A DNA stretch of 64,000 nt from Acidimicrobiales bacterium. GTDB lineage: Bacteria; Actinomycetota; Acidimicrobiia; Acidimicrobiales; AC-14. This document shows, in pieces, positions 1 through 64,000 of the stretch. The position numbers and the translations under genes were made by a program. The DNA is taken from the NCBI GenBank assembly GCA_035525375.1, contig DATLEI010000027.1:2976-66975 (forward strand). Reading direction: 5' to 3'. The notes under the pieces were generated by a model, which was not told where the DNA came from, searched no databases, and saw only the letters and a program-made list of their open reading frames with translations. Positions within the stretch are counted from its first letter, which is position 1. Each line of letters opens with the position of its first letter.

Positions 1-2536
1 CGGCGCGCGCCCGCAAGGCCCGCTGCACCCCATCCTTGTTCTCGAGCAGGATACGTCGAAGGGGCCCGGGTAGGGAATCGTCGGCGAGCGCCGAGTCGGT
101 GATAGCCACGGTGGTCTCCTCGACCAGCACGCTCGGAAACAGGCCCTTGATCAGTACCAGCGCTTCCTCGCGGGTGCGCTCGTCCCACCACTGTCGGAAG
201 TTCTTGAAATACGGATCGACGTAGGGCCGGACCAGGTCGACCTGTCCCCAGTGAGCGAATCCACCTGTCAATGATCGCTGAACGGCAAGGCTGTATTCGC
301 CGCCCATGAGCTGGTCCCAGGCCGACGCCTTAGCGTCGGCAGTCGGACGCCCCGCCCGGCACGCCGCGGCGCGCCGCTCGCCGATGTCGGTCGGATCCCG
401 CTGTAGCTCGGCGTCTATTAGCGCCCCGCCGTCGTCGGCAGCCCGAGAGGACAACAAGCCCACGATCTGCCAGCGCAGGTCGGTGTCGACGGCGAGGCCG
501 CCCAAGGTCTCGGTGCCGTCGAGCATGCCTCGGGCGAAGGCGAGATCGGAGTCGCTTTCGGCAGCCGACACTGCGTGGCGGGCCCACACAAGTTGACGGT
601 CGCCGCCAGGCTCGGAGCGCTCGAGCTCTTCGCGGGCCCGGGCCGAGAGCATCTGGCGCGCCGCGGACCGGTTCGAGGGGTCGCCGTAGACGTCGAGCGC
701 GGCCAAGGCCTGGCCGAGGAGGCGGGCGAGCACACTGTCGTCGGCCTCGGTCGCGGCGTGGTCGAGCACGAGCTGCACGAAGCGCCTGGTAGCCAGTTCG
801 CCGTCGCGAACCATGTCCCAGGTCGCGGCCCAACAAAGGCTGCGGGCCAGCGGATCGCGAATCTCGCTCAAAGAATCGGAGAGGGTCGCAATGGAACGGC
901 CGTCGAGGCGAACCTTGGCGTACGTCAAGTCGTCGTCGTTGATGATCAGGAGATCCGGACGAGCGAGACCAACGAGCTCGGCCACGTCCGTACGCGCGCC
1001 GGCGACGTCGACCTCCACGCGCTTCGAGCGCACCACCCCTTCGGGGGTGCGGTTGTAGAGACCGAGCGCAACCCGGTGCGACCGAAGCGTCGGCCAATCA
1101 GGGTGCGCCTCCTGAACGACAGCAAAGGACGTGAACGTACCGTCGTCGCCGCCGGCCTCAGCGGCCGAGAGCGGCGGCACCGCGAACGATGCACGAAGTG
1201 TGTTCACTCCCGCCGTCTCCAGCCACTCCTTCGACCACGCGCCGAGGTCGCGCCCGCTCGTCGCTTCCAAGGCGGCGAGGAAGTCCGACAACTCCGCGTT
1301 CGACCATTCGTGCTCGGGGAAATAGCCCCGCAGCGCCTCTCGGAACTGATCGACACCTACCCAGGCGGCCAGCTGCTTCAGGACTGACGCGCCCTTCGAG
1401 TACGTGATGCCGTCGAAGTGCAGGCGTACGGCATCGGTGTCGACGATGTCGGCGGAGATCGGGTGGGTCGAGGGCAGCTGGTCCTGGCTGGAGGCATGCA
1501 TCTTGGTGCCCCATGCGAAGCGGGCCCACGCCGAAGTGAACCGGGTGGCCTCAGCCTGGGCGTGGGTCGCCATGTACGTGGCGAAGCTCTCGTTGAGCCA
1601 CAAATCGTCCCACCAACGCATGGTCACGAGATCGCCGAACCACATATGGGCCATCTCGTGGAGGATCACGTTGGCCCGGCTCTCGTACGCCGACTCCGTC
1701 ACCCGAGAGCGGAACACCATCTGCTCGTTGAACGTGACGCAACCAGGGTTCTCCATGGCGCCGAAGTTGAACTCGGGGACGAAGAGCTGCTCGTACTTCG
1801 GGAACGGATACGGGTACGCGAACTCCGAGCGGAAGAAGTCGAGCCCCTGGCGGGTGACCTCGAAGATCTCGTCCGGATCAAGGTGCTCGGCCAGCGACTT
1901 CCGGCAGTACAAGCCCAGCGGGATGCCGTCGTGTGAGTCTTCGACTACGTGATACGGGCCGGCAACAACGGCCATCAAGTAGGTGGAGATGACCGCGGTC
2001 GGCGCGAAGCGCCAGACGCCACCCTCGCGCGACACGACAGGGGAGTTGCTGATGACGGTCCATTGCTCGGGCGCAGTCACGCTGAGGGCGTAGGTCGCCT
2101 TGAGGTCGGGTTGGTCGAAGCAGGCGAAGACCCGGTGGGCGTCGAAGGGCTCGAACTGGGTGTGGAGGTACACGTTGCCGTCGACCGGATCGTTGACCCG
2201 GTGCAGCCCGACGCCGGTGTGCTGATAGGCGCAGTCGGCGACTACCCGCAGTTCATTGTTGGCCAGCAGTCCCCGCACCTTGATGCGGCTGGCCGAAGGG
2301 TCATGCGCCCAGGAAAGGTCGACCTCACGATTGTTGAACGTGAACTCGTGCACCGCCTCGGCATCGAGGTCGACGAAGGTGGCCATGCCGACGAGCGGTG
2401 CCGTGAAGTGGATCACCGTCTCGCTGCGAAAGGTCTCCTCCCCTGTCGTCAGGTCGAGCGAGATGTCATAGGAGATGCTCGAGACCTGCTTGGCCCGTTC
2501 CTCGGCCTCGGCACGCGTGAGGTTGTCCTCATTCAT
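1..2536 (-). CDS. pepN: Aminopeptidase N (M1 zinc metallopeptidase); C-terminal end runs off the left edge of the window
   Basis: Absent from the ORF track because it has no stop inside the window. Manual reverse-strand translation from ATG (complement of 2534-2536) gives MNEDNLTRAEAEERAKQV... and stays open to base 1. It contains the GAMEN motif (FNFGAMENPG, about 1741-1772) and HEMAHMWFGD-X-WLNESFA, i.e. HEXXH-X18-E (about 1600-1680). The + strand ORFs 575-2602 are antisense artefacts of this gene. Confidence 0.9.
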   Translation of the reverse strand, partial: MNEDNLTRAEAEERAKQVSSISYDISLDLTTGEETFRSETVIHFTAPLVGMATFVDLDAEAVHEFTFNNREVDLSWAHDPSASRIKVRGLLANNELRVVADCAYQHTGVGLHRVNDPVDGNVYLHTQFEPFDAHRVFACFDQPDLKATYALSVTAPEQWTVISNSPVVSREGGVWRFAPTAVISTYLMAVVAGPYHVVEDSHDGIPLGLYCRKSLAEHLDPDEIFEVTRQGLDFFRSEFAYPYPFPKYEQLFVPEFNFGAMENPGCVTFNEQMVFRSRVTESAYESRANVILHEMAHMWFGDLVTMRWWDDLWLNESFATYMATHAQAEATRFTSAWARFAWGTKMHASSQDQLPSTHPISADIVDTDAVRLHFDGITYSKGASVLKQLAAWVGVDQFREALRGYFPEHEWSNAELSDFLAALEATSGRDLGAWSKEWLETAGVNTLRASFAVPPLSAAEAGGDDGTFTSFAVVQEAHPDWPTLRSHRVALGLYNRTPEGVVRSKRVEVDVAGARTDVAELVGLARPDLLIINDDDLTYAKVRLDGRSIATLSDSLSEIRDPLARSLCWAATWDMVRDGELATRRFVQLVLDHAATEADDSVLARLLGQALAALDVYGDPSNRSAARQMLSARAREELERSEPGGDRQLVWARHAVSAAESDSDLAFARGMLDGTETLGGLAVDTDLRWQIVGLLSSRAADDGGALIDAELQRDPTDIGERRAAACRAGRPTADAKASAWDQLMGGEYSLAVQRSLTGGFAHWGQVDLVRPYVDPYFKNFRQWWDERTREEALVLIKGLFPSVLVEETTVAITDSALADDSLPGPLRRILLENKDGVQRALRARA

Positions 2537-2601
2537 GGGCTCAGTATGCCCGGCGTCACTGCACCCGGCCGCCGGCGAGATGTACGGATACTCTTCGGGT
2601 G

Positions 2602-3702
2602 ATGCGTGTTGGTCTCGTGTGCCCTTACAGCCTTTCGTTACCTGGGGGCGTACAAGGCCAGGTGCTCGGTCTGGCCCGGGCCCTACGGGCCAAGGGCCAC
2701 GACGCTCGGGTCCTCGGCCCGTGCGACGGCCCGCCACCGGAAACCGGCGTGATTCCCCTCGGAGACACCGTCGCCACACTCGCCAATGGGTCGGTCGCAC
2801 CATTAGCGCCCGATATCCCGTGCGTCCTGCGTACGATCCGAGCACTGCGCGACGAGGACTTCGACGTCGTCCACCTCCACGAGCCATTGGCCCCCGGACC
2901 CACCTTGACCAGTGTGGTGTTCACCTCGACCCCCACGGTGGGTACGTTCCACGCCGCGGGCACGAGCGCGGCGTATCTCTATCTTCGCCCCCTGACCCGT
3001 TGGCTCGGGCGACAGCTCAGCATCCGCTGTGCGGTCTCCGAGGACGCCCGCGACATGGCATCGCGCGCCCTCGGTGGTGAGTACCTGGTCGTGCACAACG
3101 GCATCGACATCGAGCGCTTCGCCAAGGCAAGCCCGTGGCCGACCGATGCTCCCACGATCCTGTTCTTGTCGCGCCATGAGTCCCGCAAGGGGCTCGCCGT
3201 GCTCTTGGAGGCGCTCGACTATCTCCCGGGCGATGTTCGCCTCTGGGTTGCGAGCGACGGACCCGAGACGGGGCGTCTGCGAGCCAAGGTCGCTGGCGAC
3301 GCGCGGGTCGAGTGGCTCGGGCGGATTACCGAGGAGGAGAAGGCGCAACGCCTGCGCACCGCGGACGTCCTCTGCGCGCCGTCACTCGGCGGAGAGTCGT
3401 TCGGGATGGTGCTGCTGGAGGGTATGGCGGCCCAGACCGCGATCGTGGCCAGCGACCTTCCTGGCTACAGCAATGTGGCCCGCCACGAGAAAGAGGCCCT
3501 GCTGGTGCGGCGAGGCGATCCGCAAGCCCTTGCCGGCGCGCTCCGGCGCGTGCTCGACGAGCCGCAGTTGGCCGAATCTCTGGTCGCAGGCGGCGAGGCC
3601 CGCGCCGCCGAATTCTCGATGGAGTCTCTTGCCGACCGGTACGTCGAACTGTATGGGCAAGCGGCCCGCACTTCAGGACTGAAAGTCGATAACCACGCGT
3701 GA
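2602..3702 (+). CDS. GT-B family 4 glycosyltransferase, PimA-like (candidate phosphatidylinositol mannosyltransferase)
   Basis: ORF track 2599-3702 (GTG immediately followed by ATG at 2602). It has the N-terminus MRVGLVCPYSLSLPGGVQGQV and a C-terminal GGESFGMVLLEGMAAQTAIVASD (E-X7-E region) typical of GT4 enzymes. It sits beside pdxST-yebC-ruvCAB as pimA does in mycobacteria. The substrate is inferred only. Confidence 0.8.
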   Translation: MRVGLVCPYSLSLPGGVQGQVLGLARALRAKGHDARVLGPCDGPPPETGVIPLGDTVATLANGSVAPLAPDIPCVLRTIRALRDEDFDVVHLHEPLAPGPTLTSVVFTSTPTVGTFHAAGTSAAYLYLRPLTRWLGRQLSIRCAVSEDARDMASRALGGEYLVVHNGIDIERFAKASPWPTDAPTILFLSRHESRKGLAVLLEALDYLPGDVRLWVASDGPETGRLRAKVAGDARVEWLGRITEEEKAQRLRTADVLCAPSLGGESFGMVLLEGMAAQTAIVASDLPGYSNVARHEKEALLVRRGDPQALAGALRRVLDEPQLAESLVAGGEARAAEFSMESLADRYVELYGQAARTSGLKVDNHA

Positions 3703-4290
3703 CGGTGAGGGCAACAGTTGCACCTTGAATGGTGCCTCCCGCCGAAGCCCCACGGCCCAGGTCACGTAGCCCTCGAAGTCGCTCACCTGTACGAGCTCGG
3801 CGACGACCGGCGTCCCGCTCGGTGTGAAGCGCTTCGGCCCCGTGTAGGTCTCTCGCACACCGTCGACCCCGAGGTCGGCCGAGCCCGCGCTGGCGAAGAC
3901 CAACTTCACGACGGCGGCGCCGTCAATGGGTATGGCCGCACCTGAGTCCTCGTTCCTCAGCGGCTCCGTGAGATACGCCGCGCTATAGCCCGGCGTAGGC
4001 CCCTCGAACTCGAACACGACTCTGTCGTAGCCGGGGTGGGAGTCGGCGCGAACGGCAGTGAGGAACGCCTTCGGACCATTCTGCGGGGGCGTTGACGTCG
4101 GCGTGGTCGCGGCTCCCGCCAGCACCTCGGCCGCCGGAGACGTCGTTGCGGAAGACGCAGTGGTAGCGGGCCTATGCACAGACGACGACGGACCCGACGA
4201 GGCGTTGGTCGAGTCATTGTCGGAACCGCATGCCGAGAGGGCGAGTCCGGCGACGGCCAGCACGGCCATGACGTTCCGGGGTGTGAGCAC
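3673..4290 (-). CDS. Secreted lipoprotein, unknown function
   Basis: ORF track 3673-4407 (-). The first 39 codons overlap lemA and look non-coding. GTG at 4290 (alternative ATG 4269) gives VLTPRNVMAVLAVAGLALSAC with a lipobox (LSAC). A Ser/Thr/Pro/Ala-rich linker follows, then a C-terminal domain (RVVFEFEG...RVVIDFQS) that I cannot assign. The 3' end overlaps the convergent glycosyltransferase by 30 nt. Confidence 0.65.
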   Translation of the reverse strand: MLTPRNVMAVLAVAGLALSACGSDNDSTNASSGPSSSVHRPATTASSATTSPAAEVLAGAATTPTSTPPQNGPKAFLTAVRADSHPGYDRVVFEFEGPTPGYSAAYLTEPLRNEDSGAAIPIDGAAVVKLVFASAGSADLGVDGVRETYTGPKRFTPSGTPVVAELVQVSDFEGYVTWAVGLRREAPFKVQLLPSPSRVVIDFQS

Positions 4291-4363
4291 GGCCCGAGGG
4301 TACTTGTCAGCGACTACGCGCCGGTGGTCCGTATGATGGCGTCCGGTACCTAGGAGGACTCTC

Positions 4364-4915
4364 ATGGTCGTGCTCATCATTGCGATCGCCATAGTGGTGA
4401 TCCTCATTCTCTATGTCATCGTTTCCTACAACGGCCTGGTGCGGCTGCGGAACCGCATTGACAACGCGTGGTCGCAGATCGACGTCCAGTTGCGCCGGCG
4501 TTACGACCTCATCCCGAACCTGGTGGAGACGGTCAAGGGCTACGCGGCCCACGAGAAGGGCACCTTCGAGGCAGTCACCCAGGCCCGGGCCAACGCGCTC
4601 AACGCGCAGAGTGTCGGCGACCAGGCCCAGGCCGAGAACATGCTTACGGGGGCCCTCAAGTCGCTTTTCGCCGTCTCGGAGGCCTACCCCGACCTGAAGG
4701 CCAACCAGAACTTCTTGTCGCTCCAGGAGGAGCTGAGCGCGACGGAGGGGCGTATCGCCTACGCCCGCCAGTTCTACAACGACTCCGTGCTCAAGCTGAA
4801 CACGAAGATCCAGAGCTTCCCCTCCAACATCCTGGCCCGGATGTTCGGATTCACCGAGCGTGACTATTTCGAGGCCGACGACGCGTCGCGTGGTCCTGTC
4901 TCGGTCCAGTTCTGA
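4364..4915 (+). CDS. lemA: LemA family membrane protein
   Basis: ORF track 183 aa. It has an N-terminal TM helix followed by [55 protein letters not shown], the characteristic LemA core. Confidence 0.9.
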
Positions 4916-4951
4916 GCCGGTCCGCAGGGCCGAGAGCGGGATAGGCGCGCC

Positions 4952-5863
4952 CTGTACGAGCAGATCTCATCAAACAAGAGGCGGTCGGTACTCCTCGTAG
5001 GAGCGTTCGTGCTCGTGGTCGTCGCGGCCGCGTTTGCAGCTGACCTTCTCATCGGGTTTGGCTGGGTCGGGCTGGTGATCGCCCTCGTGGCAGTCGGGAT
5101 CGGCTCGTTCATCGCCTACTGGAAGTCCGACGCCATTGCCCTCCGGATGAGCTTGGCGAACCCGGCTGATCCCACGACCTACGCCCGCCTCCACAACCTC
5201 GTCGAGGGTCTCTGCATTGCCGCCGGCCTGCCGAAGCCGCGCGTCTACGTCATCAACGACCCCGCACCCAATGCCTTCGCGACCGGTCGCAACCCGAAGC
5301 ACGCCGCGATCGCCGTCACCACGGGTCTGCTGGAGAAGATGAACCGGGTCGAGCTCGAAGGAGTGCTGGCCCACGAGCTCAGTCACATCAAGAACTACGA
5401 CATCCTCGTTTCGACCCTGGCGGTCGTCTTCGTCGGCACCGTCGCCCTGCTGGCCGATTTCACCCTGCGCTTCATGTGGTGGGGTGGTCCGAGGGAGAGC
5501 GACTACGACAGCGACAGTGGGCCAGGGGCGACGGCCATATTCGCAATCGTCGGGCTCGTGCTCCTGTTGATACTTCCGATTGTTGCCAAGCTGATGCAGT
5601 TCGCGGTGAGTCGGAGGCGTGAAGCGCTAGCTGATTTCAGCGGCGTGCAGATGACCCGGTACCCACCCGGCCTTATTGCCGCCCTCGAAAAGCTCAAGGA
5701 CGACTCCACCGTCGTGCACTCATCGTCGCGCGCGACAGCGCACTTGTGGATCGAGGAGCCATTGGCTCGCAAGCCGGAAGAGGGTCGCCTAGCTTGGCTG
5801 AATCGGCTCTTCGAGACCCACCCTCCGCTGGAAGAGCGCATCCAGGCCTTGAAGGAGCTGTGA
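4952..5863 (+). CDS. htpX: M48 family zinc metalloprotease, HtpX-like
   Basis: HELSHIKNYD (HEXXH) and NAFATGRNP motifs. The ORF track starts at GTG 5009, but the in-frame upstream codons encode ..SSNKRRSVLLVGAFVL.., which matches the HtpX N-terminus and first TM helix. The only upstream candidates after the lemA TGA (4913-4915, same frame) are CTG 4952 and ATC 4964. The stop is certain; the 5' end is uncertain (4952, 4964 or 5009). Confidence 0.85.
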   Translation: MYEQISSNKRRSVLLVGAFVLVVVAAAFAADLLIGFGWVGLVIALVAVGIGSFIAYWKSDAIALRMSLANPADPTTYARLHNLVEGLCIAAGLPKPRVYVINDPAPNAFATGRNPKHAAIAVTTGLLEKMNRVELEGVLAHELSHIKNYDILVSTLAVVFVGTVALLADFTLRFMWWGGPRESDYDSDSGPGATAIFAIVGLVLLLILPIVAKLMQFAVSRRREALADFSGVQMTRYPPGLIAALEKLKDDSTVVHSSSRATAHLWIEEPLARKPEEGRLAWLNRLFETHPPLEERIQALKEL

Positions 5864-6912
5864 TGAAGATGCCCCTCAGGTTCGTTCGCGGACGGACGCT
5901 CCTCATCCTTGCCGTGATCGTCGCCCTCGCCGCCGGCGCGTGCTCCTCGGACTCGAGCGCCGCCAAACTCGCAGCCCCGACAACAACGACACTCCCGCCG
6001 GTGTTCCCATTGACCGGCAAGCCGGTCTCCGACCCAGCGGCCGCGGCCCGCCCGGCAACCACAGTAAAGATCGACAACATCGCCGTCGCCCGTCCCCAAG
6101 CGGGCATCGACAAGGCCGACATCGTCTTCGAGGAGTTCACCGAGGGCATCACCCGCTTTGTCGTTGTCTTCCAATCGACGACCGCCGACAGTGTCGGGCC
6201 GGTTCGATCCGTTCGGCCTGCCGACCCCACGATCGTGACGCCGTTCGGTGGCGTACTCGCCTTCTCCGGCGGCGCGCCGGCCATCGTCGAGCTCGCGAAG
6301 GCGTCGCCGTTGACGATTGTCGATGAGAACAGTGCCGACGTCATGAAGCGAAGGTCGGGACGATCGGCGCCGCACAACCTCTACACCTCGACCGATGGAT
6401 TGCTGTCGAAGGCACCTCCGGGCGCGCCGGCGCCGCCGACCTTTGCCAACTTTTTGCGCCCGGGGCAGTCCTTCGGGGGCGCCGGGGCCGTTCCCATTAC
6501 GAACCTCAGTGTGGTGCCGGCCCCGTCGTTGAAGGCCGATTACGAGTGGGACGCGGCGTCGAGTGGCTGGAAGCGGGCGACCGACGGTAGAGCGCACGCG
6601 CTCGAAGGCGGCGGGCAGATAGCGCCGGCGAACGTCATCATCCAGTTCACGCCGTACTCGGTGTTCCCGCCCGATCCCAAGGTGCAGTTTCCCGAGGTCG
6701 TCGGGACGGGTGAGGCGTGGGTCTTCGCCAGCGGTCAGATGGTGAAGGGTCGCTGGACCAAGTCTGCTGCGGGCACGATGACGACCTTTACCGACACGGC
6801 CGGCGCGCCGATCGTGCTCCCGCCGGGTCAGACATGGGTTCATTTCGTCGCACCCGACGCGCCGGTCACACCCACCGGTCCCGCGCCGGCACCCGCCCCC
6901 GCCGCGCCGTAG
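5863..6912 (+). CDS. DUF3048 domain-containing (YerB-like) putative lipoprotein
   Basis: The C-terminal part of ORF 5746-6912 is the real gene. ATG 5863 shares one base with the htpX TGA (TGATG). The signal peptide MKMPLRFVRGRTLLILAVIVALAAGAC is followed by PLTG...ARPATTVKIDNIAVARPQAGIDKADIVFEEFTEGITRFVVVF, typical of DUF3048. Confidence 0.75.
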   Translation: MKMPLRFVRGRTLLILAVIVALAAGACSSDSSAAKLAAPTTTTLPPVFPLTGKPVSDPAAAARPATTVKIDNIAVARPQAGIDKADIVFEEFTEGITRFVVVFQSTTADSVGPVRSVRPADPTIVTPFGGVLAFSGGAPAIVELAKASPLTIVDENSADVMKRRSGRSAPHNLYTSTDGLLSKAPPGAPAPPTFANFLRPGQSFGGAGAVPITNLSVVPAPSLKADYEWDAASSGWKRATDGRAHALEGGGQIAPANVIIQFTPYSVFPPDPKVQFPEVVGTGEAWVFASGQMVKGRWTKSAAGTMTTFTDTAGAPIVLPPGQTWVHFVAPDAPVTPTGPAPAPAPAAP

Positions 6913-6966
6913 CCCGGTTCGGTTACTCCGCCAGTCTTCGAGGGCGACCCGGGTACGATTACTGAC

Positions 6967-7857
6967 GTGAGTGAGATACGGCGCGAAACCGGTACCGAGG
7001 CCGTCAAGCGCGGACTGGCCGAGATGCTGAGTGGCGGCGTGATCATGGATGTCGTCAACGCGGAGCAAGCGTCGCTGGCTGAGGACGCTGGCGCGGTGGC
7101 CGTCATGGCCCTCGAGCGGGTACCCGCCGACATCCGGCGCGACGGTGGCGTCGCCCGCATGAGCGACCCGACCATGATCGAACAGATCAAAAGTGCGGTC
7201 ACGATTCCCGTCATGGCCAAGGCGCGCATCGGTCATTTCGTCGAAGCCCAGATACTCGAGGCGCTCGGCGTCGACTATGTCGACGAGAGCGAGGTGCTGA
7301 CCCCCGCGGACGAGGCGCACCACATCGACAAGTGGGCCTTCACCGTCCCCTTCGTGTGCGGGGCCACAAACCTCGGCGAGGCGCTCCGCCGGGTCTCGGA
7401 GGGTGCTGCGATGATCCGGTCCAAGGGGGAGGCGGGCACGGGCAACATCGTGGAGGCCGTGCGCCACCTCCGCTCGATTCTGGGCGACATCCGCAAGGTC
7501 ACTCAGGCCGACGCTGCCGAACGATTCGCCTGGGCCAAGCAGCTACAGGCGCCGATCTCGCTCGTCACCGAGGTCGCCGACACCGGGCGCCTGCCGGTTC
7601 CGTTGTTCTGTGCTGGAGGCATCGCCACCCCGGCCGACGCCGCCCTCGTCATGCAGCTCGGGGCCGAAGCCGTTTTCGTCGGCTCGGGAATCTTCAAGAG
7701 CGCCGATCCCGAGGCTCGGGCCAAAGCCATCGTCGAGGCCACGGCGCACTTCGACGATCCTCACATCCTCGTCAAGGTCAGCCGGGCGCTGGGCGAACCG
7801 ATGCCTGGCGAGGAGATCGCCGGCCTGGGAACCCGTCTGGCCGACCGGGGCTGGTAG
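6967..7857 (+). CDS. pdxS: Pyridoxal 5'-phosphate synthase lyase subunit PdxS
   Basis: ORF track 296 aa. [23 protein letters not shown]...[22 protein letters not shown]...[15 protein letters not shown] is near-invariant PdxS sequence. Confidence 0.97.
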
Positions 7858-7886
7858 GTCGCACAAGGTGCCCCCAGGTGTCCGGG

Positions 7887-8456
7887 ATGAAAGTCGGCGT
7901 GCTCGCACTCCAGGGAGCCGCTCAGCGCCACGCTGAGTCACTTGCGGCCCTCGGCGCCCACCCTGTGCTGGTGCGGCGTCCAGAAGACCTCTCGGACGTC
8001 GATGCGCTCGTGTTGCCCGGCGGCGAGTCGACGACGATGTCCCGACTCCTCACGACCTCCGGCTTGTTCGAACCCATTGCCGAGCGTCTGACCGGTGGCG
8101 TACCCGTCTTCGGCACGTGCGCCGGCATGATTCTGCTGGCGACTGAGATCCTCGACGGCCGCAAGGATCAGCGCTCGTTCGGGACTGTCGACATCTCGGT
8201 TCGCCGCAACGGTTTCGGGCGCCAGATCGACTCCTTCCAGGTCGCCATAGCCATTTCAGGACTTCCCGGCGACGCTTTTCCGGCCACCTTCATCCGGGCC
8301 CCCGTCGTCGACCGCGCCGGGCCCGGCGTCGAGGTACTGGCTGAGGTCGACGGTCGGCCCGTGCTGTGCCGCATGGGTCCGGCGTTGGTGAGCGCCTTCC
8401 ATCCCGAACTCTCCGGCGACCTCCGCCTGCACCAACGATTCCTCAGCGAAGCCTGA
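7887..8456 (+). CDS. pdxT: Pyridoxal 5'-phosphate synthase glutaminase subunit PdxT
   Basis: Only the 3' part of ORF 7332-8456 is real. ATG 7887 gives MKVGVLALQGAAQRHAESL...LVLPGGESTTM...FGTCAGMILLA (catalytic Cys) ...FHPEL. Confidence 0.95.
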   Translation: MKVGVLALQGAAQRHAESLAALGAHPVLVRRPEDLSDVDALVLPGGESTTMSRLLTTSGLFEPIAERLTGGVPVFGTCAGMILLATEILDGRKDQRSFGTVDISVRRNGFGRQIDSFQVAIAISGLPGDAFPATFIRAPVVDRAGPGVEVLAEVDGRPVLCRMGPALVSAFHPELSGDLRLHQRFLSEA

Positions 8457-8471
8457 GCAAGGAGCGAAGCG

Positions 8472-9221
8472 ATGTCAGGACACTCCAAGTGGGCGACGAT
8501 CAAGCACAAGAAGGGCGCTGTCGACAAGGCCCGAGGGAAGCTCTTCGCCAAGCTCATCCGCCAGGTCGAAGTTGCCGCTCGCGAGGGCGGCAGCGATATG
8601 GACTCGAACTCGACGTTGCGCACGATGTATCAAAAGGCTCGCGACGCATCCGTACCAACGGACACGATCGAGCGCGCAGTCAAGAGGGGCACCGGCGAGC
8701 TCGAAGGGGTCAATTATGAACCCGTCACCTACGAGGGCTACGGCCCCGCCGGTGTGGCGTTCATCGTCGAATGCCTGACCGACAACCGCAACCGCACTGG
8801 GGCCGACGTGCGCACGGTGTTTTCCAAGAACGGTGGTTCGAGTGCCGAACCGGGCTCGGTCGCGTGGCAGTTCGCCCGCAAGGGCGTGATCATGGTCGAC
8901 AAGCCCGACGACGAGGACGCGCTGATGCTGGTGGCGTTGGAAGCCGGCGCGGAAGACATCGACGATCAAGGCGACACCTGGCAGATCACGACGGCTCCCC
9001 AGGACCTGGCCAAGATCCGGCACTCGCTCGAGGAGGCGGAGATCCCGGTGCAGTCGGCTGAGCTGACAATGCTGCCCAAGAACACGGTGCAGCTCGAGTC
9101 GGAGAGCGATGCCCGCAAGGTCCTGCGGCTCATCGACCTGCTCGAAGACTACGACGACGTCCAGGCCGTGTACGCCAACTTCGACATCCCAGATGAGGTC
9201 CTTTCCATCGTTTCTGCGTAG
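8472..9221 (+). CDS. yebC: YebC/PmpR family DNA-binding transcriptional regulator
   Basis: ORF track 249 aa. MSGHSKWATIKHKKGAVDKARGKLFAKL is the diagnostic YebC N-terminus. Confidence 0.95.
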   Translation: MSGHSKWATIKHKKGAVDKARGKLFAKLIRQVEVAAREGGSDMDSNSTLRTMYQKARDASVPTDTIERAVKRGTGELEGVNYEPVTYEGYGPAGVAFIVECLTDNRNRTGADVRTVFSKNGGSSAEPGSVAWQFARKGVIMVDKPDDEDALMLVALEAGAEDIDDQGDTWQITTAPQDLAKIRHSLEEAEIPVQSAELTMLPKNTVQLESESDARKVLRLIDLLEDYDDVQAVYANFDIPDEVLSIVSA

Positions 9222-9331
9222 AGGTACTCCGCCACGAATCGTGTGTCCGACCGAGGTGGCAGGGAGTACGACTGGGCGAAATAGGTCAGTTGACCGATGT
9301 TTTCGGGAATCGGTGCCGCGATTATCCGATC

Positions 9332-9958
9332 ATGGATCGAACGCGTCGTCGACTGGCGTCCGTGCGAGTACTCGTGGCCGACGACCAACCCGTTGTGCGT
9401 GAGGGGGTCGGTCTCCTGCTCGATGCGGTCGACGGATTTGAGACCGTTGGCCGTGTCGCGTCCTGCGAGGAGCTCCTGGTCGCAGTGCGCGAGCTGACGC
9501 CCGACGTCGTCCTCCTCGACATCGGACCGGCAGGGGACGAATGCCTGGCCCTCAGCCAGCGCCTCATGCTCCGGCACCCCGATGTCGGTGTCCTGCTCTT
9601 TCCTGCCGAAGCGTCCGACGAGCATGTGGGGCGGGCGCTCGCGGCCGGCGCGCGCGGCGTCGTGCTCAAGAACTCCCCGGCGCCGGAGGTCTTGGAAGCT
9701 CTCGTGACCGTCGCTCAGGGCGGCGTCGCCGTGGGCGCTGATCTTAGGGACAGATCCGACGATGGGGGCCTCTCGACGCGTGAGCGAGAAGTGGTGCAAC
9801 TACTGGCCGCAGGGATGAGCAATCGAGACATCAGCCGAACGCTGTTCATCTCCATGGGCACCACGAAGCGTCATGTGGAGAACATCGCCAGGAAGCTTGG
9901 AACGACCAATCGAGCCTCAGCCGCCGCGGAAGCTATTCGCCGGGGTTTGGTCGCTTAA
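9332..9958 (+). CDS. LuxR/NarL-family response regulator, orphan with an atypical receiver domain
   Basis: ORF track 9290-9958 (TTG); ATG 9332 (MDRTRRRLASVRVLVADDQP) is more likely. It has a receiver with DD pair and LLD acceptor Asp, and a C-terminal LuxR HTH (LSTREREVVQLLAAGMSNRDISRTLFISMGTTKRHVENIARKLG). No histidine kinase is present in the window. Confidence 0.85.
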   Translation: MDRTRRRLASVRVLVADDQPVVREGVGLLLDAVDGFETVGRVASCEELLVAVRELTPDVVLLDIGPAGDECLALSQRLMLRHPDVGVLLFPAEASDEHVGRALAAGARGVVLKNSPAPEVLEALVTVAQGGVAVGADLRDRSDDGGLSTREREVVQLLAAGMSNRDISRTLFISMGTTKRHVENIARKLGTTNRASAAAEAIRRGLVA

Positions 9959-10035
9959 CGCATCGGCGAGGCAAACAGGTAGGAGGCGGCCAGCATCCGC
10001 CCCTTGTTCCGGGCCGCTTGGTAGCGTAGGAACGC

Positions 10036-10539
10036 TTGTTCGTACTTGGGATCGATCCTGGGCTCTCTCGCTGTGGGTACGGCTGCATCAGCCGTGCGGG
10101 CGCTTCGACGCGGGTTCATGCGGTTGGTGTTCTAACCACGCCGCCCTCGGAGCCGCTGCCGCAGCGGCTCGGGGCCCTGCAGACGGATCTCACCGCTTTG
10201 ATCGCCGATGTGCAGCCTGACGTGGTTGCCGTGGAGCGGTTGTTCTTTCAGGTCAATGTTCGTACGGCCATGTCGGTTGGGCAGGCCAGCGGGCTGGTGC
10301 TTGCCGCTGCCGCGCGCGCCGGGTGCGAGGTCGTCCAATACACCCCGAATGCGGTCAAGCAAGCTGTTGCCGGCTACGGCGCCGCCACCAAGGAGCAGGT
10401 GCAGCGCATGGTCGCCTCGCTCTTGGGGTTGGATGAGCCGCCGCAACCCCCTGACGCCGCTGATGCACTGGCGCTTGCGCTGTGTCATCTGGCGATGGCC
10501 CCGATGGCTGCCCGGGTGCAGGCGGCGGTGAAGCGATGA
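10036..10539 (+). CDS. ruvC: Crossover junction endodeoxyribonuclease RuvC
   Basis: ORF track 167 aa, TTG start. The sequence MFVLGIDPGLSRCGYG...VAVERLFF...YTPNAVKQAVAGYG matches RuvC. Confidence 0.93.
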   Translation: MFVLGIDPGLSRCGYGCISRAGASTRVHAVGVLTTPPSEPLPQRLGALQTDLTALIADVQPDVVAVERLFFQVNVRTAMSVGQASGLVLAAAARAGCEVVQYTPNAVKQAVAGYGAATKEQVQRMVASLLGLDEPPQPPDAADALALALCHLAMAPMAARVQAAVKR

Positions 10540-11159
10540 TTGGCTCGCTATCCGGCACTCTTGTTGATCGCTCTCCCCGAGGGGAGGTCGTCGTGGAAGT
10601 TGCCGGCGTGGGCTACCGGGCCACGGTCGCGCCGTCCACGCTCGTGCGACTCGGCGAGCCCGGGGGAGCGGTGCGGTTGTTCACCCACCTCCACGTACGC
10701 GAGGACGCGCTGACCCTGTTCGGCTTCGTCAGTCGCGACGAGCGGGATTGCTTCGAGGCGCTGATCAGTGCTCACGGCGTCGGACCATCGCTCGCGCTGG
10801 CAATTCTCTCGGTGCATTCGCCCGTCGAGTTGCGCAATGCCCTTGTCGACGGTGATCTCGACGCACTGACACTGGTTCCCGGCGTCGGACGCAAGACGGC
10901 GGCGCGTCTTTTGGTGGAGCTGAAGGCCCGCCTCGACGTGCCCGGCCTCAGCGATCTCGACCTCGAGCCTTCCAGCGGTGCCGGCGCGAACGGGAACGGC
11001 AACGGCGCCAGTACCAAGCGGTCTGAAGTTCGCGCCGCGCTGTCCACCCTCGGTTACGAGCCGGAGGAGGTTCTTCCCGTACTTCGCCAGCTCCCGGCTG
11101 AGGGTGAAGTCGAAGACCTGTTGCGCTCCGCTCTGAAGCTCCTCGCCGAGGCCCGATGA
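10536..11159 (+). CDS. ruvA: Holliday junction branch migration complex subunit RuvA
   Basis: ATG 10536 forms an ATGA overlap with the ruvC stop. [14 protein letters not shown]...GVGYRATV...[17 protein letters not shown]...[13 protein letters not shown]. Confidence 0.95.
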
Positions 11160-12175
11160 GAAACGAGCTGCTCGTCGCTGCGGTCGAGCCCGAAGAGCAG
11201 GCGGCGGAGGCGAGTCTCCGGCCCCGCAAGCTCGCCGAGTTCGTCGGACAAGCACGCCTGCGAGAACACCTCGAGATACTCCTGGAGGCGGCGCGCCGCC
11301 GCCAGCAAGCCGTTGACCACATCCTGTTCGCGGGCCCGCCGGGCCTCGGCAAGACCACGCTTGCGGGCATCGTTGCCAACGAACTCGACGTGACCATTCG
11401 CGTCACCTCGGGTCCCGCGCTCGAGCGCGCCGGTGATCTGGCCTCGGTGCTGACCAACCTCGAAGAAGGCGATGTCCTCTTCATCGACGAGATTCACCGG
11501 CTGAGCCGGGTCGTCGAGGAGGTCCTCTATCCGGCTATGGAGGATTTCCAGCTCGACATCGTCATTGGAAAAGGGCCGTCGGCGCGTTCGATCCGCCTCG
11601 ACCTCCCCCGTTTCACTCTCGTGGGGGCCACGACCCGCACCGGTCTGATCACCGGGCCACTTCGCGACCGCTTCGGTTTCGTCGCCCGGCTCGACTACTA
11701 CGACGTCGACGAGCTCGACACGATCGTTTCTCGCGCCGCGCAGATCTTCGGCGTCCCCCTCGCTCCCCAGGGCAGCGTGGAGATCGCGCGCCGGGCCCGG
11801 GGCACGCCCCGCATCGCCAATCGCCTGCTCCGGCGCGTCCGTGACTTCGCTGAGGTGCGCGGCGACGGCATCGTGTCCTTGGCGGCTGCGAAGGAGGGCC
11901 TCGCCCTGTTCGAGGTCGACGAGCGTGGCCTCGACAAAGTTGACCGGGCCATCCTCGTTGCGGTGTGCGAGCGTTTCGGCGGTGGGCCCGTTGGGCTCTC
12001 GACGCTTGCAATCAGCGTGGCCGAGGAGCAAGAGACCGTGGAGGATGTCTACGAGCCATTCCTGCTCCAGCTCGGGCTCCTCAAACGCACTCCCCGAGGA
12101 CGCGTCGCCACTCCGGCGGCGTGGCAACATCTGGGCCTCGATCCGCCGGAGCGAGACCCAAGCTTGTTCGGCTGA
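11156..12175 (+). CDS. ruvB: Holliday junction branch migration DNA helicase RuvB
   Basis: ORF track 339 aa, ATGA overlap with ruvA. Walker A is [11 protein letters not shown], and FIDEIHRL and the [18 protein letters not shown] motif are present. Confidence 0.97.
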
Positions 12176-12241
12176 TTCGCAGCCGCTCGGCCCCCCCGGG
12201 GTCGGCGCGATAGCCTCAACCCAGCCCTAACCGGCCCCACG

Positions 12242-12724
12242 ATGGAAGCCCTCCTCCCCCTCATCGCGATGTTCGGCCTCATGTGGCTGTTGCTCATTCG
12301 GCCTCAACAACGCCGTGTGCGCCAGCACCAGGCCATCGTCGCCGCCCTCGAAGCCGGCGACGAAGTCATAACCGCGGGCGGGATTCACGGCACGATCACT
12401 GATGTCGAGGACGACACGGTGCTCATCGAGATCTCGCCCGACGTCGTCGTGCGAGTGCTGACCGGCGCGATCAGCCAGCGCCTCACTTCGTCGGACGAGC
12501 TCGACGACGATGACCTTGATGGCGACCTCGAGGACGACCTTGACGACATCGATGATGAGGACGACGACACCGGCCTAGCTGACGACGACACTGTTCTTGC
12601 TGGCGACACCGTTCGTGCCGACGACGACAGCGAAGGCGCCCGTACCCCCGAACCTGGGGACGGGAATCGGGAGAACGGCACGAAGCCGGGCAGGGTCGAG
12701 GCCATCGGAGACGACCAGCCCTAG
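12242..12724 (+). CDS. yajC: Preprotein translocase subunit YajC with a long acidic C-terminal tail
   Basis: ORF track 160 aa. The YajC core is LIAMFGLMWLLLIRPQQRRVRQHQAIVAALEAGDEVITAGGIHGTI. An approximately 80-aa Asp/Glu-rich extension follows it. Confidence 0.9.
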   Translation: MEALLPLIAMFGLMWLLLIRPQQRRVRQHQAIVAALEAGDEVITAGGIHGTITDVEDDTVLIEISPDVVVRVLTGAISQRLTSSDELDDDDLDGDLEDDLDDIDDEDDDTGLADDDTVLAGDTVRADDDSEGARTPEPGDGNRENGTKPGRVEAIGDDQP

Positions 12725-12726
12725 TC

Positions 12727-14181
12727 ATGCGTCGTCGTCCGGGCCTATCTGTCCTCATCGTCTGCATCATCGCTTTTGGCTCTCTCGCGTTCGTCGTGGG
12801 CACGAGCAAGTCTCCGCAGCTGGGCCTCGATCTCCAAGGTGGAGCCTCAGTCGTGCTCAAGCCCAAGAACAAGGTTCCGTCAGGCGTCCTCAACCAGGCC
12901 ATCGAGATCATCCGGAGCCGAGTTGACGCCCTCGGCGTAGCGGAGCCTGAGATCAGTCGCCAGGGCAACAACATCATCGTGCAGTTGCCGGGCGTGAAGA
13001 ACAAGGATCGGGCACTACAGGTCGTCGGCCAGACCGCCCAGCTCTACTTCCGCAAGGTCATTGAAGACCTTGGCCCGGAGACGCCACCAACCACGGTCGC
13101 AACCACACCGGAATCCCCTCCGACAAGCGCACCCGCCCCTGACCCAAACGCGACGACGCCCCCCGAGAAGGATGACCCCAAGGCCGAGGTGATCCTGCCC
13201 GACGCCAAGACCAAGGCGCACCGCTACAAGCTCGGGCCCGCCGATGTGACGGGCCAGGCGCTTTCGTCGGCCGCGGCCGAGATTGAACCAAACACGGGGG
13301 AGTGGCTCGTCACCTTCAAGCTCACCGACGAAGGCACGAAGCAGTGGAACGACATGGCCGCGGCCGTAGGCCAAGGCAACCGTATTGCCATCGACCTTGA
13401 CGGACAGGTCAGGTCGGCGCCGTCGCTCAACGAGACAAATTTTCAGGGCAGTGGCCAGATCACCGGTGACTTCGGCGAACGGGAAGCCAAAGACCTCGCG
13501 CTTGTGCTTCGGTACGGTGCCCTTCCAGTTCAACTCCAGCCAGAGACCGTGCAGACGGTCTCGGCCAGCCTGGGCAAGGACTCGTTGCACGCAGGCATCG
13601 TCGCTGGCATCGTCGGCCTCGTATTAGTGGCGATCTACATGGTGCTGTACTACCGAGCGCTGGGCCTCGTGGTCTGGGCCGGGCTCTTGGTCACCGGCGC
13701 GCTCATGTACACGATCGTCACTCTCCTCGGCGAGAGTCGCGGCTTGGCCCTGAGCCTCGCCGGCGCGACCGGCATCATCGTCTCTGTCGGCGTCACCGTC
13801 GACTCCTATGTGGTGTATTTCGAACGATTGAAGGACGACCTCCGCGCCGGCAAGACGATCCGCTCGTCGGTCGATCGCAGCTTCTCCCGGGCCTACCGAA
13901 CCATCCTCGCCGCTGACTTCGTCTCGCTCATCGGTGCCGTCGTTCTCTATGTGCTCAGCGTCGGCTCGGTGCGAGGCTTCGCTTTCTTCCTGGGGCTCTC
14001 CACGCTGCTTGACATCATCATCGCCTACTTCTTCACCAGGCCGATGGTCGTGCTGCTGGCGCGCAATCGCTTCTTCACCGAGGCTCGGTGGGTCGGAGTG
14101 GCTCGTGGCTTGGCGGCCTCTTCAACTGCGAGGGCGGCAACGGCGAGTCCGAAACCGGCGCCGGCGGGAACGCCGTCATGA
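12727..14181 (+). CDS. secD: Protein translocase subunit SecD
   Basis: ORF track 484 aa. It has an N-terminal TM, LGLDLQGGASVVL, a periplasmic domain and a C-terminal 6-TM bundle. It lies between yajC and secF. Confidence 0.93.
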   Translation: MRRRPGLSVLIVCIIAFGSLAFVVGTSKSPQLGLDLQGGASVVLKPKNKVPSGVLNQAIEIIRSRVDALGVAEPEISRQGNNIIVQLPGVKNKDRALQVVGQTAQLYFRKVIEDLGPETPPTTVATTPESPPTSAPAPDPNATTPPEKDDPKAEVILPDAKTKAHRYKLGPADVTGQALSSAAAEIEPNTGEWLVTFKLTDEGTKQWNDMAAAVGQGNRIAIDLDGQVRSAPSLNETNFQGSGQITGDFGEREAKDLALVLRYGALPVQLQPETVQTVSASLGKDSLHAGIVAGIVGLVLVAIYMVLYYRALGLVVWAGLLVTGALMYTIVTLLGESRGLALSLAGATGIIVSVGVTVDSYVVYFERLKDDLRAGKTIRSSVDRSFSRAYRTILAADFVSLIGAVVLYVLSVGSVRGFAFFLGLSTLLDIIIAYFFTRPMVVLLARNRFFTEARWVGVARGLAASSTARAATASPKPAPAGTPS

Positions 14182-15362
14182 GCGCTCGCAAGGCGAGCCT
14201 TTGGCATCGGCTGTACAACGGCGAGACGTCGTTCGACTTCGTCGGGAAACGGTGGTGGTGGTTCGGCGCCTCGCTACTGCTCATCGCCCTCGGCGCCGTA
14301 TCGCTCCTCACTCAGGGCCTGAACTACGGCATCGATTTCAAGGGCGGTAACTCCTGGGAGGTGCCCGCGCCGCGTGTGTCGGTCGCCCAGGCCCGCGACG
14401 CCCTGCGGCCCCTCGGTCTGGCCGATGCGAAGATCCAGAAGATCACTGGCGGAACCGAGAAGCTGCGTGTGGAGGTGCGGCACCTCCCGGCTGACAAGCA
14501 GGAGGAGGTCACTCAGAAACTGGCGAGCCTGGCCAAGGTCGACGCCACTCAGGTGAGCAAGAACGACGTGGGTCCATCATGGGGCAAGGCGGTGACGAAC
14601 AAGGCCCGCACCGCGCTGATCGTGTTCTTCATCCTGATCAGCCTGTACCTGGCGCTGCGGTTCGAATGGAAGATGTCGCTGGCCGCGATCATCGCCGTGG
14701 TGCACGACATCTTGATCACGGTCGGGGTCTATTCGCTGTCGCGTTTCGAGGTGACGCCGGCAACGGTCGTCGCTTTTCTGACCATTCTCGGTTACTCCCT
14801 CTACGACACTGTCGTGGTGTTCGACAAGGTTCAGGAGAACACGCGTGGGCTCGCGGCCCAAGGCCGCGTTACCTACTCGCAAACGGTCAACCTGTCGATG
14901 AACCAGGTCTTGATGCGGTCACTCAACACGTCGTTCGTGGCGATTCTGCCGATCCTTTCCGTGCTCGTGATCGGCTCGGGATTCCTCGGCGCAACGTCGT
15001 TGAAGGACTTCGGGCTCGCGTTGCTGGTCGGACTCCTCACCGGCGCGTACTCCTCGATCTTCATCGCCGCGCCGGTGCTCGCCATGCTGAAGGAGCGCGA
15101 GCCTCGTTACGCGGCTATACGGGAACGGGCCAAGGCCAAGGGCGCCACGGCGGTGTTGACGCCAGCCGAGGCTGCCGCGATGTCGGGTGGCGGGAGTGGG
15201 GGTAGCGGGGGATCGGGCGGCCGCAACAAGTCGACAGACCGCGATGAGGTTCTGGTGCCGGCAGGCGACGGCGATGGTGCGACCACCGGTACCCGAGTCG
15301 CACCAGTGCAGCGGCCCCGCCCCGGGGCGCCGAGGCCGCGCAAGAAGGGCAAAAAGCGCTAG
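14178..15362 (+). CDS. secF: Protein translocase subunit SecF with a Gly/Ser-rich and basic C-terminal tail
   Basis: Part of ORF 14088-15362. ATG 14178 forms an ATGA overlap with the secD stop. MSARKASLWHRLYNGETSFDFVGKRWWWFG...GIDFKGG matches SecF. The tail reads GGGSGGSGGSGG...RPRPGAPRPRKKGKKR. Confidence 0.92.
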   Translation: MSARKASLWHRLYNGETSFDFVGKRWWWFGASLLLIALGAVSLLTQGLNYGIDFKGGNSWEVPAPRVSVAQARDALRPLGLADAKIQKITGGTEKLRVEVRHLPADKQEEVTQKLASLAKVDATQVSKNDVGPSWGKAVTNKARTALIVFFILISLYLALRFEWKMSLAAIIAVVHDILITVGVYSLSRFEVTPATVVAFLTILGYSLYDTVVVFDKVQENTRGLAAQGRVTYSQTVNLSMNQVLMRSLNTSFVAILPILSVLVIGSGFLGATSLKDFGLALLVGLLTGAYSSIFIAAPVLAMLKEREPRYAAIRERAKAKGATAVLTPAEAAAMSGGGSGGSGGSGGRNKSTDRDEVLVPAGDGDGATTGTRVAPVQRPRPGAPRPRKKGKKR

Positions 15363-15411
15363 TTCTGGTTGCTCTGTAAACGTTTGAGGGCGCGCCGGGC
15401 TTGTAACGGGT

Positions 15412-16566
15412 ATGGACGACAACGAGATACGAGATGCCCTCGGGAAGGTCGCGCCCGCGCCGCCTCCCGCGACCAACGACTTCGAGGCGATTCTTGCGCG
15501 CGCCAAGCGGGGGCGGGCCCAATGGCTTGGACTTGCGTTGGTTGTGGCACTTGTCGCCGGGCCGGCCGCAGGGTTGCTGGTCGGGCTGAATATCGACGAC
15601 GGGAAGAACCCGGTGACAGTCGCGTCCGGCAATGACCAGGGCAGCCGGCGTGATGCGGCGGTCGCGCCGGAAACCAGCACGGCATCGGGTTCGGCCTCGG
15701 CCGTCGCCGGGAGCGCAGGGGGCTTCTTTGGTTCCGAGAAGCTGACTCCGCTGTTCAAGCGGACGACCGCTGATGGCATCGCCATACGGGCCTACCGCTC
15801 TGACATGGACGTGGCTGCCCTCGATCAGCGCGCTGGCCTCGACCAGAGCGTAGTTATCGACTGCGCCGCAGACGCGCCGTGCCCTCTACCGGCCAAGCCC
15901 GAACTGCCTGACGAGTGCCTACCAACCGCGATGCTGCGCGCCGAGCTCTCGAACGACGCCGCGGTCGAACCCGGGTACATGAGCGTCAACAAGCTCACCG
16001 CCGACCAGTCGATGGCGCTGACCCAATCGGGATATTTCGGGGTCTCCGAAGGATCGCCGGCCGCCTGGACAGGCGTTCACACGAGCGACGCCGTCTCGAA
16101 GGTGCGAGTGACGTTCGCCGACGGTGCGGTTGATGAGATGGCACCCGTCGAGGGTTACTCGGTGCTGGCGCACCAGATCGCACCTCCGCCCCAGCCCCAG
16201 CCCCAGCCCCAGCCGGCCCCGGCCCCGCAGCCCGCGCCGTCGGACACGCCCAATGCCGCTTCCCCCTCGGACGCGACCCAAGCCTCGCCTCCGGTAGATC
16301 CGGAGGAGTTCCGGAAGGCGACGCTGCCCGGAGGAACGGTTGAGGCTCTCGACGCGTCCGGCGCGGTGATGGCGACGACTTCACTGACCGACGCAGGAGC
16401 TCCAGTCGCTTCCTGCATGGTCGCACCGCCCGCGCCCGGTCCTTTCCCCATACCGGCTCCCGACCAAGTGCCCGCCGGTGGTGGTGTCGTCCCAGGAGAA
16501 CGTCCGGCGGCGACGATCGAGCCTTTCCCGGCCGCGCCGGCCCCTCCCGTCACGACGGCGTCCTGA
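15412..16566 (+). CDS. Single-pass membrane protein with a proline-rich extracytoplasmic region, unknown function
   Basis: ORF track 384 aa. It has a short cytoplasmic N-terminus, one TM (WLGLALVVALVAGPAAGLLVGL), a domain of about 200 aa, then PPPQPQPQPQPAPAPQPAP and further Pro/Ala-rich sequence. It sits immediately upstream (12-nt gap) of an ECF sigma gene. Confidence 0.6.
   Translation: MDDNEIRDALGKVAPAPPPATNDFEAILARAKRGRAQWLGLALVVALVAGPAAGLLVGLNIDDGKNPVTVASGNDQGSRRDAAVAPETSTASGSASAVAGSAGGFFGSEKLTPLFKRTTADGIAIRAYRSDMDVAALDQRAGLDQSVVIDCAADAPCPLPAKPELPDECLPTAMLRAELSNDAAVEPGYMSVNKLTADQSMALTQSGYFGVSEGSPAAWTGVHTSDAVSKVRVTFADGAVDEMAPVEGYSVLAHQIAPPPQPQPQPQPAPAPQPAPSDTPNAASPSDATQASPPVDPEEFRKATLPGGTVEALDASGAVMATTSLTDAGAPVASCMVAPPAPGPFPIPAPDQVPAGGGVVPGERPAATIEPFPAAPAPPVTTAS
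16189..16212 (+). repeat. Hexanucleotide tandem repeat (CCCCAG)x4 with degenerate units to about 16230, encoding (PQ)n
   Basis: Read directly from the sequence: ccccag ccccag ccccag ccccag ccggcc ccggcc ccgcag. It is in frame inside the membrane-protein CDS. Confidence 0.85.
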
Positions 16567-16577
16567 ACTCCACCCCG

Positions 16578-17141
16578 GTGCTCGGCGTCTGGCACGCTGA
16601 GGCGACGCAGCCCGAGACAGCCCAGCCCGAGACAACCCAGACGGTCGCCCCCGTCGCCGAGAGCCACGACGGAGGCTTTGTCGACCTTTACCGCTCGCAC
16701 TATCCCCGTCTCGTCAGCGCGTTGCGCCTTGCCGGTGCGCCGCCCGCTCAGGCCCAGGATGCGGCTCAAGAGGCGTTCGCTCGCACCTACCGCCATTGGC
16801 GTCGCGTGCGCGCCGGCACCAATCCGCGTGGCTACGTCACAACCGCAGCATTTCGGATACTTCGTGGCGGCCATGACCTGGCCGGCACCTCGCTCGTCGC
16901 CGACAACGACGCGCCGGTGACGAGCCACGAATCGCTCGTAATCATGCGCGCCGGCGTCGAGCACGCCCTACGGGCGATGCCATCTAGGCGGCGGGCCTGT
17001 GCCGCCTTATGCCTCTACCTCGACCTGCCGATCGACGAGGCCGCCGAGTCGCTCGGAATTTCGCCGTCAACGGTGCGGGTGCAGCTCCACCGGGCCCGTC
17101 ACGACCTTCGCGCTGCGCTGGGGGAGCCCGTCACCGATTGA
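16578..17141 (+). CDS. ECF (sigma-70 family) RNA polymerase sigma factor
   Basis: ORF track 187 aa, GTG start. The region 2-like sequence is FVDLYRSHYPRLVSALRL...AQDAAQEAFARTYRHWRRV. The region 4 HTH is RRRACAALCLYLDLPIDEAAESLGISPSTVRVQLHRARHDLRAAL. The exact start is uncertain. Confidence 0.8.
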   Translation: MLGVWHAEATQPETAQPETTQTVAPVAESHDGGFVDLYRSHYPRLVSALRLAGAPPAQAQDAAQEAFARTYRHWRRVRAGTNPRGYVTTAAFRILRGGHDLAGTSLVADNDAPVTSHESLVIMRAGVEHALRAMPSRRRACAALCLYLDLPIDEAAESLGISPSTVRVQLHRARHDLRAALGEPVTD

Positions 17142-17171
17142 GCTCGCCACCAGGCGGTACGTTTGAGGGGG

Positions 17172-17699
17172 ATGGGAGACTCGGCTTGGCTCAAAGACCA
17201 CGTCCGGGACATCCCTGACTTTCCGAAGCCGGGCATCGTCTTCAAGGACATCACCCCGCTCCTCGCAAACGAGGAGGCTTTCCGGTTCGCGGTGGACGAG
17301 ATCGCCGACCACTTCACTACCCCCACCTTCGACAAGGTCTTGGGCGTCGAAGCGCGCGGCTTTATCCTGGCCGCGCCGATCGCATACCGTCTGAGCACGG
17401 GGTTCGTTCCCGTGCGCAAGGCCGGAAAGCTGCCCTGGGAGATCGAGCAGGAGGAGTACGAGCTCGAGTACGGCACCGACCTTCTCGAGGTTCACCGTGA
17501 CGCGGTTTCACCCGGCGAGCGGGTTCTGATCGTTGACGACGTGCTCGCGACGGGAGGCACGGCCGCGGCCACGGTGCGGCTCGCCGAGCGGCTCGGCGCG
17601 ATCGTCGGGGGCGTGGCTGTTGTCCTGGAACTCGGCTTTTTGGGTGGACGGGCCAAGCTCGAGGGCAACGAGTTCGTATCCCTCGTGAACTACGAGTAG
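17172..17699 (+). CDS. apt: Adenine phosphoribosyltransferase
   Basis: ORF track 17163 (TTG), with ATG at 17172. Matching sequence: IPDFPKPGIVFKDITPLL...GVEARGFILAAPIA...VLIVDDVLATGGTAAA (PRPP motif). Confidence 0.95.
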   Translation: MGDSAWLKDHVRDIPDFPKPGIVFKDITPLLANEEAFRFAVDEIADHFTTPTFDKVLGVEARGFILAAPIAYRLSTGFVPVRKAGKLPWEIEQEEYELEYGTDLLEVHRDAVSPGERVLIVDDVLATGGTAAATVRLAERLGAIVGGVAVVLELGFLGGRAKLEGNEFVSLVNYE

Positions 17700-17707
17700 G
17701 AGCGAGC

Positions 17708-19936
17708 GTGGCTGCCGTCGACCGCGTGTTGCCATGGCGTAGGAGCACCAGTGCGTCGTCGTCCGAGCCCGACGAACTCCGCGAGGTTCTCGGCATTTAC
17801 CGGGCCCGCCATCCAAAGGCCGCCACGGCGCTGATCAGTCGCGCCTACGAGGTAGCAGAAGAGGCGCACCGAGAGCAGCGACGGGTCTCGGGCGACCCGT
17901 ACATTCAGCATCCGCTGGCAGTTGCCGCGATCCTGGCCGACCTAGGCCTCGATGACATCACGATCGCCGCCGCGCTGTTGCACGATGCAGTCGAGGACAC
18001 CGGAATCAGTGTGGAAGACGTGGTCGCCGACTTCGGCAGCGAGGTGGCCGCCATCGTCGACGGCGTGACCAAGCTCGACCGGGTCAGGTTCGAGTCCAAG
18101 GAGGCGCAACAGGCCGCGTCGATGCGCAAGATGCTCGTCGCCATGGCGAAGGACATTCGGGTCCTGCTCATCAAGCTCGCCGATCGTCTCCACAACATGC
18201 AGACGATCGCGGTCATGCCTGCGGAGAAGCAGCGACGGACAGCGCAGGAGACCCTCGACATCTACGCGCCGCTCGCGCATCGCCTCGGTGTCTCGGGTAT
18301 CAAACTGCAACTCGAAGACCTTGCCTTCGCGACTCTTTATCCGAAGCGCTATGCGGAAATCGAGCAGATGGTCTCAACGCGCGCGCCGGAGCGCGACCGC
18401 TACCTCGACCAGGTGCTCGACACCGTGCGAGGGCGCCTTGCCGAGCTGCGAATCGACGCCGACGTGACCGGCCGTCCGAAGCACAACTGGAGCATCTACG
18501 AGAAGATGGTCGTCAAGGGCAAGGAGTTCGACGACATCTACGACCTCACGGGCATCCGGGTGCTCGTCGGCAGCGTCAAGGATTGTTACGCCGCCTTGGG
18601 CACGATTCACGCCAGCTGGAAGCCCATCCAGGGTCGGTTCAAGGACTACATCGCAATGCCCAAGTTCAACCTCTACCAGTCGCTGCACACGACGGTCATT
18701 GGGCCGGGCGGTAAGCCCCTCGAGGTGCAGATCCGCACCCGGGAGATGCATCAGCGAGCCGAATATGGGATCGCGGCGCACTGGAGCTACAAGGAGGGTG
18801 CGCCGCACGCCGACGTCGCGTGGCTGCACCGCATCGTCGACTGGCAGCAGGACACTGCTGACCCGGCCGAGTTCATGGAGACGCTGAAGGTCGATCTCGA
18901 ACACGATGAGGTCTTCGTGTTCACGCCGAAGGGCGACGTCGTGACACTGCCGGTTGGCGCCACACCTATTGACTTCGCCTATTCGATCCACACCGAGGTC
19001 GGCCACCGCTGCATCGGCTCCAGGGTGAACGGCCGGCTCGTGCCGCTCGACTCGCGCCTGTCGTCGGGCGACACGGTGGAGGTGTTCACGTCCAAAGTCG
19101 AGGGCGCAGGACCGTCTCGCGACTGGCTCACCGTCGTCGTCACCCCGCGGGCCCGCAACAAGATCCGGCACTGGTTCAGCAAGTCCCGCCGCGACGAGGC
19201 CCTGGAAAACGGACGGGAAGACCTCGTGCGGGCCATGCGCCGCGAGGGCCTGCCGGTGCAGAAGATCGCATCGTCGTCACTGCTGGCCACCATCGCCGAG
19301 TCGTTGAACTACGCCGATCTCGACGCCCTTCATGTCGCCCTCGGCGAGCACCACGTTTCGGCCCAGTCGGTTGCTCAGCGGGTGGCGCGGGAGTTGCGAG
19401 GCGGTGACCACGAGGAGCAGTTGCCGACGACGGCGCGCCGTCCGCTCAACCGCACCAAGCGCCAGGCGACGGGTGTACACGTTGAAGGCCTCGACGACCT
19501 CATGGTGCGGTTGGCGCGCTGCTGCACACCGGTGCCAGGTGACGCAATCGTCGGGTTCGTCACCAATGGCCGAGGCGTGTCGGTGCACCGGGCCGACTGC
19601 GCCAACGCCACCTCGTTGTCCTCGACGATGGGCGAGCGCGCCATCGAGGTGGAGTGGGACCAGGAGCGCGCCGGGATGTACATCGCTTCCATCGAGGTGG
19701 AAGCACTCGACCGCTCCCGGCTCCTGCGCGACGTGACGACGGTCTTCGCCGACCATCACGTCAACGTCGTCTCTTCCTTCACGCATACCGGCACTGACCG
19801 GGTGGCGCGCCTGCGGTTCGACTTCGAACTGGCCGACCCGTCGCACCTCGATTCGATCCTCACCACCCTGAAGCGAGTGGACTCGGTCTACGACGCCTTT
19901 CGGGTGCTGCCCGGCGCTGGCAACAAGCAGTCGTAG
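17708..19936 (+). CDS. relA: Bifunctional (p)ppGpp synthetase/hydrolase (RelA/SpoT homologue)
   Basis: ORF track 742 aa. It has an HD hydrolase domain (HPLAVAAILADL...LHDAVEDT), a synthetase domain (YRSLHTTV-like QSLHTTVIG...EVQIRTREMH), and TGS and ACT regions. Confidence 0.96.
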   Translation: MAAVDRVLPWRRSTSASSSEPDELREVLGIYRARHPKAATALISRAYEVAEEAHREQRRVSGDPYIQHPLAVAAILADLGLDDITIAAALLHDAVEDTGISVEDVVADFGSEVAAIVDGVTKLDRVRFESKEAQQAASMRKMLVAMAKDIRVLLIKLADRLHNMQTIAVMPAEKQRRTAQETLDIYAPLAHRLGVSGIKLQLEDLAFATLYPKRYAEIEQMVSTRAPERDRYLDQVLDTVRGRLAELRIDADVTGRPKHNWSIYEKMVVKGKEFDDIYDLTGIRVLVGSVKDCYAALGTIHASWKPIQGRFKDYIAMPKFNLYQSLHTTVIGPGGKPLEVQIRTREMHQRAEYGIAAHWSYKEGAPHADVAWLHRIVDWQQDTADPAEFMETLKVDLEHDEVFVFTPKGDVVTLPVGATPIDFAYSIHTEVGHRCIGSRVNGRLVPLDSRLSSGDTVEVFTSKVEGAGPSRDWLTVVVTPRARNKIRHWFSKSRRDEALENGREDLVRAMRREGLPVQKIASSSLLATIAESLNYADLDALHVALGEHHVSAQSVAQRVARELRGGDHEEQLPTTARRPLNRTKRQATGVHVEGLDDLMVRLARCCTPVPGDAIVGFVTNGRGVSVHRADCANATSLSSTMGERAIEVEWDQERAGMYIASIEVEALDRSRLLRDVTTVFADHHVNVVSSFTHTGTDRVARLRFDFELADPSHLDSILTTLKRVDSVYDAFRVLPGAGNKQS

Positions 19937-20044
19937 CTGCATGCCGCGGAGGGCCCTCGGCGCTTCGCGATACCCACGACAGCCAATCCCGGGCGGCGGG
20001 GCCTGCGTCGCTGCAACTCGGCCGATCCGACCTACCCTCAACGA

Positions 20045-21043
20045 ATGCATCGGCGCAGGCTGGTCACGGTGGCGGTCGCGCTCGCCGTGCTTGGCGGTTG
20101 TCGCAACAGCGACACGGCAGCGGCGCCAGCGCCGTCTACGACGGTCCCGAAGTCCCCTGTCCTAAGCATCGGGATGCGCACAGAGATGTTTGTCGACGCG
20201 AGCCGGCGAACCGACGATCCGAGCTTCGGAATGGGGTCAGAGTCACCCACGCGACTTCTTAAGACCGCGGTGTTCTATCCCGCTGGCCCGCCCTCGACTG
20301 CAGCCCCGCGGGAGCAGCCGCCGGTGAGAGCCGGAGGCCCATTTCCTCTTGTGATCTTTGCCCATGGCAATACGGTGTCGGATCCGGCCGAGGCGTACGC
20401 GGGTCTCCTCCGCAAGTGGGCGAACTCTGGGTACGTCATCGTCGCGCCGACCTTTCCGGTGTCGAGCACCAGGGTGCCCGGCGGTCTCGCGGATTTGGTA
20501 AACCAGCCTGCGGACGTCAGCTTCGTCCTTACGCAGATGCTCCAGCTTTCGGCTGCGGCCGACGGCCGATACAAGGGCCTAATCGACCAAGGCCGTATTG
20601 CCGTGGCCGGCCACTCGCTTGGAGGGATGACTGCGTTGGGCGTCACTGCGAACACGTGCTGTAGCGACGACAGGATCAAAGCCGCCATCGTCCTTGCCGG
20701 CGAGGAGCGATCCTTTGGGCGCGGCTCGTTCTTCACCGGCTCTGGGCGGGTACCGACGATGGTCGTCCATGGCGACGCCGACGCCACCATCCCTTTTGAG
20801 GCGGGCCACAAGGTGTTCGCTGACGCCTCTCGGCCGAAGGTGATGCTCACGTTGGTCGGAGGCGACCACGGCGCCCCGTACAGCGGGGCCGAAAGCTATG
20901 GCCCGGCGCGCCTTGTAGCGGCGGCAACACTCGATTTCCTCGACTACTACGTCCGGGGGGACGCCCAGAGCCTCGATCGCCTCCGTGCAGCAGTCGCTGG
21001 CAGCCCCAATGCCCATCTCGAGGTCGAGGAAGAGCCGTCCTGA
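20045..21043 (+). CDS. Lipoprotein alpha/beta hydrolase (dienelactone hydrolase / PAF-acetylhydrolase / cutinase-like fold)
   Basis: ORF track 332 aa. The signal peptide plus lipobox is MHRRRLVTVAVALAVLGGC. The nucleophile elbow is GHSLGG, and the candidate Asp (HGDADATIP) and His (GGDHGAP) follow in canonical order. The substrate is unknown. Confidence 0.7.
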   Translation: MHRRRLVTVAVALAVLGGCRNSDTAAAPAPSTTVPKSPVLSIGMRTEMFVDASRRTDDPSFGMGSESPTRLLKTAVFYPAGPPSTAAPREQPPVRAGGPFPLVIFAHGNTVSDPAEAYAGLLRKWANSGYVIVAPTFPVSSTRVPGGLADLVNQPADVSFVLTQMLQLSAAADGRYKGLIDQGRIAVAGHSLGGMTALGVTANTCCSDDRIKAAIVLAGEERSFGRGSFFTGSGRVPTMVVHGDADATIPFEAGHKVFADASRPKVMLTLVGGDHGAPYSGAESYGPARLVAAATLDFLDYYVRGDAQSLDRLRAAVAGSPNAHLEVEEEPS

Positions 21044-21064
21044 GTCCCTCCGCAGCCGTAACCG

Positions 21065-21123
21065 GCAGCGAACTGGTGACACTCGCTCGCCGGGAGCCCT
21101 GTTAAGTGTCACCACTTCGCTGC
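21065..21123. other. Long imperfect inverted repeat / RNA hairpin between the hydrolase gene and hisS
   Basis: GCAGCGAA(21065-21072) c TGGTGACACT(21074-21083) ... 21-nt loop ... AGTGTCACCA(21105-21114) c TTCGCTGC(21116-21123). This is an 18-bp stem with one C:C mismatch. The loop itself can pair GCTC/GAGC. No U-tract follows. Confidence 0.5.
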
Positions 21124-21147
21124 GGTTCGGCCTAGCCTCGCCGACCG

Positions 21148-22398
21148 ATGGACTCCTTCCGTGCTCCGCCGGGCACCCATGACGTCTTGCCGCCGGAGTC
21201 GGAGCGCTGGAAGCGGCTTGTGGGCATGTTCGCGCGCACCGTCACGTGCGCTGGGTACGGCTTGGTCGTCAGCCCGATGTACGAGGACGTGAGCGTTTTC
21301 GAGCGGGTTGGGGAGGGCACCGACGTCGTCCGCAAGGAGATGTACGACTTCGAGGACAAGGGGGGGCGCCGGATCGCCCTGCGTCCGGAGGGCACTGCGT
21401 CGGTGGTGCGCGCCTACGTGCAGCACCGGCCGACGGTGCCCTTCAAGGCGTGGTACGCCGCGCCGAGCTTTCGCTACGAGCGACCCCAGGCTGGCCGTTA
21501 CCGCCAACACCACCAGCTCGGCGTGGAGGCCCTCGGTACCGATGACCCCGACCTCGACGTAGAAATCGTCGCGTTGGCGTGGTCGTTCGTCGGTCAGCTA
21601 GGACTCACTCAGGTGACCCTCCTGCTGAACTCTCTCGGCGACGCCGTGTGCCGGCCCGGCTACTTGGACACACTCCGGTCCTATCTCGAAGACCACAACG
21701 GTGAACTCTGCGACGAGCACCGCACTCGGGCCCCCGAGAATCCGCTGCGGGTCCTCGATTGCAAGAAGGACCCTTGTCGCGCCGCCACCGCGGCCGCGCC
21801 GCAACTGGTCGACCACCTGTGCGACGAGTGCCGGCAACACTTCGAGTCGGCCCAGTCCGGATTGAAGACGCTCGGTGTGCCCTTTCACATCGAGCCTCGC
21901 CTGGTGCGAGGGCTCGACTACTACACCCGCACCACATTTGAGCTGCAGGCCGAAGCGCTCGACACGGCGCAGAACGGCGTGGGTGGCGGGGGTCGGTACG
22001 ACGGCCTAGCCGAGTCACTCGGGGGCCCCGCCACACCCGGAATCGGATTTGGTTTCGGAATTGAGCGGCTCCTTCTCGCGTGCGATGGCGAGGGCGTCTT
22101 CCCCGCGCCCGAGCGAACTGTCGATGTATGGGTCATCGACACGACAGGTGGCGATCCCGCGCTGACGATCACCCACGAGCTGCGGGGTCACGGCATCCGC
22201 ACGGATCGGTCCTTCGGCGCCCGATCGATGAAGGCCCAGTTCAAGTCGGCTGACCGTTCGGGCGCGCGCGTCGCGGTCGTCATCGGGGAGCGGGAAGCCT
22301 CCGAGGGCACTGTGACCGTACGCGACCTCGGGTCGGGCGAGCAGACGGTCGTAGTCCGCGACGGCCTGGTCGATTGCCTCAACAGGATGCTCGAATGA
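21148..22398 (+). CDS. hisS: Histidine--tRNA ligase
   Basis: ORF track 416 aa. MDSFRAPPGTHDVLP..., the class II motifs (LRPEGTASVVRA, FRYERPQAGRYRQHHQ) and GGGGRYDGL are present. Confidence 0.96.
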   Translation: MDSFRAPPGTHDVLPPESERWKRLVGMFARTVTCAGYGLVVSPMYEDVSVFERVGEGTDVVRKEMYDFEDKGGRRIALRPEGTASVVRAYVQHRPTVPFKAWYAAPSFRYERPQAGRYRQHHQLGVEALGTDDPDLDVEIVALAWSFVGQLGLTQVTLLLNSLGDAVCRPGYLDTLRSYLEDHNGELCDEHRTRAPENPLRVLDCKKDPCRAATAAAPQLVDHLCDECRQHFESAQSGLKTLGVPFHIEPRLVRGLDYYTRTTFELQAEALDTAQNGVGGGGRYDGLAESLGGPATPGIGFGFGIERLLLACDGEGVFPAPERTVDVWVIDTTGGDPALTITHELRGHGIRTDRSFGARSMKAQFKSADRSGARVAVVIGEREASEGTVTVRDLGSGEQTVVVRDGLVDCLNRMLE

Positions 22399-24119
22399 CG
22401 ATGCGAACGCACCACTGCGGCGAATTGCGGGCCGAGGATACCGGGGCACAGGTCACCCTGTGTGGCTGGGTCGACCGCCGGCGCGAGCAAGGCAAGCACC
22501 TGGCGTTCGTCGACCTCCGGGACCACACCGGCGTGATCCAGTGCGTCGTTGATGATGCCCATGATCTGCGCTCGGAGTACGTCGTGCGGGTGACAGGCAC
22601 GGTGCGGGTCCGGCCTGCGGGCACCGCCAACCCGGGTCTCGCGACTGGCGAGGTGGAGATCGGCGATTGCGAGGTGGAGGTGCTCTCCGTTGCCGAGCCG
22701 CCGCCATTCCCGATCACCGACCGCATCGAAGCCGACGAAGCCGTGCGCCTTCGCCATCGCTATCTCGACCTGCGCCGACCGGTGATGCAGGCGCATTTAC
22801 GCCGACGCGCCGCGATCAGTTCCGCGCTTCGGCGGTCCATGGACGAGCAGGGCTTCGTCGAGGTCGAGACGCCGCTATTGATCGCGTCGACTCCCGAGGG
22901 GGCGCGGGACTTCGTGGTCCCGTCTCGGCTCCAGCCCGGCAGCTTCTACGCACTGCCCCAGAGTCCTCAGCTGTTCAAACAGCTCCTCATGGTGGGAGGA
23001 ATTGATCGCTACTACCAGGTCGCACGCTGCCTGCGCGACGAAGACCTGCGCGCCGACCGCCAGTTCGAATTCACCCAACTCGACATCGAGGCCTCCTTCG
23101 TCGACGCCGATGACGTGATCGGCTTCGTCACCGAGGCGGTGCGCGCCGGAGTGCGAGCGGCGGTTGGAGAAGAGATAGCCGACGTCCCGCACATGACGTG
23201 GCATGACGCCCAGGAACGCTTTGGCACCGACAAGCCCGATACCCGTTTCGGCATGGAACTCGTCGACCTCACGAACGTCTTCAGCACCACGGACTTTCGC
23301 GCCTTCCAACCTCCGGCGGCGGTCAAGGGCATTCGCGTGCCGGGCGAGGGCGACGCCACCCGGGCGCGGCTCGACCGGCTCACCGACAACGCCAAGAACG
23401 CCGGCGCGGCCGGGCTGGTGTGGGTGCGGGTCGGAACAGACGGTTCGCTTGACTCGCCGGTGGCCAAGTTCATTTCCGAGGATGAGCGGGCTGCGCTGGT
23501 GAAGACGCTCGATGCCGAGGCGGGCGACCTTCTCCTCCTCGTTGCCGGCGACCGGTCAGTCGCCAACCGCACTTTGGGCATGTTGCGCCTCGAGCTGGGC
23601 CGTCCGCCGGTCGACGAGGGTGGCAGAAGGCTCCTTTGGGTCACGGACTTTCCGCTGTTCGAAGGGGTCGATGGCGAGGGGAACCCGACCCCAGCCCACC
23701 ACCCCTTCACCATGCCCCATCCCGACGACATCGACCTCCTCGAGACTGAGCCCCTCGCGGTGCGATCCCAGGCCTATGACCTCGTCCTCAACGGGTGGGA
23801 GCTGGGCTCGGGCAGTGTGCGTATCCACCGCTCCGATATCCAGCAGCGCATCCTCGCGTTCCTCGGGATCGGGGCCGAGCAGGCGCAGGCCCGATTCGGG
23901 TTTCTGCTCGATGCCTTCCGCCACGGCGCGCCACCTCATGCCGGCTTCGCGCTCGGCATCGACCGCCTGGTCGCGATTCTTGCCGGCGAGGAGAACATCC
24001 GGGAGGTCATCGCCTTCCCGAAGACACAGTCGGGTGGCGACCCGCTGACCGGCGCGCCCACGCCGCTCGACCCCCGCCAAGTAAAGGAGCTGGGCCTGCG
24101 CGTGCCGCCTCGCGACTAG
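22395..24119 (+). CDS. aspS: Aspartate--tRNA ligase
   Basis: ORF track 22374-24119. ATG 22395 forms an ATGA overlap with the hisS stop. MTMRTHHCGELRAED...GWVDRRREQGKHLAFVDLRD (OB fold), FYALPQSPQLFKQLLM, and GGIDRLV-like GLGIDRLVAIL are present. Confidence 0.95.
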   Translation: MTMRTHHCGELRAEDTGAQVTLCGWVDRRREQGKHLAFVDLRDHTGVIQCVVDDAHDLRSEYVVRVTGTVRVRPAGTANPGLATGEVEIGDCEVEVLSVAEPPPFPITDRIEADEAVRLRHRYLDLRRPVMQAHLRRRAAISSALRRSMDEQGFVEVETPLLIASTPEGARDFVVPSRLQPGSFYALPQSPQLFKQLLMVGGIDRYYQVARCLRDEDLRADRQFEFTQLDIEASFVDADDVIGFVTEAVRAGVRAAVGEEIADVPHMTWHDAQERFGTDKPDTRFGMELVDLTNVFSTTDFRAFQPPAAVKGIRVPGEGDATRARLDRLTDNAKNAGAAGLVWVRVGTDGSLDSPVAKFISEDERAALVKTLDAEAGDLLLLVAGDRSVANRTLGMLRLELGRPPVDEGGRRLLWVTDFPLFEGVDGEGNPTPAHHPFTMPHPDDIDLLETEPLAVRSQAYDLVLNGWELGSGSVRIHRSDIQQRILAFLGIGAEQAQARFGFLLDAFRHGAPPHAGFALGIDRLVAILAGEENIREVIAFPKTQSGGDPLTGAPTPLDPRQVKELGLRVPPRD

Positions 24120-24149
24120 GTCCGGCGCGGCCCTGTTGCCCGGGTACCG

Positions 24150-25481
24150 TTGGGCGTGTCGTCCGACGGAAACGATCTGTTCGGTCACGCCCTTCAGGAG
24201 CGCTTGGCGCGCCAGGCCCCACTTCCCGCCCGCCTCCGGCCCAAGGCGCTCGACGACATGGTCGGCCAGCAGCACTTGCTCGGGGCGGGCAAGCCGTTGC
24301 GCACCCTCATCGAGGCCGACCGCCTGTCGTCAGTCATCCTTTGGGGGCCACCCGGCACGGGCAAGACCACCCTCGCTCGCCTGATTGCAGAGACGACGGC
24401 CAAAGCTTTCGAGACGCTCTCGGCGGTGAGTGCCGGCGTCAAGGACGTCCGAGAGGTCGTCGAGCGGGCCCGCCGCCGGCTGGGCGAAACCGGGCAAGGC
24501 ACGATTCTCTTCCTCGACGAGGTTCACCGCTTCAACAAGTCACAGCAGGATGTCCTTCTACCGTGGGTCGAAGAAGGGGTGATCGTTCTCATCGGCGCGA
24601 CGACTGAGAATCCGTACTTCGAGGTGAACGCGCCGTTGCTGTCTCGCTCGAGCCTTTTTCGGCTCGAGCCCCTCGCCAAGTCCGCGACCATGGAACTCCT
24701 TCAGCGTGGACTGGCGAGCGAAGGAGCAGCCGCCGACGAGGACGCCCTTGAACACCTGGCCAACCGCTCCGACGGCGACGCCCGGGTCGCGCTCAATGGC
24801 GTCGAGGTCGCTGTGGTGCTGGCGTCGGCTCGGGAGGAAGAGCCGGCGCGCGTGACGATTGCGGACGCGGAAGCAGCCCTGAATGCGCGCGCTCTGCGGT
24901 ACGAGCGCGACGAGCACTACGACGTCATCTCCGCGTTTATCAAGAGCATCCGTGGCTCGGACCCCGACGCCGGTTTGTACTGGCTGGCGCGCATGCTCGA
25001 GGCCGGGGAGGACGCCCGCTTCATCGCCCGCCGGCTCGTGATCCTCGCATCGGAGGATGTCGGAATGGCTGATCCAATGGGCATCGTGGTGGCCGACTCA
25101 GCCGCCCGCGCCGTCGAGTTCGTGGGCCTGCCCGAGGCCCAACTGAACCTGGCTCATGCCGTGATCTACCTGGCGACTGCACCGAAGTCCAACCGCGTGA
25201 TCGAGGCTCTTGGCCGGGCCCAGGACGATGTGCGCAGCCAGCCGGCCGGAACCGTTCCTGCCCACCTGCGCGACTCGTCCTACCGATCAGCTCGCAAGCT
25301 CGGACACGGCGTGAGCTACGAGTATCCTCACAGCGATCCCCGGGGTTGGGTTCCCCAGGAGTACCGTCCAGCCGAGGTTGCCGGTCGGGTCTACTACGAG
25401 CCTTCCCAGCACGGTATGGAGCGGGAGATCAACGAGCGGATGCGACGAGCGGACGACAGCGAGAACGAGGGGTCGACGTGA
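24150..25481 (+). CDS. rarA: Replication-associated recombination protein A (RarA/MgsA AAA+ ATPase)
   Basis: ORF track 443 aa. RPKALDDMVGQQHLLG, Walker A WGPPGTGKTTLARLIA, FLDEVHRFNKSQQD and the C-terminal MgsA domain (YDVISAFIKSIRGSDPDA) are present. Confidence 0.95.
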   Translation: MGVSSDGNDLFGHALQERLARQAPLPARLRPKALDDMVGQQHLLGAGKPLRTLIEADRLSSVILWGPPGTGKTTLARLIAETTAKAFETLSAVSAGVKDVREVVERARRRLGETGQGTILFLDEVHRFNKSQQDVLLPWVEEGVIVLIGATTENPYFEVNAPLLSRSSLFRLEPLAKSATMELLQRGLASEGAAADEDALEHLANRSDGDARVALNGVEVAVVLASAREEEPARVTIADAEAALNARALRYERDEHYDVISAFIKSIRGSDPDAGLYWLARMLEAGEDARFIARRLVILASEDVGMADPMGIVVADSAARAVEFVGLPEAQLNLAHAVIYLATAPKSNRVIEALGRAQDDVRSQPAGTVPAHLRDSSYRSARKLGHGVSYEYPHSDPRGWVPQEYRPAEVAGRVYYEPSQHGMEREINERMRRADDSENEGST

Positions 25482-25834
25482 CGGGTGAAGGAGTAGCCGC
25501 GATCGGAGCCGTTGCCATCGTCATCGTCTCCGGCGGGCTCCTGTTCACAATGGCGTCGATTATCCGCACCATGAAGGTCATGCGGCGCGTTGTCGAAGAT
25601 GTGCACGACGAGACCGTGCCCTTGCTGGTCGACGTCCACAGCGGGGTTGTGCAGACCAATCAGGAGCTCAAGCGAGTGGATGGGCTGATTGATCGAGCGG
25701 AGTCGATCGGCGCGACAGTCGATTCGACTTCGAAGCTCACCTACAAGCTGCTTTCCAGCCCCGCGGTCAAGGTGATGGCGCTCGGCGCGGGCGGGACGCG
25801 GGCGTTCCGGCAGCTCCGCAGGCGCAAGGGCTGA
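25478..25834 (+). CDS. DUF948-like small membrane-anchored coiled-coil protein
   Basis: The 3' part of ORF 25346-25834. GTG 25478 forms a GTGA overlap with the rarA stop. It has one N-terminal TM (AAIGAVAIVIVSGGLLFTMASII) followed by a helical region. The family call is from memory and is tentative. Confidence 0.55.
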   Translation: MTGEGVAAIGAVAIVIVSGGLLFTMASIIRTMKVMRRVVEDVHDETVPLLVDVHSGVVQTNQELKRVDGLIDRAESIGATVDSTSKLTYKLLSSPAVKVMALGAGGTRAFRQLRRRKG

Positions 25835-25840
25835 GTCGGG

Positions 25841-26080
25841 GTGTTCAAGCGACTTTTCTGGCTCACCTCGGGCGCGGTCATCGGCGTGGGCAGCTCGTTT
25901 TGGGTCATGCGCACGATCCGTCAGCGCATCAGCCAGTACGCGCCGGATCGCCTGGCCGACAACGTCACCACCGCGGCGCGAACCGCTCGCGACGACCTGA
26001 GGACCGCCCTTACCGAAGGACGCGAGGCGATGCGCCAGCGCGAATCCGAGCTGCGGGCCGAGCTCGAGACACCGTTCTGA
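25841..26080 (+). CDS. Small membrane protein, unknown function
   Basis: ORF track 79 aa. MFKRLFWLTSGAVIGVGSSFWVM is a TM helix, followed by a charged helical tail. It is tightly spaced after the DUF948-like gene and before alaS. Confidence 0.5.
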   Translation: MFKRLFWLTSGAVIGVGSSFWVMRTIRQRISQYAPDRLADNVTTAARTARDDLRTALTEGREAMRQRESELRAELETPF

Positions 26081-26120
26081 GGTTCGGCCACCCGGCGCTA
26101 CCGGTAGGCTGCACAAGGGC

Positions 26121-28763
26121 ATGACCACCTCTGCCGCCGACCTGCGCCGCGCCTTCACCGACTTCTTCGTCGCGCGCGCCCACACTCTGGTTCCGTCGTC
26201 GGGGCTGATCCCACACCACCCGCTGGCGCCCCTGTTCACCAATGCTGGCATGAACCAGTTTCTGCCCTACCTCCTCGGCGAAGAGCCGCCACCTTGGCCT
26301 CGCGCCACATCGGTGCAGAAGTGTGTTCGGATTCGTGGCAAGCACGACGACATCGAGATCATTGGGCGCACGTCGCGCCACCTCACCTTCTTCGAGATGC
26401 TCGGCAATTTCAGTTTCGGCGACTACTTCAAAGAGTCGGCAATTCCCTGGCACTGGGAACTGCTCACCGAGGTGCTGGGGATCGAAGCTGATCGCCTGTG
26501 GGTCACCGTGTACCTCGACGATGACGAGACCGCTGAGATCTGGCGCGATGCGGTCGGTGTTCCCCCCGACCGCATCCAGCGCTTGGGCGAGGACAACTTC
26601 TGGGAGATGGCGGAGACCGGCCCGTGCGGTCCGTCGTCGGAGATCTTCTTCGACAAGGGTCCGGAACACGGCGAGGACGGCGGCCCACTGCACGGTGGTG
26701 AGGAGAGGTTCGTCGAGATTGCCAACCTGGTCTTCCTGCAGTACGAGCGCCAGCGGGGCGGCGCGCTCGAGCCTCTCCCGCGACGCAACATCGACACCGG
26801 GTCCGGACTCGACCGAATTCTCCCCGTGATGCAGGGGGTCGACTCGGTCTTCGACACCGACGTCCTGAAGCCGGTTGTCGACGCTGCCGCTCGAGTGACC
26901 GGGCGCCGGTACGGCGACGATGAAGTCGCCGATGTTGCGCTGCGGATCCTTGCTGACCACGCCCGGTCCATGACCTTCCTCGTCTCCGACGGCGTCTTCC
27001 CGTCCAACGAAGACCGGGGCTACGTGCTGCGGCGCATCATCCGGCGCGCCGTGCGCCACGCCTTCGCCCTCGGGGTGGAACGGGAGGTATCGCCGACGCT
27101 CGTCGAGGCCACTGTTGACGTCATGGGCGACGCCTACCCCGAGCTGGTCAAGAACCGTGACTTCGTGCTCGGTGTCGTCACCCGGGAGGAAGCCAAGTTC
27201 CGTCAGACACTCCGTTCAGGGTCGGCGATCCTCGACGAGGAGCTCACAGGAGTACGCGCCGGTAACAGTTCCGGAGGGGCCGCGGGCGCTGACCGGCCCA
27301 CCCTCTCCGGGAGCGTGGCGTTCCGCCTCCATGACACCTTCGGATTCCCGCTCGAACTCACCCTAGAGGTCGCCGGCGAACACGGCGTAGAGGTGGACCG
27401 CGCCGGCTTCGACGAGGAGATGGAGACCCAACGCCGGCGCGCGCGCGCCGCGCAGGCGGGTGGGGGAGCCGAGACCGATCCGGCGCGCGCCGCTTCCTAC
27501 CGCGACCTCCTGGAGCAATTCGGTCCCACGGAGTTCACCGGTTACGTCGAGTCGGAGAGCCAGGCGCGAGTAGTCGCCGTTTTGGAGCAGGCGGGCAACA
27601 TTGAGATCTTCCTCGACCGCACGCCCTTCTACGCCGAGTCCGGGGGCCAGCTCGGCGATACCGGCATCGTCCACACCGACACGGGAACCGCACAGGTCGT
27701 GGACACCACCTACGCCCTTCCCGGCCTCCGCCGCCACCTGGCGGTCGTCACCCAGGGTCACATCACGACCGGCCAGGTTGCGACCGCCAGCATCGACGCC
27801 GACCGCCGCGAGGCGATCAGGCGGAACCACACTGGCACCCACATCCTGCACTGGGCACTGCGGGAAGTGTTGGGCGAGCACGTCAAGCAGGCGGGCTCAC
27901 TCGTCGCTCCTGACCGGCTCCGCTTCGACTTCAGCCATTACGGCCCGGTGACGCCCGAGGAGCTTGTCGCGGTCGAGGACGCGGCCAATGCCGAGGTGAT
28001 TGCCAATCAACCGGTCAGGGCGTACGAGACGACCCAAGAGGAGGCGTTGCGGCTCGGAGCCATCGCATTCTTCGGTGAGAAGTACGGCGATGTCGTACGC
28101 GTCGTTGAAGCCGGCCGTCGTTCGGTCGAGCTGTGCGGCGGCACCCACGTCGGCGCCCTCGGCACGATCGGCCCGATCAAGATCGTCTCTGAGGGATCGA
28201 TCGGATCGAACCTACGTCGGATCGAGGCCGTCACGGGAACCGGCAGCCTCCAACGCATTCGGGAGGAGGAGCAGATCCTCGGACGCGCCGCCACCCTGTT
28301 GCGGGTGGCGCCCCCTGAGGTGCCAGAGCGAGTCGAGCATGTGCTCGGCGAGAACCGGGAACTGGCCGATCGGTTGAAGGCCCTTCGCCGCCAGCAGGCG
28401 AGCGATACCGCCAGATCTCTTGTCGGCGCCGCTACCGACGGCGTCATCGTCGCTCGGGTCGACGGCACCTCGCGCCAGGATCTCCAAGACCTCGCGGTCG
28501 CGGTACGAGACCAGCCCGACGTGCGGGCGGTCGTGCTCGGCAGCGTCCCTGAAGCAGGGGGCGTGACGCTCGTAGCTGCAGTCGCGAAGGGCAGTGGTCT
28601 GGTGGCCTCCGACCTCATCGCTGACGCTGCTCGCACCGTTGGCGGGGGTGGCGGCAAGAGCCCCGAAATCGCCGTTGCCGGTGGACGTGACCCGAGTCGT
28701 CTCGACGAGGCCCTCGATCAGGCGCGGCGCGCCGCCAGTGCCGCGTCAGCTGACGACGCATGA
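26121..28763 (+). CDS. alaS: Alanine--tRNA ligase
   Basis: ORF track 880 aa. FTNAGMNQF, HLTFFEMLGNFSFGDYFK, the editing domain HTGTHILHWALREVLG...GGTHV and a C-terminal DHHA1-like region are present. Confidence 0.97.
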   Translation: MTTSAADLRRAFTDFFVARAHTLVPSSGLIPHHPLAPLFTNAGMNQFLPYLLGEEPPPWPRATSVQKCVRIRGKHDDIEIIGRTSRHLTFFEMLGNFSFGDYFKESAIPWHWELLTEVLGIEADRLWVTVYLDDDETAEIWRDAVGVPPDRIQRLGEDNFWEMAETGPCGPSSEIFFDKGPEHGEDGGPLHGGEERFVEIANLVFLQYERQRGGALEPLPRRNIDTGSGLDRILPVMQGVDSVFDTDVLKPVVDAAARVTGRRYGDDEVADVALRILADHARSMTFLVSDGVFPSNEDRGYVLRRIIRRAVRHAFALGVEREVSPTLVEATVDVMGDAYPELVKNRDFVLGVVTREEAKFRQTLRSGSAILDEELTGVRAGNSSGGAAGADRPTLSGSVAFRLHDTFGFPLELTLEVAGEHGVEVDRAGFDEEMETQRRRARAAQAGGGAETDPARAASYRDLLEQFGPTEFTGYVESESQARVVAVLEQAGNIEIFLDRTPFYAESGGQLGDTGIVHTDTGTAQVVDTTYALPGLRRHLAVVTQGHITTGQVATASIDADRREAIRRNHTGTHILHWALREVLGEHVKQAGSLVAPDRLRFDFSHYGPVTPEELVAVEDAANAEVIANQPVRAYETTQEEALRLGAIAFFGEKYGDVVRVVEAGRRSVELCGGTHVGALGTIGPIKIVSEGSIGSNLRRIEAVTGTGSLQRIREEEQILGRAATLLRVAPPEVPERVEHVLGENRELADRLKALRRQQASDTARSLVGAATDGVIVARVDGTSRQDLQDLAVAVRDQPDVRAVVLGSVPEAGGVTLVAAVAKGSGLVASDLIADAARTVGGGGGKSPEIAVAGGRDPSRLDEALDQARRAASAASADDA

Positions 28764-29182
28764 GAGTGGTCGGTATCGACCTCGGCACCCGCCGCATTGG
28801 TGTCGCAGTCAGCGACTCGGGCCGCACGGTCGCCACTCCCCATACGGTCATCGACCGTTCGGGCGACGACCGCGCTGATTGGGCCGCGATCGGAGCCGTT
28901 GTGCGAAACCTCGGCGCGGAGTTGCTGGTCGTGGGTCTTCCGCTCTCGCTCGATGGATCAAGAGGCCCGGCTGCGACGCGCGCCGAAGGCGAGGCCATCG
29001 CGCTGGAGGCCGCCACCGGCATTCCCGTCGAGTTGCACGATGAGCGCCTTACGACCGTTGCCGCAACACGCGCGCCGCGCCAGCAGTCCCGAAAGGGAAA
29101 GCGGCGGATCGTCGACGACGCCGCCGCCAGTCTGATTTTGCAGTCCTGGCTCGACGTCAACGGGGTACGAAAGGTTCCATGA
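28760..29182 (+). CDS. ruvX: Holliday junction resolvase-like nuclease RuvX (YqgF)
   Basis: ORF track 140 aa, ATGA overlap with alaS. MRVVGIDLGTRRIGVAVSD...VVGLPLSLDG...DERLTTV. Confidence 0.93.
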   Translation: MRVVGIDLGTRRIGVAVSDSGRTVATPHTVIDRSGDDRADWAAIGAVVRNLGAELLVVGLPLSLDGSRGPAATRAEGEAIALEAATGIPVELHDERLTTVAATRAPRQQSRKGKRRIVDDAAASLILQSWLDVNGVRKVP

Positions 29183-30255
29183 GCGTGGACACCGCCTTTG
29201 ACATTGAACACAACGACATGCCACCGGAGCGCTCTCGGCGCCCGCGTTGGGTGCTCGTCCTCCTCGGCATCCTCGCCGTGGCGGTCATTTTCGGGGCACT
29301 GGTCGTGTCGTGGGTGCGGGGCCAGATCAACCCTTCCGGTCCTCCGGGCAAAGAGGTGCAGATCACGGTGACCAAGGGAATGTCGACGGATTCTCTGGCT
29401 TCCTTGCTCGAGCGCGAGGGAGTCATCAAGAACGCGACCGTGTTCACGTACTACGCCCGTTTCAACGGCGCCGACGCCATCAAGGCCGGCGACTTCACCT
29501 TCCGCGCCAACTCCGATCTGGGTGAGGTCGTCAAGGTGCTCGATGCCGGGCCCAAGGTCGAGATCGACAGGATCACCATCCCCGAGGGCCTGACCCTGAA
29601 GGAGACCGCGGCCAAAGTGGCCACCCTTCCAGGACGTACGGCCGAGCGCTTTCTCGCCCTTGCCACCGACGGCACCATCCGGTCGCGTTATCAGCGGGCA
29701 GGCTCGAACAACCTCGAGGGTTATCTGATGCCCGAGACCTACTTCATCGATCGCAAGGACGACGAGGCCCGGATCTTGACTCGAATGGTGTCCGCGTTCG
29801 ACGACACTGCCGCACAACTCGACATCGCTGGCGGCGCGGCGAAGTTGGGTGTCACCCCCGACCAGGTCGTTGTCGTTGCCTCGCTCGTCGAACGCGAAGC
29901 CCGCGTTGACGAGGACAGAGCCAAGATCGCCCGGGTGATCTACAACCGCCTGGCCAGGAAGATGCCGTTGCAGATCGACGCGACCGTTCAGTACGCCCTC
30001 GGCGAGCAGAAGGCTCGTCTGCTCAACAGAGACCTGGAGATCAACTCGCCATACAACACCTACAAGGTGAGCGGGCTACCGCCAGGACCAATCGCCTCGC
30101 CCGGTCGCGAGTCGTTGGAGGCGGCCCTCAACCCCGCCGCCGGCAACTGGCTCTACTACGTGCTGGCCGACGCCAATGGCCGGCACAACTTCGCCGAGAC
30201 GTCGGCGCAGTTCGAGAAGTTCAAGGCCGAGGCCAAGGCGAAGGGCCTTCTCTGA
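29179..30255 (+). CDS. mltG: Endolytic murein transglycosylase MltG (YceG)
   Basis: ORF track 358 aa, ATGA overlap with ruvX. It has an N-terminal TM, then the YceG core (ASLVEREA...IARVIYNRL...LQIDATVQYAL...SPYNTYKVSGLPPGPIASPG). Confidence 0.93.
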   Translation: MSVDTAFDIEHNDMPPERSRRPRWVLVLLGILAVAVIFGALVVSWVRGQINPSGPPGKEVQITVTKGMSTDSLASLLEREGVIKNATVFTYYARFNGADAIKAGDFTFRANSDLGEVVKVLDAGPKVEIDRITIPEGLTLKETAAKVATLPGRTAERFLALATDGTIRSRYQRAGSNNLEGYLMPETYFIDRKDDEARILTRMVSAFDDTAAQLDIAGGAAKLGVTPDQVVVVASLVEREARVDEDRAKIARVIYNRLARKMPLQIDATVQYALGEQKARLLNRDLEINSPYNTYKVSGLPPGPIASPGRESLEAALNPAAGNWLYYVLADANGRHNFAETSAQFEKFKAEAKAKGLL

Positions 30256-31115
30256 GATTTCAGTGGGACGGTCTTGGGCGGACGGAGAGTGGCAATCGTC
30301 TCGTCGCGGTCATCGGTAGTCCGATCAGCCATTCCTTGTCACCGACAATCTTCAACGCTGCCTTCGAGTCGCTGTCGCTGGACTTGGAATACGTCGCCGT
30401 CGAGGTACCTCCCGGGCGGGCCGAAGAAGCCATCGACGAGGCCCGCGCCCTTGGCGTTATGGGCCTCTCCGTGACGATGCCGCACAAGGCGTCCGTGCTG
30501 CCTGCGCTGGACCGGCTCTCGGCCGCTGCGGAAGCCCTGGGCGCGGTGAACACAGTCCTGCGCGTCGGTGACGAACTGGTCGGCGACAACACCGACGGCC
30601 CCGGGTTCCTCGACGCCCTGGCGGCTGATGAGGGGTTCGATCCAGCCGGACGGCGCTGCGTTGTCTTTGGCGCCGGCGGCGCGGCCCGCGCCGTCATCCT
30701 GGCGCTCGCCGCCGCCGGCGCGGCTGAAGTCTCGGTCGTCAATCGGAACGCCGAGCACGCGGAGGTTGCCGTGCTGCTTGCCGGAGCCGTGGGACGTATC
30801 GGTGAGCCAGCCGACGTCAAGGGTGCCGACCTGATCGTCAACGCAACGCCAATCGGCATGCAAGGCCAACCCGCGGAACCGCTCTTCGAGACGTCGATAC
30901 TGGCCGAAGGCCAGCTCGTGGCCGATCTCGTCTATCACCCGTCGATCACGCCGCTCGTAGCCGAAGCCCGATCGAGAGGGGCTCGGGCCGTCAACGGCCT
31001 CGGCATGCTGATCCACCAGGCAGGACACTCGTTTCAGCTGTGGACGGGCCAGCCGCCCCCGCTGTCGGTGATGTCAGCGGCCGCAGTCTCCGCACTACGC
31101 CGCGACGGCCGTTGA
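30252..31115 (+). CDS. aroE: Shikimate dehydrogenase
   Basis: The ORF track starts at TTG 30336 (MSPTIFNAAF...). The same frame upstream encodes NRLVAVIGSPISHSL, which completes the conserved GSPIxHSxSP substrate motif. No ATG/GTG/TTG lies upstream in frame. CTG 30252 forms a CTGA overlap with the mltG stop (30253-30255). The stop is certain and the start is inferred. Confidence 0.88.
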   Translation: MRFQWDGLGRTESGNRLVAVIGSPISHSLSPTIFNAAFESLSLDLEYVAVEVPPGRAEEAIDEARALGVMGLSVTMPHKASVLPALDRLSAAAEALGAVNTVLRVGDELVGDNTDGPGFLDALAADEGFDPAGRRCVVFGAGGAARAVILALAAAGAAEVSVVNRNAEHAEVAVLLAGAVGRIGEPADVKGADLIVNATPIGMQGQPAEPLFETSILAEGQLVADLVYHPSITPLVAEARSRGARAVNGLGMLIHQAGHSFQLWTGQPPPLSVMSAAAVSALRRDGR

Positions 31116-31771
31116 TCGTCGCTGGGGCAGTCCTCTGCGGGCTCCTCGGTCTCGGCGTTGGAGTCTTCCTCAACCGCGCCATAGACCACTGGTGCAAGTC
31201 GGGCGCGCTGGCGCGCTACGTGGTCGTCGACATTCTGACCGCGAGCCTGTTCGCCGCCACCGTCTTTCGCTTCGGTGATTTCGATGACGCCGCAATCCCG
31301 GCGTACCTGGTGTTCTTTGCGTCGCTCGTCGCCGTGAGTGTGATCGACTTCGACCTGCGTATCATTCCCAACCGCATCGTCTACCCGACGATCTTTGCCG
31401 CCATCCCGCTGCTTGCCCTCGCGGCCGCCATCAATGGCGACTTCGAACCGCTCAAGAACGCCCTTCTCGGCGGCGTGTTCGCGTTCGCGGCGCTGTTCGT
31501 CATTCATCTCATCTCGCCGGCCGGGATGGGGTTCGGCGACGTGCGGCTGTCGTTCATCCTCGGGCTGTTCCTCGGTTGGCTCAGCCTGCAACACGTGCTC
31601 GTCGGGATCTTCCTCGGCTTTCTGCTCGGCGCGTTCATTGGGCTCGCATTGGTCGTCACCCGCCTTCGATCCCGAAAGGATGCGATCCCGTTCGGGCCCT
31701 TTCTCGCCGGTGGCGCCGCCCTCGCTGTCTTTGTCGGATCGCCGCTCATCGACTGGTGGCTGCACTCCTGA
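31112..31771 (+). CDS. A24 family prepilin (type IV leader) peptidase, peptidase domain only
   Basis: Part of ORF 31040-31771. TTG 31112 forms a TTGA overlap with the aroE stop. It is polytopic, with the two catalytic-Asp contexts VSVIDFDLRIIPN and GMGFGDVRLSF, plus IPFGPFLAGGA. It has no N-terminal Cys-rich/methyltransferase region. Confidence 0.85.
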   Translation: MIVAGAVLCGLLGLGVGVFLNRAIDHWCKSGALARYVVVDILTASLFAATVFRFGDFDDAAIPAYLVFFASLVAVSVIDFDLRIIPNRIVYPTIFAAIPLLALAAAINGDFEPLKNALLGGVFAFAALFVIHLISPAGMGFGDVRLSFILGLFLGWLSLQHVLVGIFLGFLLGAFIGLALVVTRLRSRKDAIPFGPFLAGGAALAVFVGSPLIDWWLHS

Positions 31772-31810
31772 CGCCGGGGGCAAAGGCGCGGTCCCGGGTA
31801 GATTGACTAT

Positions 31811-32965
31811 GTGCTCCGCTTCCTGACCGCAGGTGAATCGCACGGTCGCGCCCTCATCGTCACCATCGAGGGTCTTCCGGCAGGCCTGCCTGTACGTGCC
31901 GAGGAGATCCAAGACGAGCTGGCCCGCCGCCGACTCGGCTTCGGGCGGGGCCCGAGGATGCGCTTCGAGAAGGACACACTGACGATTGTCGGCGGGGTTC
32001 GTCACGGTCGCACCCTCGGTTCGCCCGTCTCCATAGAGATTGCGAACACCGAGTGGCCGAAGTGGGAGAAGGAGATGGATCCCGCGCCGGGCCACACCGA
32101 GAAGCCGCTGACCCGACCGCGCCCTGGCCACGCCGATCTCGCCGGCATGCAGAAGTACGGATTTGACGACGCTCGTGACGTGCTCGAGCGGGCCTCGGCG
32201 CGCGAAACGGCAGCCCGAGTGGCGGCCGGCGCCCTGGCCAAGGGCCTCCTGCGTCGGATCGGCATCCAGATCCTGTCCCACGTCGTGCAGATGGGACCGG
32301 TCGTGTCGAAGTCCACTCGGCGACCTGAGCCGGCCGATCAGGCCCAAGTCGATGAGTCGCCCGTGCGGTGCTTCGACCCTGAGGCTGAAGCGGCGATGAT
32401 CGCCGAGATCCAGGCCGCGGCCAAGGCGGGCGACTCCCTAGGAGGCATCGTCGAGGTCTTGGCCTACGGCGTCCCCGTCGGCCTCGGGAGCCATGTGCAC
32501 TGGGACCGTCGGCTCGACGCCCTACTGGCTCAGGCGCTGGTCAGCATCCCGGCGGTCAAGGCGGTCGAGCTCGGGGAGGGCTTCGACGTGGCCGCCCGAC
32601 GGGGCTCAGAGGCGCACGACGCGATCCTTTGGGACACCGAGGACGGCACCTACCGTAGAGCTACATCCAGGGCCGGTGGCATCGAGGGAGGCATGTCGAC
32701 GGGTGACATCCTCGTGGCCCGTGCCGCCATGAAACCTCTCTCTACGTTGAACCGCCCCGTCCTTCGCACAATCGACACCGAGACCAAGGAAGAAACGGTC
32801 TCGTTCAAGGAGCGCACCGACGTCACTGCTGTCCCTGCGATGGGGATCGTCGCCGAGACGATGGTGGCTCTGGTGCTGGCGTCGGAGGCGCTGCGAAAGT
32901 TCGGGGGGGATTCGGTGGAGGAGGTCGTGCGCAATCGCGACGGCTTCCTCGACTCCCTCACCTAG
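31811..32965 (+). CDS. aroC: Chorismate synthase
   Basis: ORF track 384 aa, GTG start. MLRFLTAGESHGRAL...RPGHADLAG..., SARETAARVAAGA. Confidence 0.96.
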   Translation: MLRFLTAGESHGRALIVTIEGLPAGLPVRAEEIQDELARRRLGFGRGPRMRFEKDTLTIVGGVRHGRTLGSPVSIEIANTEWPKWEKEMDPAPGHTEKPLTRPRPGHADLAGMQKYGFDDARDVLERASARETAARVAAGALAKGLLRRIGIQILSHVVQMGPVVSKSTRRPEPADQAQVDESPVRCFDPEAEAAMIAEIQAAAKAGDSLGGIVEVLAYGVPVGLGSHVHWDRRLDALLAQALVSIPAVKAVELGEGFDVAARRGSEAHDAILWDTEDGTYRRATSRAGGIEGGMSTGDILVARAAMKPLSTLNRPVLRTIDTETKEETVSFKERTDVTAVPAMGIVAETMVALVLASEALRKFGGDSVEEVVRNRDGFLDSLT

Positions 32966-32967
32966 GC

Positions 32968-33492
32968 GTGGGCCACATCGTGCTCGTGGGGATGATGGGA
33001 GCGGGGAAGACGACGATCGGCCGCGCTCTGGCCCGCAACCGTGGTTGGGCGTTCATCGACAGCGATGCTCAGGTGGAGGCGCGCGCCGGCAGGACAGTTG
33101 CCGAGATCTGGGCTGCCGAAGGCGAGCAAGAGTTCCGCACGCTGGAGTCCGCTGTGTTGCTGGAAGCGCTGGCGGCCGACGCGCCGGCGGTGATTGCGGC
33201 CGCTGGGGGCACGGTGCTCGACCGCAACAACTCGGATTTGCTTCGTTCACACCGTCCCGTCGTCTGGTTGCGGGCCGATTCCGGCACACTGGTCCAGCGT
33301 CTTGGTGAGGGGTTGGGTCGCCCGTTGCTTGTCACCGAGCCCGCGGCGGCCTTGAGGCGCCTTGCCGCTGAACGGGAGCCGCTGTACGCGCAGGTCGCCG
33401 ACGTCACCATCGATGTCGACCTCATGGAGCCGGAGCGGGTTGTCGAGTTGATTGAGGAAGCGCTCGGCATCGACGGGGCCCCCAACTCGTGA
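32968..33492 (+). CDS. aroK: Shikimate kinase
   Basis: ORF track 174 aa. The P-loop is VGMMGAGKTTIGRALA, followed by FIDSDAQVE...FRTLE. Confidence 0.94.
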   Translation: MGHIVLVGMMGAGKTTIGRALARNRGWAFIDSDAQVEARAGRTVAEIWAAEGEQEFRTLESAVLLEALAADAPAVIAAAGGTVLDRNNSDLLRSHRPVVWLRADSGTLVQRLGEGLGRPLLVTEPAAALRRLAAEREPLYAQVADVTIDVDLMEPERVVELIEEALGIDGAPNS

Positions 33493-34514
33493 TCACGGTT
33501 TCCGTGCCACTGGAGGGCAAGGCGTACGACGTGCTCGTCGGCGCCGGCGCTCGCCATCGCCTGGCCGAGGTTTTGCCGATTGGCGCGCGACGAGCGGCGA
33601 TCGTCACCCAGGAAGCGATCGGCATGCCGGTCGATAGCGGTGTCGAGCAGCGCACCTTCACCATCGACGGCGGCGAGGAGGCCAAGTGCCTCGAGACAAT
33701 CGAGGAGCTGTGCCGGGGATTTGCGCGGTGGGGGCTCACCCGGGCTGATGTCGTCGTCGCCGTGGGTGGGGGAGTCGTCACCGATGCGGCCGGCTTCGCC
33801 GCCGCCGTGTACCACCGAGGCGTTCCCGTTGTGCACGTTGCAACGACACTCCTCGCTCAGGTCGACGCGGCCATCGGCGGGAAGACCGGTGTGAACTTGC
33901 GCGAGGGGAAGAACCTCGTGGGCGCGATCTGGCAACCGGCGGCCGTGCTCTGCGATACCGAGGTCCTCGAAACCCTGCCCCCCGAGGAATACCGCAGCGG
34001 ACTCGGCGAGATGGCGAAGTACCACTTCCTGGCGTCCGGTCCCGATCTGGCCGATCTCCCACTCGACGAGCGGGTGGCGCGCTGTGTCGAGATCAAGGCC
34101 GAGTTCGTCTGTGCTGACGAACGCGAGGCGATACGACCTCAGCCCGGGTCACGACGGAGCCGGGCGATTCTCAACTACGGGCACACCCTGGCGCACGCAC
34201 TCGAGACCGCGGACAACTACGAACTCCGTCACGGCGAGGCTGTCGCCATCGGGCTCGTCTTTGCGGCTCGGCTTGCACGGCGCCTTGGCCGCATTGACGA
34301 GGCGCGGGTCGAGGAACATCTGCGGGTGGTGCGGGCCTACGATCTTCCCGACAGCATCCTGCCTGGCCACGACCCCGGCCGGCTCATCGACCTTATGGCA
34401 CATGACAAGAAAGCGGTCGATGGATTCACCTTCGTGCTCGACGGGCCCCGCGGCGTTGAAGTCGTCGCGGGCATCGGCCGCGAAGCCATAGAAGCCACTC
34501 TGGAGGATATGTAA
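33489..34514 (+). CDS. aroB: 3-dehydroquinate synthase
   Basis: ORF track 341 aa, GTGA overlap with aroK. VAVGGGVVTDAAGFAAAVYHRGVPVVHVATTLLAQVDAAIGGKTGVN and YGHTLAHALE are present. Confidence 0.95.
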   Translation: MITVSVPLEGKAYDVLVGAGARHRLAEVLPIGARRAAIVTQEAIGMPVDSGVEQRTFTIDGGEEAKCLETIEELCRGFARWGLTRADVVVAVGGGVVTDAAGFAAAVYHRGVPVVHVATTLLAQVDAAIGGKTGVNLREGKNLVGAIWQPAAVLCDTEVLETLPPEEYRSGLGEMAKYHFLASGPDLADLPLDERVARCVEIKAEFVCADEREAIRPQPGSRRSRAILNYGHTLAHALETADNYELRHGEAVAIGLVFAARLARRLGRIDEARVEEHLRVVRAYDLPDSILPGHDPGRLIDLMAHDKKAVDGFTFVLDGPRGVEVVAGIGREAIEATLEDM

Positions 34515-35101
34515 TGACCTGGATCAAGACGTCGACCGGCCAGGAGTGGTCGTCTGAGATGCCCGCTGAGGCGCCCGTGACTGAAGAGCCGGTCGATCAC
34601 GAAGCCGCCGCGGTCGAGCCCGAGCCGGAGGCCATGGATGTTGCCGAAGGCGAGAAGCTCATCGCCGGACCGCTCGTTCTCCTGCTCTCAGGGCCGAATC
34701 TCAACCTCCTCGGGGAGCGGGAGCCCGAGATCTACGGCACCGATACCCTCGACGACCACGTCGCCCGGGCTGAGACAGCCGCGGTGGACTACGGGCTCGT
34801 GTTCGAGCACTACCAGTCGAATCACGAGGGTCAGCTCGTGGATGCGGTGCACGGTGCTCGGGAGCGAGCATCGGCGATCATCGTCAACGCCGGCGCGCTG
34901 ACGCACTACGCCTGGTCATTGCACGACGCTCTTGGGTCCTTTGACGGTTACGTCGTCGAGCTACACCTCTCCAACCCCAACGCCCGGGAGCCGTGGCGAC
35001 AGACCTCGGTCATCGCACCGGTGGCCCACGGCACGATCAGCGGGTTCGGCGGCCTGGGTTACGAGCTCGCCATAGAGGCCGTCGCTCGGTTACTCAGCTA
35101 G
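34514..35101 (+). CDS. aroQ: Type II 3-dehydroquinate dehydratase (possible acidic N-terminal extension)
   Basis: ORF track 195 aa. The core is LLLSGPNLNLLGEREPEIYG...HYQSNHEGQLVD...IVNAGALTHY...ELHLSNPNAREPWR. ATG 34514 (TAATG with the aroB stop) adds about 50 Glu/Pro/Ala-rich residues. An alternative internal ATG at 34634 (MDVAEGEKLIAGP...) would give a family-typical length. Confidence 0.9.
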   Translation: MTWIKTSTGQEWSSEMPAEAPVTEEPVDHEAAAVEPEPEAMDVAEGEKLIAGPLVLLLSGPNLNLLGEREPEIYGTDTLDDHVARAETAAVDYGLVFEHYQSNHEGQLVDAVHGARERASAIIVNAGALTHYAWSLHDALGSFDGYVVELHLSNPNAREPWRQTSVIAPVAHGTISGFGGLGYELAIEAVARLLS

Positions 35102-36788
35102 CGCCCCGCCTGATCCAAGACCGCACTTCTGACTCGAGCACATCGAGGGGAAGTGGGCCATGGCGGAGAACCTCGTCATGGAAGGCGCGGAGGTCGAACA
35201 GGCGGGTTTGGTTGTCGGACGCCAGACGGCGCAGCTCGCGAAAACGAATTGCTCCCAGCGTGTACGCAAGTGCCTGGGCCGGCCAGGCTATATAGCGATC
35301 GACCTCGACCTCGACGTCGTGGCCCGGCTTCCCCGTATTTTCGGCCATGAAATCGATCGCTTCTTGGCGGGTCCAACCCATGGCGTGGATGCCGGTGTCG
35401 ACCACAAGGCGCGCCGCCCGCCAGGCTTCGAACACCAATGAGCCGTACGCGTCGAATGGGTCATCGTAGAGCCCCATGTCGTGACCAAGACCCTCCGCAT
35501 ACAATCCCCAGCCTTCGATGAAGGCGGTTTCGTCGAGGTTGCGGCGCCATGGGTGAAGGTCGCCCATCTGCTGGGCCAGCGCGAATTGAAGATGGTGCCC
35601 GGGAACGGCCTCGTGGAGCGCCAGCGGCACCATCTCCCACAGCGGCCGCTGGTCGAGCTGATAGGTGTTGGCAAGGAAATAGCCAGGGCGCCCGGCGGCG
35701 ACTGCGCCGGGGAGGTAGTACGCCGCGGGTGCTGTGCGTTCGGCGTGGGCGGGCATCGGCAGTACGCCGTAGGGCAACCACGGCACAGTGCCGAACAGCC
35801 GGGGCAACTCCGGGTCAATGCGCTTGCAGAGCGCGCGGTACTTGTCCACCAGATCGTCGGGGGTGGCAGCGAAAAAGCGGGTGTCGTGGTGGATGTGGTG
35901 CAAGAACTCGTCACGGCGACCGCCGAAACCGGTTTGCGCCATGGTCTCGGCCATGGCGCCGGCGATGCGGTCGAGTTCGTCGTGCCCGATTCGATGAATT
36001 GTCTCGGGGTCGAAGTCAGTTGACGTCTGCTGGCGAATCCGCCAGCGGTACCAGGCTGCACCGTCGGGCAGATCGGCGATGGCGATCGTCTCGCGGCAGC
36101 CGGGTACATAGGTCTCGACCAGATAGTCCCGGAGCCGGACCAACGCAGGAAAGACATCGCGGGCCAGAACGGCCGTAGCGGCTTGGCGCAGCCGCTTCTG
36201 GGTTTGCGGATCGATCGATGACGGAAGTCGCCCTAGAACCGCGGCCATGCCCGACTCCAGGGGGTCATCGGTGACGACTTCATCGATCTGAGCCGGCGCG
36301 GTTGCGACGGTCACCCTCGGTGGCACGATCGCGGTCGCCAGGCCCTTGCGAAGGAGCTCGATCGTCTGATCCACGAGCGTTGGCACCGCGGCAAGGCGGG
36401 CCAGGACCATTTCCACGTGGTCGACAGATTCAAGGGACATGTCCGAAAGGGAAAGGGGGACTTCCTGCTGCGCGCCGCTGAGCTGACCAACCGGCAACAG
36501 GTGCGTTGGAAACTGCAGCCCCTCTTCGTGGATGCGAGAGTCTCGGAGGAACAGTGCATGGTTCAGTCGCCTTTGGTCGGTCAGCCGCTGGGGATCGATC
36601 GACTCGATTGCGGCAAGGCGTTCCCGCACCCGCTCGTGCCGACGGGCGACCGCATCTGTCGAATGGTCGGTCCATGTCGCGCCCGGTTGGGGCTCGCCCA
36701 CCGCAAATGCGAGCTCCGGGAACTCAGCGAGGTCGTAGGCCCACTGCTCGTCCATGAGGCGATCAAGGCGCGCCGAGTCGTCGGTCAT
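35094..36788 (-). CDS. DUF885 family protein (putative metallopeptidase-like)
   Basis: ORF track 564 aa. LHEAVPGHHLQFALAQQ and the overall length are typical of DUF885. Its stop overlaps the convergent aroQ stop region by 8 nt. Its ATG overlaps the stop of the upstream S9 peptidase (ATGA on the minus strand). Confidence 0.75.
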   Translation of the reverse strand: MTDDSARLDRLMDEQWAYDLAEFPELAFAVGEPQPGATWTDHSTDAVARRHERVRERLAAIESIDPQRLTDQRRLNHALFLRDSRIHEEGLQFPTHLLPVGQLSGAQQEVPLSLSDMSLESVDHVEMVLARLAAVPTLVDQTIELLRKGLATAIVPPRVTVATAPAQIDEVVTDDPLESGMAAVLGRLPSSIDPQTQKRLRQAATAVLARDVFPALVRLRDYLVETYVPGCRETIAIADLPDGAAWYRWRIRQQTSTDFDPETIHRIGHDELDRIAGAMAETMAQTGFGGRRDEFLHHIHHDTRFFAATPDDLVDKYRALCKRIDPELPRLFGTVPWLPYGVLPMPAHAERTAPAAYYLPGAVAAGRPGYFLANTYQLDQRPLWEMVPLALHEAVPGHHLQFALAQQMGDLHPWRRNLDETAFIEGWGLYAEGLGHDMGLYDDPFDAYGSLVFEAWRAARLVVDTGIHAMGWTRQEAIDFMAENTGKPGHDVEVEVDRYIAWPAQALAYTLGAIRFRELRRLASDNQTRLFDLRAFHDEVLRHGPLPLDVLESEVRSWIRRGAS

Positions 36789-38872
36789 TCGTCGGTCCTC
36801 AGTGCGTCCCGAAGAAACCGCACCTGGAGGAGTAGGAGGTTCTCGGCCACGACTTCTTGAGGGGTCATGTGGCTGATGCCGGCGAGCGGCATGACCGTAT
36901 GGTCGCGGCCCGACTCGAACAGGGCGCAGGAGAGCCGCAGGGTGTGGGCGACGACAACGTTGTCGTCGGCGAGTCCATGAATCAGCAGAAGCGGCCGCGA
37001 CAGCTTCGAAGCGTCGTCGAGGATCGAGCTGCGCCCATAGGCATCGGGCTCTTCGTCAGGGTGACCCAGATAGCGCTCGGTGTAGTGAGTGTCGTAGAGG
37101 CGCCAGTCGGTGACCGGCGCGCCGGCGACGGCCGCATGGAAGACGTCAGGTCGGCGAAGCACCGCCAGTGCCGCCAGGTACCCGCCGAACGACCAGCCCC
37201 GTATCGCAACGCGCTCGAGATCCAGCCGTGGATGCTTATCGGCCGCTGCTTGCAGGGCGGCAACCTGGTCATCAAGCGCGGGCCCGGCCAGGTCGAGGTG
37301 CACGGCCCGGTCCCACGCCCGGCCGCGACCGCCAGTGCCGCGGCCGTCGGCGATCAGCACCGCGAACCCCTGGTCCGCAAACCACTGCGACTCGAGGTAG
37401 GCGTTTCGTGCGCGAACGACCCGCTGATGGCCAGGGCCACCGTAGGGGTCGAGCAGGACGGGGAGCTTCGCCGTGTCGTCGGCCCCAGTCGGGAACAGGA
37501 CAGCCGTCTCAATGTGTCGGTTGCCGGCGCGCAAGAAGCTGACCTCGGGAGAGACGACCGGGGTCTCAGCAACGGTCTGGATCTCCCCGAGCGGTTGGCC
37601 GGCTCGGTGGACGGTGACACGAGATCCGAAGGTGGTGAGGTCAGTGGACGACATGATGGTGACGTCACCAGCGAGCACGGCACCGTGGAGCCCGGCTCCG
37701 CTCGTGAGGGGACTCGCTCCTCGCCAGACCTGCACCTCGGCTGGGTCCTCCGACCCGGCGTAGACGAGGTCAGTCTCGGTTGAGATGACACCCATCACCT
37801 CGACGCCCTCGGGTGTCACCGGCCGGCCATCAACGAGCAATCGCATCGTGTCGTTGACATGGGCGGCTGTCACGAGCTCGCCCGCCGCTGTCCACGCCGG
37901 GACGCCAGGCACCAGGTCGAGCCATGCGTCGTCGTGATCCTCGCGGCGCACCTCCGTCGTCCCGGTGTGAGGATCGACGACAAGTACCTGCGCGTGACGT
38001 TGATCACGTGACTGCACCAGGAGGGTCAACGGAGAACCCTCCGCCCAGTTCACCCTGGCCAGGTACGGATAGCGAGCCCGGTCCCATGCGACCTCAACGG
38101 TCGCGCCGTCGAGCCAGACGACATGCAACGAGACGTCGGCGTTCGCGGTACCAGCGGCCGGGTACGCGACGACGACCGGCGCGCGTGATGGCTCGGTCGG
38201 GTCGGATAGATGCCATTTCTCAACGCCGGCGATGTCGACGCGAGCGACCGCGACTGCGTCGCCGGACGGCGACCACCAGTACCCCCGGCTCCGGCCCATC
38301 TCCTCGGCGGCGACGAACTCAGCCAGCCCCCAGGTGACCTCGGCGTCGCCTTCCTCCGACGGCGTGACGACCTCATCCCGTCCGCCACGGTGGACGACGT
38401 GCAGCCGTCCGTCGCAGACGTAAGCGACCCGGGCTCCCGTCGGATCGGGCCGGGGATCGACGACCGGACCGGGCGCGGGGATGGTGGTCGAGCTGCCGCT
38501 CACCAGGTCGGCGCGGAACAGCTCGCCGCCGATGGCGAAGGTCGCTGTCGTCAGGAGACGATCAGTGCCGTAGGCGACAACCCCACCTGCCGACTCACGA
38601 GCTCGCTCCCGGCGCGCCCGCTCCTCGATCGGAAGATCTTCGATGGCGGCACTGGTTAGCTGGCGTGGATCTGCGACGAGTCGCTCCGCGAACGGATCGA
38701 CGTCAATCACCCACACGCAGTTGATCGGGTCGTCACCGGCGCGGGACCGAAGGTAGGTAATGCGTGAACCGTCGGCGGCAACGCGGATGTCGCGAGGTCG
38801 GCCAAGGGAGAACCGGCGCGTGCGCGCCTGCTGTCTGGGAAAGCTCGGCACGGAGTCGGACTCTGTCGTCAC
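36785..38872 (-). CDS. S9B family serine peptidase (dipeptidyl-peptidase IV / prolyl tripeptidyl peptidase-like)
   Basis: ORF track 695 aa. The N-terminal beta-propeller carries the DPP-IV signature RGYWWSPSGDAVAV. The C-terminal alpha/beta domain has GWSFGGY (Ser), LLIHGLADDNV (Asp) and GISHM (His). Confidence 0.85.
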   Translation of the reverse strand: MTTESDSVPSFPRQQARTRRFSLGRPRDIRVAADGSRITYLRSRAGDDPINCVWVIDVDPFAERLVADPRQLTSAAIEDLPIEERARRERARESAGGVVAYGTDRLLTTATFAIGGELFRADLVSGSSTTIPAPGPVVDPRPDPTGARVAYVCDGRLHVVHRGGRDEVVTPSEEGDAEVTWGLAEFVAAEEMGRSRGYWWSPSGDAVAVARVDIAGVEKWHLSDPTEPSRAPVVVAYPAAGTANADVSLHVVWLDGATVEVAWDRARYPYLARVNWAEGSPLTLLVQSRDQRHAQVLVVDPHTGTTEVRREDHDDAWLDLVPGVPAWTAAGELVTAAHVNDTMRLLVDGRPVTPEGVEVMGVISTETDLVYAGSEDPAEVQVWRGASPLTSGAGLHGAVLAGDVTIMSSTDLTTFGSRVTVHRAGQPLGEIQTVAETPVVSPEVSFLRAGNRHIETAVLFPTGADDTAKLPVLLDPYGGPGHQRVVRARNAYLESQWFADQGFAVLIADGRGTGGRGRAWDRAVHLDLAGPALDDQVAALQAAADKHPRLDLERVAIRGWSFGGYLAALAVLRRPDVFHAAVAGAPVTDWRLYDTHYTERYLGHPDEEPDAYGRSSILDDASKLSRPLLLIHGLADDNVVVAHTLRLSCALFESGRDHTVMPLAGISHMTPQEVVAENLLLLQVRFLRDALRTDE

Positions 38873-38900
38873 GCCCGGTACGCTACGGGACGATCACACG

Positions 38901-39464
38901 ATGAATGTCTCAACGAACGACCTCAAGAACGGGATGGCGCTCAACCTGCCTGACGGGCTCTACACCGTCGTCGAGTTCCAACACGTGAAGCCGGGCAAGG
39001 GCGGCGCCTTCGTCCGCACAAAGCTCAAGAACGTGCGCACCGGAGCGGTCATCGACCGCACCTATCGTGCCGACGAAAAGCTCGAGCAGGCCATGATCGA
39101 CAAGCGGGAGATGCAATACCTCTACCGCGAGGGCGTCCACCGCGTCTTCATGGACAACGTCGACTACGACCAGATCAATGTCGAAGACGGCCCCCTCGGT
39201 GACGCGGCCAATTATCTCGTCGAAGGCAACTCAGTCGTGCTGCAAATGCATGACGGCAATGTGGTTGGCGTCGATCTCCCGGCTGCGGTCGAGTTGCGAG
39301 TGACTGAGACCGAACCCGGCGTGCAGGGTGATCGCGTCTCCGGCGCGCGAAAGCCGGCCACCCTCGAAACCGGCATCACTGTGCAGGTACCCCTCTTCGT
39401 CGGTCCGGGCGAGCGCATCAAGGTCGATACGCGCACCGGCGAATACCTCACGAGGGTGGGTTGA
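38901..39464 (+). CDS. efp: Elongation factor P
   Basis: Part of ORF 38760-39464. ATG 38901 gives MNVSTNDLKNGMALNLPDGLYTVVEFQHVKPGKGGAFVRTKLKNVRTG..., classic EF-P. Confidence 0.96.
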   Translation: MNVSTNDLKNGMALNLPDGLYTVVEFQHVKPGKGGAFVRTKLKNVRTGAVIDRTYRADEKLEQAMIDKREMQYLYREGVHRVFMDNVDYDQINVEDGPLGDAANYLVEGNSVVLQMHDGNVVGVDLPAAVELRVTETEPGVQGDRVSGARKPATLETGITVQVPLFVGPGERIKVDTRTGEYLTRVG

Positions 39465-39895
39465 CGGCAGGCGAACCTCCTTCGGTTCGTGGAACCCGCC
39501 GTCAGGCAAGGGAGCGAGCGCTCTCGCTGCTCTACGAGGCAGAGACCAAGGGTGTTCATGCCAGCGAGGTCCTTTCGGAACTTCCTGTCGAACCGGCGCG
39601 CTTCGCTGATGACCTCGTGCGGGGCGTCGCCGAGCACGAGGTCGAGCTCGACCGGTACCTCAACGACTATGCCCACGAGTGGACGGTTGACCGGATGCCG
39701 GCGCTTGATCGGGCTTTGCTGCGAATGAGCGTGTTCGAGCTGCTGTACCGGCCTGACGTGCCGACCGGCGTCGTAGTTTCCGAAGCCGTCGATCTGGCCC
39801 AGGACTACTCCACCGAGGAGTCGGCGCGCTTCGTCAACGGCATGCTGTCGAAGATCGCCGAGGCCGTCCGGCCCGAGCCGGTGGTCGAGCTCTAA
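39461..39895 (+). CDS. nusB: Transcription antitermination factor NusB
   Basis: ORF track 144 aa, TTGA overlap with efp. RRQARERALSLLYEAE...DRALLRMSVFELLYRPDVP..VVVSEAVDLAQDYSTEES.RFVNGML. Confidence 0.93.
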   Translation: MTAGEPPSVRGTRRQARERALSLLYEAETKGVHASEVLSELPVEPARFADDLVRGVAEHEVELDRYLNDYAHEWTVDRMPALDRALLRMSVFELLYRPDVPTGVVVSEAVDLAQDYSTEESARFVNGMLSKIAEAVRPEPVVEL

Positions 39896-39927
39896 TCCGC
39901 TCGTTCTGCGCTACAGTCTCAGCTACA

Positions 39928-39959
39928 CCGTTAATTCTGGTCCTGTGAGGCCAGCACGG
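39928..39959 (+). promoter_or_regulatory. Candidate PyrR-binding hairpin (pyr attenuator binding loop)
   Basis: CCG uuaauu CUGG UCCUGUGAGG CCAG ca CGG forms a two-tier hairpin. Its terminal loop UCC.G.GAGG matches the conserved UCCAGAGAGG core of PyrR-binding loops as I remember it. It lies in the 143-nt leader directly upstream of pyrR. Confidence 0.6.
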
Positions 39960-39997
39960 AGCAGGAGTCAGATTGGCCGAACGAGAACGATCTGCAG

Positions 39998-40021
39998 CGC
40001 CCCCGCATGGGGGCGTTTTTT
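39998..40021 (+). terminator. Intrinsic terminator in the pyrR leader (attenuator)
   Basis: CGCCCCC (39998-40004), GCAT loop, GGGGGCG (40009-40015), then TTTTTT (40016-40021). It ends 17 nt before the pyrR ATG at 40039. Confidence 0.8.
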
Positions 40022-40038
40022 CTGCCCAAGCCCAGGTC

Positions 40039-40557
40039 ATGAACGCCGATGACCTGCGGCGGGCGATCACCCGGATCGCCCACGAGATCGTTGAGCGCAA
40101 CCAGGGCCTTGCGTCCGTCGTGCTCGTCGGCCTTCAGACCGGGGGTGTGCGTCTGGCGGCCCGACTGGCCGAAGCGCTGGCCCAGGTAGAGCACACCGAG
40201 GTGCCCGTTGGAACGCTCGATGTCGCCTTTTATCGCGATGACATCGGCCTCCGTCCGGTGATGCCGGAGGCGGTCACCGACATCCCGTTCGACCTCACCG
40301 GCAGTGTCGTGATCCTTGTCGACGACGTGCTGTTTACGGGCCGTACAGTGCGCGCCGCTCTCGACGCGCTGAACCACTACGGGCGCCCCCGCGCCGTCCA
40401 GCTCGCGGTCATGGTCGACAGGGGGCACCGCGAGCTACCGATCCGACCCGACTTCGTGGGGAAGAACCTGCCGACACGCCACGATGAAATGGTCGACGTG
40501 CGTGACGACGGCGTCGACGTAGGCGAGATGGTGCCCCGCGCCAAGAGGGCCAACTGA
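40039..40557 (+). CDS. pyrR: Bifunctional pyrimidine operon regulator / uracil phosphoribosyltransferase PyrR
   Basis: ORF track 39973-40557, but the first 22 codons span the terminator hairpin. ATG 40039 gives [23 protein letters not shown]...[21 protein letters not shown]...[13 protein letters not shown]. Confidence 0.93.
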
Positions 40558-41478
40558 GTGGTCGGCAACCTTCTCTCGGTGGCCGACCTCGGCGCGGAGG
40601 GAATTGAGGAGGTGATGGCTGTCACCGATTCGTTCGTGGAGGTGAGCGAGCGCGCCATCCCCAAGGTTCCGACACTTCGAGGCAAGACCGTCGTTTCTCT
40701 TTTCTACGAGGACTCGACCCGCACCCGCTTGTCGTTCGAAGCGGCTGCAAAGCGGCTCTCGGCGGACACGATGAACTTTGCCGTTTCCTCGTCATCGGTG
40801 AGCAAGGGCGAGTCGCTACGCGACACGGTGCAAACCATCGAGGCAATGGGTGTCGACGCGTTAATAGTGCGCCACTGCTCCGCCGGGGTGCCCTGGCAGA
40901 TTTCCTCGTGGGTGGACGCATCGGTCATCAACGCCGGCGACGGATGGCACGAGCACCCCACACAGGCACTTCTCGACTGCTACACCGTCCGGGGAAAACG
41001 GGGTTCACTCGAGGGCCTCCGCATCGCGATCGTCGGCGACGTGAAGCACTCGCGGGTCGCCCGCTCGAACGTTCTCGCCTTCGCCCTCCTTGGTGCCGAG
41101 ATCACCCTCGTCGCCCCGCCGACACTGCTGCCGCCGAGCCTCGACGGCTGGCCCGTCACTGTTAGTCACCGGATCGACGACGTCCTTCCCAAATGCGACA
41201 TCGTCTACCTGTTGCGGATGCAGTCCGAGCGCCAGAGTGAAGCACTCCTTCCGTCGCTCCGGGAGTACACGGCTCGTTATGGCCTGACCCGAGCACGAGC
41301 CGACCTCCTGCAGGATGACGCACTCGTCATGCATCCGGGGCCCATGAACCGGGGCGTGGAGATCGCTGCTGACGTGGCCGAGTTTCCTTGCTCGGTGATC
41401 ACCCGTCAGGTCGCCAACGGCGTGGCCGTGCGCATGGCTGTTCTCTTCCTCCTCCTCGGCGCGTCGCCGAATGCCTGA
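40558..41478 (+). CDS. pyrB: Aspartate carbamoyltransferase catalytic subunit
   Basis: ORF track 306 aa, GTG start. FYEDSTRTRLSFE, HPTQALLD and HPGPMNRGVEI are present. Confidence 0.96.
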   Translation: MVGNLLSVADLGAEGIEEVMAVTDSFVEVSERAIPKVPTLRGKTVVSLFYEDSTRTRLSFEAAAKRLSADTMNFAVSSSSVSKGESLRDTVQTIEAMGVDALIVRHCSAGVPWQISSWVDASVINAGDGWHEHPTQALLDCYTVRGKRGSLEGLRIAIVGDVKHSRVARSNVLAFALLGAEITLVAPPTLLPPSLDGWPVTVSHRIDDVLPKCDIVYLLRMQSERQSEALLPSLREYTARYGLTRARADLLQDDALVMHPGPMNRGVEIAADVAEFPCSVITRQVANGVAVRMAVLFLLLGASPNA

Positions 41479-42769
41479 TTCGATTGTCGTCATCAGAGGC
41501 GGCACGGTCGTCGATGCAACCGGCTCGCGCCGGGCCGACGTCCTGATCCGTGACGACCGCATCGTCGCCGTCGAAAGCGCGGTTGATCCACCCGGGGGGG
41601 CCACAGTGCTCGACGCCGGCGGCTGCATCGTCGCTCCCGGTCTCGTGGATCTCCATGCCCATCTGCGTCAACCCGGCGCCGAGCAAGCGGAAACGGTCGA
41701 GTCCGGCTCACGCGCTGCTGCCCTCGGCGGGTACACGGCGGTAGTGGCGATGCCCAACACCAATCCGGCCATCGACTCGGCGGCGGTGGTGCGCGAGGTA
41801 CAGGAACTGGCGGTGACGGCGCTCTGCGACGTCCGCGTCGCCGGCGCGATCACTGTTGGGCGCAAAGGCGAGGCGTTGTCGCCGCTGGGGGAGATGGCCG
41901 ATCTCGGCGTCAAGCTGTTCACCGACGACGGCACTGGCGTGCAGGACTCCCGTCTCATGCGCCGTGCCCTCGAATACGCGTCGGCGCTGGGCGTCACGTT
42001 GGCCCAGCACTGCGAAGATCTTTCGCTCGCCGCCGGTGGTCAGATGAACGAAGGCGCCTGGTCGAGCCGCCTCGGACTGCCGGGCGCGCCGGCGCAGGCG
42101 GAAGAGGTCATGCTCGCCAGAGATCTTGCGCTCCTTCGCGTGACCGCCGGGATGGGCGCTCGTATGCATTTTCAGCACCTGAGCACCGAGGGCTCGATGG
42201 ACATGGTCAGGGCGGCGCGCGCCGAAGGACTTCCGGTGACGGCTGAAGCGGCGCCGCATCACTTCACCCTGACCGACGAACGGGTCCAGTCCTACGACCC
42301 CGTGTTCAAGGTCAACCCGCCGTTACGCAGCGCCCGTGACGTCGAAGCGGTCAAGGTCGCACTTCGGGCCGGAACGCTTGACGCCATCGCAACCGACCAC
42401 GCCCCTCATCCGCAGGAAGACAAGGAACGGCCTTTCGACCAGGCGGCTCCGGGGATGGTGGGCCTCGAGACCGCGCTGGCTCTGGCGATCACTGAACTCG
42501 ATTTGCCCATCGAGCAAGTCCTCGCCCTCATGAGTTGGCAACCAGCACGAATCGCGGGCCTGGAGGCGACGCAAGGCAACAGTTTTATCGAGGGGTCCAG
42601 CGCGAACGTCTGCATCTTCAATGCGCACGAAACCTGGCTGGTCGACGCTGCGACGTTGGCGAGTAGGAGTAAGAACACTCCCTACGACGGCATGAAGCTC
42701 ACGGGCCGCGTGCGCCACACCGTGTACGAGGGTGAGATCGTCGTGAAGGACGCCGAGGCGCAGAGATGA
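41471..42769 (+). CDS. pyrC: Dihydroorotase
   Basis: ORF track 432 aa, 8-nt overlap with pyr[14 protein letters not shown], and ATDHAPH...K carboxylated-Lys-type amidohydrolase motifs are present. Confidence 0.94.
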
Positions 42770-43862
42770 CGAGAGTGGCTCATCTCGTCCTTGCCGATGG
42801 CACCTGTTTCGAAGGTGAAGCCGCAGGCGCGCCGGCTGCGGTCACGACCGGCGAGGTCGTCTTCAACACGGTGATGAGTGGCTACCAGGAGGTCATCACC
42901 GATCCCTCCTACGCCGGCCAGGTCATCGCCTTCACGTACCCGCAGATCGGCAACTACGGCGTCAGTGCGATAGACGATGAGAGCCGGCGCGCCCATTGCC
43001 GAGGCATTGTCGTGCGCGACCTGGCTCGCCGTCCCTCGAACTGGCGAGCGAATGCTGACCTCGACACCTGGCTGCGAGCGAACGACATACCGGCAATCAC
43101 TGGCATCGACACTCGCCGCCTCACCCGCCACATCCGCGACGCCGGTTCCATGCCGTGCGCGTTCGGCACTGCTGACGAGGTGACATTGAAGGAAGCGGCA
43201 CGTGCCGAGCCGGGCACCGACGGGGTCGACCTCGTCGCCACGGTCACCACCGACGAAGCCTTCACAACCGGCACAGGACCGTTCCGTGTCGTCGCCTACG
43301 ACTTCGGAATCAAGACCAGCATCCTGCGGCTGCTCGAACAGCTGGCGACGGTAGAGGTCGTTCCGGCGGCGACAACCGCCAGTGACGTTCTCGCTCGCAA
43401 CCCTGACGGTGTCTTTCTCTCGAACGGTCCCGGCGACCCGGCGGCAGTGGCGTATGCCACAGAGTCGATCGGCGTACTGCTCGGCGCGGTGCCGGTGTTC
43501 GGTATCTGTCTCGGCCACCAGCTTCTCGCTCACGCCCTCGGCGGCCAGACCCACAAGCTCTCGTTCGGACATCACGGCGGCAACCATCCGGTGCGTCGCC
43601 TCTCCGACGATGCGGTGGAGATTACGAGTCAGAACCACAACTACGCCGTTGTCGAAGGCTCCATCGCCTCGGCCGACGTCACCCACGTAAACCTCAACGA
43701 CGGCGTCATCGAAGGTCTGCGGTGTCGCGACGTCCCTGCCTTCAGTGTCCAGTACCACCCCGAAGCCGGGCCCGGACCCCATGACGCTCGCTACCTGTTC
43801 GATGACTTCGTCGACCTCATGCGAAGCGGTACCCGGCCGCCGCGTCCCGAGGGTGGCCGCTA

Positions 43863-43863
<1 letters not shown>
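42766..43863 (+). CDS. carA: Carbamoyl-phosphate synthase small (glutaminase) subunit
   Basis: ORF track 365 aa, ATGA overlap with pyr[30 protein letters not shown] (Cys nucleophile) and QYHPEA are present. Confidence 0.96.
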
Positions 43864-47204
<3,341 letters not shown>

Positions 47205-47213
47205 GCGATCACG

Positions 47214-48143
47214 CTGCCTGACGCCGTTGATCTGTCGGCGCGAGTCGGCGCCCTCACGCTGCCGAACCCTGTCCTGACTGCGGCCGGGACCTCAGGGCAC
47301 GGCGCGGAACTGTCAGCGTTCTTCGATCTGTCGTCGTTGGGCGCCGTCGTCGTGAAGTCGATCTCGGCACAACCGTGGGGCGGGAACGCAGCGCCGCGAG
47401 TACACGAGGCTGACTTTGGCATGCTCAACTCGGTCGGGCTCCAGAACCCAGGCGTGGGGGATTGGCTCGCCGAGGAGGTGCCCGCTCTCGTTACTTCCGG
47501 CGCGCGCGTTGTCGCCTCGATCTGGGGGCGCGCCGTCGACGACTACGCGACTGTCGCATCCGCCCTTCGCGACGCGCCGGCGGCGGTGATCGCGGTTGAG
47601 GTCAACCTGAGCTGCCCAAACCTCGACGGTGGCCGTCACATGTTCGCCCACTCGACGTCAGCCACCAGCGAAGCCATCTCTGCCAGCCTCGGGTGTGGTC
47701 GTCCGGTGTGGGCGAAGCTGAGTCCGAATGTTGCCGACATCACCGAGATCGCCGGCGCGGCGATCTCCGCCGGTGCCAGCGCGCTCACCCTCGTCAACAC
47801 GGTGATGGGGATGGCGATCGACACCGAGACACGCCGCCCCATTCTCGGGGCAGGCACGGGGGGTCTAAGTGGACCTGCGATCCGCCCCGTCGCCGTTCGG
47901 GCGTTGCGCGAGTGCCATCTCGCGTTTCCCGACGTCTCGCTCGTCGGGGTCGGCGGAGTCAGCCGCGGTGAGCACGCGGTCGAGCTTCTGCTCGCCGGTG
48001 CCAGTGCCGTACAGGTCGGTACCGCCACCTTCGCCGATCCTCGCGCGCCGGCACGAGTCCTGGCCGAACTTCGGGACTGGTGTATCCGCCATGATGTCAC
48101 CGCCGTGTCTCAACTCGTGGGGAGTGTCTATGGAGCTTCGTGA
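47214..48143 (+). CDS. pyrD: Dihydroorotate dehydrogenase, class 1 (Cys catalytic base)
   Basis: The ORF track starts at TTG 47337. The same frame upstream, directly after the carB TAG at 47202-47204, encodes AITLPDAVDLSARVGALTLPNPVLTAAGTSGHGAELSAFFDLSS. This holds the conserved LxNPVxxAxGT N-terminal strand and loop. The only candidates are ATC 47208, CTG 47214 and CTG 47232. NLSCPN (Cys base) marks class 1. The stop is certain and the start is inferred. Confidence 0.87.
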   Translation: MPDAVDLSARVGALTLPNPVLTAAGTSGHGAELSAFFDLSSLGAVVVKSISAQPWGGNAAPRVHEADFGMLNSVGLQNPGVGDWLAEEVPALVTSGARVVASIWGRAVDDYATVASALRDAPAAVIAVEVNLSCPNLDGGRHMFAHSTSATSEAISASLGCGRPVWAKLSPNVADITEIAGAAISAGASALTLVNTVMGMAIDTETRRPILGAGTGGLSGPAIRPVAVRALRECHLAFPDVSLVGVGGVSRGEHAVELLLAGASAVQVGTATFADPRAPARVLAELRDWCIRHDVTAVSQLVGSVYGAS

Positions 48144-48810
48144 CCGACTGGTTCTGGCCCTCGACGTCGACGACCTCGTCGTCGCCTTGCGTCTGGGCCA
48201 TCAACTGCAACCGTGGTTCGGTGTGGCCAAAGTCGGGCTCGAGCTGTACGCCGCGGCCGGCCCTGATGCGGTAGCGAGCCTCAGCGAGGCCGGCTTCAAA
48301 GTCTTTCTCGATCTGAAGTTGCACGACATTCCGACGACCGTTCGTAAGGCAGCTCGCGTCGTCGGCGCGTTCGGCGCCAGCTATCTCACGCTCCACGCAC
48401 ATGGCGGACCGGTCATGCTGCGCGCCGGGGTCGACGGCCTCTCTGAAGGCGCGGCCGCCGCCGGTATGCCGCTACCGATGGCCGTAGCGGTCACGGTCCT
48501 CACGAGCGACGGGGACGCGCCACCGCACATCCTCGGGCGGCGTATCACCGCGGCAGTCGAGGGAGGATGCGGAGGTGTGGTCTGCGCCGCCGCTGATGTG
48601 CGAGAGGCCAAGCAATTGGCGCCGCGACTGAAGGCTGTGGTCCCGGGGATCCGGTTGCCGGGCTCAGATCCCAATGACCAGGCCCGGGCATCCACCCCGC
48701 AGCAGGCGCTCGCAGCGGGAGCCGACCTCCTGGTGGTCGGGCGGGCGGTGACAACCGCCGCAGATCCAGCCGCGGCTGCCGCCGCCCTGAGCGAGTCGCT
48801 GACCAGCTGA
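48130..48810 (+). CDS. pyrF: Orotidine 5'-phosphate decarboxylase
   Basis: The 3' part of ORF 47869-48810. ATG 48130 (14-nt overlap with pyrD) gives MELRDRLVLALDVDD...FLDLKLHDIPTTV...VVGRAVT. Confidence 0.93.
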   Translation: MELRDRLVLALDVDDLVVALRLGHQLQPWFGVAKVGLELYAAAGPDAVASLSEAGFKVFLDLKLHDIPTTVRKAARVVGAFGASYLTLHAHGGPVMLRAGVDGLSEGAAAAGMPLPMAVAVTVLTSDGDAPPHILGRRITAAVEGGCGGVVCAAADVREAKQLAPRLKAVVPGIRLPGSDPNDQARASTPQQALAAGADLLVVGRAVTTAADPAAAAAALSESLTS

Positions 48811-48865
48811 TGCAACCCTGAGACGGCCCGGAAGGCAATGAGCTGGGCGCGCTAGGGTGCCAGCC

Positions 48866-49189
48866 ATGCCGCTGCCTCCCACACTTTCTCCGGACGAGCG
48901 CCTGGCTGCGCTTGACAAAGCCGCCGCCGCTCGCCGCCAACGGGCCGAGCTCAAAGACAAGCTGAAGATCGGGTCCATCAATCTCAAGGAGCTGCTCGAC
49001 CAGAGCACTCGCGACGAGGTGGTGGGCAAGATGAAGGTGGTTGCCGTGCTCGAGTCCCTCCCCGGGGTGGGCAAGGTGCGGGCCCGTCGGCTGATGGAGG
49101 AGCTGCATATCAGCGAGGCCCGTCGCGTTCGGGGCCTCGGCGCTCAGCAGCGAGAAGCGCTTCTTCGGCAGTTCCCCGCGACGTCCTGA
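48866..49189 (+). CDS. mihF: Actinobacterial integration host factor MihF
   Basis: ORF track 48857 (GTG). ATG 48866 gives MPLPPTLSPDERLAALDKAAAARRQRAELKDKLK...LESLPGVGKVRARRLMEEL...RRVRGLG, closely resembling mycobacterial mIHF as I recall it. Confidence 0.9.
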   Translation: MPLPPTLSPDERLAALDKAAAARRQRAELKDKLKIGSINLKELLDQSTRDEVVGKMKVVAVLESLPGVGKVRARRLMEELHISEARRVRGLGAQQREALLRQFPATS

Positions 49190-49761
49190 GCAAGACGCCT
49201 TCTCGACCCCTCCTCTTTGTCATCGTCGGTCCATCCGGCGCCGGCAAGGGATCGATCGTCGCCGGTCTGTCGCGTCGCGTGCCCCAGCTCTGGTTGAGCC
49301 GATCCTGGACAACCCGCCCGCCGCGCGTCGGCGAAGCGGCCGACGCCTACAAATTCGTCGACCGCGACACCTTCCTTGCTCACGCTGATTCCGGCGGGTT
49401 CGTCGAGTCGGCCGAGGTCTTCGGGCATCTGTACGGAACGCCCATTCCCGACCCGCCGGTGGGAAACGACCTGCTGCTCGAAATCGACGTGCAGGGAGCA
49501 AACCAAGTTCGGACGTTGCATCCCGATGCCGTGGTGATCCTCATCGACGTCCCATCGCGTGCGGCTCAGGAGGAGCGCCTGCGGGCGCGAGGCGACGACG
49601 AAGCGCTGATCGCGCGCCGCTTGGCGCGCGCCGACGCCGAAGCTGAAGCGGGCAGAGCCCTCGCCGACTACGTCATCGTCAACGAAGACTTGGACCGGGC
49701 CATCGAGGAGTCGGCTGCTATCGTGGAGATGCACCGCAGCGTAGGTTCGCCTCCGAGCTGA
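49186..49761 (+). CDS. gmk: Guanylate kinase
   Basis: The ORF track starts at GTG 49279 ([19 protein letters not shown]...). The same frame upstream encodes [31 protein letters not shown], which contains the essential P-loop. No ATG/GTG/TTG lies upstream in frame. CTG 49186 forms a CTGA overlap with the mihF stop (49187-49189). This gives 191 aa, a family-typical length. Confidence 0.9.
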
Positions 49762-49792
49762 CCGCCTGATCAACCCGACTGGAGTTACCCAG

Positions 49793-50059
49793 ATGTCCGA
49801 ACGCGCGACGATGATCTACCCGCCGATCGAAGACCTTCTCGACAAGGTCGACTCGAAGTTCAGCCTGGTGAGCCTCGCCGCCAAGCGCGGACGGCAGATC
49901 AACTCGTACTTCAGCCAGCTCGGTGAGGGTCTGGGCTCCATTGTGCCGCCGCAGGTCGCTTCGGTTTCCCGCAAGCCGCTGTCCATCGCGCTCGAAGAGA
50001 TCGCCGCGAGCAAGATCACCTACACCCGTCCTGAAGAGGTCGAGGACACCGAGAAGTGA
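49793..50059 (+). CDS. rpoZ: DNA-directed RNA polymerase subunit omega
   Basis: ORF track 88 aa. [26 protein letters not shown] is the RpoZ core, and GGAG lies upstream of the ATG. Confidence 0.93.
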
Positions 50060-51273
50060 CCCCACCCGCAGGCCGGAGGATCGTCCTCGGGATCTGCGGG
50101 GGAATTGCTGCCTACAAGGTCGTCGAGGTGTGCCGCCAACTGGTCGACGGCGGGGCGCACGTCACACCGGTGATGACCCACGACGCCGCCCGCTTTGTTG
50201 GCGAAGCCACTTTCTCCGCCCTGGCATCCGAAAGGGTGCAGTCGTCGTTGTGGTGCGAGCACGACCCCATTCCGCACACTGCTCTGGCGCGCCGGGCCGA
50301 CGTCGTTGTGGTTGCGCCTGCGACGGCCAACTTCCTCGCCCGCTATGCGGCCGGAATTACCGACGACCTGCTGACCGCCACACTGCTCGCCACCCGCGCG
50401 CCGGTCATCGTTTGCCCGGCGATGCACACCGAGATGTGGGAGCACCCGGCAGTGCAGGACAACGTCGCCACCCTGAGAGCCCGAGGCGTGCAGATCGTCG
50501 GCCCAGCGTCGGGTCATCTCGCCGGTGGCGATGAGGGCGCAGGTCGCCTCGTCGAACCGGACGCGATCCTCGCAGCCGTCGAGGCGACGCTCATGCCGCA
50601 CGATCTGACCGGTCGCAAACTCCTTGTCACTGCCGGTGGCACCCGCGAGCCCATGGACGCGGTGCGCTTCATAGGCAACCGCTCTTCCGGAAAGCAGGGC
50701 TACGCCTTGGCGGCCGAGGCCGCGGCACGCGGCGCGAAGGTAACGCTCGTCACGACGGTCGACCGGCGCGTGGCTGCCCCTATCGACATCGTGCGGGTCC
50801 AGACCGCAGCCGAGATGGCCGACGCCGTCTCGGAGCGGAGCCAGCAAGCAGACGCAGTGATCATGGCCGCTGCCGTTGCCGATTTCCGACCTCAGTTCGC
50901 CGCATCGGGGAAGATGACGAAGGCTGACGGCCCGCCTGCGCTCGTGCTCGAGCCAACTGCCGACATCCTGGCCCAGCTCGGTCAGGAGAAGCGTCCGGGG
51001 CAGGTGCTAGTTGGGTTTGCGGCCGAGGCCGGCAGTGATGAACTCGCGAGCCGCGCCGAAGCCAAGCTGCGACAGAAGAATCTCGACATCATCGTCGCTA
51101 ACGACGTCACCATGGCCGGTGCCGGTTTTGACACCGACACCAATCGCGCCATGATCATCCGTGCCGACGGCACCAACCAAGAAGTGCCCTTGGTCGACAA
51201 GCGGGAGCTGGCCAGGCGCGTCATCGACGCCGTCGCCAGTCAACTATCGGAGTCAGTCAGGAGGAAGTCATGA
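50056..51273 (+). CDS. coaBC: Bifunctional phosphopantothenoylcysteine decarboxylase / phosphopantothenate--cysteine ligase
   Basis: ORF track 405 aa, GTGA overlap with rpo[46 protein letters not shown]. Confidence 0.95.
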
Positions 51274-52466
51274 CGGATTGGACATTCACTTCGGAGTCGG
51301 TGACTGAGGGTCACCCCGACAAGATGGCTGACCAGATCTCTGACGCTGTGCTCGACGCCATCCTGCAGGAGGACCCAGAAGGCCGGGTGGCGTGCGAGAC
51401 CCTCCTGACGACCGGCCTCGTCGTTGTCGCCGGAGAAATCACGACGCGTGCCTATGTCGACATTCCCAAGATCGTGCGCAGCACCGTCTGCGATATCGGC
51501 TACGACCGTGAGTCGTACGGATTCGACGGGAACACCTGCGGTGTCATCACCGCGATCGACGAGCAGTCGCCTGACATCGGTCAGGGCGTGAGCGCGGCCT
51601 ATGAGGTTCGCACCGGGCGCACGGCCGACGACGAACTCGACAATCAGGGCGCTGGCGATCAGGGAATGATGTTCGGGTACGCGTGTGATGAGACCGCCGA
51701 CCTGATGCCGCTACCGATCTGGCTGGCGCACCGGCTCGCCCAGCGGCTGGCCGAGGTACGGAAGGCGGGCGTGCTGCCCTACCTACGGCCCGACGGCAAG
51801 ACCCAGGTCACCATCGAGTACCGCGACGGCAAGCCGGTCAGGTTGAAGACCGTCCTCATCTCCAGCCAGCACCAGCCGGGGCTCGACATCGAAACGTTGC
51901 TCAAGCCCGACCTTCGTGAGCACGTCATCCACCCACTTCTGCCGCCGGAGCTGGCGAACGACGACTACGAGCTCCTGGCCAACCCGACCGGGAGCTTCGA
52001 ACTCGGCGGGCCGCACGCAGATACGGGCCTCACCGGCCGAAAGATCATCGTCGACACCTACGGCGGCGCGGCGCGCCACGGTGGCGGAGCGTTCTCGGGC
52101 AAGGACCCGAGCAAGGTCGATCGCTCGGCTGCCTACGCGGCTCGTTGGGTTGCCAAGCACATCGTCGCTGCCGGCGCGGCGCGCCGCTGCGAGATCCAGG
52201 TCGCGTACGCAATCGGCGTGGCCCATCCGGTGTCGGTCATGGTCGAGACATTCGGCACCGAGACGGTGGATCCCGCCCGCATCGAGGAGATGGTTCCTGA
52301 AGTGTTCGACCTGCGCCCTGCTGCCATCATTCGTGATCTCGACCTGCGCAAGCCCATCTACCGTCGTACGGCCGCGTACGGCCACTTCGGCCGATCAGAC
52401 AAGGAGTTCTCGTGGGAGCGTCTGAGCCGCCTCGACGACGTGAAACGGGCACTCGACCTGACGTAG
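51270..52466 (+). CDS. metK: S-adenosylmethionine synthase
   Basis: ORF track 398 aa, ATGA overlap with coa[54 protein letters not shown]. Confidence 0.98.
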
Positions 52467-54247
52467 GCCCCAGCGGCAAGCGCGAGCCAGCCGTCGATCT
52501 CCCCATTGCCCGAGTACTCCCCGACGTCAACGCCTTGGCGCGACCTTTTGACTATCTGGTACCAGCGCGACTCGACGCACGGGTCGGCGTTGGCAGCATC
52601 GTGCGCATCCCCCTTCACGGTCGTCGAATCAGAGGATGGGTCGTCGACCGTGTTGCTCACCCCGAGACTGACCGACGCTTGCAGGCAGTCGCAGGGGTCA
52701 CTGGATGCGGCCCATCCGCCGACGTCATCGAGCTGACTGAATGGGCCGCATGGCGCTGGGCCGGTCCCCAAGCATCCTTGTTGCGCACCGCATCGCCGAT
52801 TCACGCCGTCCGTTACGTCGACCGGATGGATTCGTCACCGGAGCCTCAACCGTCAGTGGGGACAGCGCACTCTGCCATCGCCCTCGATGCGCTCGAGGCA
52901 CCGGTGACGACAGTGCGCCTACCGCCCGGCGACGATCCCTTCCTGTTGGTTCTTCACGCCGCGGTTCGAGGGGATGCCCTCGTACTCGCGCCGTCAGTGG
53001 GTGACGCTGCGTACCTGGCGGCCCGGCTCCGACATGCCGGGCATCGCGTCGCCCTACTTCCCGACGATTGGGCTATGGCGGCGGCAGGAGGCTGCGTCGC
53101 TGTTGGGCCCCGCCGCGCCGCGTGGGCGCCCCGTCCGCGTCTCGGGGCTGCCGTCGTGATCGATGAACATGACGAGGCGTATCAAGAGGAACGAACCCCG
53201 ACGTGGAATGGCCGAGACGTCGTAGTGGAACGTGCCCGCCGCGCCCAGGCACCGTGCGTGCTCGTGTCGGCCTGTCCCTCTCTCGAGGCGCTCGCGACCA
53301 CGCGGCTGCTCACGGTGTCTCGCGCCGACGAGCGCGTCGGCTGGCCGCTCATGGAGGTCATCGACCGTCGTCACGAGCCTCCGGGTACGGGTTTGTACTC
53401 CGAACGCCTCGTCGCACTCGCGCGACAGGCGGATACCGATGAGCGGGTGGTGTGCGTCCTCAACCGCAAAGGCCGGGCCCGCCTACTTGCATGCGCCGCA
53501 TGCTCCGAACTGGCTCGTTGCGAGAAGTGCGATGCGGCCGTCGAATCGTCGGCCAAGGACGACGCTGACAAGCTTGTCTGCCGGCGGTGCCTCACTGTGC
53601 GGCCCCTGGTTTGCCTTTCGTGCGGAGGCGGCCGGTTCCGGGTCCTCAGGGCGGGAGTCAGCCGGGCCCGCGAAGACCTCGAACGCCTGGTTGGCCGGCC
53701 CGTGGCCGAAGTCAGCGCCGACGTGGCGCCCGGTCCACCTCCGTCGGCGCCCGTGCTCGTGGGTACGGAGGCCGTGCTGCACCGGGTGAGTCACGCCCAG
53801 GTCGTCGCCTTTCTCGACTTCGACCAGGAGCTCCTTGCCCCCCGGTACCGGGCCTCGGAGCGGGCCTTCGGCTTGCTGGCGCGCGCCGCCCGCATCCTCG
53901 GAGGGCGTTCGGATAAGCGACGGCTCGTCGTCCAGACCCGGCTTCCGGATCATGAGGTGATCGATGCTGCGGTACACGCCGATCCGGCGCGCCTGACTGT
54001 CGTCGAGTCCGCCCGCCGGTCCGCGCTCGGTTTCCCTCCCGAGCGAGCGCTAGCGATCGTGTCCGGAGAAGGGGCTGGAGAGTTCACGTCCGCCTTGCGG
54101 TCGATTCCTGACATAGACATCGCCGGGCCTGCCGGCGGCCAGTGGATGGTTCGTGCGGCAGATCACCGACGGTTGTGCGACGCGCTGGCGGCGACGCCGC
54201 GCCCGAAGGCTCGCACGCGGGTCACCGTCGACCCCCTGCGCTCGTGA
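52412..54247 (+). CDS. priA: Primosomal protein N' (PriA) homologue with degenerate ATPase motifs
   Basis: ORF track 611 aa. The N-terminal 3'-DNA-binding region is [20 protein letters not shown]...[18 protein letters not shown]. The four-CxxC zinc module is [13 protein letters not shown]...[20 protein letters not shown] 52412 overlaps metK by 55 nt. The start is uncertain, because the next canonical start, TTG 52535, would remove the conserved N-terminus. Confidence 0.85.
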
Positions 54248-54260
54248 GAGCATCAGCGCG

Positions 54261-54851
54261 ATGAAGCGATTGGTGGTCCTCCGCCACGGCGAGACCGAAT
54301 GGTCGGCGTCCGGCCGTCACACAGGCCGCAAGGACATACCCCTTACGTTCGAGGGGGAACGTAAGGCTCGCCTATTGGGTCAGCGGCTTGTGCATTTCGG
54401 GATCGAGCCGGTTCGGGTGCTGTCCAGTCCTCGCCAGCGAGCGCTGAAGACTGCGCTGCTTGCCGGTCTCGATCAGCACCGAATCGAGGCCACCGAGCTG
54501 CTTGCCGAGCTCGATTACGGCGAATACGAGGGGAGGACGACAGAAGAGATCCGGAGCGAAACTCCGTCGTGGAACCTCTTCAAAGACGGGTGTCCCGGCG
54601 GGGAGACGCTGGAGGCGGCGGGTGATCGAGCTGATGAGCTTCTCGCTGAGGTTGCTCCGGAGGACGGCGCCGGCGACGTCGCTCTGGTTGGGCACGGCCA
54701 TTTCTCCCGCATCCTTGCCGCTCGCTATCTGGGCCTCGACGCGTCATCGGCGTCCGGTTTTGCGCTGGACACCGCCAGCCTGTCGATCCTGGGCCACGAG
54801 CACGAGTGGCGCGCCGTGCTTCTCTGGAACCACGGAGCCGGCATCCGGTAA
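54261..54851 (+). CDS. Histidine phosphatase family protein (phosphoglycerate mutase-like)
   Basis: The 3' part of ORF 54153-54851. ATG 54261 gives MKRLVVLRHGETEWSASGRHTGRKDIPLT (RHGE catalytic motif) and a later GHGHF. Confidence 0.88.
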   Translation: MKRLVVLRHGETEWSASGRHTGRKDIPLTFEGERKARLLGQRLVHFGIEPVRVLSSPRQRALKTALLAGLDQHRIEATELLAELDYGEYEGRTTEEIRSETPSWNLFKDGCPGGETLEAAGDRADELLAEVAPEDGAGDVALVGHGHFSRILAARYLGLDASSASGFALDTASLSILGHEHEWRAVLLWNHGAGIR

Positions 54852-54870
54852 CGCCCGGTACTCTCGACCC

Positions 54871-55416
54871 GTGGCCCTGTTCGAGATCCGTACCTTCGGC
54901 GACCCGGTCCTGCGCCAGCGCGCGACCGAGATTACGACGCTTGATGCGAGCCTCGCTCAGCTGGCGGCCGACATGATCGACACGATGTACGACGCGCCGG
55001 GCGTCGGTTTGGCAGCTCCCCAGGTTGGCGTTCAGCGGCGAATGTTCGTCTATGACATCAACGACGACAATGGCCCGCACACAGTCATCAACCCGGTATT
55101 GATGGGCCATGAGGGCGAGCAGACATCGGAGGAAGGCTGCCTCTCTGTTCCGGGCCTGTCCTGGCCACTCACGCGCTATGAGAAGGTGCATCTCACCGGC
55201 GTCGACCTCGACGGCAAGGAGCTGTCGATCGATGCCGAAGGGCTGCTGGCGCGGTGTTTTCAGCACGAGGTCGATCACCTCGACGGGATGCTGCTGCTCG
55301 AACGACTCGACAGGAGAGATCGCAAAGGGGCCATGAAGGAGCTGCGCGGCCGCACCCTGGGATTCTCCGATCCGGCCGGAGATTCGCGAGCTCCGTCCGT
55401 CGGCCAGGGCACCTGA
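54871..55416 (+). CDS. def: Peptide deformylase
   Basis: The 3' part of ORF 54460-55416, starting at GTG 54871. The three deformylase motifs are GVGLAAPQVG, EGCLSVPG and QHEVDHLDG. Confidence 0.95.
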   Translation: MALFEIRTFGDPVLRQRATEITTLDASLAQLAADMIDTMYDAPGVGLAAPQVGVQRRMFVYDINDDNGPHTVINPVLMGHEGEQTSEEGCLSVPGLSWPLTRYEKVHLTGVDLDGKELSIDAEGLLARCFQHEVDHLDGMLLLERLDRRDRKGAMKELRGRTLGFSDPAGDSRAPSVGQGT

Positions 55417-55423
55417 GCCACGG

Positions 55424-56290
55424 GTGAAGCTGGCCTATCTCGGCTCCCCACAGGTGGCCGTCAATCCCCTGAAGGCGCTTGTCGCCGACGGTCACGAGGT
55501 CGCGCTCGTCGTGTCACAACCCGACCGTAAGCGAGGCCGCGGTGGGAACCTACTGCCGAGCCCGGTCAAGGCCGCCGCACTCGAGCTGGGCCTTACCGTC
55601 AGCGATCGAGTCGACGACGTCATCGATGTCGGTGCCGAGCTCGGCGTTGTCGTTGCCTTCGGCCGGCTCATCAAGCCTCATGTTCTGTCGGCGCTACCCA
55701 TGGTCAACCTGCATTTCTCGCTCCTGCCGAGATGGCGCGGCGCGGCTCCCGTCGAGCGCGCCATCCTCGCCGGCGACACGACGACCGGCGTGTGTTTAAT
55801 GGCGCTGGAAGAGGGACTCGACACCGGGCCGGTGTACGCGCGCGCAGAGACCCCAATCGACAGTGAGGACACGGCCGACCAACTGCGAAGCCGCCTCGAA
55901 GGCCTAGGTACGGCAATGCTCTTGCAGGCACTTCTCGAGGGGCTGCCGGAGCCCGAACCTCAAGTGGGGGAGCCCACGTACGCCGCGAAGCTTGCGCCGG
56001 GTGAACACGAGCTTGACTGGGGGCGTCCCGCCATCCATCTCCATCGGGTCATTCGCCTTGGCCGGGCGTGGACGACCTTCCGGGGGAAGCGGCTGAAGGT
56101 TCTGTTGGCCAGGCTCGTCGACGGGCCGGTCACGCTTGCCCCGGGCGCAATCGATCCCGTGACCTTGCAGGTGGGCGCCGGCGAGGGTGCTGTGGAGCTC
56201 GTGGAGGTGCAACCGGAAGGCAAGCCCGTGCAGGAGGCCTCTGCGTGGCGCAACGGTGCGCACTTGATCGCCGGTGATCGTCTGGGCTGA
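55424..56290 (+). CDS. fmt: Methionyl-tRNA formyltransferase
   Basis: ORF track 288 aa, GTG start. VVSQPDRKRGRG, NLHFSLLPRWRGAAPVERAI. Confidence 0.94.
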   Translation: MKLAYLGSPQVAVNPLKALVADGHEVALVVSQPDRKRGRGGNLLPSPVKAAALELGLTVSDRVDDVIDVGAELGVVVAFGRLIKPHVLSALPMVNLHFSLLPRWRGAAPVERAILAGDTTTGVCLMALEEGLDTGPVYARAETPIDSEDTADQLRSRLEGLGTAMLLQALLEGLPEPEPQVGEPTYAAKLAPGEHELDWGRPAIHLHRVIRLGRAWTTFRGKRLKVLLARLVDGPVTLAPGAIDPVTLQVGAGEGAVELVEVQPEGKPVQEASAWRNGAHLIAGDRLG

Positions 56291-56534
56291 TGGCAGGGTA
56301 CGGGCGTCGACTCGGGTAAGCTCTGCTCAATTCCGGATCGCCGCTTGGTGTGAACCCACAGGCTCGACGCGCACTCGGCTTATGCAGCATGAGAAGGCGT
56401 CATGGTCGGAGAACCGCGACATACCCGCGGAGAAGTGCCGTCTGGGCTCGCCGAGAGCCTCGACCGCATAGCAAGCATCGTCCTCACTGACTCGAATCTC
56501 GACGGGATTCTCCAGTATCTCGGCTGCTGCCGGC

Positions 56535-56744
56535 GTGCAACAAGCGCAGCTCGAGGAGGCCCTGACAACGCGCGACGTGATCGGACAGGCAAAGGGCATC
56601 TTGATGGTGCGCCAGTCGTGCAGCGCTGACGAGGCCATCGACGTCCTTCGCCGGGCTTCGCAGCGCGCCAACCGCAAGCTACGGGATATCGCCCAAGATC
56701 TCGTGGACGCGACGACAAGCGTGGAGGAAGACGAAGAGCCCTAG
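56535..56744 (+). CDS. ANTAR domain protein (stand-alone 69 aa, or the remnant of a GAF-ANTAR gene)
   Basis: ORF track 69 aa. LEEALTTRDVIGQAKGILMVRQSCSADEAIDVLRRASQRANRKLRDIAQDLV is a complete ANTAR domain. A GAF-like N-terminal helix lies upstream in a different frame (ORF 56402-56629). See findings. Confidence 0.6.
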   Translation: MQQAQLEEALTTRDVIGQAKGILMVRQSCSADEAIDVLRRASQRANRKLRDIAQDLVDATTSVEEDEEP

Positions 56745-56785
56745 CGCGCGAGGTGCCCCGGGGTGCCCTGGCCTAGGTTGGCCCC

Positions 56786-57778
56786 ATTCTTGCTCTCAGC
56801 GTCCTTGATCAGACACCGGTTCCCGAGGGCACGGATCCGGCTCAGGCCTTAGCGGACACGATCCGGCTCGCCCAGGCCGCCGACCGCTTGGGATACACCC
56901 GCTACTGGCTAGCTGAGCACCACAACACCCGGTCGTTGGCCGGTACGACTCCCGAGGTCATGGTCGCTGCAGTTGCGAGCGCCACGTCGCGTATTCGGGT
57001 CGGATCGGGCGGGGTGCTGTTGCCGTACCGCAACCCGATGATGGTGGCCGAAGCGTTTCGGATGCTGCATTCACTCTTCCCGGGCCGCATCGACCTTGGT
57101 GTCGGTCGGGCGGCAGGAACGGACCCGGCGACCGAGGAGCTGCTACGCCGCGGACCGGTTGAACTGGGCGAAGAGTGGTTCCCGCAGCAGGTCGCGGACC
57201 TCGTTGGTTACGTTCACGACAACGAGACGATGCCTGCCGGTTCTGGCGCGCCTGCGGTCTGGCTGCTCGGATCGAGCAGCCAAAGCAGTGGCTGCGCCGC
57301 CTATCTCGGTCTGGCCTTTTCGTTTGCCCACTTCATCAGTCCCACCTACGGGCCTCAAATCGTGAATGCCTACCGGCGCGGCTTTCAACGTTCGGAGGTG
57401 CTTGATGAGCCTCGGGTGAGCGTCGCTGTGTCGGTGGTCTGCGCAGACACCGACGAAGAGGCCCGGCGCGTGGCCTCAACGGCTGATCTCTGGCGACTGG
57501 GTCCGGAGGGTGCGGAACGGGCCCCCATCGTGCCCAGTGCTGATGCTGCCGCTGTAGTCGCCACCCTCACTGACCTACAACGCGAACGGTTGGCTCAAGC
57601 GAAGTCGAAGGTCATTGTCGGTGCCCCCGACGTGGTCAGGGCGAAGATGACCACGCTCGCCGATGAGTTCGGGATCAATGAACTCATCGTGCTGACGGTG
57701 TGCCATGACCCGAGGGCGCGCCAACGCTCCTACGAGCTCCTGGCAGAGGCCTTCAGTCTCAGCTCTGGGGCGCGCTGA
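56786..57778 (+). CDS. LLM class (luciferase-like) flavin-dependent oxidoreductase
   Basis: The ORF track starts at TTG 56888 (MGYTRYWLAEHHNT...). The same frame upstream, open only from the TAG at 56774-56776, encodes VGPILALSVLDQTPVPEGTDPAQALADTIRLAQAADR. This matches the conserved N-terminus of this family (..LSLLD..PIPEG......LA...E.LGY.RYW.AEHH). The only recognised initiator there is ATT 56786. The stop is certain and the start is inferred. Confidence 0.85.
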   Translation: MLALSVLDQTPVPEGTDPAQALADTIRLAQAADRLGYTRYWLAEHHNTRSLAGTTPEVMVAAVASATSRIRVGSGGVLLPYRNPMMVAEAFRMLHSLFPGRIDLGVGRAAGTDPATEELLRRGPVELGEEWFPQQVADLVGYVHDNETMPAGSGAPAVWLLGSSSQSSGCAAYLGLAFSFAHFISPTYGPQIVNAYRRGFQRSEVLDEPRVSVAVSVVCADTDEEARRVASTADLWRLGPEGAERAPIVPSADAAAVVATLTDLQRERLAQAKSKVIVGAPDVVRAKMTTLADEFGINELIVLTVCHDPRARQRSYELLAEAFSLSSGAR

Positions 57779-57822
57779 CTACCGCAGAGGTAGTCCATCC
57801 GCCCGGTTCGTCGGAGGCGTGG

Positions 57823-58221
57823 TTATGCGGTGCGGACGAGTTCTACGTCGTATTCCTCGTTGAGCTCGTACGACAGCTCTTCGATCAGCCGGCCGAGGAG
57901 CTGTAGTCGCTTCACATCCTTACGAAGCTGCGCGCCGCGGTTCACAAGGGGGCCGTTGTAGCCGTTAAGCGGCGCCGCCAGCGTGGCCGCTCGCCGGTGC
58001 AGCACTTCGGCTGCCATCGACGGGTCGCCACCCGCCTCCCACGTGACCTCGCTAGCCACCTTCGCCCCGAGAGTGATCTCGAGCAGGACCTCCAACTGTT
58101 CTGCGTTCACACGCGCCTCCCAATCCCGGAACCGACTATCGCCTAGAAAGAGTCGGCACATCAACGACACAACTTGAGTGGCGTGGCCGTACGATTCGCG
58201 GCATGGGCACTCTGCAGGCAA
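57823..58221 (-). CDS. Hypothetical protein
   Basis: ORF track 132 aa (-). Its amino-acid composition is ordinary, unlike the Ser/Arg-rich + strand ORF 57983-58177, and it fills an otherwise empty gap. I recognise no motif. The first ATG (58221) overlaps the divergent mog start by 19 nt, so internal ATG 58161 (MCRLFLGD...) is an alternative start. Confidence 0.5.
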   Translation of the reverse strand: MPAECPCRESYGHATQVVSLMCRLFLGDSRFRDWEARVNAEQLEVLLEITLGAKVASEVTWEAGGDPSMAAEVLHRRAATLAAPLNGYNGPLVNRGAQLRKDVKRLQLLGRLIEELSYELNEEYDVELVRTA

Positions 58222-58685
58222 AGGTGTTGACCGTCTCCGATGGTGTTGCCGGCGGGACGAGAGACGACCACTCTGGCCCCGCGCTCGTCGCCCGGCTCAG
58301 GGAAGCGGGCTATGCCGTGATCGATCACCAGGTTGTCGGTGATGGTGCCGGTAGGGTCGCCGATGCCCTCCGCACCATGGTCGCCGACTATTCCGGCCTG
58401 ATCGTGACGACTGGAGGGACAGGCTTCGCGCCGACCGACCTCACGCCAGAGGCCACAGCATCGGTCCTAGATCGGCAGGCGCCAGGTCTCGCCGAGGCCA
58501 TGCGTGCCGCCAACCCGGCCAAGAGGCCGTTGTCGCGCGGGGTCGCCGGCACCGCAGGTCATTGCATCATCCTCAATACGCCCGGGTCGACGGCGGGGGC
58601 GATCGAATGTCTCGACGCTGTGCTCGCCGTCCTGGCTCATGCCCTCGCCCTGCTCGAAGGCGAGCCCACCCCCCATCCCGGATGA
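58203..58685 (+). CDS. mog: MogA/MoaB family molybdenum cofactor biosynthesis protein
   Basis: ORF track 160 aa. KVLTVSDGVAGGTRDDHSGP...LIVTTGGTGFAPTDLTPEA...ILNTPGS. Confidence 0.9.
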   Translation: MGTLQAKVLTVSDGVAGGTRDDHSGPALVARLREAGYAVIDHQVVGDGAGRVADALRTMVADYSGLIVTTGGTGFAPTDLTPEATASVLDRQAPGLAEAMRAANPAKRPLSRGVAGTAGHCIILNTPGSTAGAIECLDAVLAVLAHALALLEGEPTPHPG

Positions 58686-59662
58686 CGACACCTGTCTCGC
58701 CGTACGAAACGGCGATGCGGCGCGCCATTGAACTGGCCGCGGGCGCCCGGTCAACGGCGTCGCCCAACCCCTGGGTCGGCTGCGTCATTGTTCCCACCGG
58801 GTCCGAGGGCGCCACCGAAGCCCCGGGCGGACGGCACGCAGAACGAGTTGCCCTCGACGTCGCCGGCGACCGAGCTCGCGGCGCCACGCTGGTGGTGACG
58901 CTGGAGCCGTGTGGTTTCCATGGCCGAACCCCGCCATGCACGACGGGGATAATCGACGCGGGTATCGAACGGGTGGTGGTGGGAACTGCCGATCCCGACG
59001 AGCGGGTCAGCGGGAATGGCATAGCTCAGCTACGGGCCGCAGGGATCGACGTCGACGTGGGCGTCTGTGAGAGCCAGGTGCGTGAGCAGCTCGCGCCGTA
59101 CCTCACGCACCGGGCGACAGGGCGACCCTGGGTCGTCCTGAAGATGGCCCTGAGCCTCGACGGCCGGGCTGCGGCGCCGGACGGATCGAGCAAGTGGCTG
59201 ACTGGCGACGCGGCGCGCGCCGACGCCCACCGCCTGCGCGCCGAGAGCGATGCCATCATCGTCGGAGCCGGCACCGTGCGTGCCGACGACCCGGCCCTCA
59301 CCGTCCGTAGCGTCGCTGGCCGTGACCCCCTCCGGGTCGTCCTCGGCGAGGCGCCCGATGGCGCGAAGGTCCACCCTGCCCTCGAGGTCGAGGGTGATCT
59401 CGGCGCGATCCTCGACGATCTCGCCGATCGTGATGTGGTTCAGGTTCTCGTTGAGGGTGGCCCGACAGTGGCCGCTGCCTTTCACCGCGCCGGCCTCGTC
59501 AACCGCTATGTCCTCTACCTCGCCCCGATCCTTTTTGGCGGAGCCGACGGTCTTCCGCTGTTCACCGGGCCCGGCGCGTCCACGATCGACGAGGCTTGGC
59601 GGGGGCGGATCATCTCGGTCGCGCGCCTCGGCGATGACCTTCGGGTCGAGCTCGCGCCGTAG
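58682..59662 (+). CDS. ribD: Bifunctional riboflavin biosynthesis deaminase/reductase RibD
   Basis: The 3' part of ORF 58562-59662. ATG 58682 forms an ATGA overlap with the mog stop. MRRAIELA...NPWVGCVIV...HAERVAL...VTLEPCGFHGRTPPC is the deaminase part, and KMALSLDGR...LRAESDAIIVGAGTVRADDP is the reductase part. Confidence 0.93.
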   Translation: MTTPVSPYETAMRRAIELAAGARSTASPNPWVGCVIVPTGSEGATEAPGGRHAERVALDVAGDRARGATLVVTLEPCGFHGRTPPCTTGIIDAGIERVVVGTADPDERVSGNGIAQLRAAGIDVDVGVCESQVREQLAPYLTHRATGRPWVVLKMALSLDGRAAAPDGSSKWLTGDAARADAHRLRAESDAIIVGAGTVRADDPALTVRSVAGRDPLRVVLGEAPDGAKVHPALEVEGDLGAILDDLADRDVVQVLVEGGPTVAAAFHRAGLVNRYVLYLAPILFGGADGLPLFTGPGASTIDEAWRGRIISVARLGDDLRVELAP

Positions 59663-59671
59663 CCTGAGTAC

Positions 59672-60253
59672 GTGTTCACCGGCATCGTTGAGGAGTTGGG
59701 TCGGGTGGTGACGCGCCATGACCATCGGTTCACCTTCAGCGCGGCCGTTGTGACTGACGACGCTGAGGTCGGCGGCTCGATAGCGGTCAATGGGTGCTGC
59801 CTCACCGTCGTTGAGCGAGGCGACGGGTGGTGGCGCGCCGACGTCGTCGATGAAACCCTCGGGCGCACCAATCTCGCTGCTCTGCGGCCAGGTGACGACG
59901 TCAATCTCGAGCGCCCAGTGCGCGTCGGCGACCGGCTCGGCGGCCATCTTATGCAAGGTCACGTTGACGCTATCGGTGAAGTGATTACCCCGGCGCCCGA
60001 CCTCAGCATTCGACCGCCCGACGACCTGTTGCCGTACATCGTGGAGAAGGGCTCGATCGCAGTTGATGGCTGCAGCCTGACGGCGGCCAGCGTGGACAGT
60101 GGCGTCTTCCGAATATCTGTCGTCCCCCATACGGCCGGCGTCACTACGCTGGGTCGACGGCGTCCCGGTGACCAGGTCAACCTCGAGGTCGACCTGGTGG
60201 CCAAGTATGTTGAGAGCCTCTTGACGCGAGGCGAATCCGGAACAGGAGCCTGA
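59672..60253 (+). CDS. ribE: Riboflavin synthase (alpha chain)
   Basis: ORF track 193 aa, GTG start. [13 protein letters not shown]...[11 protein letters not shown]...[11 protein letters not shown] is the duplicated motif. Confidence 0.94.
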
Positions 60254-60260
60254 GTCGGAC

Positions 60261-61475
60261 ATGGCCTTCGCCAGCATCGAGGACGCGATTGTTGCCTTCG
60301 CGCGTGGCGACATCGTCGTCGTGGTCGACGACGCCAGTCGCGAGAACGAGGGCGATCTCATCATGGCGGCCGAGTTCGCGACCTCCGAGAGGCTGGCGTT
60401 CTTTCTCAATCACACGTCGGGCGTCATCTGTATTCCCATGACGGGAGATCGCCTCGACTCCCTCGAGCTGCCGCCCATGGTGTTCGAAAACACCGAGAGC
60501 AACCGCACCGCCTTCACGGTGTCGGTCGATGCTCGCGAGGGGGCGACGACGGGGATCTCGGCCGCGGACCGGGCGGCGACGATCGCCGCCCTGATCGATC
60601 CTGCGACGAAGCCGGTCGACCTCGCTCGGCCGGGTCACATGTTTCCGCTTCGCTATCGCGACGGCGGCGTCCTCAAGCGGGGCGGGCACACTGAGGCCGC
60701 GGTCGACCTGGCCCGTATGGCCGGCCTCTTTCCGGCCGGCGTGCTCTCGGAGGTCGTCAGCGAGGACAAGACGGGTATGGCGCGGCTTCCAGAACTCGAA
60801 CGCTTCGCGGCCACTCACGGCTTACTGATCATCTCCATTGCGGACCTCATCCGCTATCGCCGCCAGTCGGAGAAGCTCGTGCGGCGAATTGTCGAAGCCA
60901 CCCGGATCCCCACGCAGTTCGGCGACTTCAGCGGCTACATCTACGAGTCGCTCCTCGACGGCGACCAGCACCTTGCCCTCGTGAAGGGCGCAGTGCAGGG
61001 CGAGGAGAACGTGCTGGTGAGGGTCCACTCTGAGTGCCTCACCGGCGACGTATTCGGCTCCATGCGCTGCGATTGCGGATCGCAACTGGGTGCCGCAATG
61101 CAGATGATCGCCACCGAGGGGCTGGGAGCCGTCGTCTACTTGCGGGGGCACGAGGGGCGCGGTATCGGTATCGCCCACAAGCTCCGCGCCTACACACTGC
61201 AAGACCAGGGCCGCGACACCGTCGATGCCAACCTCGACCTCGGGCTGCCGATCGACAGCAGGGAGTACGGCATCGGTGCCCAGATACTGGTCGACCTCGG
61301 CATCACCACGATGCGGCTGCTCACGAACAACCCCGCCAAGTACGGCGGCCTCGAGGGCTACGGGCTCGAGATCGTCGAGCGTGTCGGGCTGCAACCCACA
61401 TCGAACCCCGAGAACATCGCCTACCTCCGTACGAAGCAGAAGCGGCTCGGGCACCTCCTCGAAGGGCTCGACTGA
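60261..61475 (+). CDS. ribBA: Bifunctional 3,4-dihydroxy-2-butanone-4-phosphate synthase / GTP cyclohydrolase II
   Basis: ORF track 404 aa. [27 protein letters not shown] and [16 protein letters not shown] are the DHBP synthase part. [24 protein letters not shown] is the GCH II zinc site. Confidence 0.96.
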
Positions 61476-61981
61476 TGAGCACCATCTACGAGGGACAGCT
61501 GCGCGGCGCAGGACTGCGCGTTGCGATTGCGGCGAGCCGCTTCAACCGAGTCGTCACCGACGGTCTTGTCGATGGCGCGCTCGACGTACTTCACCAGCGC
61601 GGGGTCGACGACGACTCGATCACCATTGCCTGGGCGCCAGGCGCATTCGAGCTGCCCTTGATTGCCCAGCGCCTGGCGCTTTCGGGCGACCACGACGCGG
61701 TCGTGTGCCTCGGCGCGGTCATCAAGGGAGGCACCGACCACTACGAGCACGTCGCCGGGCAGTGCGCCGCGGGTCTTACCAGGGTCGCTCTCGACACGGC
61801 TATTCCTGTCGTGTTCGGCGTCCTCACCACCGAGACACTCGAGCAGGCGCTCGAACGCAGCGGTGCCCGCTCAGAGGGCAGCGCTGATGCGGCCGGCTCG
61901 TTCGACAATAAGGGGGCAGAGGCGGCCGACACCGCCGTGGAGATGGCCGACCTCATGCGCCAGCTACCCAAACCCAGCTAG
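61475..61981 (+). CDS. ribH: 6,7-dimethyl-8-ribityllumazine synthase
   Basis: The 3' part of ORF 61034-61981. ATG 61475 shares one base with the ribBA TGA. RVAIAASRFNRVVTDGL...WAPGAFELPL...LGAVIKGGTDHYEHVA...VVFGVLTTET...NKGAEAA. Confidence 0.95.
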   Translation: MSTIYEGQLRGAGLRVAIAASRFNRVVTDGLVDGALDVLHQRGVDDDSITIAWAPGAFELPLIAQRLALSGDHDAVVCLGAVIKGGTDHYEHVAGQCAAGLTRVALDTAIPVVFGVLTTETLEQALERSGARSEGSADAAGSFDNKGAEAADTAVEMADLMRQLPKPS

Positions 61982-61993
61982 CGCGGAGGACTC

Positions 61994-62869
61994 ATGCTGA
62001 AGCTCGTACTCCCAAAGGGGTCTCTCGAACGGGCCACTCTCGATCTATTCGAGGCGGCCGACCTCGCAGTGCAGCGGTCGTCGAAGGTCGACTACCGGGG
62101 AACCGTCGACGACCCTCGCATCGACGAGGTGCGCATACTGCGTCCCCAGGAAATCGCTGGCTACGTCGCCGAGGGCATTTTCGACCTCGGGATCACGGGG
62201 CGCGACTGGATAGAGGAGCCGGCGTGCGACGTGGTCAGCTTGGGGGAGCTGCACTATTCCAAGGCCACGGCGCGTCCTGTGCAGGTGGTTCTGGCTGTCC
62301 CGGCTGACTCGCCGGTAAAGCGGGTGGAGAATCTGCGCGACGGCGTGCGGGTCTCGACCGAGTATCCCGAGCTGACCCGCCGGTTCTTCGAGAGCCGGGG
62401 AATCGCGGCCGATATCCGGCTGTCATATGGCGCCACGGAGGCAAAAGTCCCCGACATAGTCGACGCCGTCGTCGATCTGACCGAAACCGGTCGTGCCCTA
62501 CGCGCCGCCGGGCTCGAGCCGATCGAAGTCATCCTCACCAGCTTCACGGAGCTCATCGCCAACCGCGCTGCCTATGACGATCCGGCCAAGCGTCATGCCA
62601 TGAACCAGCTCCACACGCTCCTGCAAGGATCGCTCGAGGCTCGGGGCAAGGTTCTCGTGAAGCTCAATGTCGCCGAAAGTGATCTCGCCCGTGTCATAGA
62701 GATCTTGCCCTCGCTGAAATCGCCAACGGTCTCCAAGCTGTTCGGCAACGATGCCTACGCAGTCGAAACAGTCGTGGCCAAGTCGGAGATCAACACCCTG
62801 ATTCCCGCCCTGAAAGACGCCGGCGCGACCGACATCATCGAACTGGCGCTGGCGAAGATCGTCCACTAG
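61994..62869 (+). CDS. hisG: ATP phosphoribosyltransferase (long form with C-terminal regulatory domain)
   Basis: ORF track 291 aa. MLKLVLPKGSLE...RPQEIAGYVAEGIFDLGITGRDW...DLTETGRALRAAGL, plus a HisG C-terminal domain. Confidence 0.94.
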   Translation: MLKLVLPKGSLERATLDLFEAADLAVQRSSKVDYRGTVDDPRIDEVRILRPQEIAGYVAEGIFDLGITGRDWIEEPACDVVSLGELHYSKATARPVQVVLAVPADSPVKRVENLRDGVRVSTEYPELTRRFFESRGIAADIRLSYGATEAKVPDIVDAVVDLTETGRALRAAGLEPIEVILTSFTELIANRAAYDDPAKRHAMNQLHTLLQGSLEARGKVLVKLNVAESDLARVIEILPSLKSPTVSKLFGNDAYAVETVVAKSEINTLIPALKDAGATDIIELALAKIVH

Positions 62870-63456
62870 CTCGCCGTGGCGGTGGAACCACCTATGCAAG
62901 CCGAGCCGGCCTCGGGCGCGTCCTTCGATTGGCTGAACTGCGTGACGAATTCGTTGACGCGGGGGTCGGTCGCGGACTCGATCTGCACTTGCTTGCCCCA
63001 GGCCGACGCCACGATGGACGCCGGCAGCCCGGGCCATGGGCTGACTAAGACGTATTTCTTGGATGTGGCCAGTTTCTTGAGCGTCTCCACCTGATCCTTG
63101 GAAAGGTCGGGGCGGTATGTGATCCAGACCGCGCCGTGCTCCATTGAGTGCACGCCGTATTCGGTGACGATGGGCACCGAATAGAACCCGCAGTCCTGCC
63201 AGATCGACCCGTGACTACCGCCCACGGGTGGTGTCTGGGGATACTGCACCGGACCGGGCACATGGGTATATGGCGGCACGGTGAACTTCTGGAGCCCGAC
63301 TATCTCGTTGGACTGCACCGTTGGCCGCGATGTCTCCGGCTCCTGTGATGCAACGATGACGCCGACGATTACAGCGACGACAGCGACGCCGGCGATGGCG
63401 ACCAAGACTCTGGGATCGCCCCAGCGGTGCTCGTTGGAGCTCGCCTTTCGCTTCAC
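62866..63456 (-). CDS. DUF3105 domain-containing membrane-anchored protein
   Basis: ORF track 196 aa (-). It has one N-terminal TM, then YPQTPPVGGSHGSIWQDCGFY...GVHSMEHGAVWITYRPDL, which matches my recollection of DUF3105. Its stop and the hisG stop share a CTAG tetranucleotide. Confidence 0.65.
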   Translation of the reverse strand: MKRKASSNEHRWGDPRVLVAIAGVAVVAVIVGVIVASQEPETSRPTVQSNEIVGLQKFTVPPYTHVPGPVQYPQTPPVGGSHGSIWQDCGFYSVPIVTEYGVHSMEHGAVWITYRPDLSKDQVETLKKLATSKKYVLVSPWPGLPASIVASAWGKQVQIESATDPRVNEFVTQFSQSKDAPEAGSACIGGSTATAS

Positions 63457-63482
63457 GACGGGCCGTGAGTTTCCCTTGGCCG

Positions 63483-63914
63483 TCAGCTCGGTGCCCCGGC
63501 GTTGCCGGCGTCGACAGCAGCCTTCACCTGAACGAAACCTAGCTGGATGCTGGCTACTGCATCGCGCAGCGCTTGGGCATCCTCGCCGAGGCGGGAGCCG
63601 AGACCGTCGACCATCGCCGCCATGGCATCGATGGCGAGCTTGGCCTCTTCGAGATTCGGCGGACGCTGCTCGAGGTGCAATGCCGCCAGCTGGAACAGGC
63701 CGATGCAGTGGTTGGCGACGACGACCGAGGCCGGCACCGACAGCAACTCCCGCTGCACCTCGGCCATCTGGGCCTGCAGCTCTTCATCGGCCGGGTCCGC
63801 GCCAGGTTCGGCGGCGACCGGACCGGGTCTGGGTGGGGGCGTCGAGGATTGCTGTCCCCCCGGCGGCTCCTCACGGCCGACGGGGCGTTCGCCAGACGGT
63901 GTCCACAAAGTCAT
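63483..63914 (-). CDS. DUF1844 domain-containing protein
   Basis: ORF track 143 aa (-). It has a Pro/Gly-rich N-terminus, then VVVANHCIGLFQLAALHLEQRPPNLEEAKLAIDAMAAMVDGLGSRLG, typical of DUF1844 as I remember it. Confidence 0.6.
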   Translation of the reverse strand: MTLWTPSGERPVGREEPPGGQQSSTPPPRPGPVAAEPGADPADEELQAQMAEVQRELLSVPASVVVANHCIGLFQLAALHLEQRPPNLEEAKLAIDAMAAMVDGLGSRLGEDAQALRDAVASIQLGFVQVKAAVDAGNAGAPS

Positions 63915-64000
63915 GGTGCTACCCTAGGCCCACAATTGAAGACGGGAAGCGGGGCTCACGCCCCCACCCGGCCACCGAAGGTCAGTACGACTGAAGCACG

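Follow-up and report, generated by a model that had tools for sequence, protein, structure and literature searches.

Where does translation begin in a gene whose conserved N-terminus lies upstream of every in-frame ATG, GTG and TTG? The question is raised by a 64-kb stretch of DNA, here called the window, from the MAG of an uncultured Acidimicrobiales bacterium (GCA_035525375.1, DATLEI010000027.1), in which a sequence-only reading had claimed that five of 66 genes are of this kind. We took the 66 gene-like ORFs of a codon-usage ORF map and judged family N-termini by full-length Pfam and NCBIfam models. For htpX, aroE, pyrD, gmk and a gene for an MsnO8-type LLM oxidoreductase, the family models begin 19-43 codons 5' of the first in-frame ATG, GTG or TTG. 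Direct reading of the five frames finds none of these codons between the upstream in-frame stop and that first canonical codon (Table 1). The claim is therefore borne out, together with the 19-43-codon gap and the coordinates given for all near-cognate codons. Among the 66 ORF-level genes there is no clear further case. A codon-usage change-point, that is, apparent coding sequence 5' of the first canonical start, flagged nine more ORFs, seven of which (PdxS, YajC, a sigma factor, CarB, RpoZ, MetK and RibBA) are normal by NCBIfam, with a canonical start at the family N-terminus; AlaS, added to this check, is likewise normal. The remaining two, a short ANTAR ORF and a minus-strand gene with an ambiguous CTGA junction, have no family match.

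Table 1. Coordinates of the five genes, their candidate start codons and associated elements in the window
Feature	Position	Strand	Frame opens	Near-cognate codons	First canonical codon	PGAP start	Remark
lemA stop TGA	4913..4915	+					in frame with htpX, 36 nt upstream of CTG 4952
htpX (M48 zinc protease)	4952..5863	+	4916	CTG 4952, ATC 4964	GTG 5009	GTG 5009	303 codons; proposed start CTG 4952-4954
AAGGG, Shine-Dalgarno-like element	30241..30245	+					6 nt 5' of aroE CTG, within conserved mltG K-G codons
aroE (shikimate dehydrogenase)	30252..31115	+	29910	CTG 30252	TTG 30336	ATC 30312	287 codons; proposed start CTG 30252-30254
pyrD (class-1 dihydroorotate dehydrogenase)	47208..48143	+	47205	ATC 47208, CTG 47214, CTG 47232	TTG 47337	CTG 47232	proposed start ATC 47208 or CTG 47214
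gmk (guanylate kinase)	49186..49761	+	48916	CTG 49186	GTG 49279	ATC 49222	191 codons; proposed start CTG 49186-49188
Ancestral LLM TTG start	56778..56852	+					at present in the +1 frame, where it opens a dead-end ORF of 24 codons
MsnO8-family LLM oxidoreductase	56786..57778	+	56777	ATT 56786	TTG 56888	ATT 56786	330 codons; ATT 56786-56788 is the only near-cognate candidate

Five in 66 is, as had been asserted, far above the normal rate. Non-canonical annotated starts make up ~0.05% of starts (Hecht et al.), and even with a background of 1%, P(>=5/66) would be 5e-4. This figure counts against a chance cluster, in which the near-cognate starts would be real but tolerated without any special biology of the lineage, since the enzymes are needed in small amounts. 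The scope of one 64-kb window speaks for such a cluster, which could be a local fluctuation, and so does the fact that the pyrD and LLM cases are private to this genome. However, the same non-canonical sites recur across several related MAGs and in several genes, and 36 of the 120 best HtpX homologues (30%) have shortened calls, no canonical start having been called. We regard a chance cluster as unlikely.

Our own reading, which we consider probable from the sequence comparisons set out below, is that the five genes are real and that the ordinary initiator tRNA starts their translation at near-cognate codons, helped by termination-reinitiation at stop-start junctions. The codons used would be CTG in htpX, aroE and gmk, CTG or ATC in pyrD, and ATT in the LLM gene. 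At tight operon junctions, ribosomes ending the upstream gene would already be on site and could re-initiate, so that a weak codon may be enough and a Shine-Dalgarno element dispensable. Such would be the setting of aroE and gmk, with their CTGA overlaps, and of pyrD, whose candidates follow the carB stop by 3-9 nt. In htpX and the LLM gene, short spacers (36 nt and ~40 nt) would be combined with a modest Shine-Dalgarno-like element before the codon.

The htpX start is best fixed by its orthologues. CTG 4952 and ATC 4964 had both been put forward; the start is the CTG, with which the orthologue starts coincide, and not the ATC. Position 2 of the NF003425 profile falls on the Leu of CTG 4952, and 79 of the 120 best HtpX homologues start exactly here, as M, V or L, their N-terminus M/V/L-YEQISSNKRRS aligning to CTG TAC GAG CAG ATC of the window. 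In DNA, CTG TAC GAG/GAC CAG ATC occupies the orthologous site in L140, L141/142, L143 and L144. The CTG is thus common to five lineages, and other orthologues carry ATG, GTG or TTG there. All four shortened htpX genes inspected as DNA (window, L140, L141/142, L143) have the CTG, as does the one extended call (L144). Identity is 75-91% over the 57 nt from the CTG vs 11-58% over the 36 nt upstream, a sharp conservation boundary, and the variable columns of the extension are distributed 5/2/12 by codon position.

In aroE, the CTG overlaps the mltG/yceG stop TGA (30253-30255) as CTGA (30252-30255), and TIGR00507 position 2 falls on residue 17 counted from it. The CTGA is retained in 7/7 related loci, representing five lineages in JGI, NCBI and Logan assemblies, and the 12-299 in-frame codons 5' of the CTG in these loci contain no canonical start. 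The C of the CTGA also serves as third position of the final mltG codon, and codon bias alone could keep it, by our estimate with roughly one chance in four. Differences between close relatives in aroE codons 2-20 are [0,1,4], [1,2,7] and [1,1,10] by codon position, and indels in the extension comprise whole codons only (three codons are missing in L138). The extension segments of htpX and aroE therefore evolve as coding sequence, with a third-codon-position substitution bias.

The gmk CTG likewise overlaps a stop, TGA 49187-49189 of mihF, as CTGA (49186-49189). TIGR03263 position 2 falls on residue 9 counted from this CTG, alignment to solved guanylate kinase structures begins at residue 6-10, and the P-loop GPSGAGKG lies 5' of the first canonical codon. 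Three lineages have the CTG, and in two of them it forms CTGA with the mihF stop: L001 has the identical CTGA and no canonical start, and in L039 the sole candidate is a CTG that follows the mihF TAG by 2 nt. Junctions in more distant relatives show CTG-ATG (a TGATG overlap), ATG or GTG.

Taken by locus, relatives without a canonical start before the family N-terminus number 7/7 for aroE, 5/6 for htpX and 3/3 for gmk. Related MAGs with non-canonical sites include GCA_030155865 (htpX CTG and LLM ATC), GCA_030155925 (aroE CTG) and JALZBN01 (gmk CTG). In relatives, the CTG of these three genes is kept at the equivalent position. Other genes in the same loci show the usual turnover of ATG, GTG and TTG, so CTG acts like a fourth NTG variant.

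The remaining two cases differ. The pyrD candidates ATC 47208 and CTG 47214 follow the in-frame carB stop (TAG 47202-47204) at 3 and 9 nt, and NF005574 position 4 falls on residue 9 of the 47205 frame. A canonical start adjoins the DLS motif in all 115 other pyrD loci; in relatives it lies 1-9 codons before the motif, in many cases overlapping the carB stop or directly next to it. The window alone lacks one. The loss is specific to this genome, and the pyrD evidence comes from this assembly only. An upstream pyrD ATG in L001 was considered as an ancestral start and set aside, because it is probably a by-product of CarB Glu-Trp codons. The LLM gene matches TIGR03558 with 365 bits and its 330 codons are intact, position 1 of the model falling on residue 7 of the 56777 frame. 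Alignment to L145, where TTG GCG CCC ATC is in frame, reveals a 1-nt deletion (GGCGCCC to GGCCCC) that shifts the ancestral TTG out of frame, which makes the LLM gene the weakest of the five cases. In L146/147, the only candidate is an in-frame ATC two codons before SVLD, at a different codon from the ATT of the window. The ANTAR gene beside the LLM gene has lost its GAF domain. With its TTG lost to a frameshifting deletion and the neighboring ANTAR gene reduced, the locus may be decaying; the absence of an in-frame canonical start and the upstream reach of the family model stand, but the gene itself may be damaged. As with gmk, pyrD and aroE, its near-cognate codon falls inside the usual N-terminal length range.

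Could sequencing or assembly errors have replaced canonical starts or added indels? The MAG was assembled by a third party, the LLM gene lost its single base within a G/C-rich run, and pyrD is known from this assembly alone. Nevertheless, identical CTGs of htpX, aroE and gmk occur in independent assemblies of relatives from other samples, so an artefact does not account for these three genes. For the LLM gene, 216 nt separate the end of the ANTAR gene from ATG 56960 in the window, and gene coordinates give the same distance in the SRR8554898 Logan assembly, which thus repeats the spacing across the deletion and carries the same shortened LLM call. Assembly error as a general explanation is hardly credible.

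Alternatively, ribosomes might initiate at the canonical codons further downstream and make proteins that lack their N-termini, or the set might include pseudogenes. An AGGAG at good spacing does precede htpX GTG 5009, and the frameshifted LLM TTG beside a neighbor that lost a domain would suit a pseudogene. A downstream start, however, would cost Gmk its P-loop, AroE its GSPIxHSxSP substrate loop, HtpX half of TM1, and PyrD its first strands together with the NPV..AAGT segment. Purifying selection acts on the extensions, and GTG 5009 is not conserved (GTT in L140). In all other respects the five ORFs are intact, and the pyr, aro and rib operons around them are complete. We consider these explanations very unlikely.

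Recoding is exceedingly improbable. It would take the form of readthrough fusions, LemA-HtpX and CarB-PyrD, or of frameshifting into aroE, gmk and the LLM gene. The lemA and carB stops do share the frame of htpX and pyrD, at distances of 12 and 1-3 codons, but neither arrangement is kept: the lemA-htpX frame differs in L140, which argues against readthrough, and carB and pyrD are in different frames in L001. A fusion of periplasmic MltG to cytoplasmic AroE would, in our view, be topologically senseless. Neither Rfam elements nor known recoding signals turned up in the window, and it has no tRNA gene. An exact-sequence look-up of the window's LemA returned no match.

Strong or extended Shine-Dalgarno elements that would compensate for weak codons were not found, the five sites ranking at percentiles 0.16-0.96 among internal CTG/ATY controls; this counts against initiation at near-cognate codons, our preferred reading. 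The aroE AAGGG pairs with the anti-Shine-Dalgarno at -6.0 kcal/mol, close to the canonical median in the window (-5.9), and is kept in relatives. No such pairing exists for gmk and pyrD, and re-initiation therefore fits these better than de novo initiation. Roughly ten ATGA, four GTGA and two TTGA overlaps (~16) with canonical starts make translational coupling the norm in the window. In E. coli, re-initiation drops sharply as the start lies farther from the stop (PMC10666635) and employs fMet-tRNA and IF2 (PMC2268962). Two observations elsewhere also count against our reading: CUG, AUU and AUC have only ~1-2% of the strength of AUG in E. coli, and in M. tuberculosis Ribo-RET data CTG, ATT and ATC are without enrichment at initiation sites. 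We infer fMet initiation at near-cognate codons and a contribution of re-initiation from genomic patterns, as we would any lineage-wide relaxation of start-codon proofreading.

The prediction that standard gene callers would truncate such genes holds for JGI and Logan calls, which use ATG, GTG and TTG only and cut the closest AroE, HtpX and LLM homologues within conserved motifs. It does not hold for four of the five genes in the PGAP record, where HtpX alone is shortened. The PGAP starts of aroE and gmk are probably misplaced, lying inside coding-like sequence or removing the first beta-strand, and the Gmk product is named 'hypothetical protein'. Such truncated calls and names affect what can be inferred about functions and pathways from MAGs of the group.

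Five housekeeping genes without a canonical start, with the CTG of three kept in relatives, suggest a lineage that seems, from sequence, to tolerate weak start codons much more commonly than textbook bacteria do. More tentatively, and somewhat against the odds, a soil Acidimicrobiales clade might have relaxed start selection to the point where CUG, and less so AUY, is a routine extra start for several percent of genes, including the essential gmk, mostly at CUGA overlaps where IF3 proofreading may act less on re-initiating ribosomes. If so, callers limited to ATG, GTG and TTG would place starts wrongly for a considerable fraction of the genes in every MAG of the clade. Were the pattern genome-wide, this would be a natural lineage with start-codon fidelity looser than that of E. 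coli, S. aureus and M. tuberculosis, and a comparative handle on the shares of IF3, initiator tRNA and re-initiation in start selection. A possible evolutionary route is that a TGATG or ATGA junction loses its ATG and the adjacent CTG takes over. Our literature search found no description of CTG starts in Acidimicrobiia, of CTGA overlaps (the string occurred only in an unrelated context) or of near-cognate starts clustered and conserved across relatives. Two surveys of translational coupling do not mention CTGA overlaps and treat only NTG starts, and ATT at -5 overlaps.

In other bacteria, documented non-canonical starts include AUU in E. coli infC and pcnB, and AUA in infC, AUU in cvfC1 and AUA in ccpN of S. 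aureus. Like these, the present cases are one-base variants of AUG at the orthologues' canonical position, conserved in relatives for htpX, aroE and gmk, and presumably read by fMet-tRNA. Those cases, however, number a handful per genome and usually attenuate regulators, whereas here five housekeeping enzymes fall within 64 kb; the codons are mostly CUG rather than AUH and lack the extended Shine-Dalgarno motifs of the S. aureus cases. With respect to annotation, the evidence-based starts other than ATG, GTG and TTG that PGAP assigns under NCBI translation table 11 already give CTG, ATC or ATT to four of the genes; our assignment differs in the start positions of aroE and gmk, and in htpX, left shortened there. 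A further parallel is termination-reinitiation at ATGA, GTGA and TGATG junctions. The 4-nt stop-start overlaps of aroE and gmk share its geometry and are conserved in relatives, but their overlapping start is CTG.

Read codon by codon, the frames of htpX, aroE, pyrD, gmk and an MsnO8-family LLM oxidoreductase gene (LLM) contain no canonical codon (ATG, GTG or TTG) from the upstream in-frame stop to the first canonical start, and the near-cognate codons lie where the sequence-only reading had placed them. That reading had also put family-conserved N-termini upstream of the canonical codons, which is borne out by full-length NCBIfam models for all five genes and by Pfam domains for four. The window has a G+C of 66% and a typical actinobacterial housekeeping content (lemA-htpX, pdxS, yajC, alaS-ruvX-mltG-aroE-aroC, carB-pyrD, a presumed pyrF, mihF-gmk-rpoZ-coaBC-metK and rib genes). 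The nearest genome in the species-representative collection is L001, a MAG labelled Actinomycetota bacterium KAP bin118 (PyrD identity 82%). Mapping ORFs by codon usage yields 66 gene-like ones, the number used before. Since the remaining ORFs with apparent coding signal before the first canonical start were normal in an NCBIfam check, and two further in-frame CTGA stop-start junctions are only ambiguous, the count of 5 in 66 stands. Each of these two junctions, one before a SigE-family sigma factor gene and one before a gene without an NCBIfam model match, is followed 5-10 codons later by a canonical GTG, which makes the true start ambiguous; both could be further CTG starts. The claimed excess over the usual rate holds, with P(≥5 of 66) = 5e-4 at 1% background and 8e-9 at 0.1%. 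The observation is confirmed and its interpretation supported. By comparison with relatives, three of the five sites appear to be evolutionarily conserved CTG starts, pyrD is a private loss of the canonical start, and LLM a loss caused by a frameshift. The count of 5 in 66 refers to 64 kb of the source genome, and the pyrD and LLM cases to that genome alone.

Start codons and associated features (window positions; PGAP, NCBI annotation of the source MAG)
Feature	Position (strand)	First canonical codon	PGAP start
htpX	CTG 4952	GTG 5009	GTG 5009
aroE	CTG 30252	TTG 30336	ATC 30312
pyrD, first candidate	ATC 47208 (+), 3 nt past TAG	TTG 47337	CTG 47232
pyrD, second candidate	CTG 47214 (+), 9 nt past TAG	TTG 47337	CTG 47232
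gmk	CTG 49186	GTG 49279	ATC 49222
LLM	ATT 56786	TTG 56888	ATT 56786
CTGA before SigE-family gene	16563-16566 (+)
CTGA before gene without model match	63483-63486 (-)
17-codon ORF at carB-pyrD	47168-47221 (+)
HUQ62590.1	49222-49761 (+)
ANTAR gene	56535-56744 (+)
4-nt overlaps with canonical starts (examples)	10536-10539, 28760-28763, 42766-42769

In htpX, position 2 of the NCBIfam model NF003425 is the Leu of CTG 4952. Of the 120 nearest homologues (identity 70-100%), 79 start exactly at the orthologous codon, with M (n = 46), V (n = 15) or L (n = 18) as first residue, the V and L being GTG and TTG start codons translated literally; the others include 36 truncated calls and three extended calls with Leu at this position. 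The DNA of three truncated and one extended relatives, from NCBI and JGI assemblies, reads CTG TAC GAG/GAC CAG ATC in every case, and the relatives carrying the CTG are L140 (90% identity), L141/142 (85%), L143 (80%) and L144 (77%). An upstream in-frame canonical start is absent in four of five lineages. Identity among the compared sequences is 75-91% over the 57 nt from the CTG, against 11-58% over the 36 nt before it, and the variable columns of codons 2-19 are distributed 5/2/12 over the codon positions. The PGAP start is preceded by AGGAG, and L140 has GTT in its place. Taken together, the homologue starts, the CTG in relatives, the conservation boundary and the unconserved GTG point with high confidence to CTG 4952 as the predicted htpX start; of the two options offered earlier this one is retained, and ATC 4964 is not. 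Across the 120 homologues (P0121-P0240), the first base of the start codon is polymorphic within Acidimicrobiales, all four NTG codons occurring at one position, and a canonical start call is missing in ~30%.

In aroE, position 2 of the AroE model TIGR00507 falls on residue 17 counted from the CTG, and the gene calls of the eight nearest homologues (77-100%) are nearly all truncated, beginning inside the GSPIxHSxSP motif or directly at it. The arrangement of the window, in which the TGA stop of mltG/yceG overlaps the in-frame CTG as CTGA, recurs in seven loci from five lineages; the 12-299 codons that precede the CTG in frame contain no canonical start in any of them. AAGGG is located 6 nt upstream of the CTG in the window and in seven related loci. 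The conserved C of this CTGA could be kept by mltG codon bias alone. In the 19 codons from the CTG to the PGAP start, substitutions between close relatives affect mostly the third positions (0, 1, 4; 1, 2, 7; 1, 1, 10), length varies by whole codons only (three lost in the related locus L138), and a short F-x-W/S-D motif is common to the clade. These features argue that the segment is translated, and hence that initiation occurs at or before its first codon. The CTG state is clade-specific, since AroE orthologues at ~65% identity have ordinary M-starts.

In gmk, position 2 of TIGR03263 corresponds to residue 9 from the CTG. Solved guanylate kinases begin to align at residue 6-10 after it, so a start at the first canonical codon would cost the enzyme its P-loop and strand 1. 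At 75% identity, L001 shares the overlap of CTGA with the stop of mihF and likewise lacks a canonical start; in the related locus L039 (54%), a CTG 2 nt past the mihF TAG is the only option; more distant Acidimicrobiia start with CTG-ATG (a TGATG overlap), ATG or GTG. The predicted start is non-canonical with either CTG 49186 or ATC 49222; of the candidates only the CTG is common to all three lineages, and the N-terminus that it yields has a normal length. The distribution suggests a route from CTG-ATG around the TGA, as in relatives, with the ATG lost and the CTG kept in the clade of the window. In the public record HUQ62590.1 (179 aa), this guanylate kinase is labelled 'hypothetical protein'. 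The start choice alone does not account for the missing name, because the 191-aa form from the CTG also scores below the TIGR03263 cut-off (147 vs 160.45 bits).

In pyrD, position 4 of the PyrD model NF005574 is the Asp of a DLS motif. Relatives at 50-66% identity have ATG, GTG or TTG 1-9 codons before DLS, usually in overlap with the carB stop or directly adjacent to it; a canonical start is found there in 115 of 115 control loci from many phyla, with the window as sole exception. The window and L001 differ by 4 nt in length directly after the carB stop. PGAP starts the gene past the DLS Asp; for 112 of the 115 control loci, the closest canonical start is at this position or upstream of it. 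An ORF of 17 codons with a GTG start overlaps the final carB codons in another frame and terminates at a TGA between CTG 47214 and CTG 47232; the L001 ATG equivalent to its GTG is in frame with pyrD. This may be a small ORF that serves coupling, or one that arises by chance from CarB Glu-Trp codons.

In LLM, position 1 of TIGR03558 lies three codons past the ATT, the sole near-cognate option. L145, a 75% relative, has an in-frame TTG (TTG GCG CCC ATC GTC GCC CTG AGT GTT CTC GAC), to which the window aligns nearly base for base with one G missing (GGCGCCC to GGCCCC). This places TTG 56778 in the +1 frame, from which a 24-codon dead-end ORF runs. Another relative, L146/147, also lacks an in-frame canonical start and has ATC two codons before SVLD. 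The identical protein is encoded in the independent Logan assembly of SRR8554898, where the gene call begins at ATG 56960 and is separated from the upstream ANTAR gene by 216 nt, as in the window; the deletion therefore cannot be put down to a single assembler. LLM is the weakest of the five cases, and the gene may be freshly damaged. The neighbouring ANTAR gene encodes the ANTAR domain only, which matches residues 160-218 of the L146 GAF-ANTAR protein (228 aa) at 88% identity. Nothing in the window matches the GAF part, suggesting local deletion or decay adjoining the frameshifted start.

Independent assemblies reproduce the CTG in relatives for htpX, aroE and gmk, and that of SRR8554898 is consistent with the LLM deletion. 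The expectation that standard callers truncate these genes holds for the JGI and Logan calls of relatives, which begin only at ATG, GTG or TTG; it does not hold for PGAP, whose start codons make non-canonical starts already implicit in GenBank for all but HtpX.

How might such codons be used? About 16 of ~55 same-strand junctions in the window are 4-nt overlaps with canonical starts (~10 ATGA, ~4 GTGA, ~2 TTGA), indicating that tight translational coupling is pervasive in the source genome, and the aroE and gmk junctions have the ATGA-type geometry with CTG as start codon. In neighbouring genes of the same relatives, start codons interchange between ATG, GTG and TTG. Like GUG and UUG, CUG would pair with the anticodon of the initiator tRNA despite a mismatch at the first position, and a terminating ribosome at a stop-start junction might provide a local concentration high enough for a weak codon to suffice. 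Re-initiation becomes sharply less frequent as the distance from the stop grows (PMC10666635); it depends on IF2 and formylated initiator tRNA, and excess IF3 lowers it (PMC2268962). SD-like pairing is ordinary at aroE (-6.0 kcal/mol), htpX (-4.9) and LLM (-4.4) and absent at gmk and pyrD.

In well-annotated bacterial genomes, ATG, GTG and TTG make up 99.95% of starts, the confirmed exceptions in E. coli are infC and pcnB only, and CUG, AUU, AUC and AUA stand at ~1-2% of AUG (bioRxiv 10.1101/063800). CTG, ATT and ATC are unenriched at initiating ribosomes in M. tuberculosis, a high-G+C actinobacterium (PMC9094748). Our literature search returned no paper tying Acidimicrobiia to CTG starts and none on CTGA overlaps. 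In S. aureus, where initiation was mapped across the genome, non-canonical starts numbered only a handful, each with an extended SD (PMC13009471), whereas an extended SD is found at none of the five starts of the window. This kind of feature is already known; what is new is how dense the sites are, that they fall in housekeeping genes and that CTGA junctions are conserved, a combination that merits genome-wide follow-up.

Follow-up and report, generated by a model that had tools for sequence, protein, structure and literature searches.

How is guanylate kinase translated when the reading frame that encodes its nucleotide-binding site offers no conventional start codon ahead of that site? The gmk gene raises this question in a 64-kb stretch of DNA (hereafter the window) with a G+C content of about 66%, whose organism is placed in Acidimicrobiales or Acidimicrobiia by database matches and related genome records. 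The gene sits in a conserved pyrF-mihF-gmk-rpoZ-coaBC context, and its frame overlaps the stop codon of mihF. The features of the junction are the following:

48866-49189, forward strand: mihF (actinobacterial integration-host-factor-like nucleoid protein), 107 aa from ATG 48866
48913-48915, forward strand: in-frame TGA that closes the gmk frame upstream and bounds the search for a start
49186-49188, forward strand: CTG, the proposed gmk initiation codon, in a -4 overlap (CTGA)
49187-49189, forward strand: mihF stop TGA, which shares its T and G with the second and third positions of the gmk CTG
49186-49761, forward strand: gmk (guanylate kinase), 191 codons, from CTG to TGA 49759-49761
49213-49227, forward strand: strand beta1 (LFVIV), which runs into the P-loop (DSSP on the AlphaFold2 model, E10-14)
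49222-49224, forward strand: ATC, the rival near-cognate start, at residue 13 inside beta1; used by public call P0001 (179 aa)
49228-49251, forward strand: Walker A motif/P-loop GPSGAGKG, residues 15-22
49279-49281, forward strand: GTG, the first canonical in-frame gmk start, at residue 32, after beta1, the P-loop and alpha1

Reading frames and protein at the mihF-gmk junction

The 3' end of mihF reads ACG TCC TGA, and the gmk frame, one base earlier, reads GTC CTG AGC. Gene calls for mihF in relatives are 107 aa long; an alternative GTG start at 48857 would give a 110-aa form, residues 36-106 of which match the Pfam family H2TH_5 (PF22525, E=1e-30). The gmk frame is open from 48916, and a codon walk from there to GTG 49279 encountered zero ATG, GTG or TTG codons. 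The only table-11 alternative starts located 5' of the P-loop in this frame are CTG 49186 and ATC 49222, and CTG 49186 is the sole near-cognate codon upstream of beta1. An initial sequence-only reading of the window had described CTG 49186 as overlapping the mihF TGA, the Walker A motif as lying ahead of GTG 49279, and CTG 49186 and ATC 49222 as the sole upstream alternatives; the coordinates, the frame walk and the codon walk, respectively, bear out these three descriptions.

No Shine-Dalgarno sequence was found within 20 nt of CTG 49186. A scan for promoters and terminators returned nothing relevant between mihF and gmk, and no promoter-like site was present in 48600-50100. The absence of both signals is consistent with translational coupling of gmk to mihF. 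The junction has the geometry of an NTGA pair, in which an upstream TGA shares two bases with an in-frame downstream codon on the same strand, but that codon is CTG and not ATG, GTG or TTG. The next two genes of the operon begin conventionally:

49793-50059, forward strand: rpoZ (Pfam PF01192), with ATG 49793 preceded by GGAG
50056-51273, forward strand: coaBC, with GTG 50056 overlapping the rpoZ TGA (GTGA) and its own TGA overlapping the metK ATG at 51270 (ATGA)

Overlaps of -4 with a canonical N are thus the norm in this operon, as seen in the GTGA of rpoZ/coaBC and the ATGA of coaBC/metK. Another CTGA, at 61472, was considered and discarded as coincidental, as ribH starts at ATG 61475 in a TGATG overlap. 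The coding map of the window was drawn with a self-trained codon-usage log-likelihood; GC3 alone failed to separate sense from antisense frames.

The product predicted from CTG 49186 matches the guanylate kinase family PF00625 with E=1.1e-22 and 81 bits (cut-off 25.2), over profile positions 5-180 of 182. Guanylate kinases in the PDB match it with E-values as low as 2e-33, and the aligned region starts between residues 5 and 12 in CTG numbering. An AlphaFold2 model (16 homologues, pLDDT 91) shows the expected alternating order of strands and helices, and DSSP assigns beta1 to residues 10-14 and alpha1 to residues 21-31. Across the 16 homologues, G15, P16, S17, G18, G20, K21 and G22 are invariant, as is the region of the GMP-binding S-x-T-T-R motif. 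Ahead of beta1, the P-loop and alpha1, the CTG-started protein carries a short, variable N-terminal tail, SKTPSRP. By family, P-loop and motif criteria, the predicted product is a true guanylate kinase.

These data bear directly on GTG 49279, which had been judged unfit as a start. In the AlphaFold2 model it lies beyond beta1, the P-loop and alpha1 and, since it encodes residue 32, a protein begun there would be devoid of the nucleotide-binding core. The alignment against orthologues that had been suggested leads to the same view, given that the PDB guanylate kinases align from residues 5-12, upstream of this codon. Among close relatives, the P-loop codons differ mostly synonymously (e.g. GGT/GGC/GGA, CCA/CCT/CCC/CCG and AAG/AAA), and the sole amino-acid change in the P-loop affects the variable residue 19 (A/V). 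The pattern extends to beta1 and the adjoining P-loop, where amino-acid changes are few and synonymous ones many. Because the P-loop changes are mostly synonymous, the region upstream of GTG 49279 is under purifying selection and clearly translated in the gmk frame.

Start codons of gmk across Acidimicrobiia

We compared 80 species-level genome loci, all of them Acidimicrobiia-like, together with the contigs behind nine truncated public gene calls, and located in each locus the P-loop, the in-frame upstream stop, the candidate starts and the mihF stop. A locus was scored as having no canonical start when ATG, GTG and TTG were all absent in the interval that begins 60 nt inside mihF and ends 4 codons before the P-loop. 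By this definition, 29 out of 75 mihF-gmk loci of Acidimicrobiia, including that of the window, have no canonical start ahead of the P-loop; 28 of these contain a CTG instead and one an ATC. In 17 of the 29, the CTG and the mihF stop together make up a CTGA, and this overlap is found at seven distances from the P-loop (-63, -42, -39, -36, -27, -21 and -18 nt). Outside this group, CTGA occurs in L012 at -33 and in L164 and L165 at -69. Over all loci it was detected in 21/75, four of which have a canonical codon downstream as well. Because CTGA sits at several distances from the P-loop, the CTG tracks the mihF stop and not a fixed residue of the protein.

The codon at the junction interchanges among related genomes. 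GTGA junctions were detected in 10 of the 75 loci and ATGA junctions in 5 (L059, L060, L074, L077 and L080). At the -42/-41 junction, the position of the window itself, L057 has GTGA. At the -39/-38 junction, GTGA is found in L047, ATGA in L059 and L060, and CTGA in L056, while at the -33/-25 junction, a -8 overlap, TTG in L051, L054 and L071 stands against CTG in L025 and L072. A search of relatives for a canonical codon at the homologous position, which the sequence-only reading had recommended, was therefore positive (GTGA in L057 and L047, ATGA in L059 and L060, TTG in L051, L054 and L071), and the comparison with relatives favours its choice of CTG 49186 as the best start candidate. Within the group of close relatives, the CTG is conserved at the junction. 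No Shine-Dalgarno sequence was found at the related junctions, for canonical and CTG starts alike, and the lack of this signal regardless of the start codon fits coupling.

A second arrangement was observed in L009, L018, L027 and L079, in which an in-frame stop lies merely 8-15 codons before the P-loop, so that the possible starts are confined to a CTG 6 codons before the P-loop or an adjacent ATC/ATA. The position six codons before the P-loop is occupied by TTG, ATG or GTG in ten other loci, and the close relative L166 has a conventional GGAGG-N4-ATG start there. Furthermore, six loci lacking a canonical start (L009, L033, L039, L055, L079 and L167) have a CTG 11-55 nt downstream of the mihF stop. 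As some CTGs lie at such distances beyond the stop, strict -4 coupling is not universal in the class.

Given a TGA in this phase, C is a frequent N by composition, and a lone CTGA is weak evidence. Phases among the loci without ATGA or GTGA are roughly 21:10:20, which is not significantly skewed, and were given no weight. The last mihF codon is TCC in all nine close relatives (9/9), while neighbouring third positions vary. TCG is the commonest Ser codon in the genes of the window (0.38, vs 0.21 for TCC) and would give GTGA. The invariant TCC hints that the C of CTGA is being maintained, in a sample that is small and made up of related genomes. Fitch parsimony on a neighbour-joining Gmk tree counted at least 14 switches between canonical and non-canonical starts, a rough guide from a single protein. 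The related loci are phylogenetically non-independent, and many come from MAGs, some of them long-read.

The neighbouring genes and more distant bacteria served as controls. With an anchor method, no canonical start was found upstream of beta1 in gmk in 23 out of 76 related loci, and the same method applied to the neighbours returned 0/69 for mihF, 0/78 for rpoZ, 0/70 for metK, 2/72 for coaBC and 1/39 for pyrD. A metagenome scan with a single Gmk protein provided one close relative (L081), the remainder forming the out-group control, and none of the 50 gmk loci outside Acidimicrobiia, 33 of them with at least 60% G+C, lacked a canonical start. Since the neighbour and out-group controls are near zero, the effect is specific to gmk and to the class and is not a by-product of high G+C. 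The pattern of predicted gmk starts exceeds chance and, judging from the loci compared, the absence of a canonical start is a gene-specific habit across the class Acidimicrobiia and not a one-off of this genome.

Proposed re-initiation at CUG and the competing explanations

Taking these observations together, we consider it probable, at roughly 0.78, that gmk is translated from CUG 49186 by re-initiation coupled to mihF. A ribosome terminating mihF translation at UGA 49187-49189 would move one base back and re-initiate on CUG, in a termination-reinitiation event at a -4 NUGA overlap where C takes the place of A, G or U as N. The codon would be decoded as initiator methionine by the initiator tRNA (fMet-tRNA), and the product would be the full-length 191-residue guanylate kinase. 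With the CAU anticodon, CUG has a single mismatch, at the first position of the codon, as do GUG and UUG. The 64-kb window contains no tRNA genes. Its organism is uncultured, and the sequencing runs listed as containing this stretch are labelled "DNA?" or as of unknown kind. Because gmk has no Shine-Dalgarno sequence, its expression would depend on translation of mihF, and a weak CUG fed by a heavily translated mihF would probably yield a low, fixed Gmk:MihF ratio.

Published work on other bacteria frames this proposal from several sides. Re-initiation requires an overlap or a very short distance (PMC10666635), and NTGA is the commonest overlap, with the start nearest the stop being chosen (PMC12548453). 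Initiation at CUG, AUA, AUC and AUU reaches 1-2% of that at AUG in Escherichia coli reporters (bioRxiv 10.1101/063800), and IF3 normally suppresses both non-canonical starts and re-initiation without a Shine-Dalgarno sequence (PMC2268962). In Mycobacterium tuberculosis, CUG is absent from the starts of annotated NUGA overlaps (bioRxiv 10.1101/2022.06.01.494293).

For experimental work on the start codon, the CTG-to-CTC mutation put forward in the sequence-only reading is unsuitable, as it also destroys the mihF stop (TGA to TCA). The substitution G49188A converts CTG to CTA while the mihF stop changes from TGA to TAA.

A broader explanation, which we regard as tentative and appreciably less probable than coupled re-initiation, is that CUG, and occasionally AUC or AUU, is a routine initiation codon in Acidimicrobiia, the weak CUG of gmk being kept by selection. 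The weak CUG would in that case throttle Gmk relative to the abundant MihF, and the organism of the window may have generally relaxed start-codon proofreading; if so, lineage-specific changes would be suspected in IF3, the initiator tRNA or the handling of post-termination ribosomes. In four of about 65 genes in the 64-kb window (gmk and the further candidates aroE, pyrD and that of a luciferase-like monooxygenase), conserved N-terminal domain residues precede any canonical start. Because these candidates share the condition of gmk, the organism may tolerate near-cognate starts more generally.

Initiation at AUC 49222, giving a 179-residue protein, is improbable. AUC is a table-11 near-cognate codon with an intrinsic strength similar to that of CUG in E. 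coli (bioRxiv 10.1101/063800), the public gmk call P0001 starts at this ATC, and an ATC is present at the equivalent position in all close relatives. It is, however, the codon normally used for Ile, here at a conserved residue of the strand, and the earlier remark that it would truncate the strand preceding the P-loop agrees with the AlphaFold2 model, in which residue 13 falls within beta1 (residues 10-14). Since ATC encodes residue 13, a protein begun there would be without most of beta1, losing three of the five residues of this strand of the core sheet, and the PDB guanylate kinases align from residues 5-12, ahead of it. Moreover, L011, L068 and L002 lack a canonical start and yet have neither ATC nor ATT at that position. 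The codon also lies 33 nt past the mihF stop with no Shine-Dalgarno sequence, and re-initiation favours the nearest codon (PMC12548453, PMC10666635). ATC 49222 is thus a weaker choice than CTG 49186, with a slim chance of acting as a minor or alternative start.

A programmed -1 frameshift near the end of mihF would produce a MihF-Gmk fusion for which no gmk start codon is needed. In its favour, gmk lies in the -1 frame relative to mihF, a frame that in the window stays open over the 90 codons preceding the CTG, and in L010 mihF and gmk share one frame. We consider this mechanism very unlikely, given that an X_XXY_YYZ slippery heptamer is neither present nor conserved in the last mihF codons and that upstream of the CTG the gmk frame stays open for only 9-24 codons in L019, L062, L161 and L001, in a region of variable sequence. 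For loci in the other two phases, among them L018, L027 and L079 with their in-frame stops, a separate mechanism would have to be invoked each time. The in-frame arrangement of L010 was itself set aside, since the CTGA motif is retained there and a 1-nt indel error in this long-read MAG is the more probable reading.

Still less probable is a start at GTG 49279, or decay of this copy into a pseudogene, with the activity supplied by another intact gmk elsewhere in the genome. In favour of this, no canonical start precedes GTG 49279 in the frame, equivalent 160-aa ORFs have been called in relatives, and the genome was inspected over 64 kb only; within these 64 kb, no second gmk was found. The 31 codons upstream of the GTG nevertheless retain an intact P-loop under purifying selection, the conserved pyrF-mihF-gmk-rpoZ-coaBC context argues against a pseudogene, and independent pseudogenes are not credible in 29 of 75 species-level genomes. 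Finally, a sequencing or assembly error at C 49186, with G or A as the true base and GTGA or ATGA as the real junction, is the least credible option: the window derives from a low-coverage soil metagenome and in the best-matching run (X1) the junction is covered by fragmentary Logan contigs, but such an error, a possibility raised in the sequence-only reading, is contradicted by a 238-nt contig that covers 49163-49400 in an independent run from a soil metagenome (X2), for which no difference is listed at position 49186, and by seven independent close-relative assemblies carrying the same TCC-TGA/CTG junction.

Annotation of Gmk and comparison with known systems

Standard gene finders accept only ATG, GTG and TTG, and because of this restriction the P-loop is cut from an essential enzyme in public annotation. 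Among the 120 nearest public clusters of Gmk homologues, 69 are cut within, just before or after the P-loop: 0-3 residues precede it in 39, the start falls inside it in 24 and beyond it in 6, while the other 51 have at least 4 residues ahead of it. Calls that start inside the P-loop begin with MGKG... or VGKG..., and truncated calls of 160 aa equivalent to the GTG 49279 start are represented by P0017, P0037, P0039 and P0040. In relatives, the DNA behind eight truncated calls contains no canonical start, and in each case a CTG coincides with the mihF stop or lies close to it. Such calls distort protein families, structure predictions and metabolic reconstructions for a class that is widespread in soil and aquatic environments.

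The mihF-gmk junction also offers a natural series of CUG, GUG, AUG and UUG, and with it a comparative handle on the part played by start-codon identity during re-initiation, a role still argued between 30S and 70S models. Coupling a weak start to an upstream gene with high translation would be a simple route to a fixed, low expression ratio and, if the conserved C is selected, the junction would be a clear case of a start codon kept weak on purpose. The literature searched yielded no description of a CTG or CTGA start, either for gmk or within Acidimicrobiia. The finding matters for the class-wide recurrence of CTG in an essential gene, the codon series at the junction and the systematic mis-annotation.

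Compared with known systems, mihF-gmk resembles the coupled NTGA pairs described previously (PMC12548453, PMC10666635) in that both genes lie on the same strand and in the same operon, the TGA shares two bases with the start, and the downstream gene has no Shine-Dalgarno sequence. It differs in that N is C, giving CUG, and in that coupling is here proposed from sequence. Weak non-canonical starts like the one proposed for gmk are known from sigR in Streptomyces, whose GTC is repressed through IF3 (PMC5472188), and from infC in E. coli, whose AUU autoregulation is cited in PMC2268962. By analogy with these near-cognate starts, low or tunable translation of gmk is likely. Unlike those of sigR and infC, the CUG of gmk is embedded in the upstream stop and toggles with GTG, ATG and TTG many times within one class. 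The mihF-gmk-rpoZ context of the window is typical of actinobacteria, and the predicted protein matches the PF00625 family (PDB 10sr, 6wct, 2an9 and 1znw) in full length over the P-loop, the GMP-binding TTR region and the lid. Set beside known guanylate kinases, the protein is ordinary, and only its proposed translation start is unusual.

CTGA junctions in the window

By our own gene map of the window, taken over all junctions between same-strand pairs, -4 overlaps leading into an open downstream frame take the form ATGA in nine cases, GTGA in four, TTGA in two and CTGA in five. Judged by sequence, the five CTGA junctions appear to comprise two genuine cases, gmk (guanylate kinase) and aroE, two ambiguous ones and one, at 61472, that is coincidental. 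CTGA 61472 was rejected as a start because ribH begins at ATG 61475, where the overlap reads TGATG. The aroE junction involves the following genes:

29185-30255, YceG/MltG-like gene directly ahead of aroE, its stop overlapped by CTG 30252
30252-31115, + strand, aroE (shikimate dehydrogenase), Pfam Shikimate_dh_N

CTG 30252 and the YceG/MltG-like stop overlap as CTGA, and a product started there would carry the Shikimate_dh_N domain (Pfam) from residue 20. The first canonical aroE start (ATG, GTG or TTG) is TTG 30336, the conserved GSPISHSLSP motif is encoded ahead of it, and the sole candidate besides CTG 30252 is ATC 30312. aroE is a second case of the gmk type; in gmk it is the P-loop that is encoded ahead of the first canonical start.

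Other candidate near-cognate starts

Two further genes have domains that reach ahead of their first canonical start:

47205-48143, + strand, pyrD, Pfam DHO_dh
56777-57778, + strand, luciferase-like monooxygenase, Pfam Bac_luciferase

The pyrD frame opens directly after the carB stop (TAG 47202-47204), with DHO_dh (Pfam) matching from residue 11 of the frame. Its first canonical start is TTG 47337, ahead of which the conserved LPNPVLTAAGTSGHG motif is encoded, and ATC 47208 and CTG 47214 are the start candidates. Since a canonical codon is present somewhere upstream of the LPNPVLTAAGTSGHG motif in all of the related loci analysed (46/46), a pyrD without a canonical start looks specific to the window's organism. 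Numbered along its open frame, the monooxygenase matches Bac_luciferase (Pfam) from residue 9 and has its first canonical start, TTG 56888, at residue 38; the only start options ahead of that are ATT 56786 (giving ILALSVLDQ...) and ATC 56861; its start shows no overlap with an upstream stop.

Three genes are weaker candidates on sequence:

16563, + strand, ECF sigma factor gene, CTGA overlap at start, GTG 16578 five codons downstream
63486, - strand, DUF3105 gene, CTGA overlap at start, GTG 63456 ten codons downstream
4952, + strand, M48 (HtpX-like) peptidase, CTG candidate, first canonical start GTG 5009

CTG 4952 sits ahead of the N-terminal membrane helix of the peptidase. In all three proteins the Pfam domains begin too far inside to discriminate between the possible starts.

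Start regions in related genomes

Among the related Acidimicrobiia-like loci, a canonical start is absent upstream of the conserved N-terminal anchor in one pyrD locus (L012) and two coaBC loci (L030 and L031). The gmk frame of L007 is unusually long, being open 774 codons upstream. In P0090 (309 aa), a public gene call on a 246-kb contig, a gmk truncated at its P-loop (MGKGAIAAGL...) is fused to rpoZ sequence, after which the call continues out of frame; faulty assembly or gene calling is the probable cause.

At L010:2141-2560, a single continuous frame runs through mihF and gmk as an apparent fusion, with the CTGA motif still in its expected place, and a 1-nt indel just upstream of the junction in this long-read MAG is the likely cause. 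About 30 nt before the P-loop, L018 and L027 carry CCTGATCCTCG-CTGATCGTCG, which resembles a tandem duplication of ~10 nt of the CTGATC junction; this apparent source is found in L013 and relatives. With the duplication-like sequence, the mihF TGA falls in the gmk reading frame, and gmk could start only at a second CTG, located 6 nt beyond that stop.
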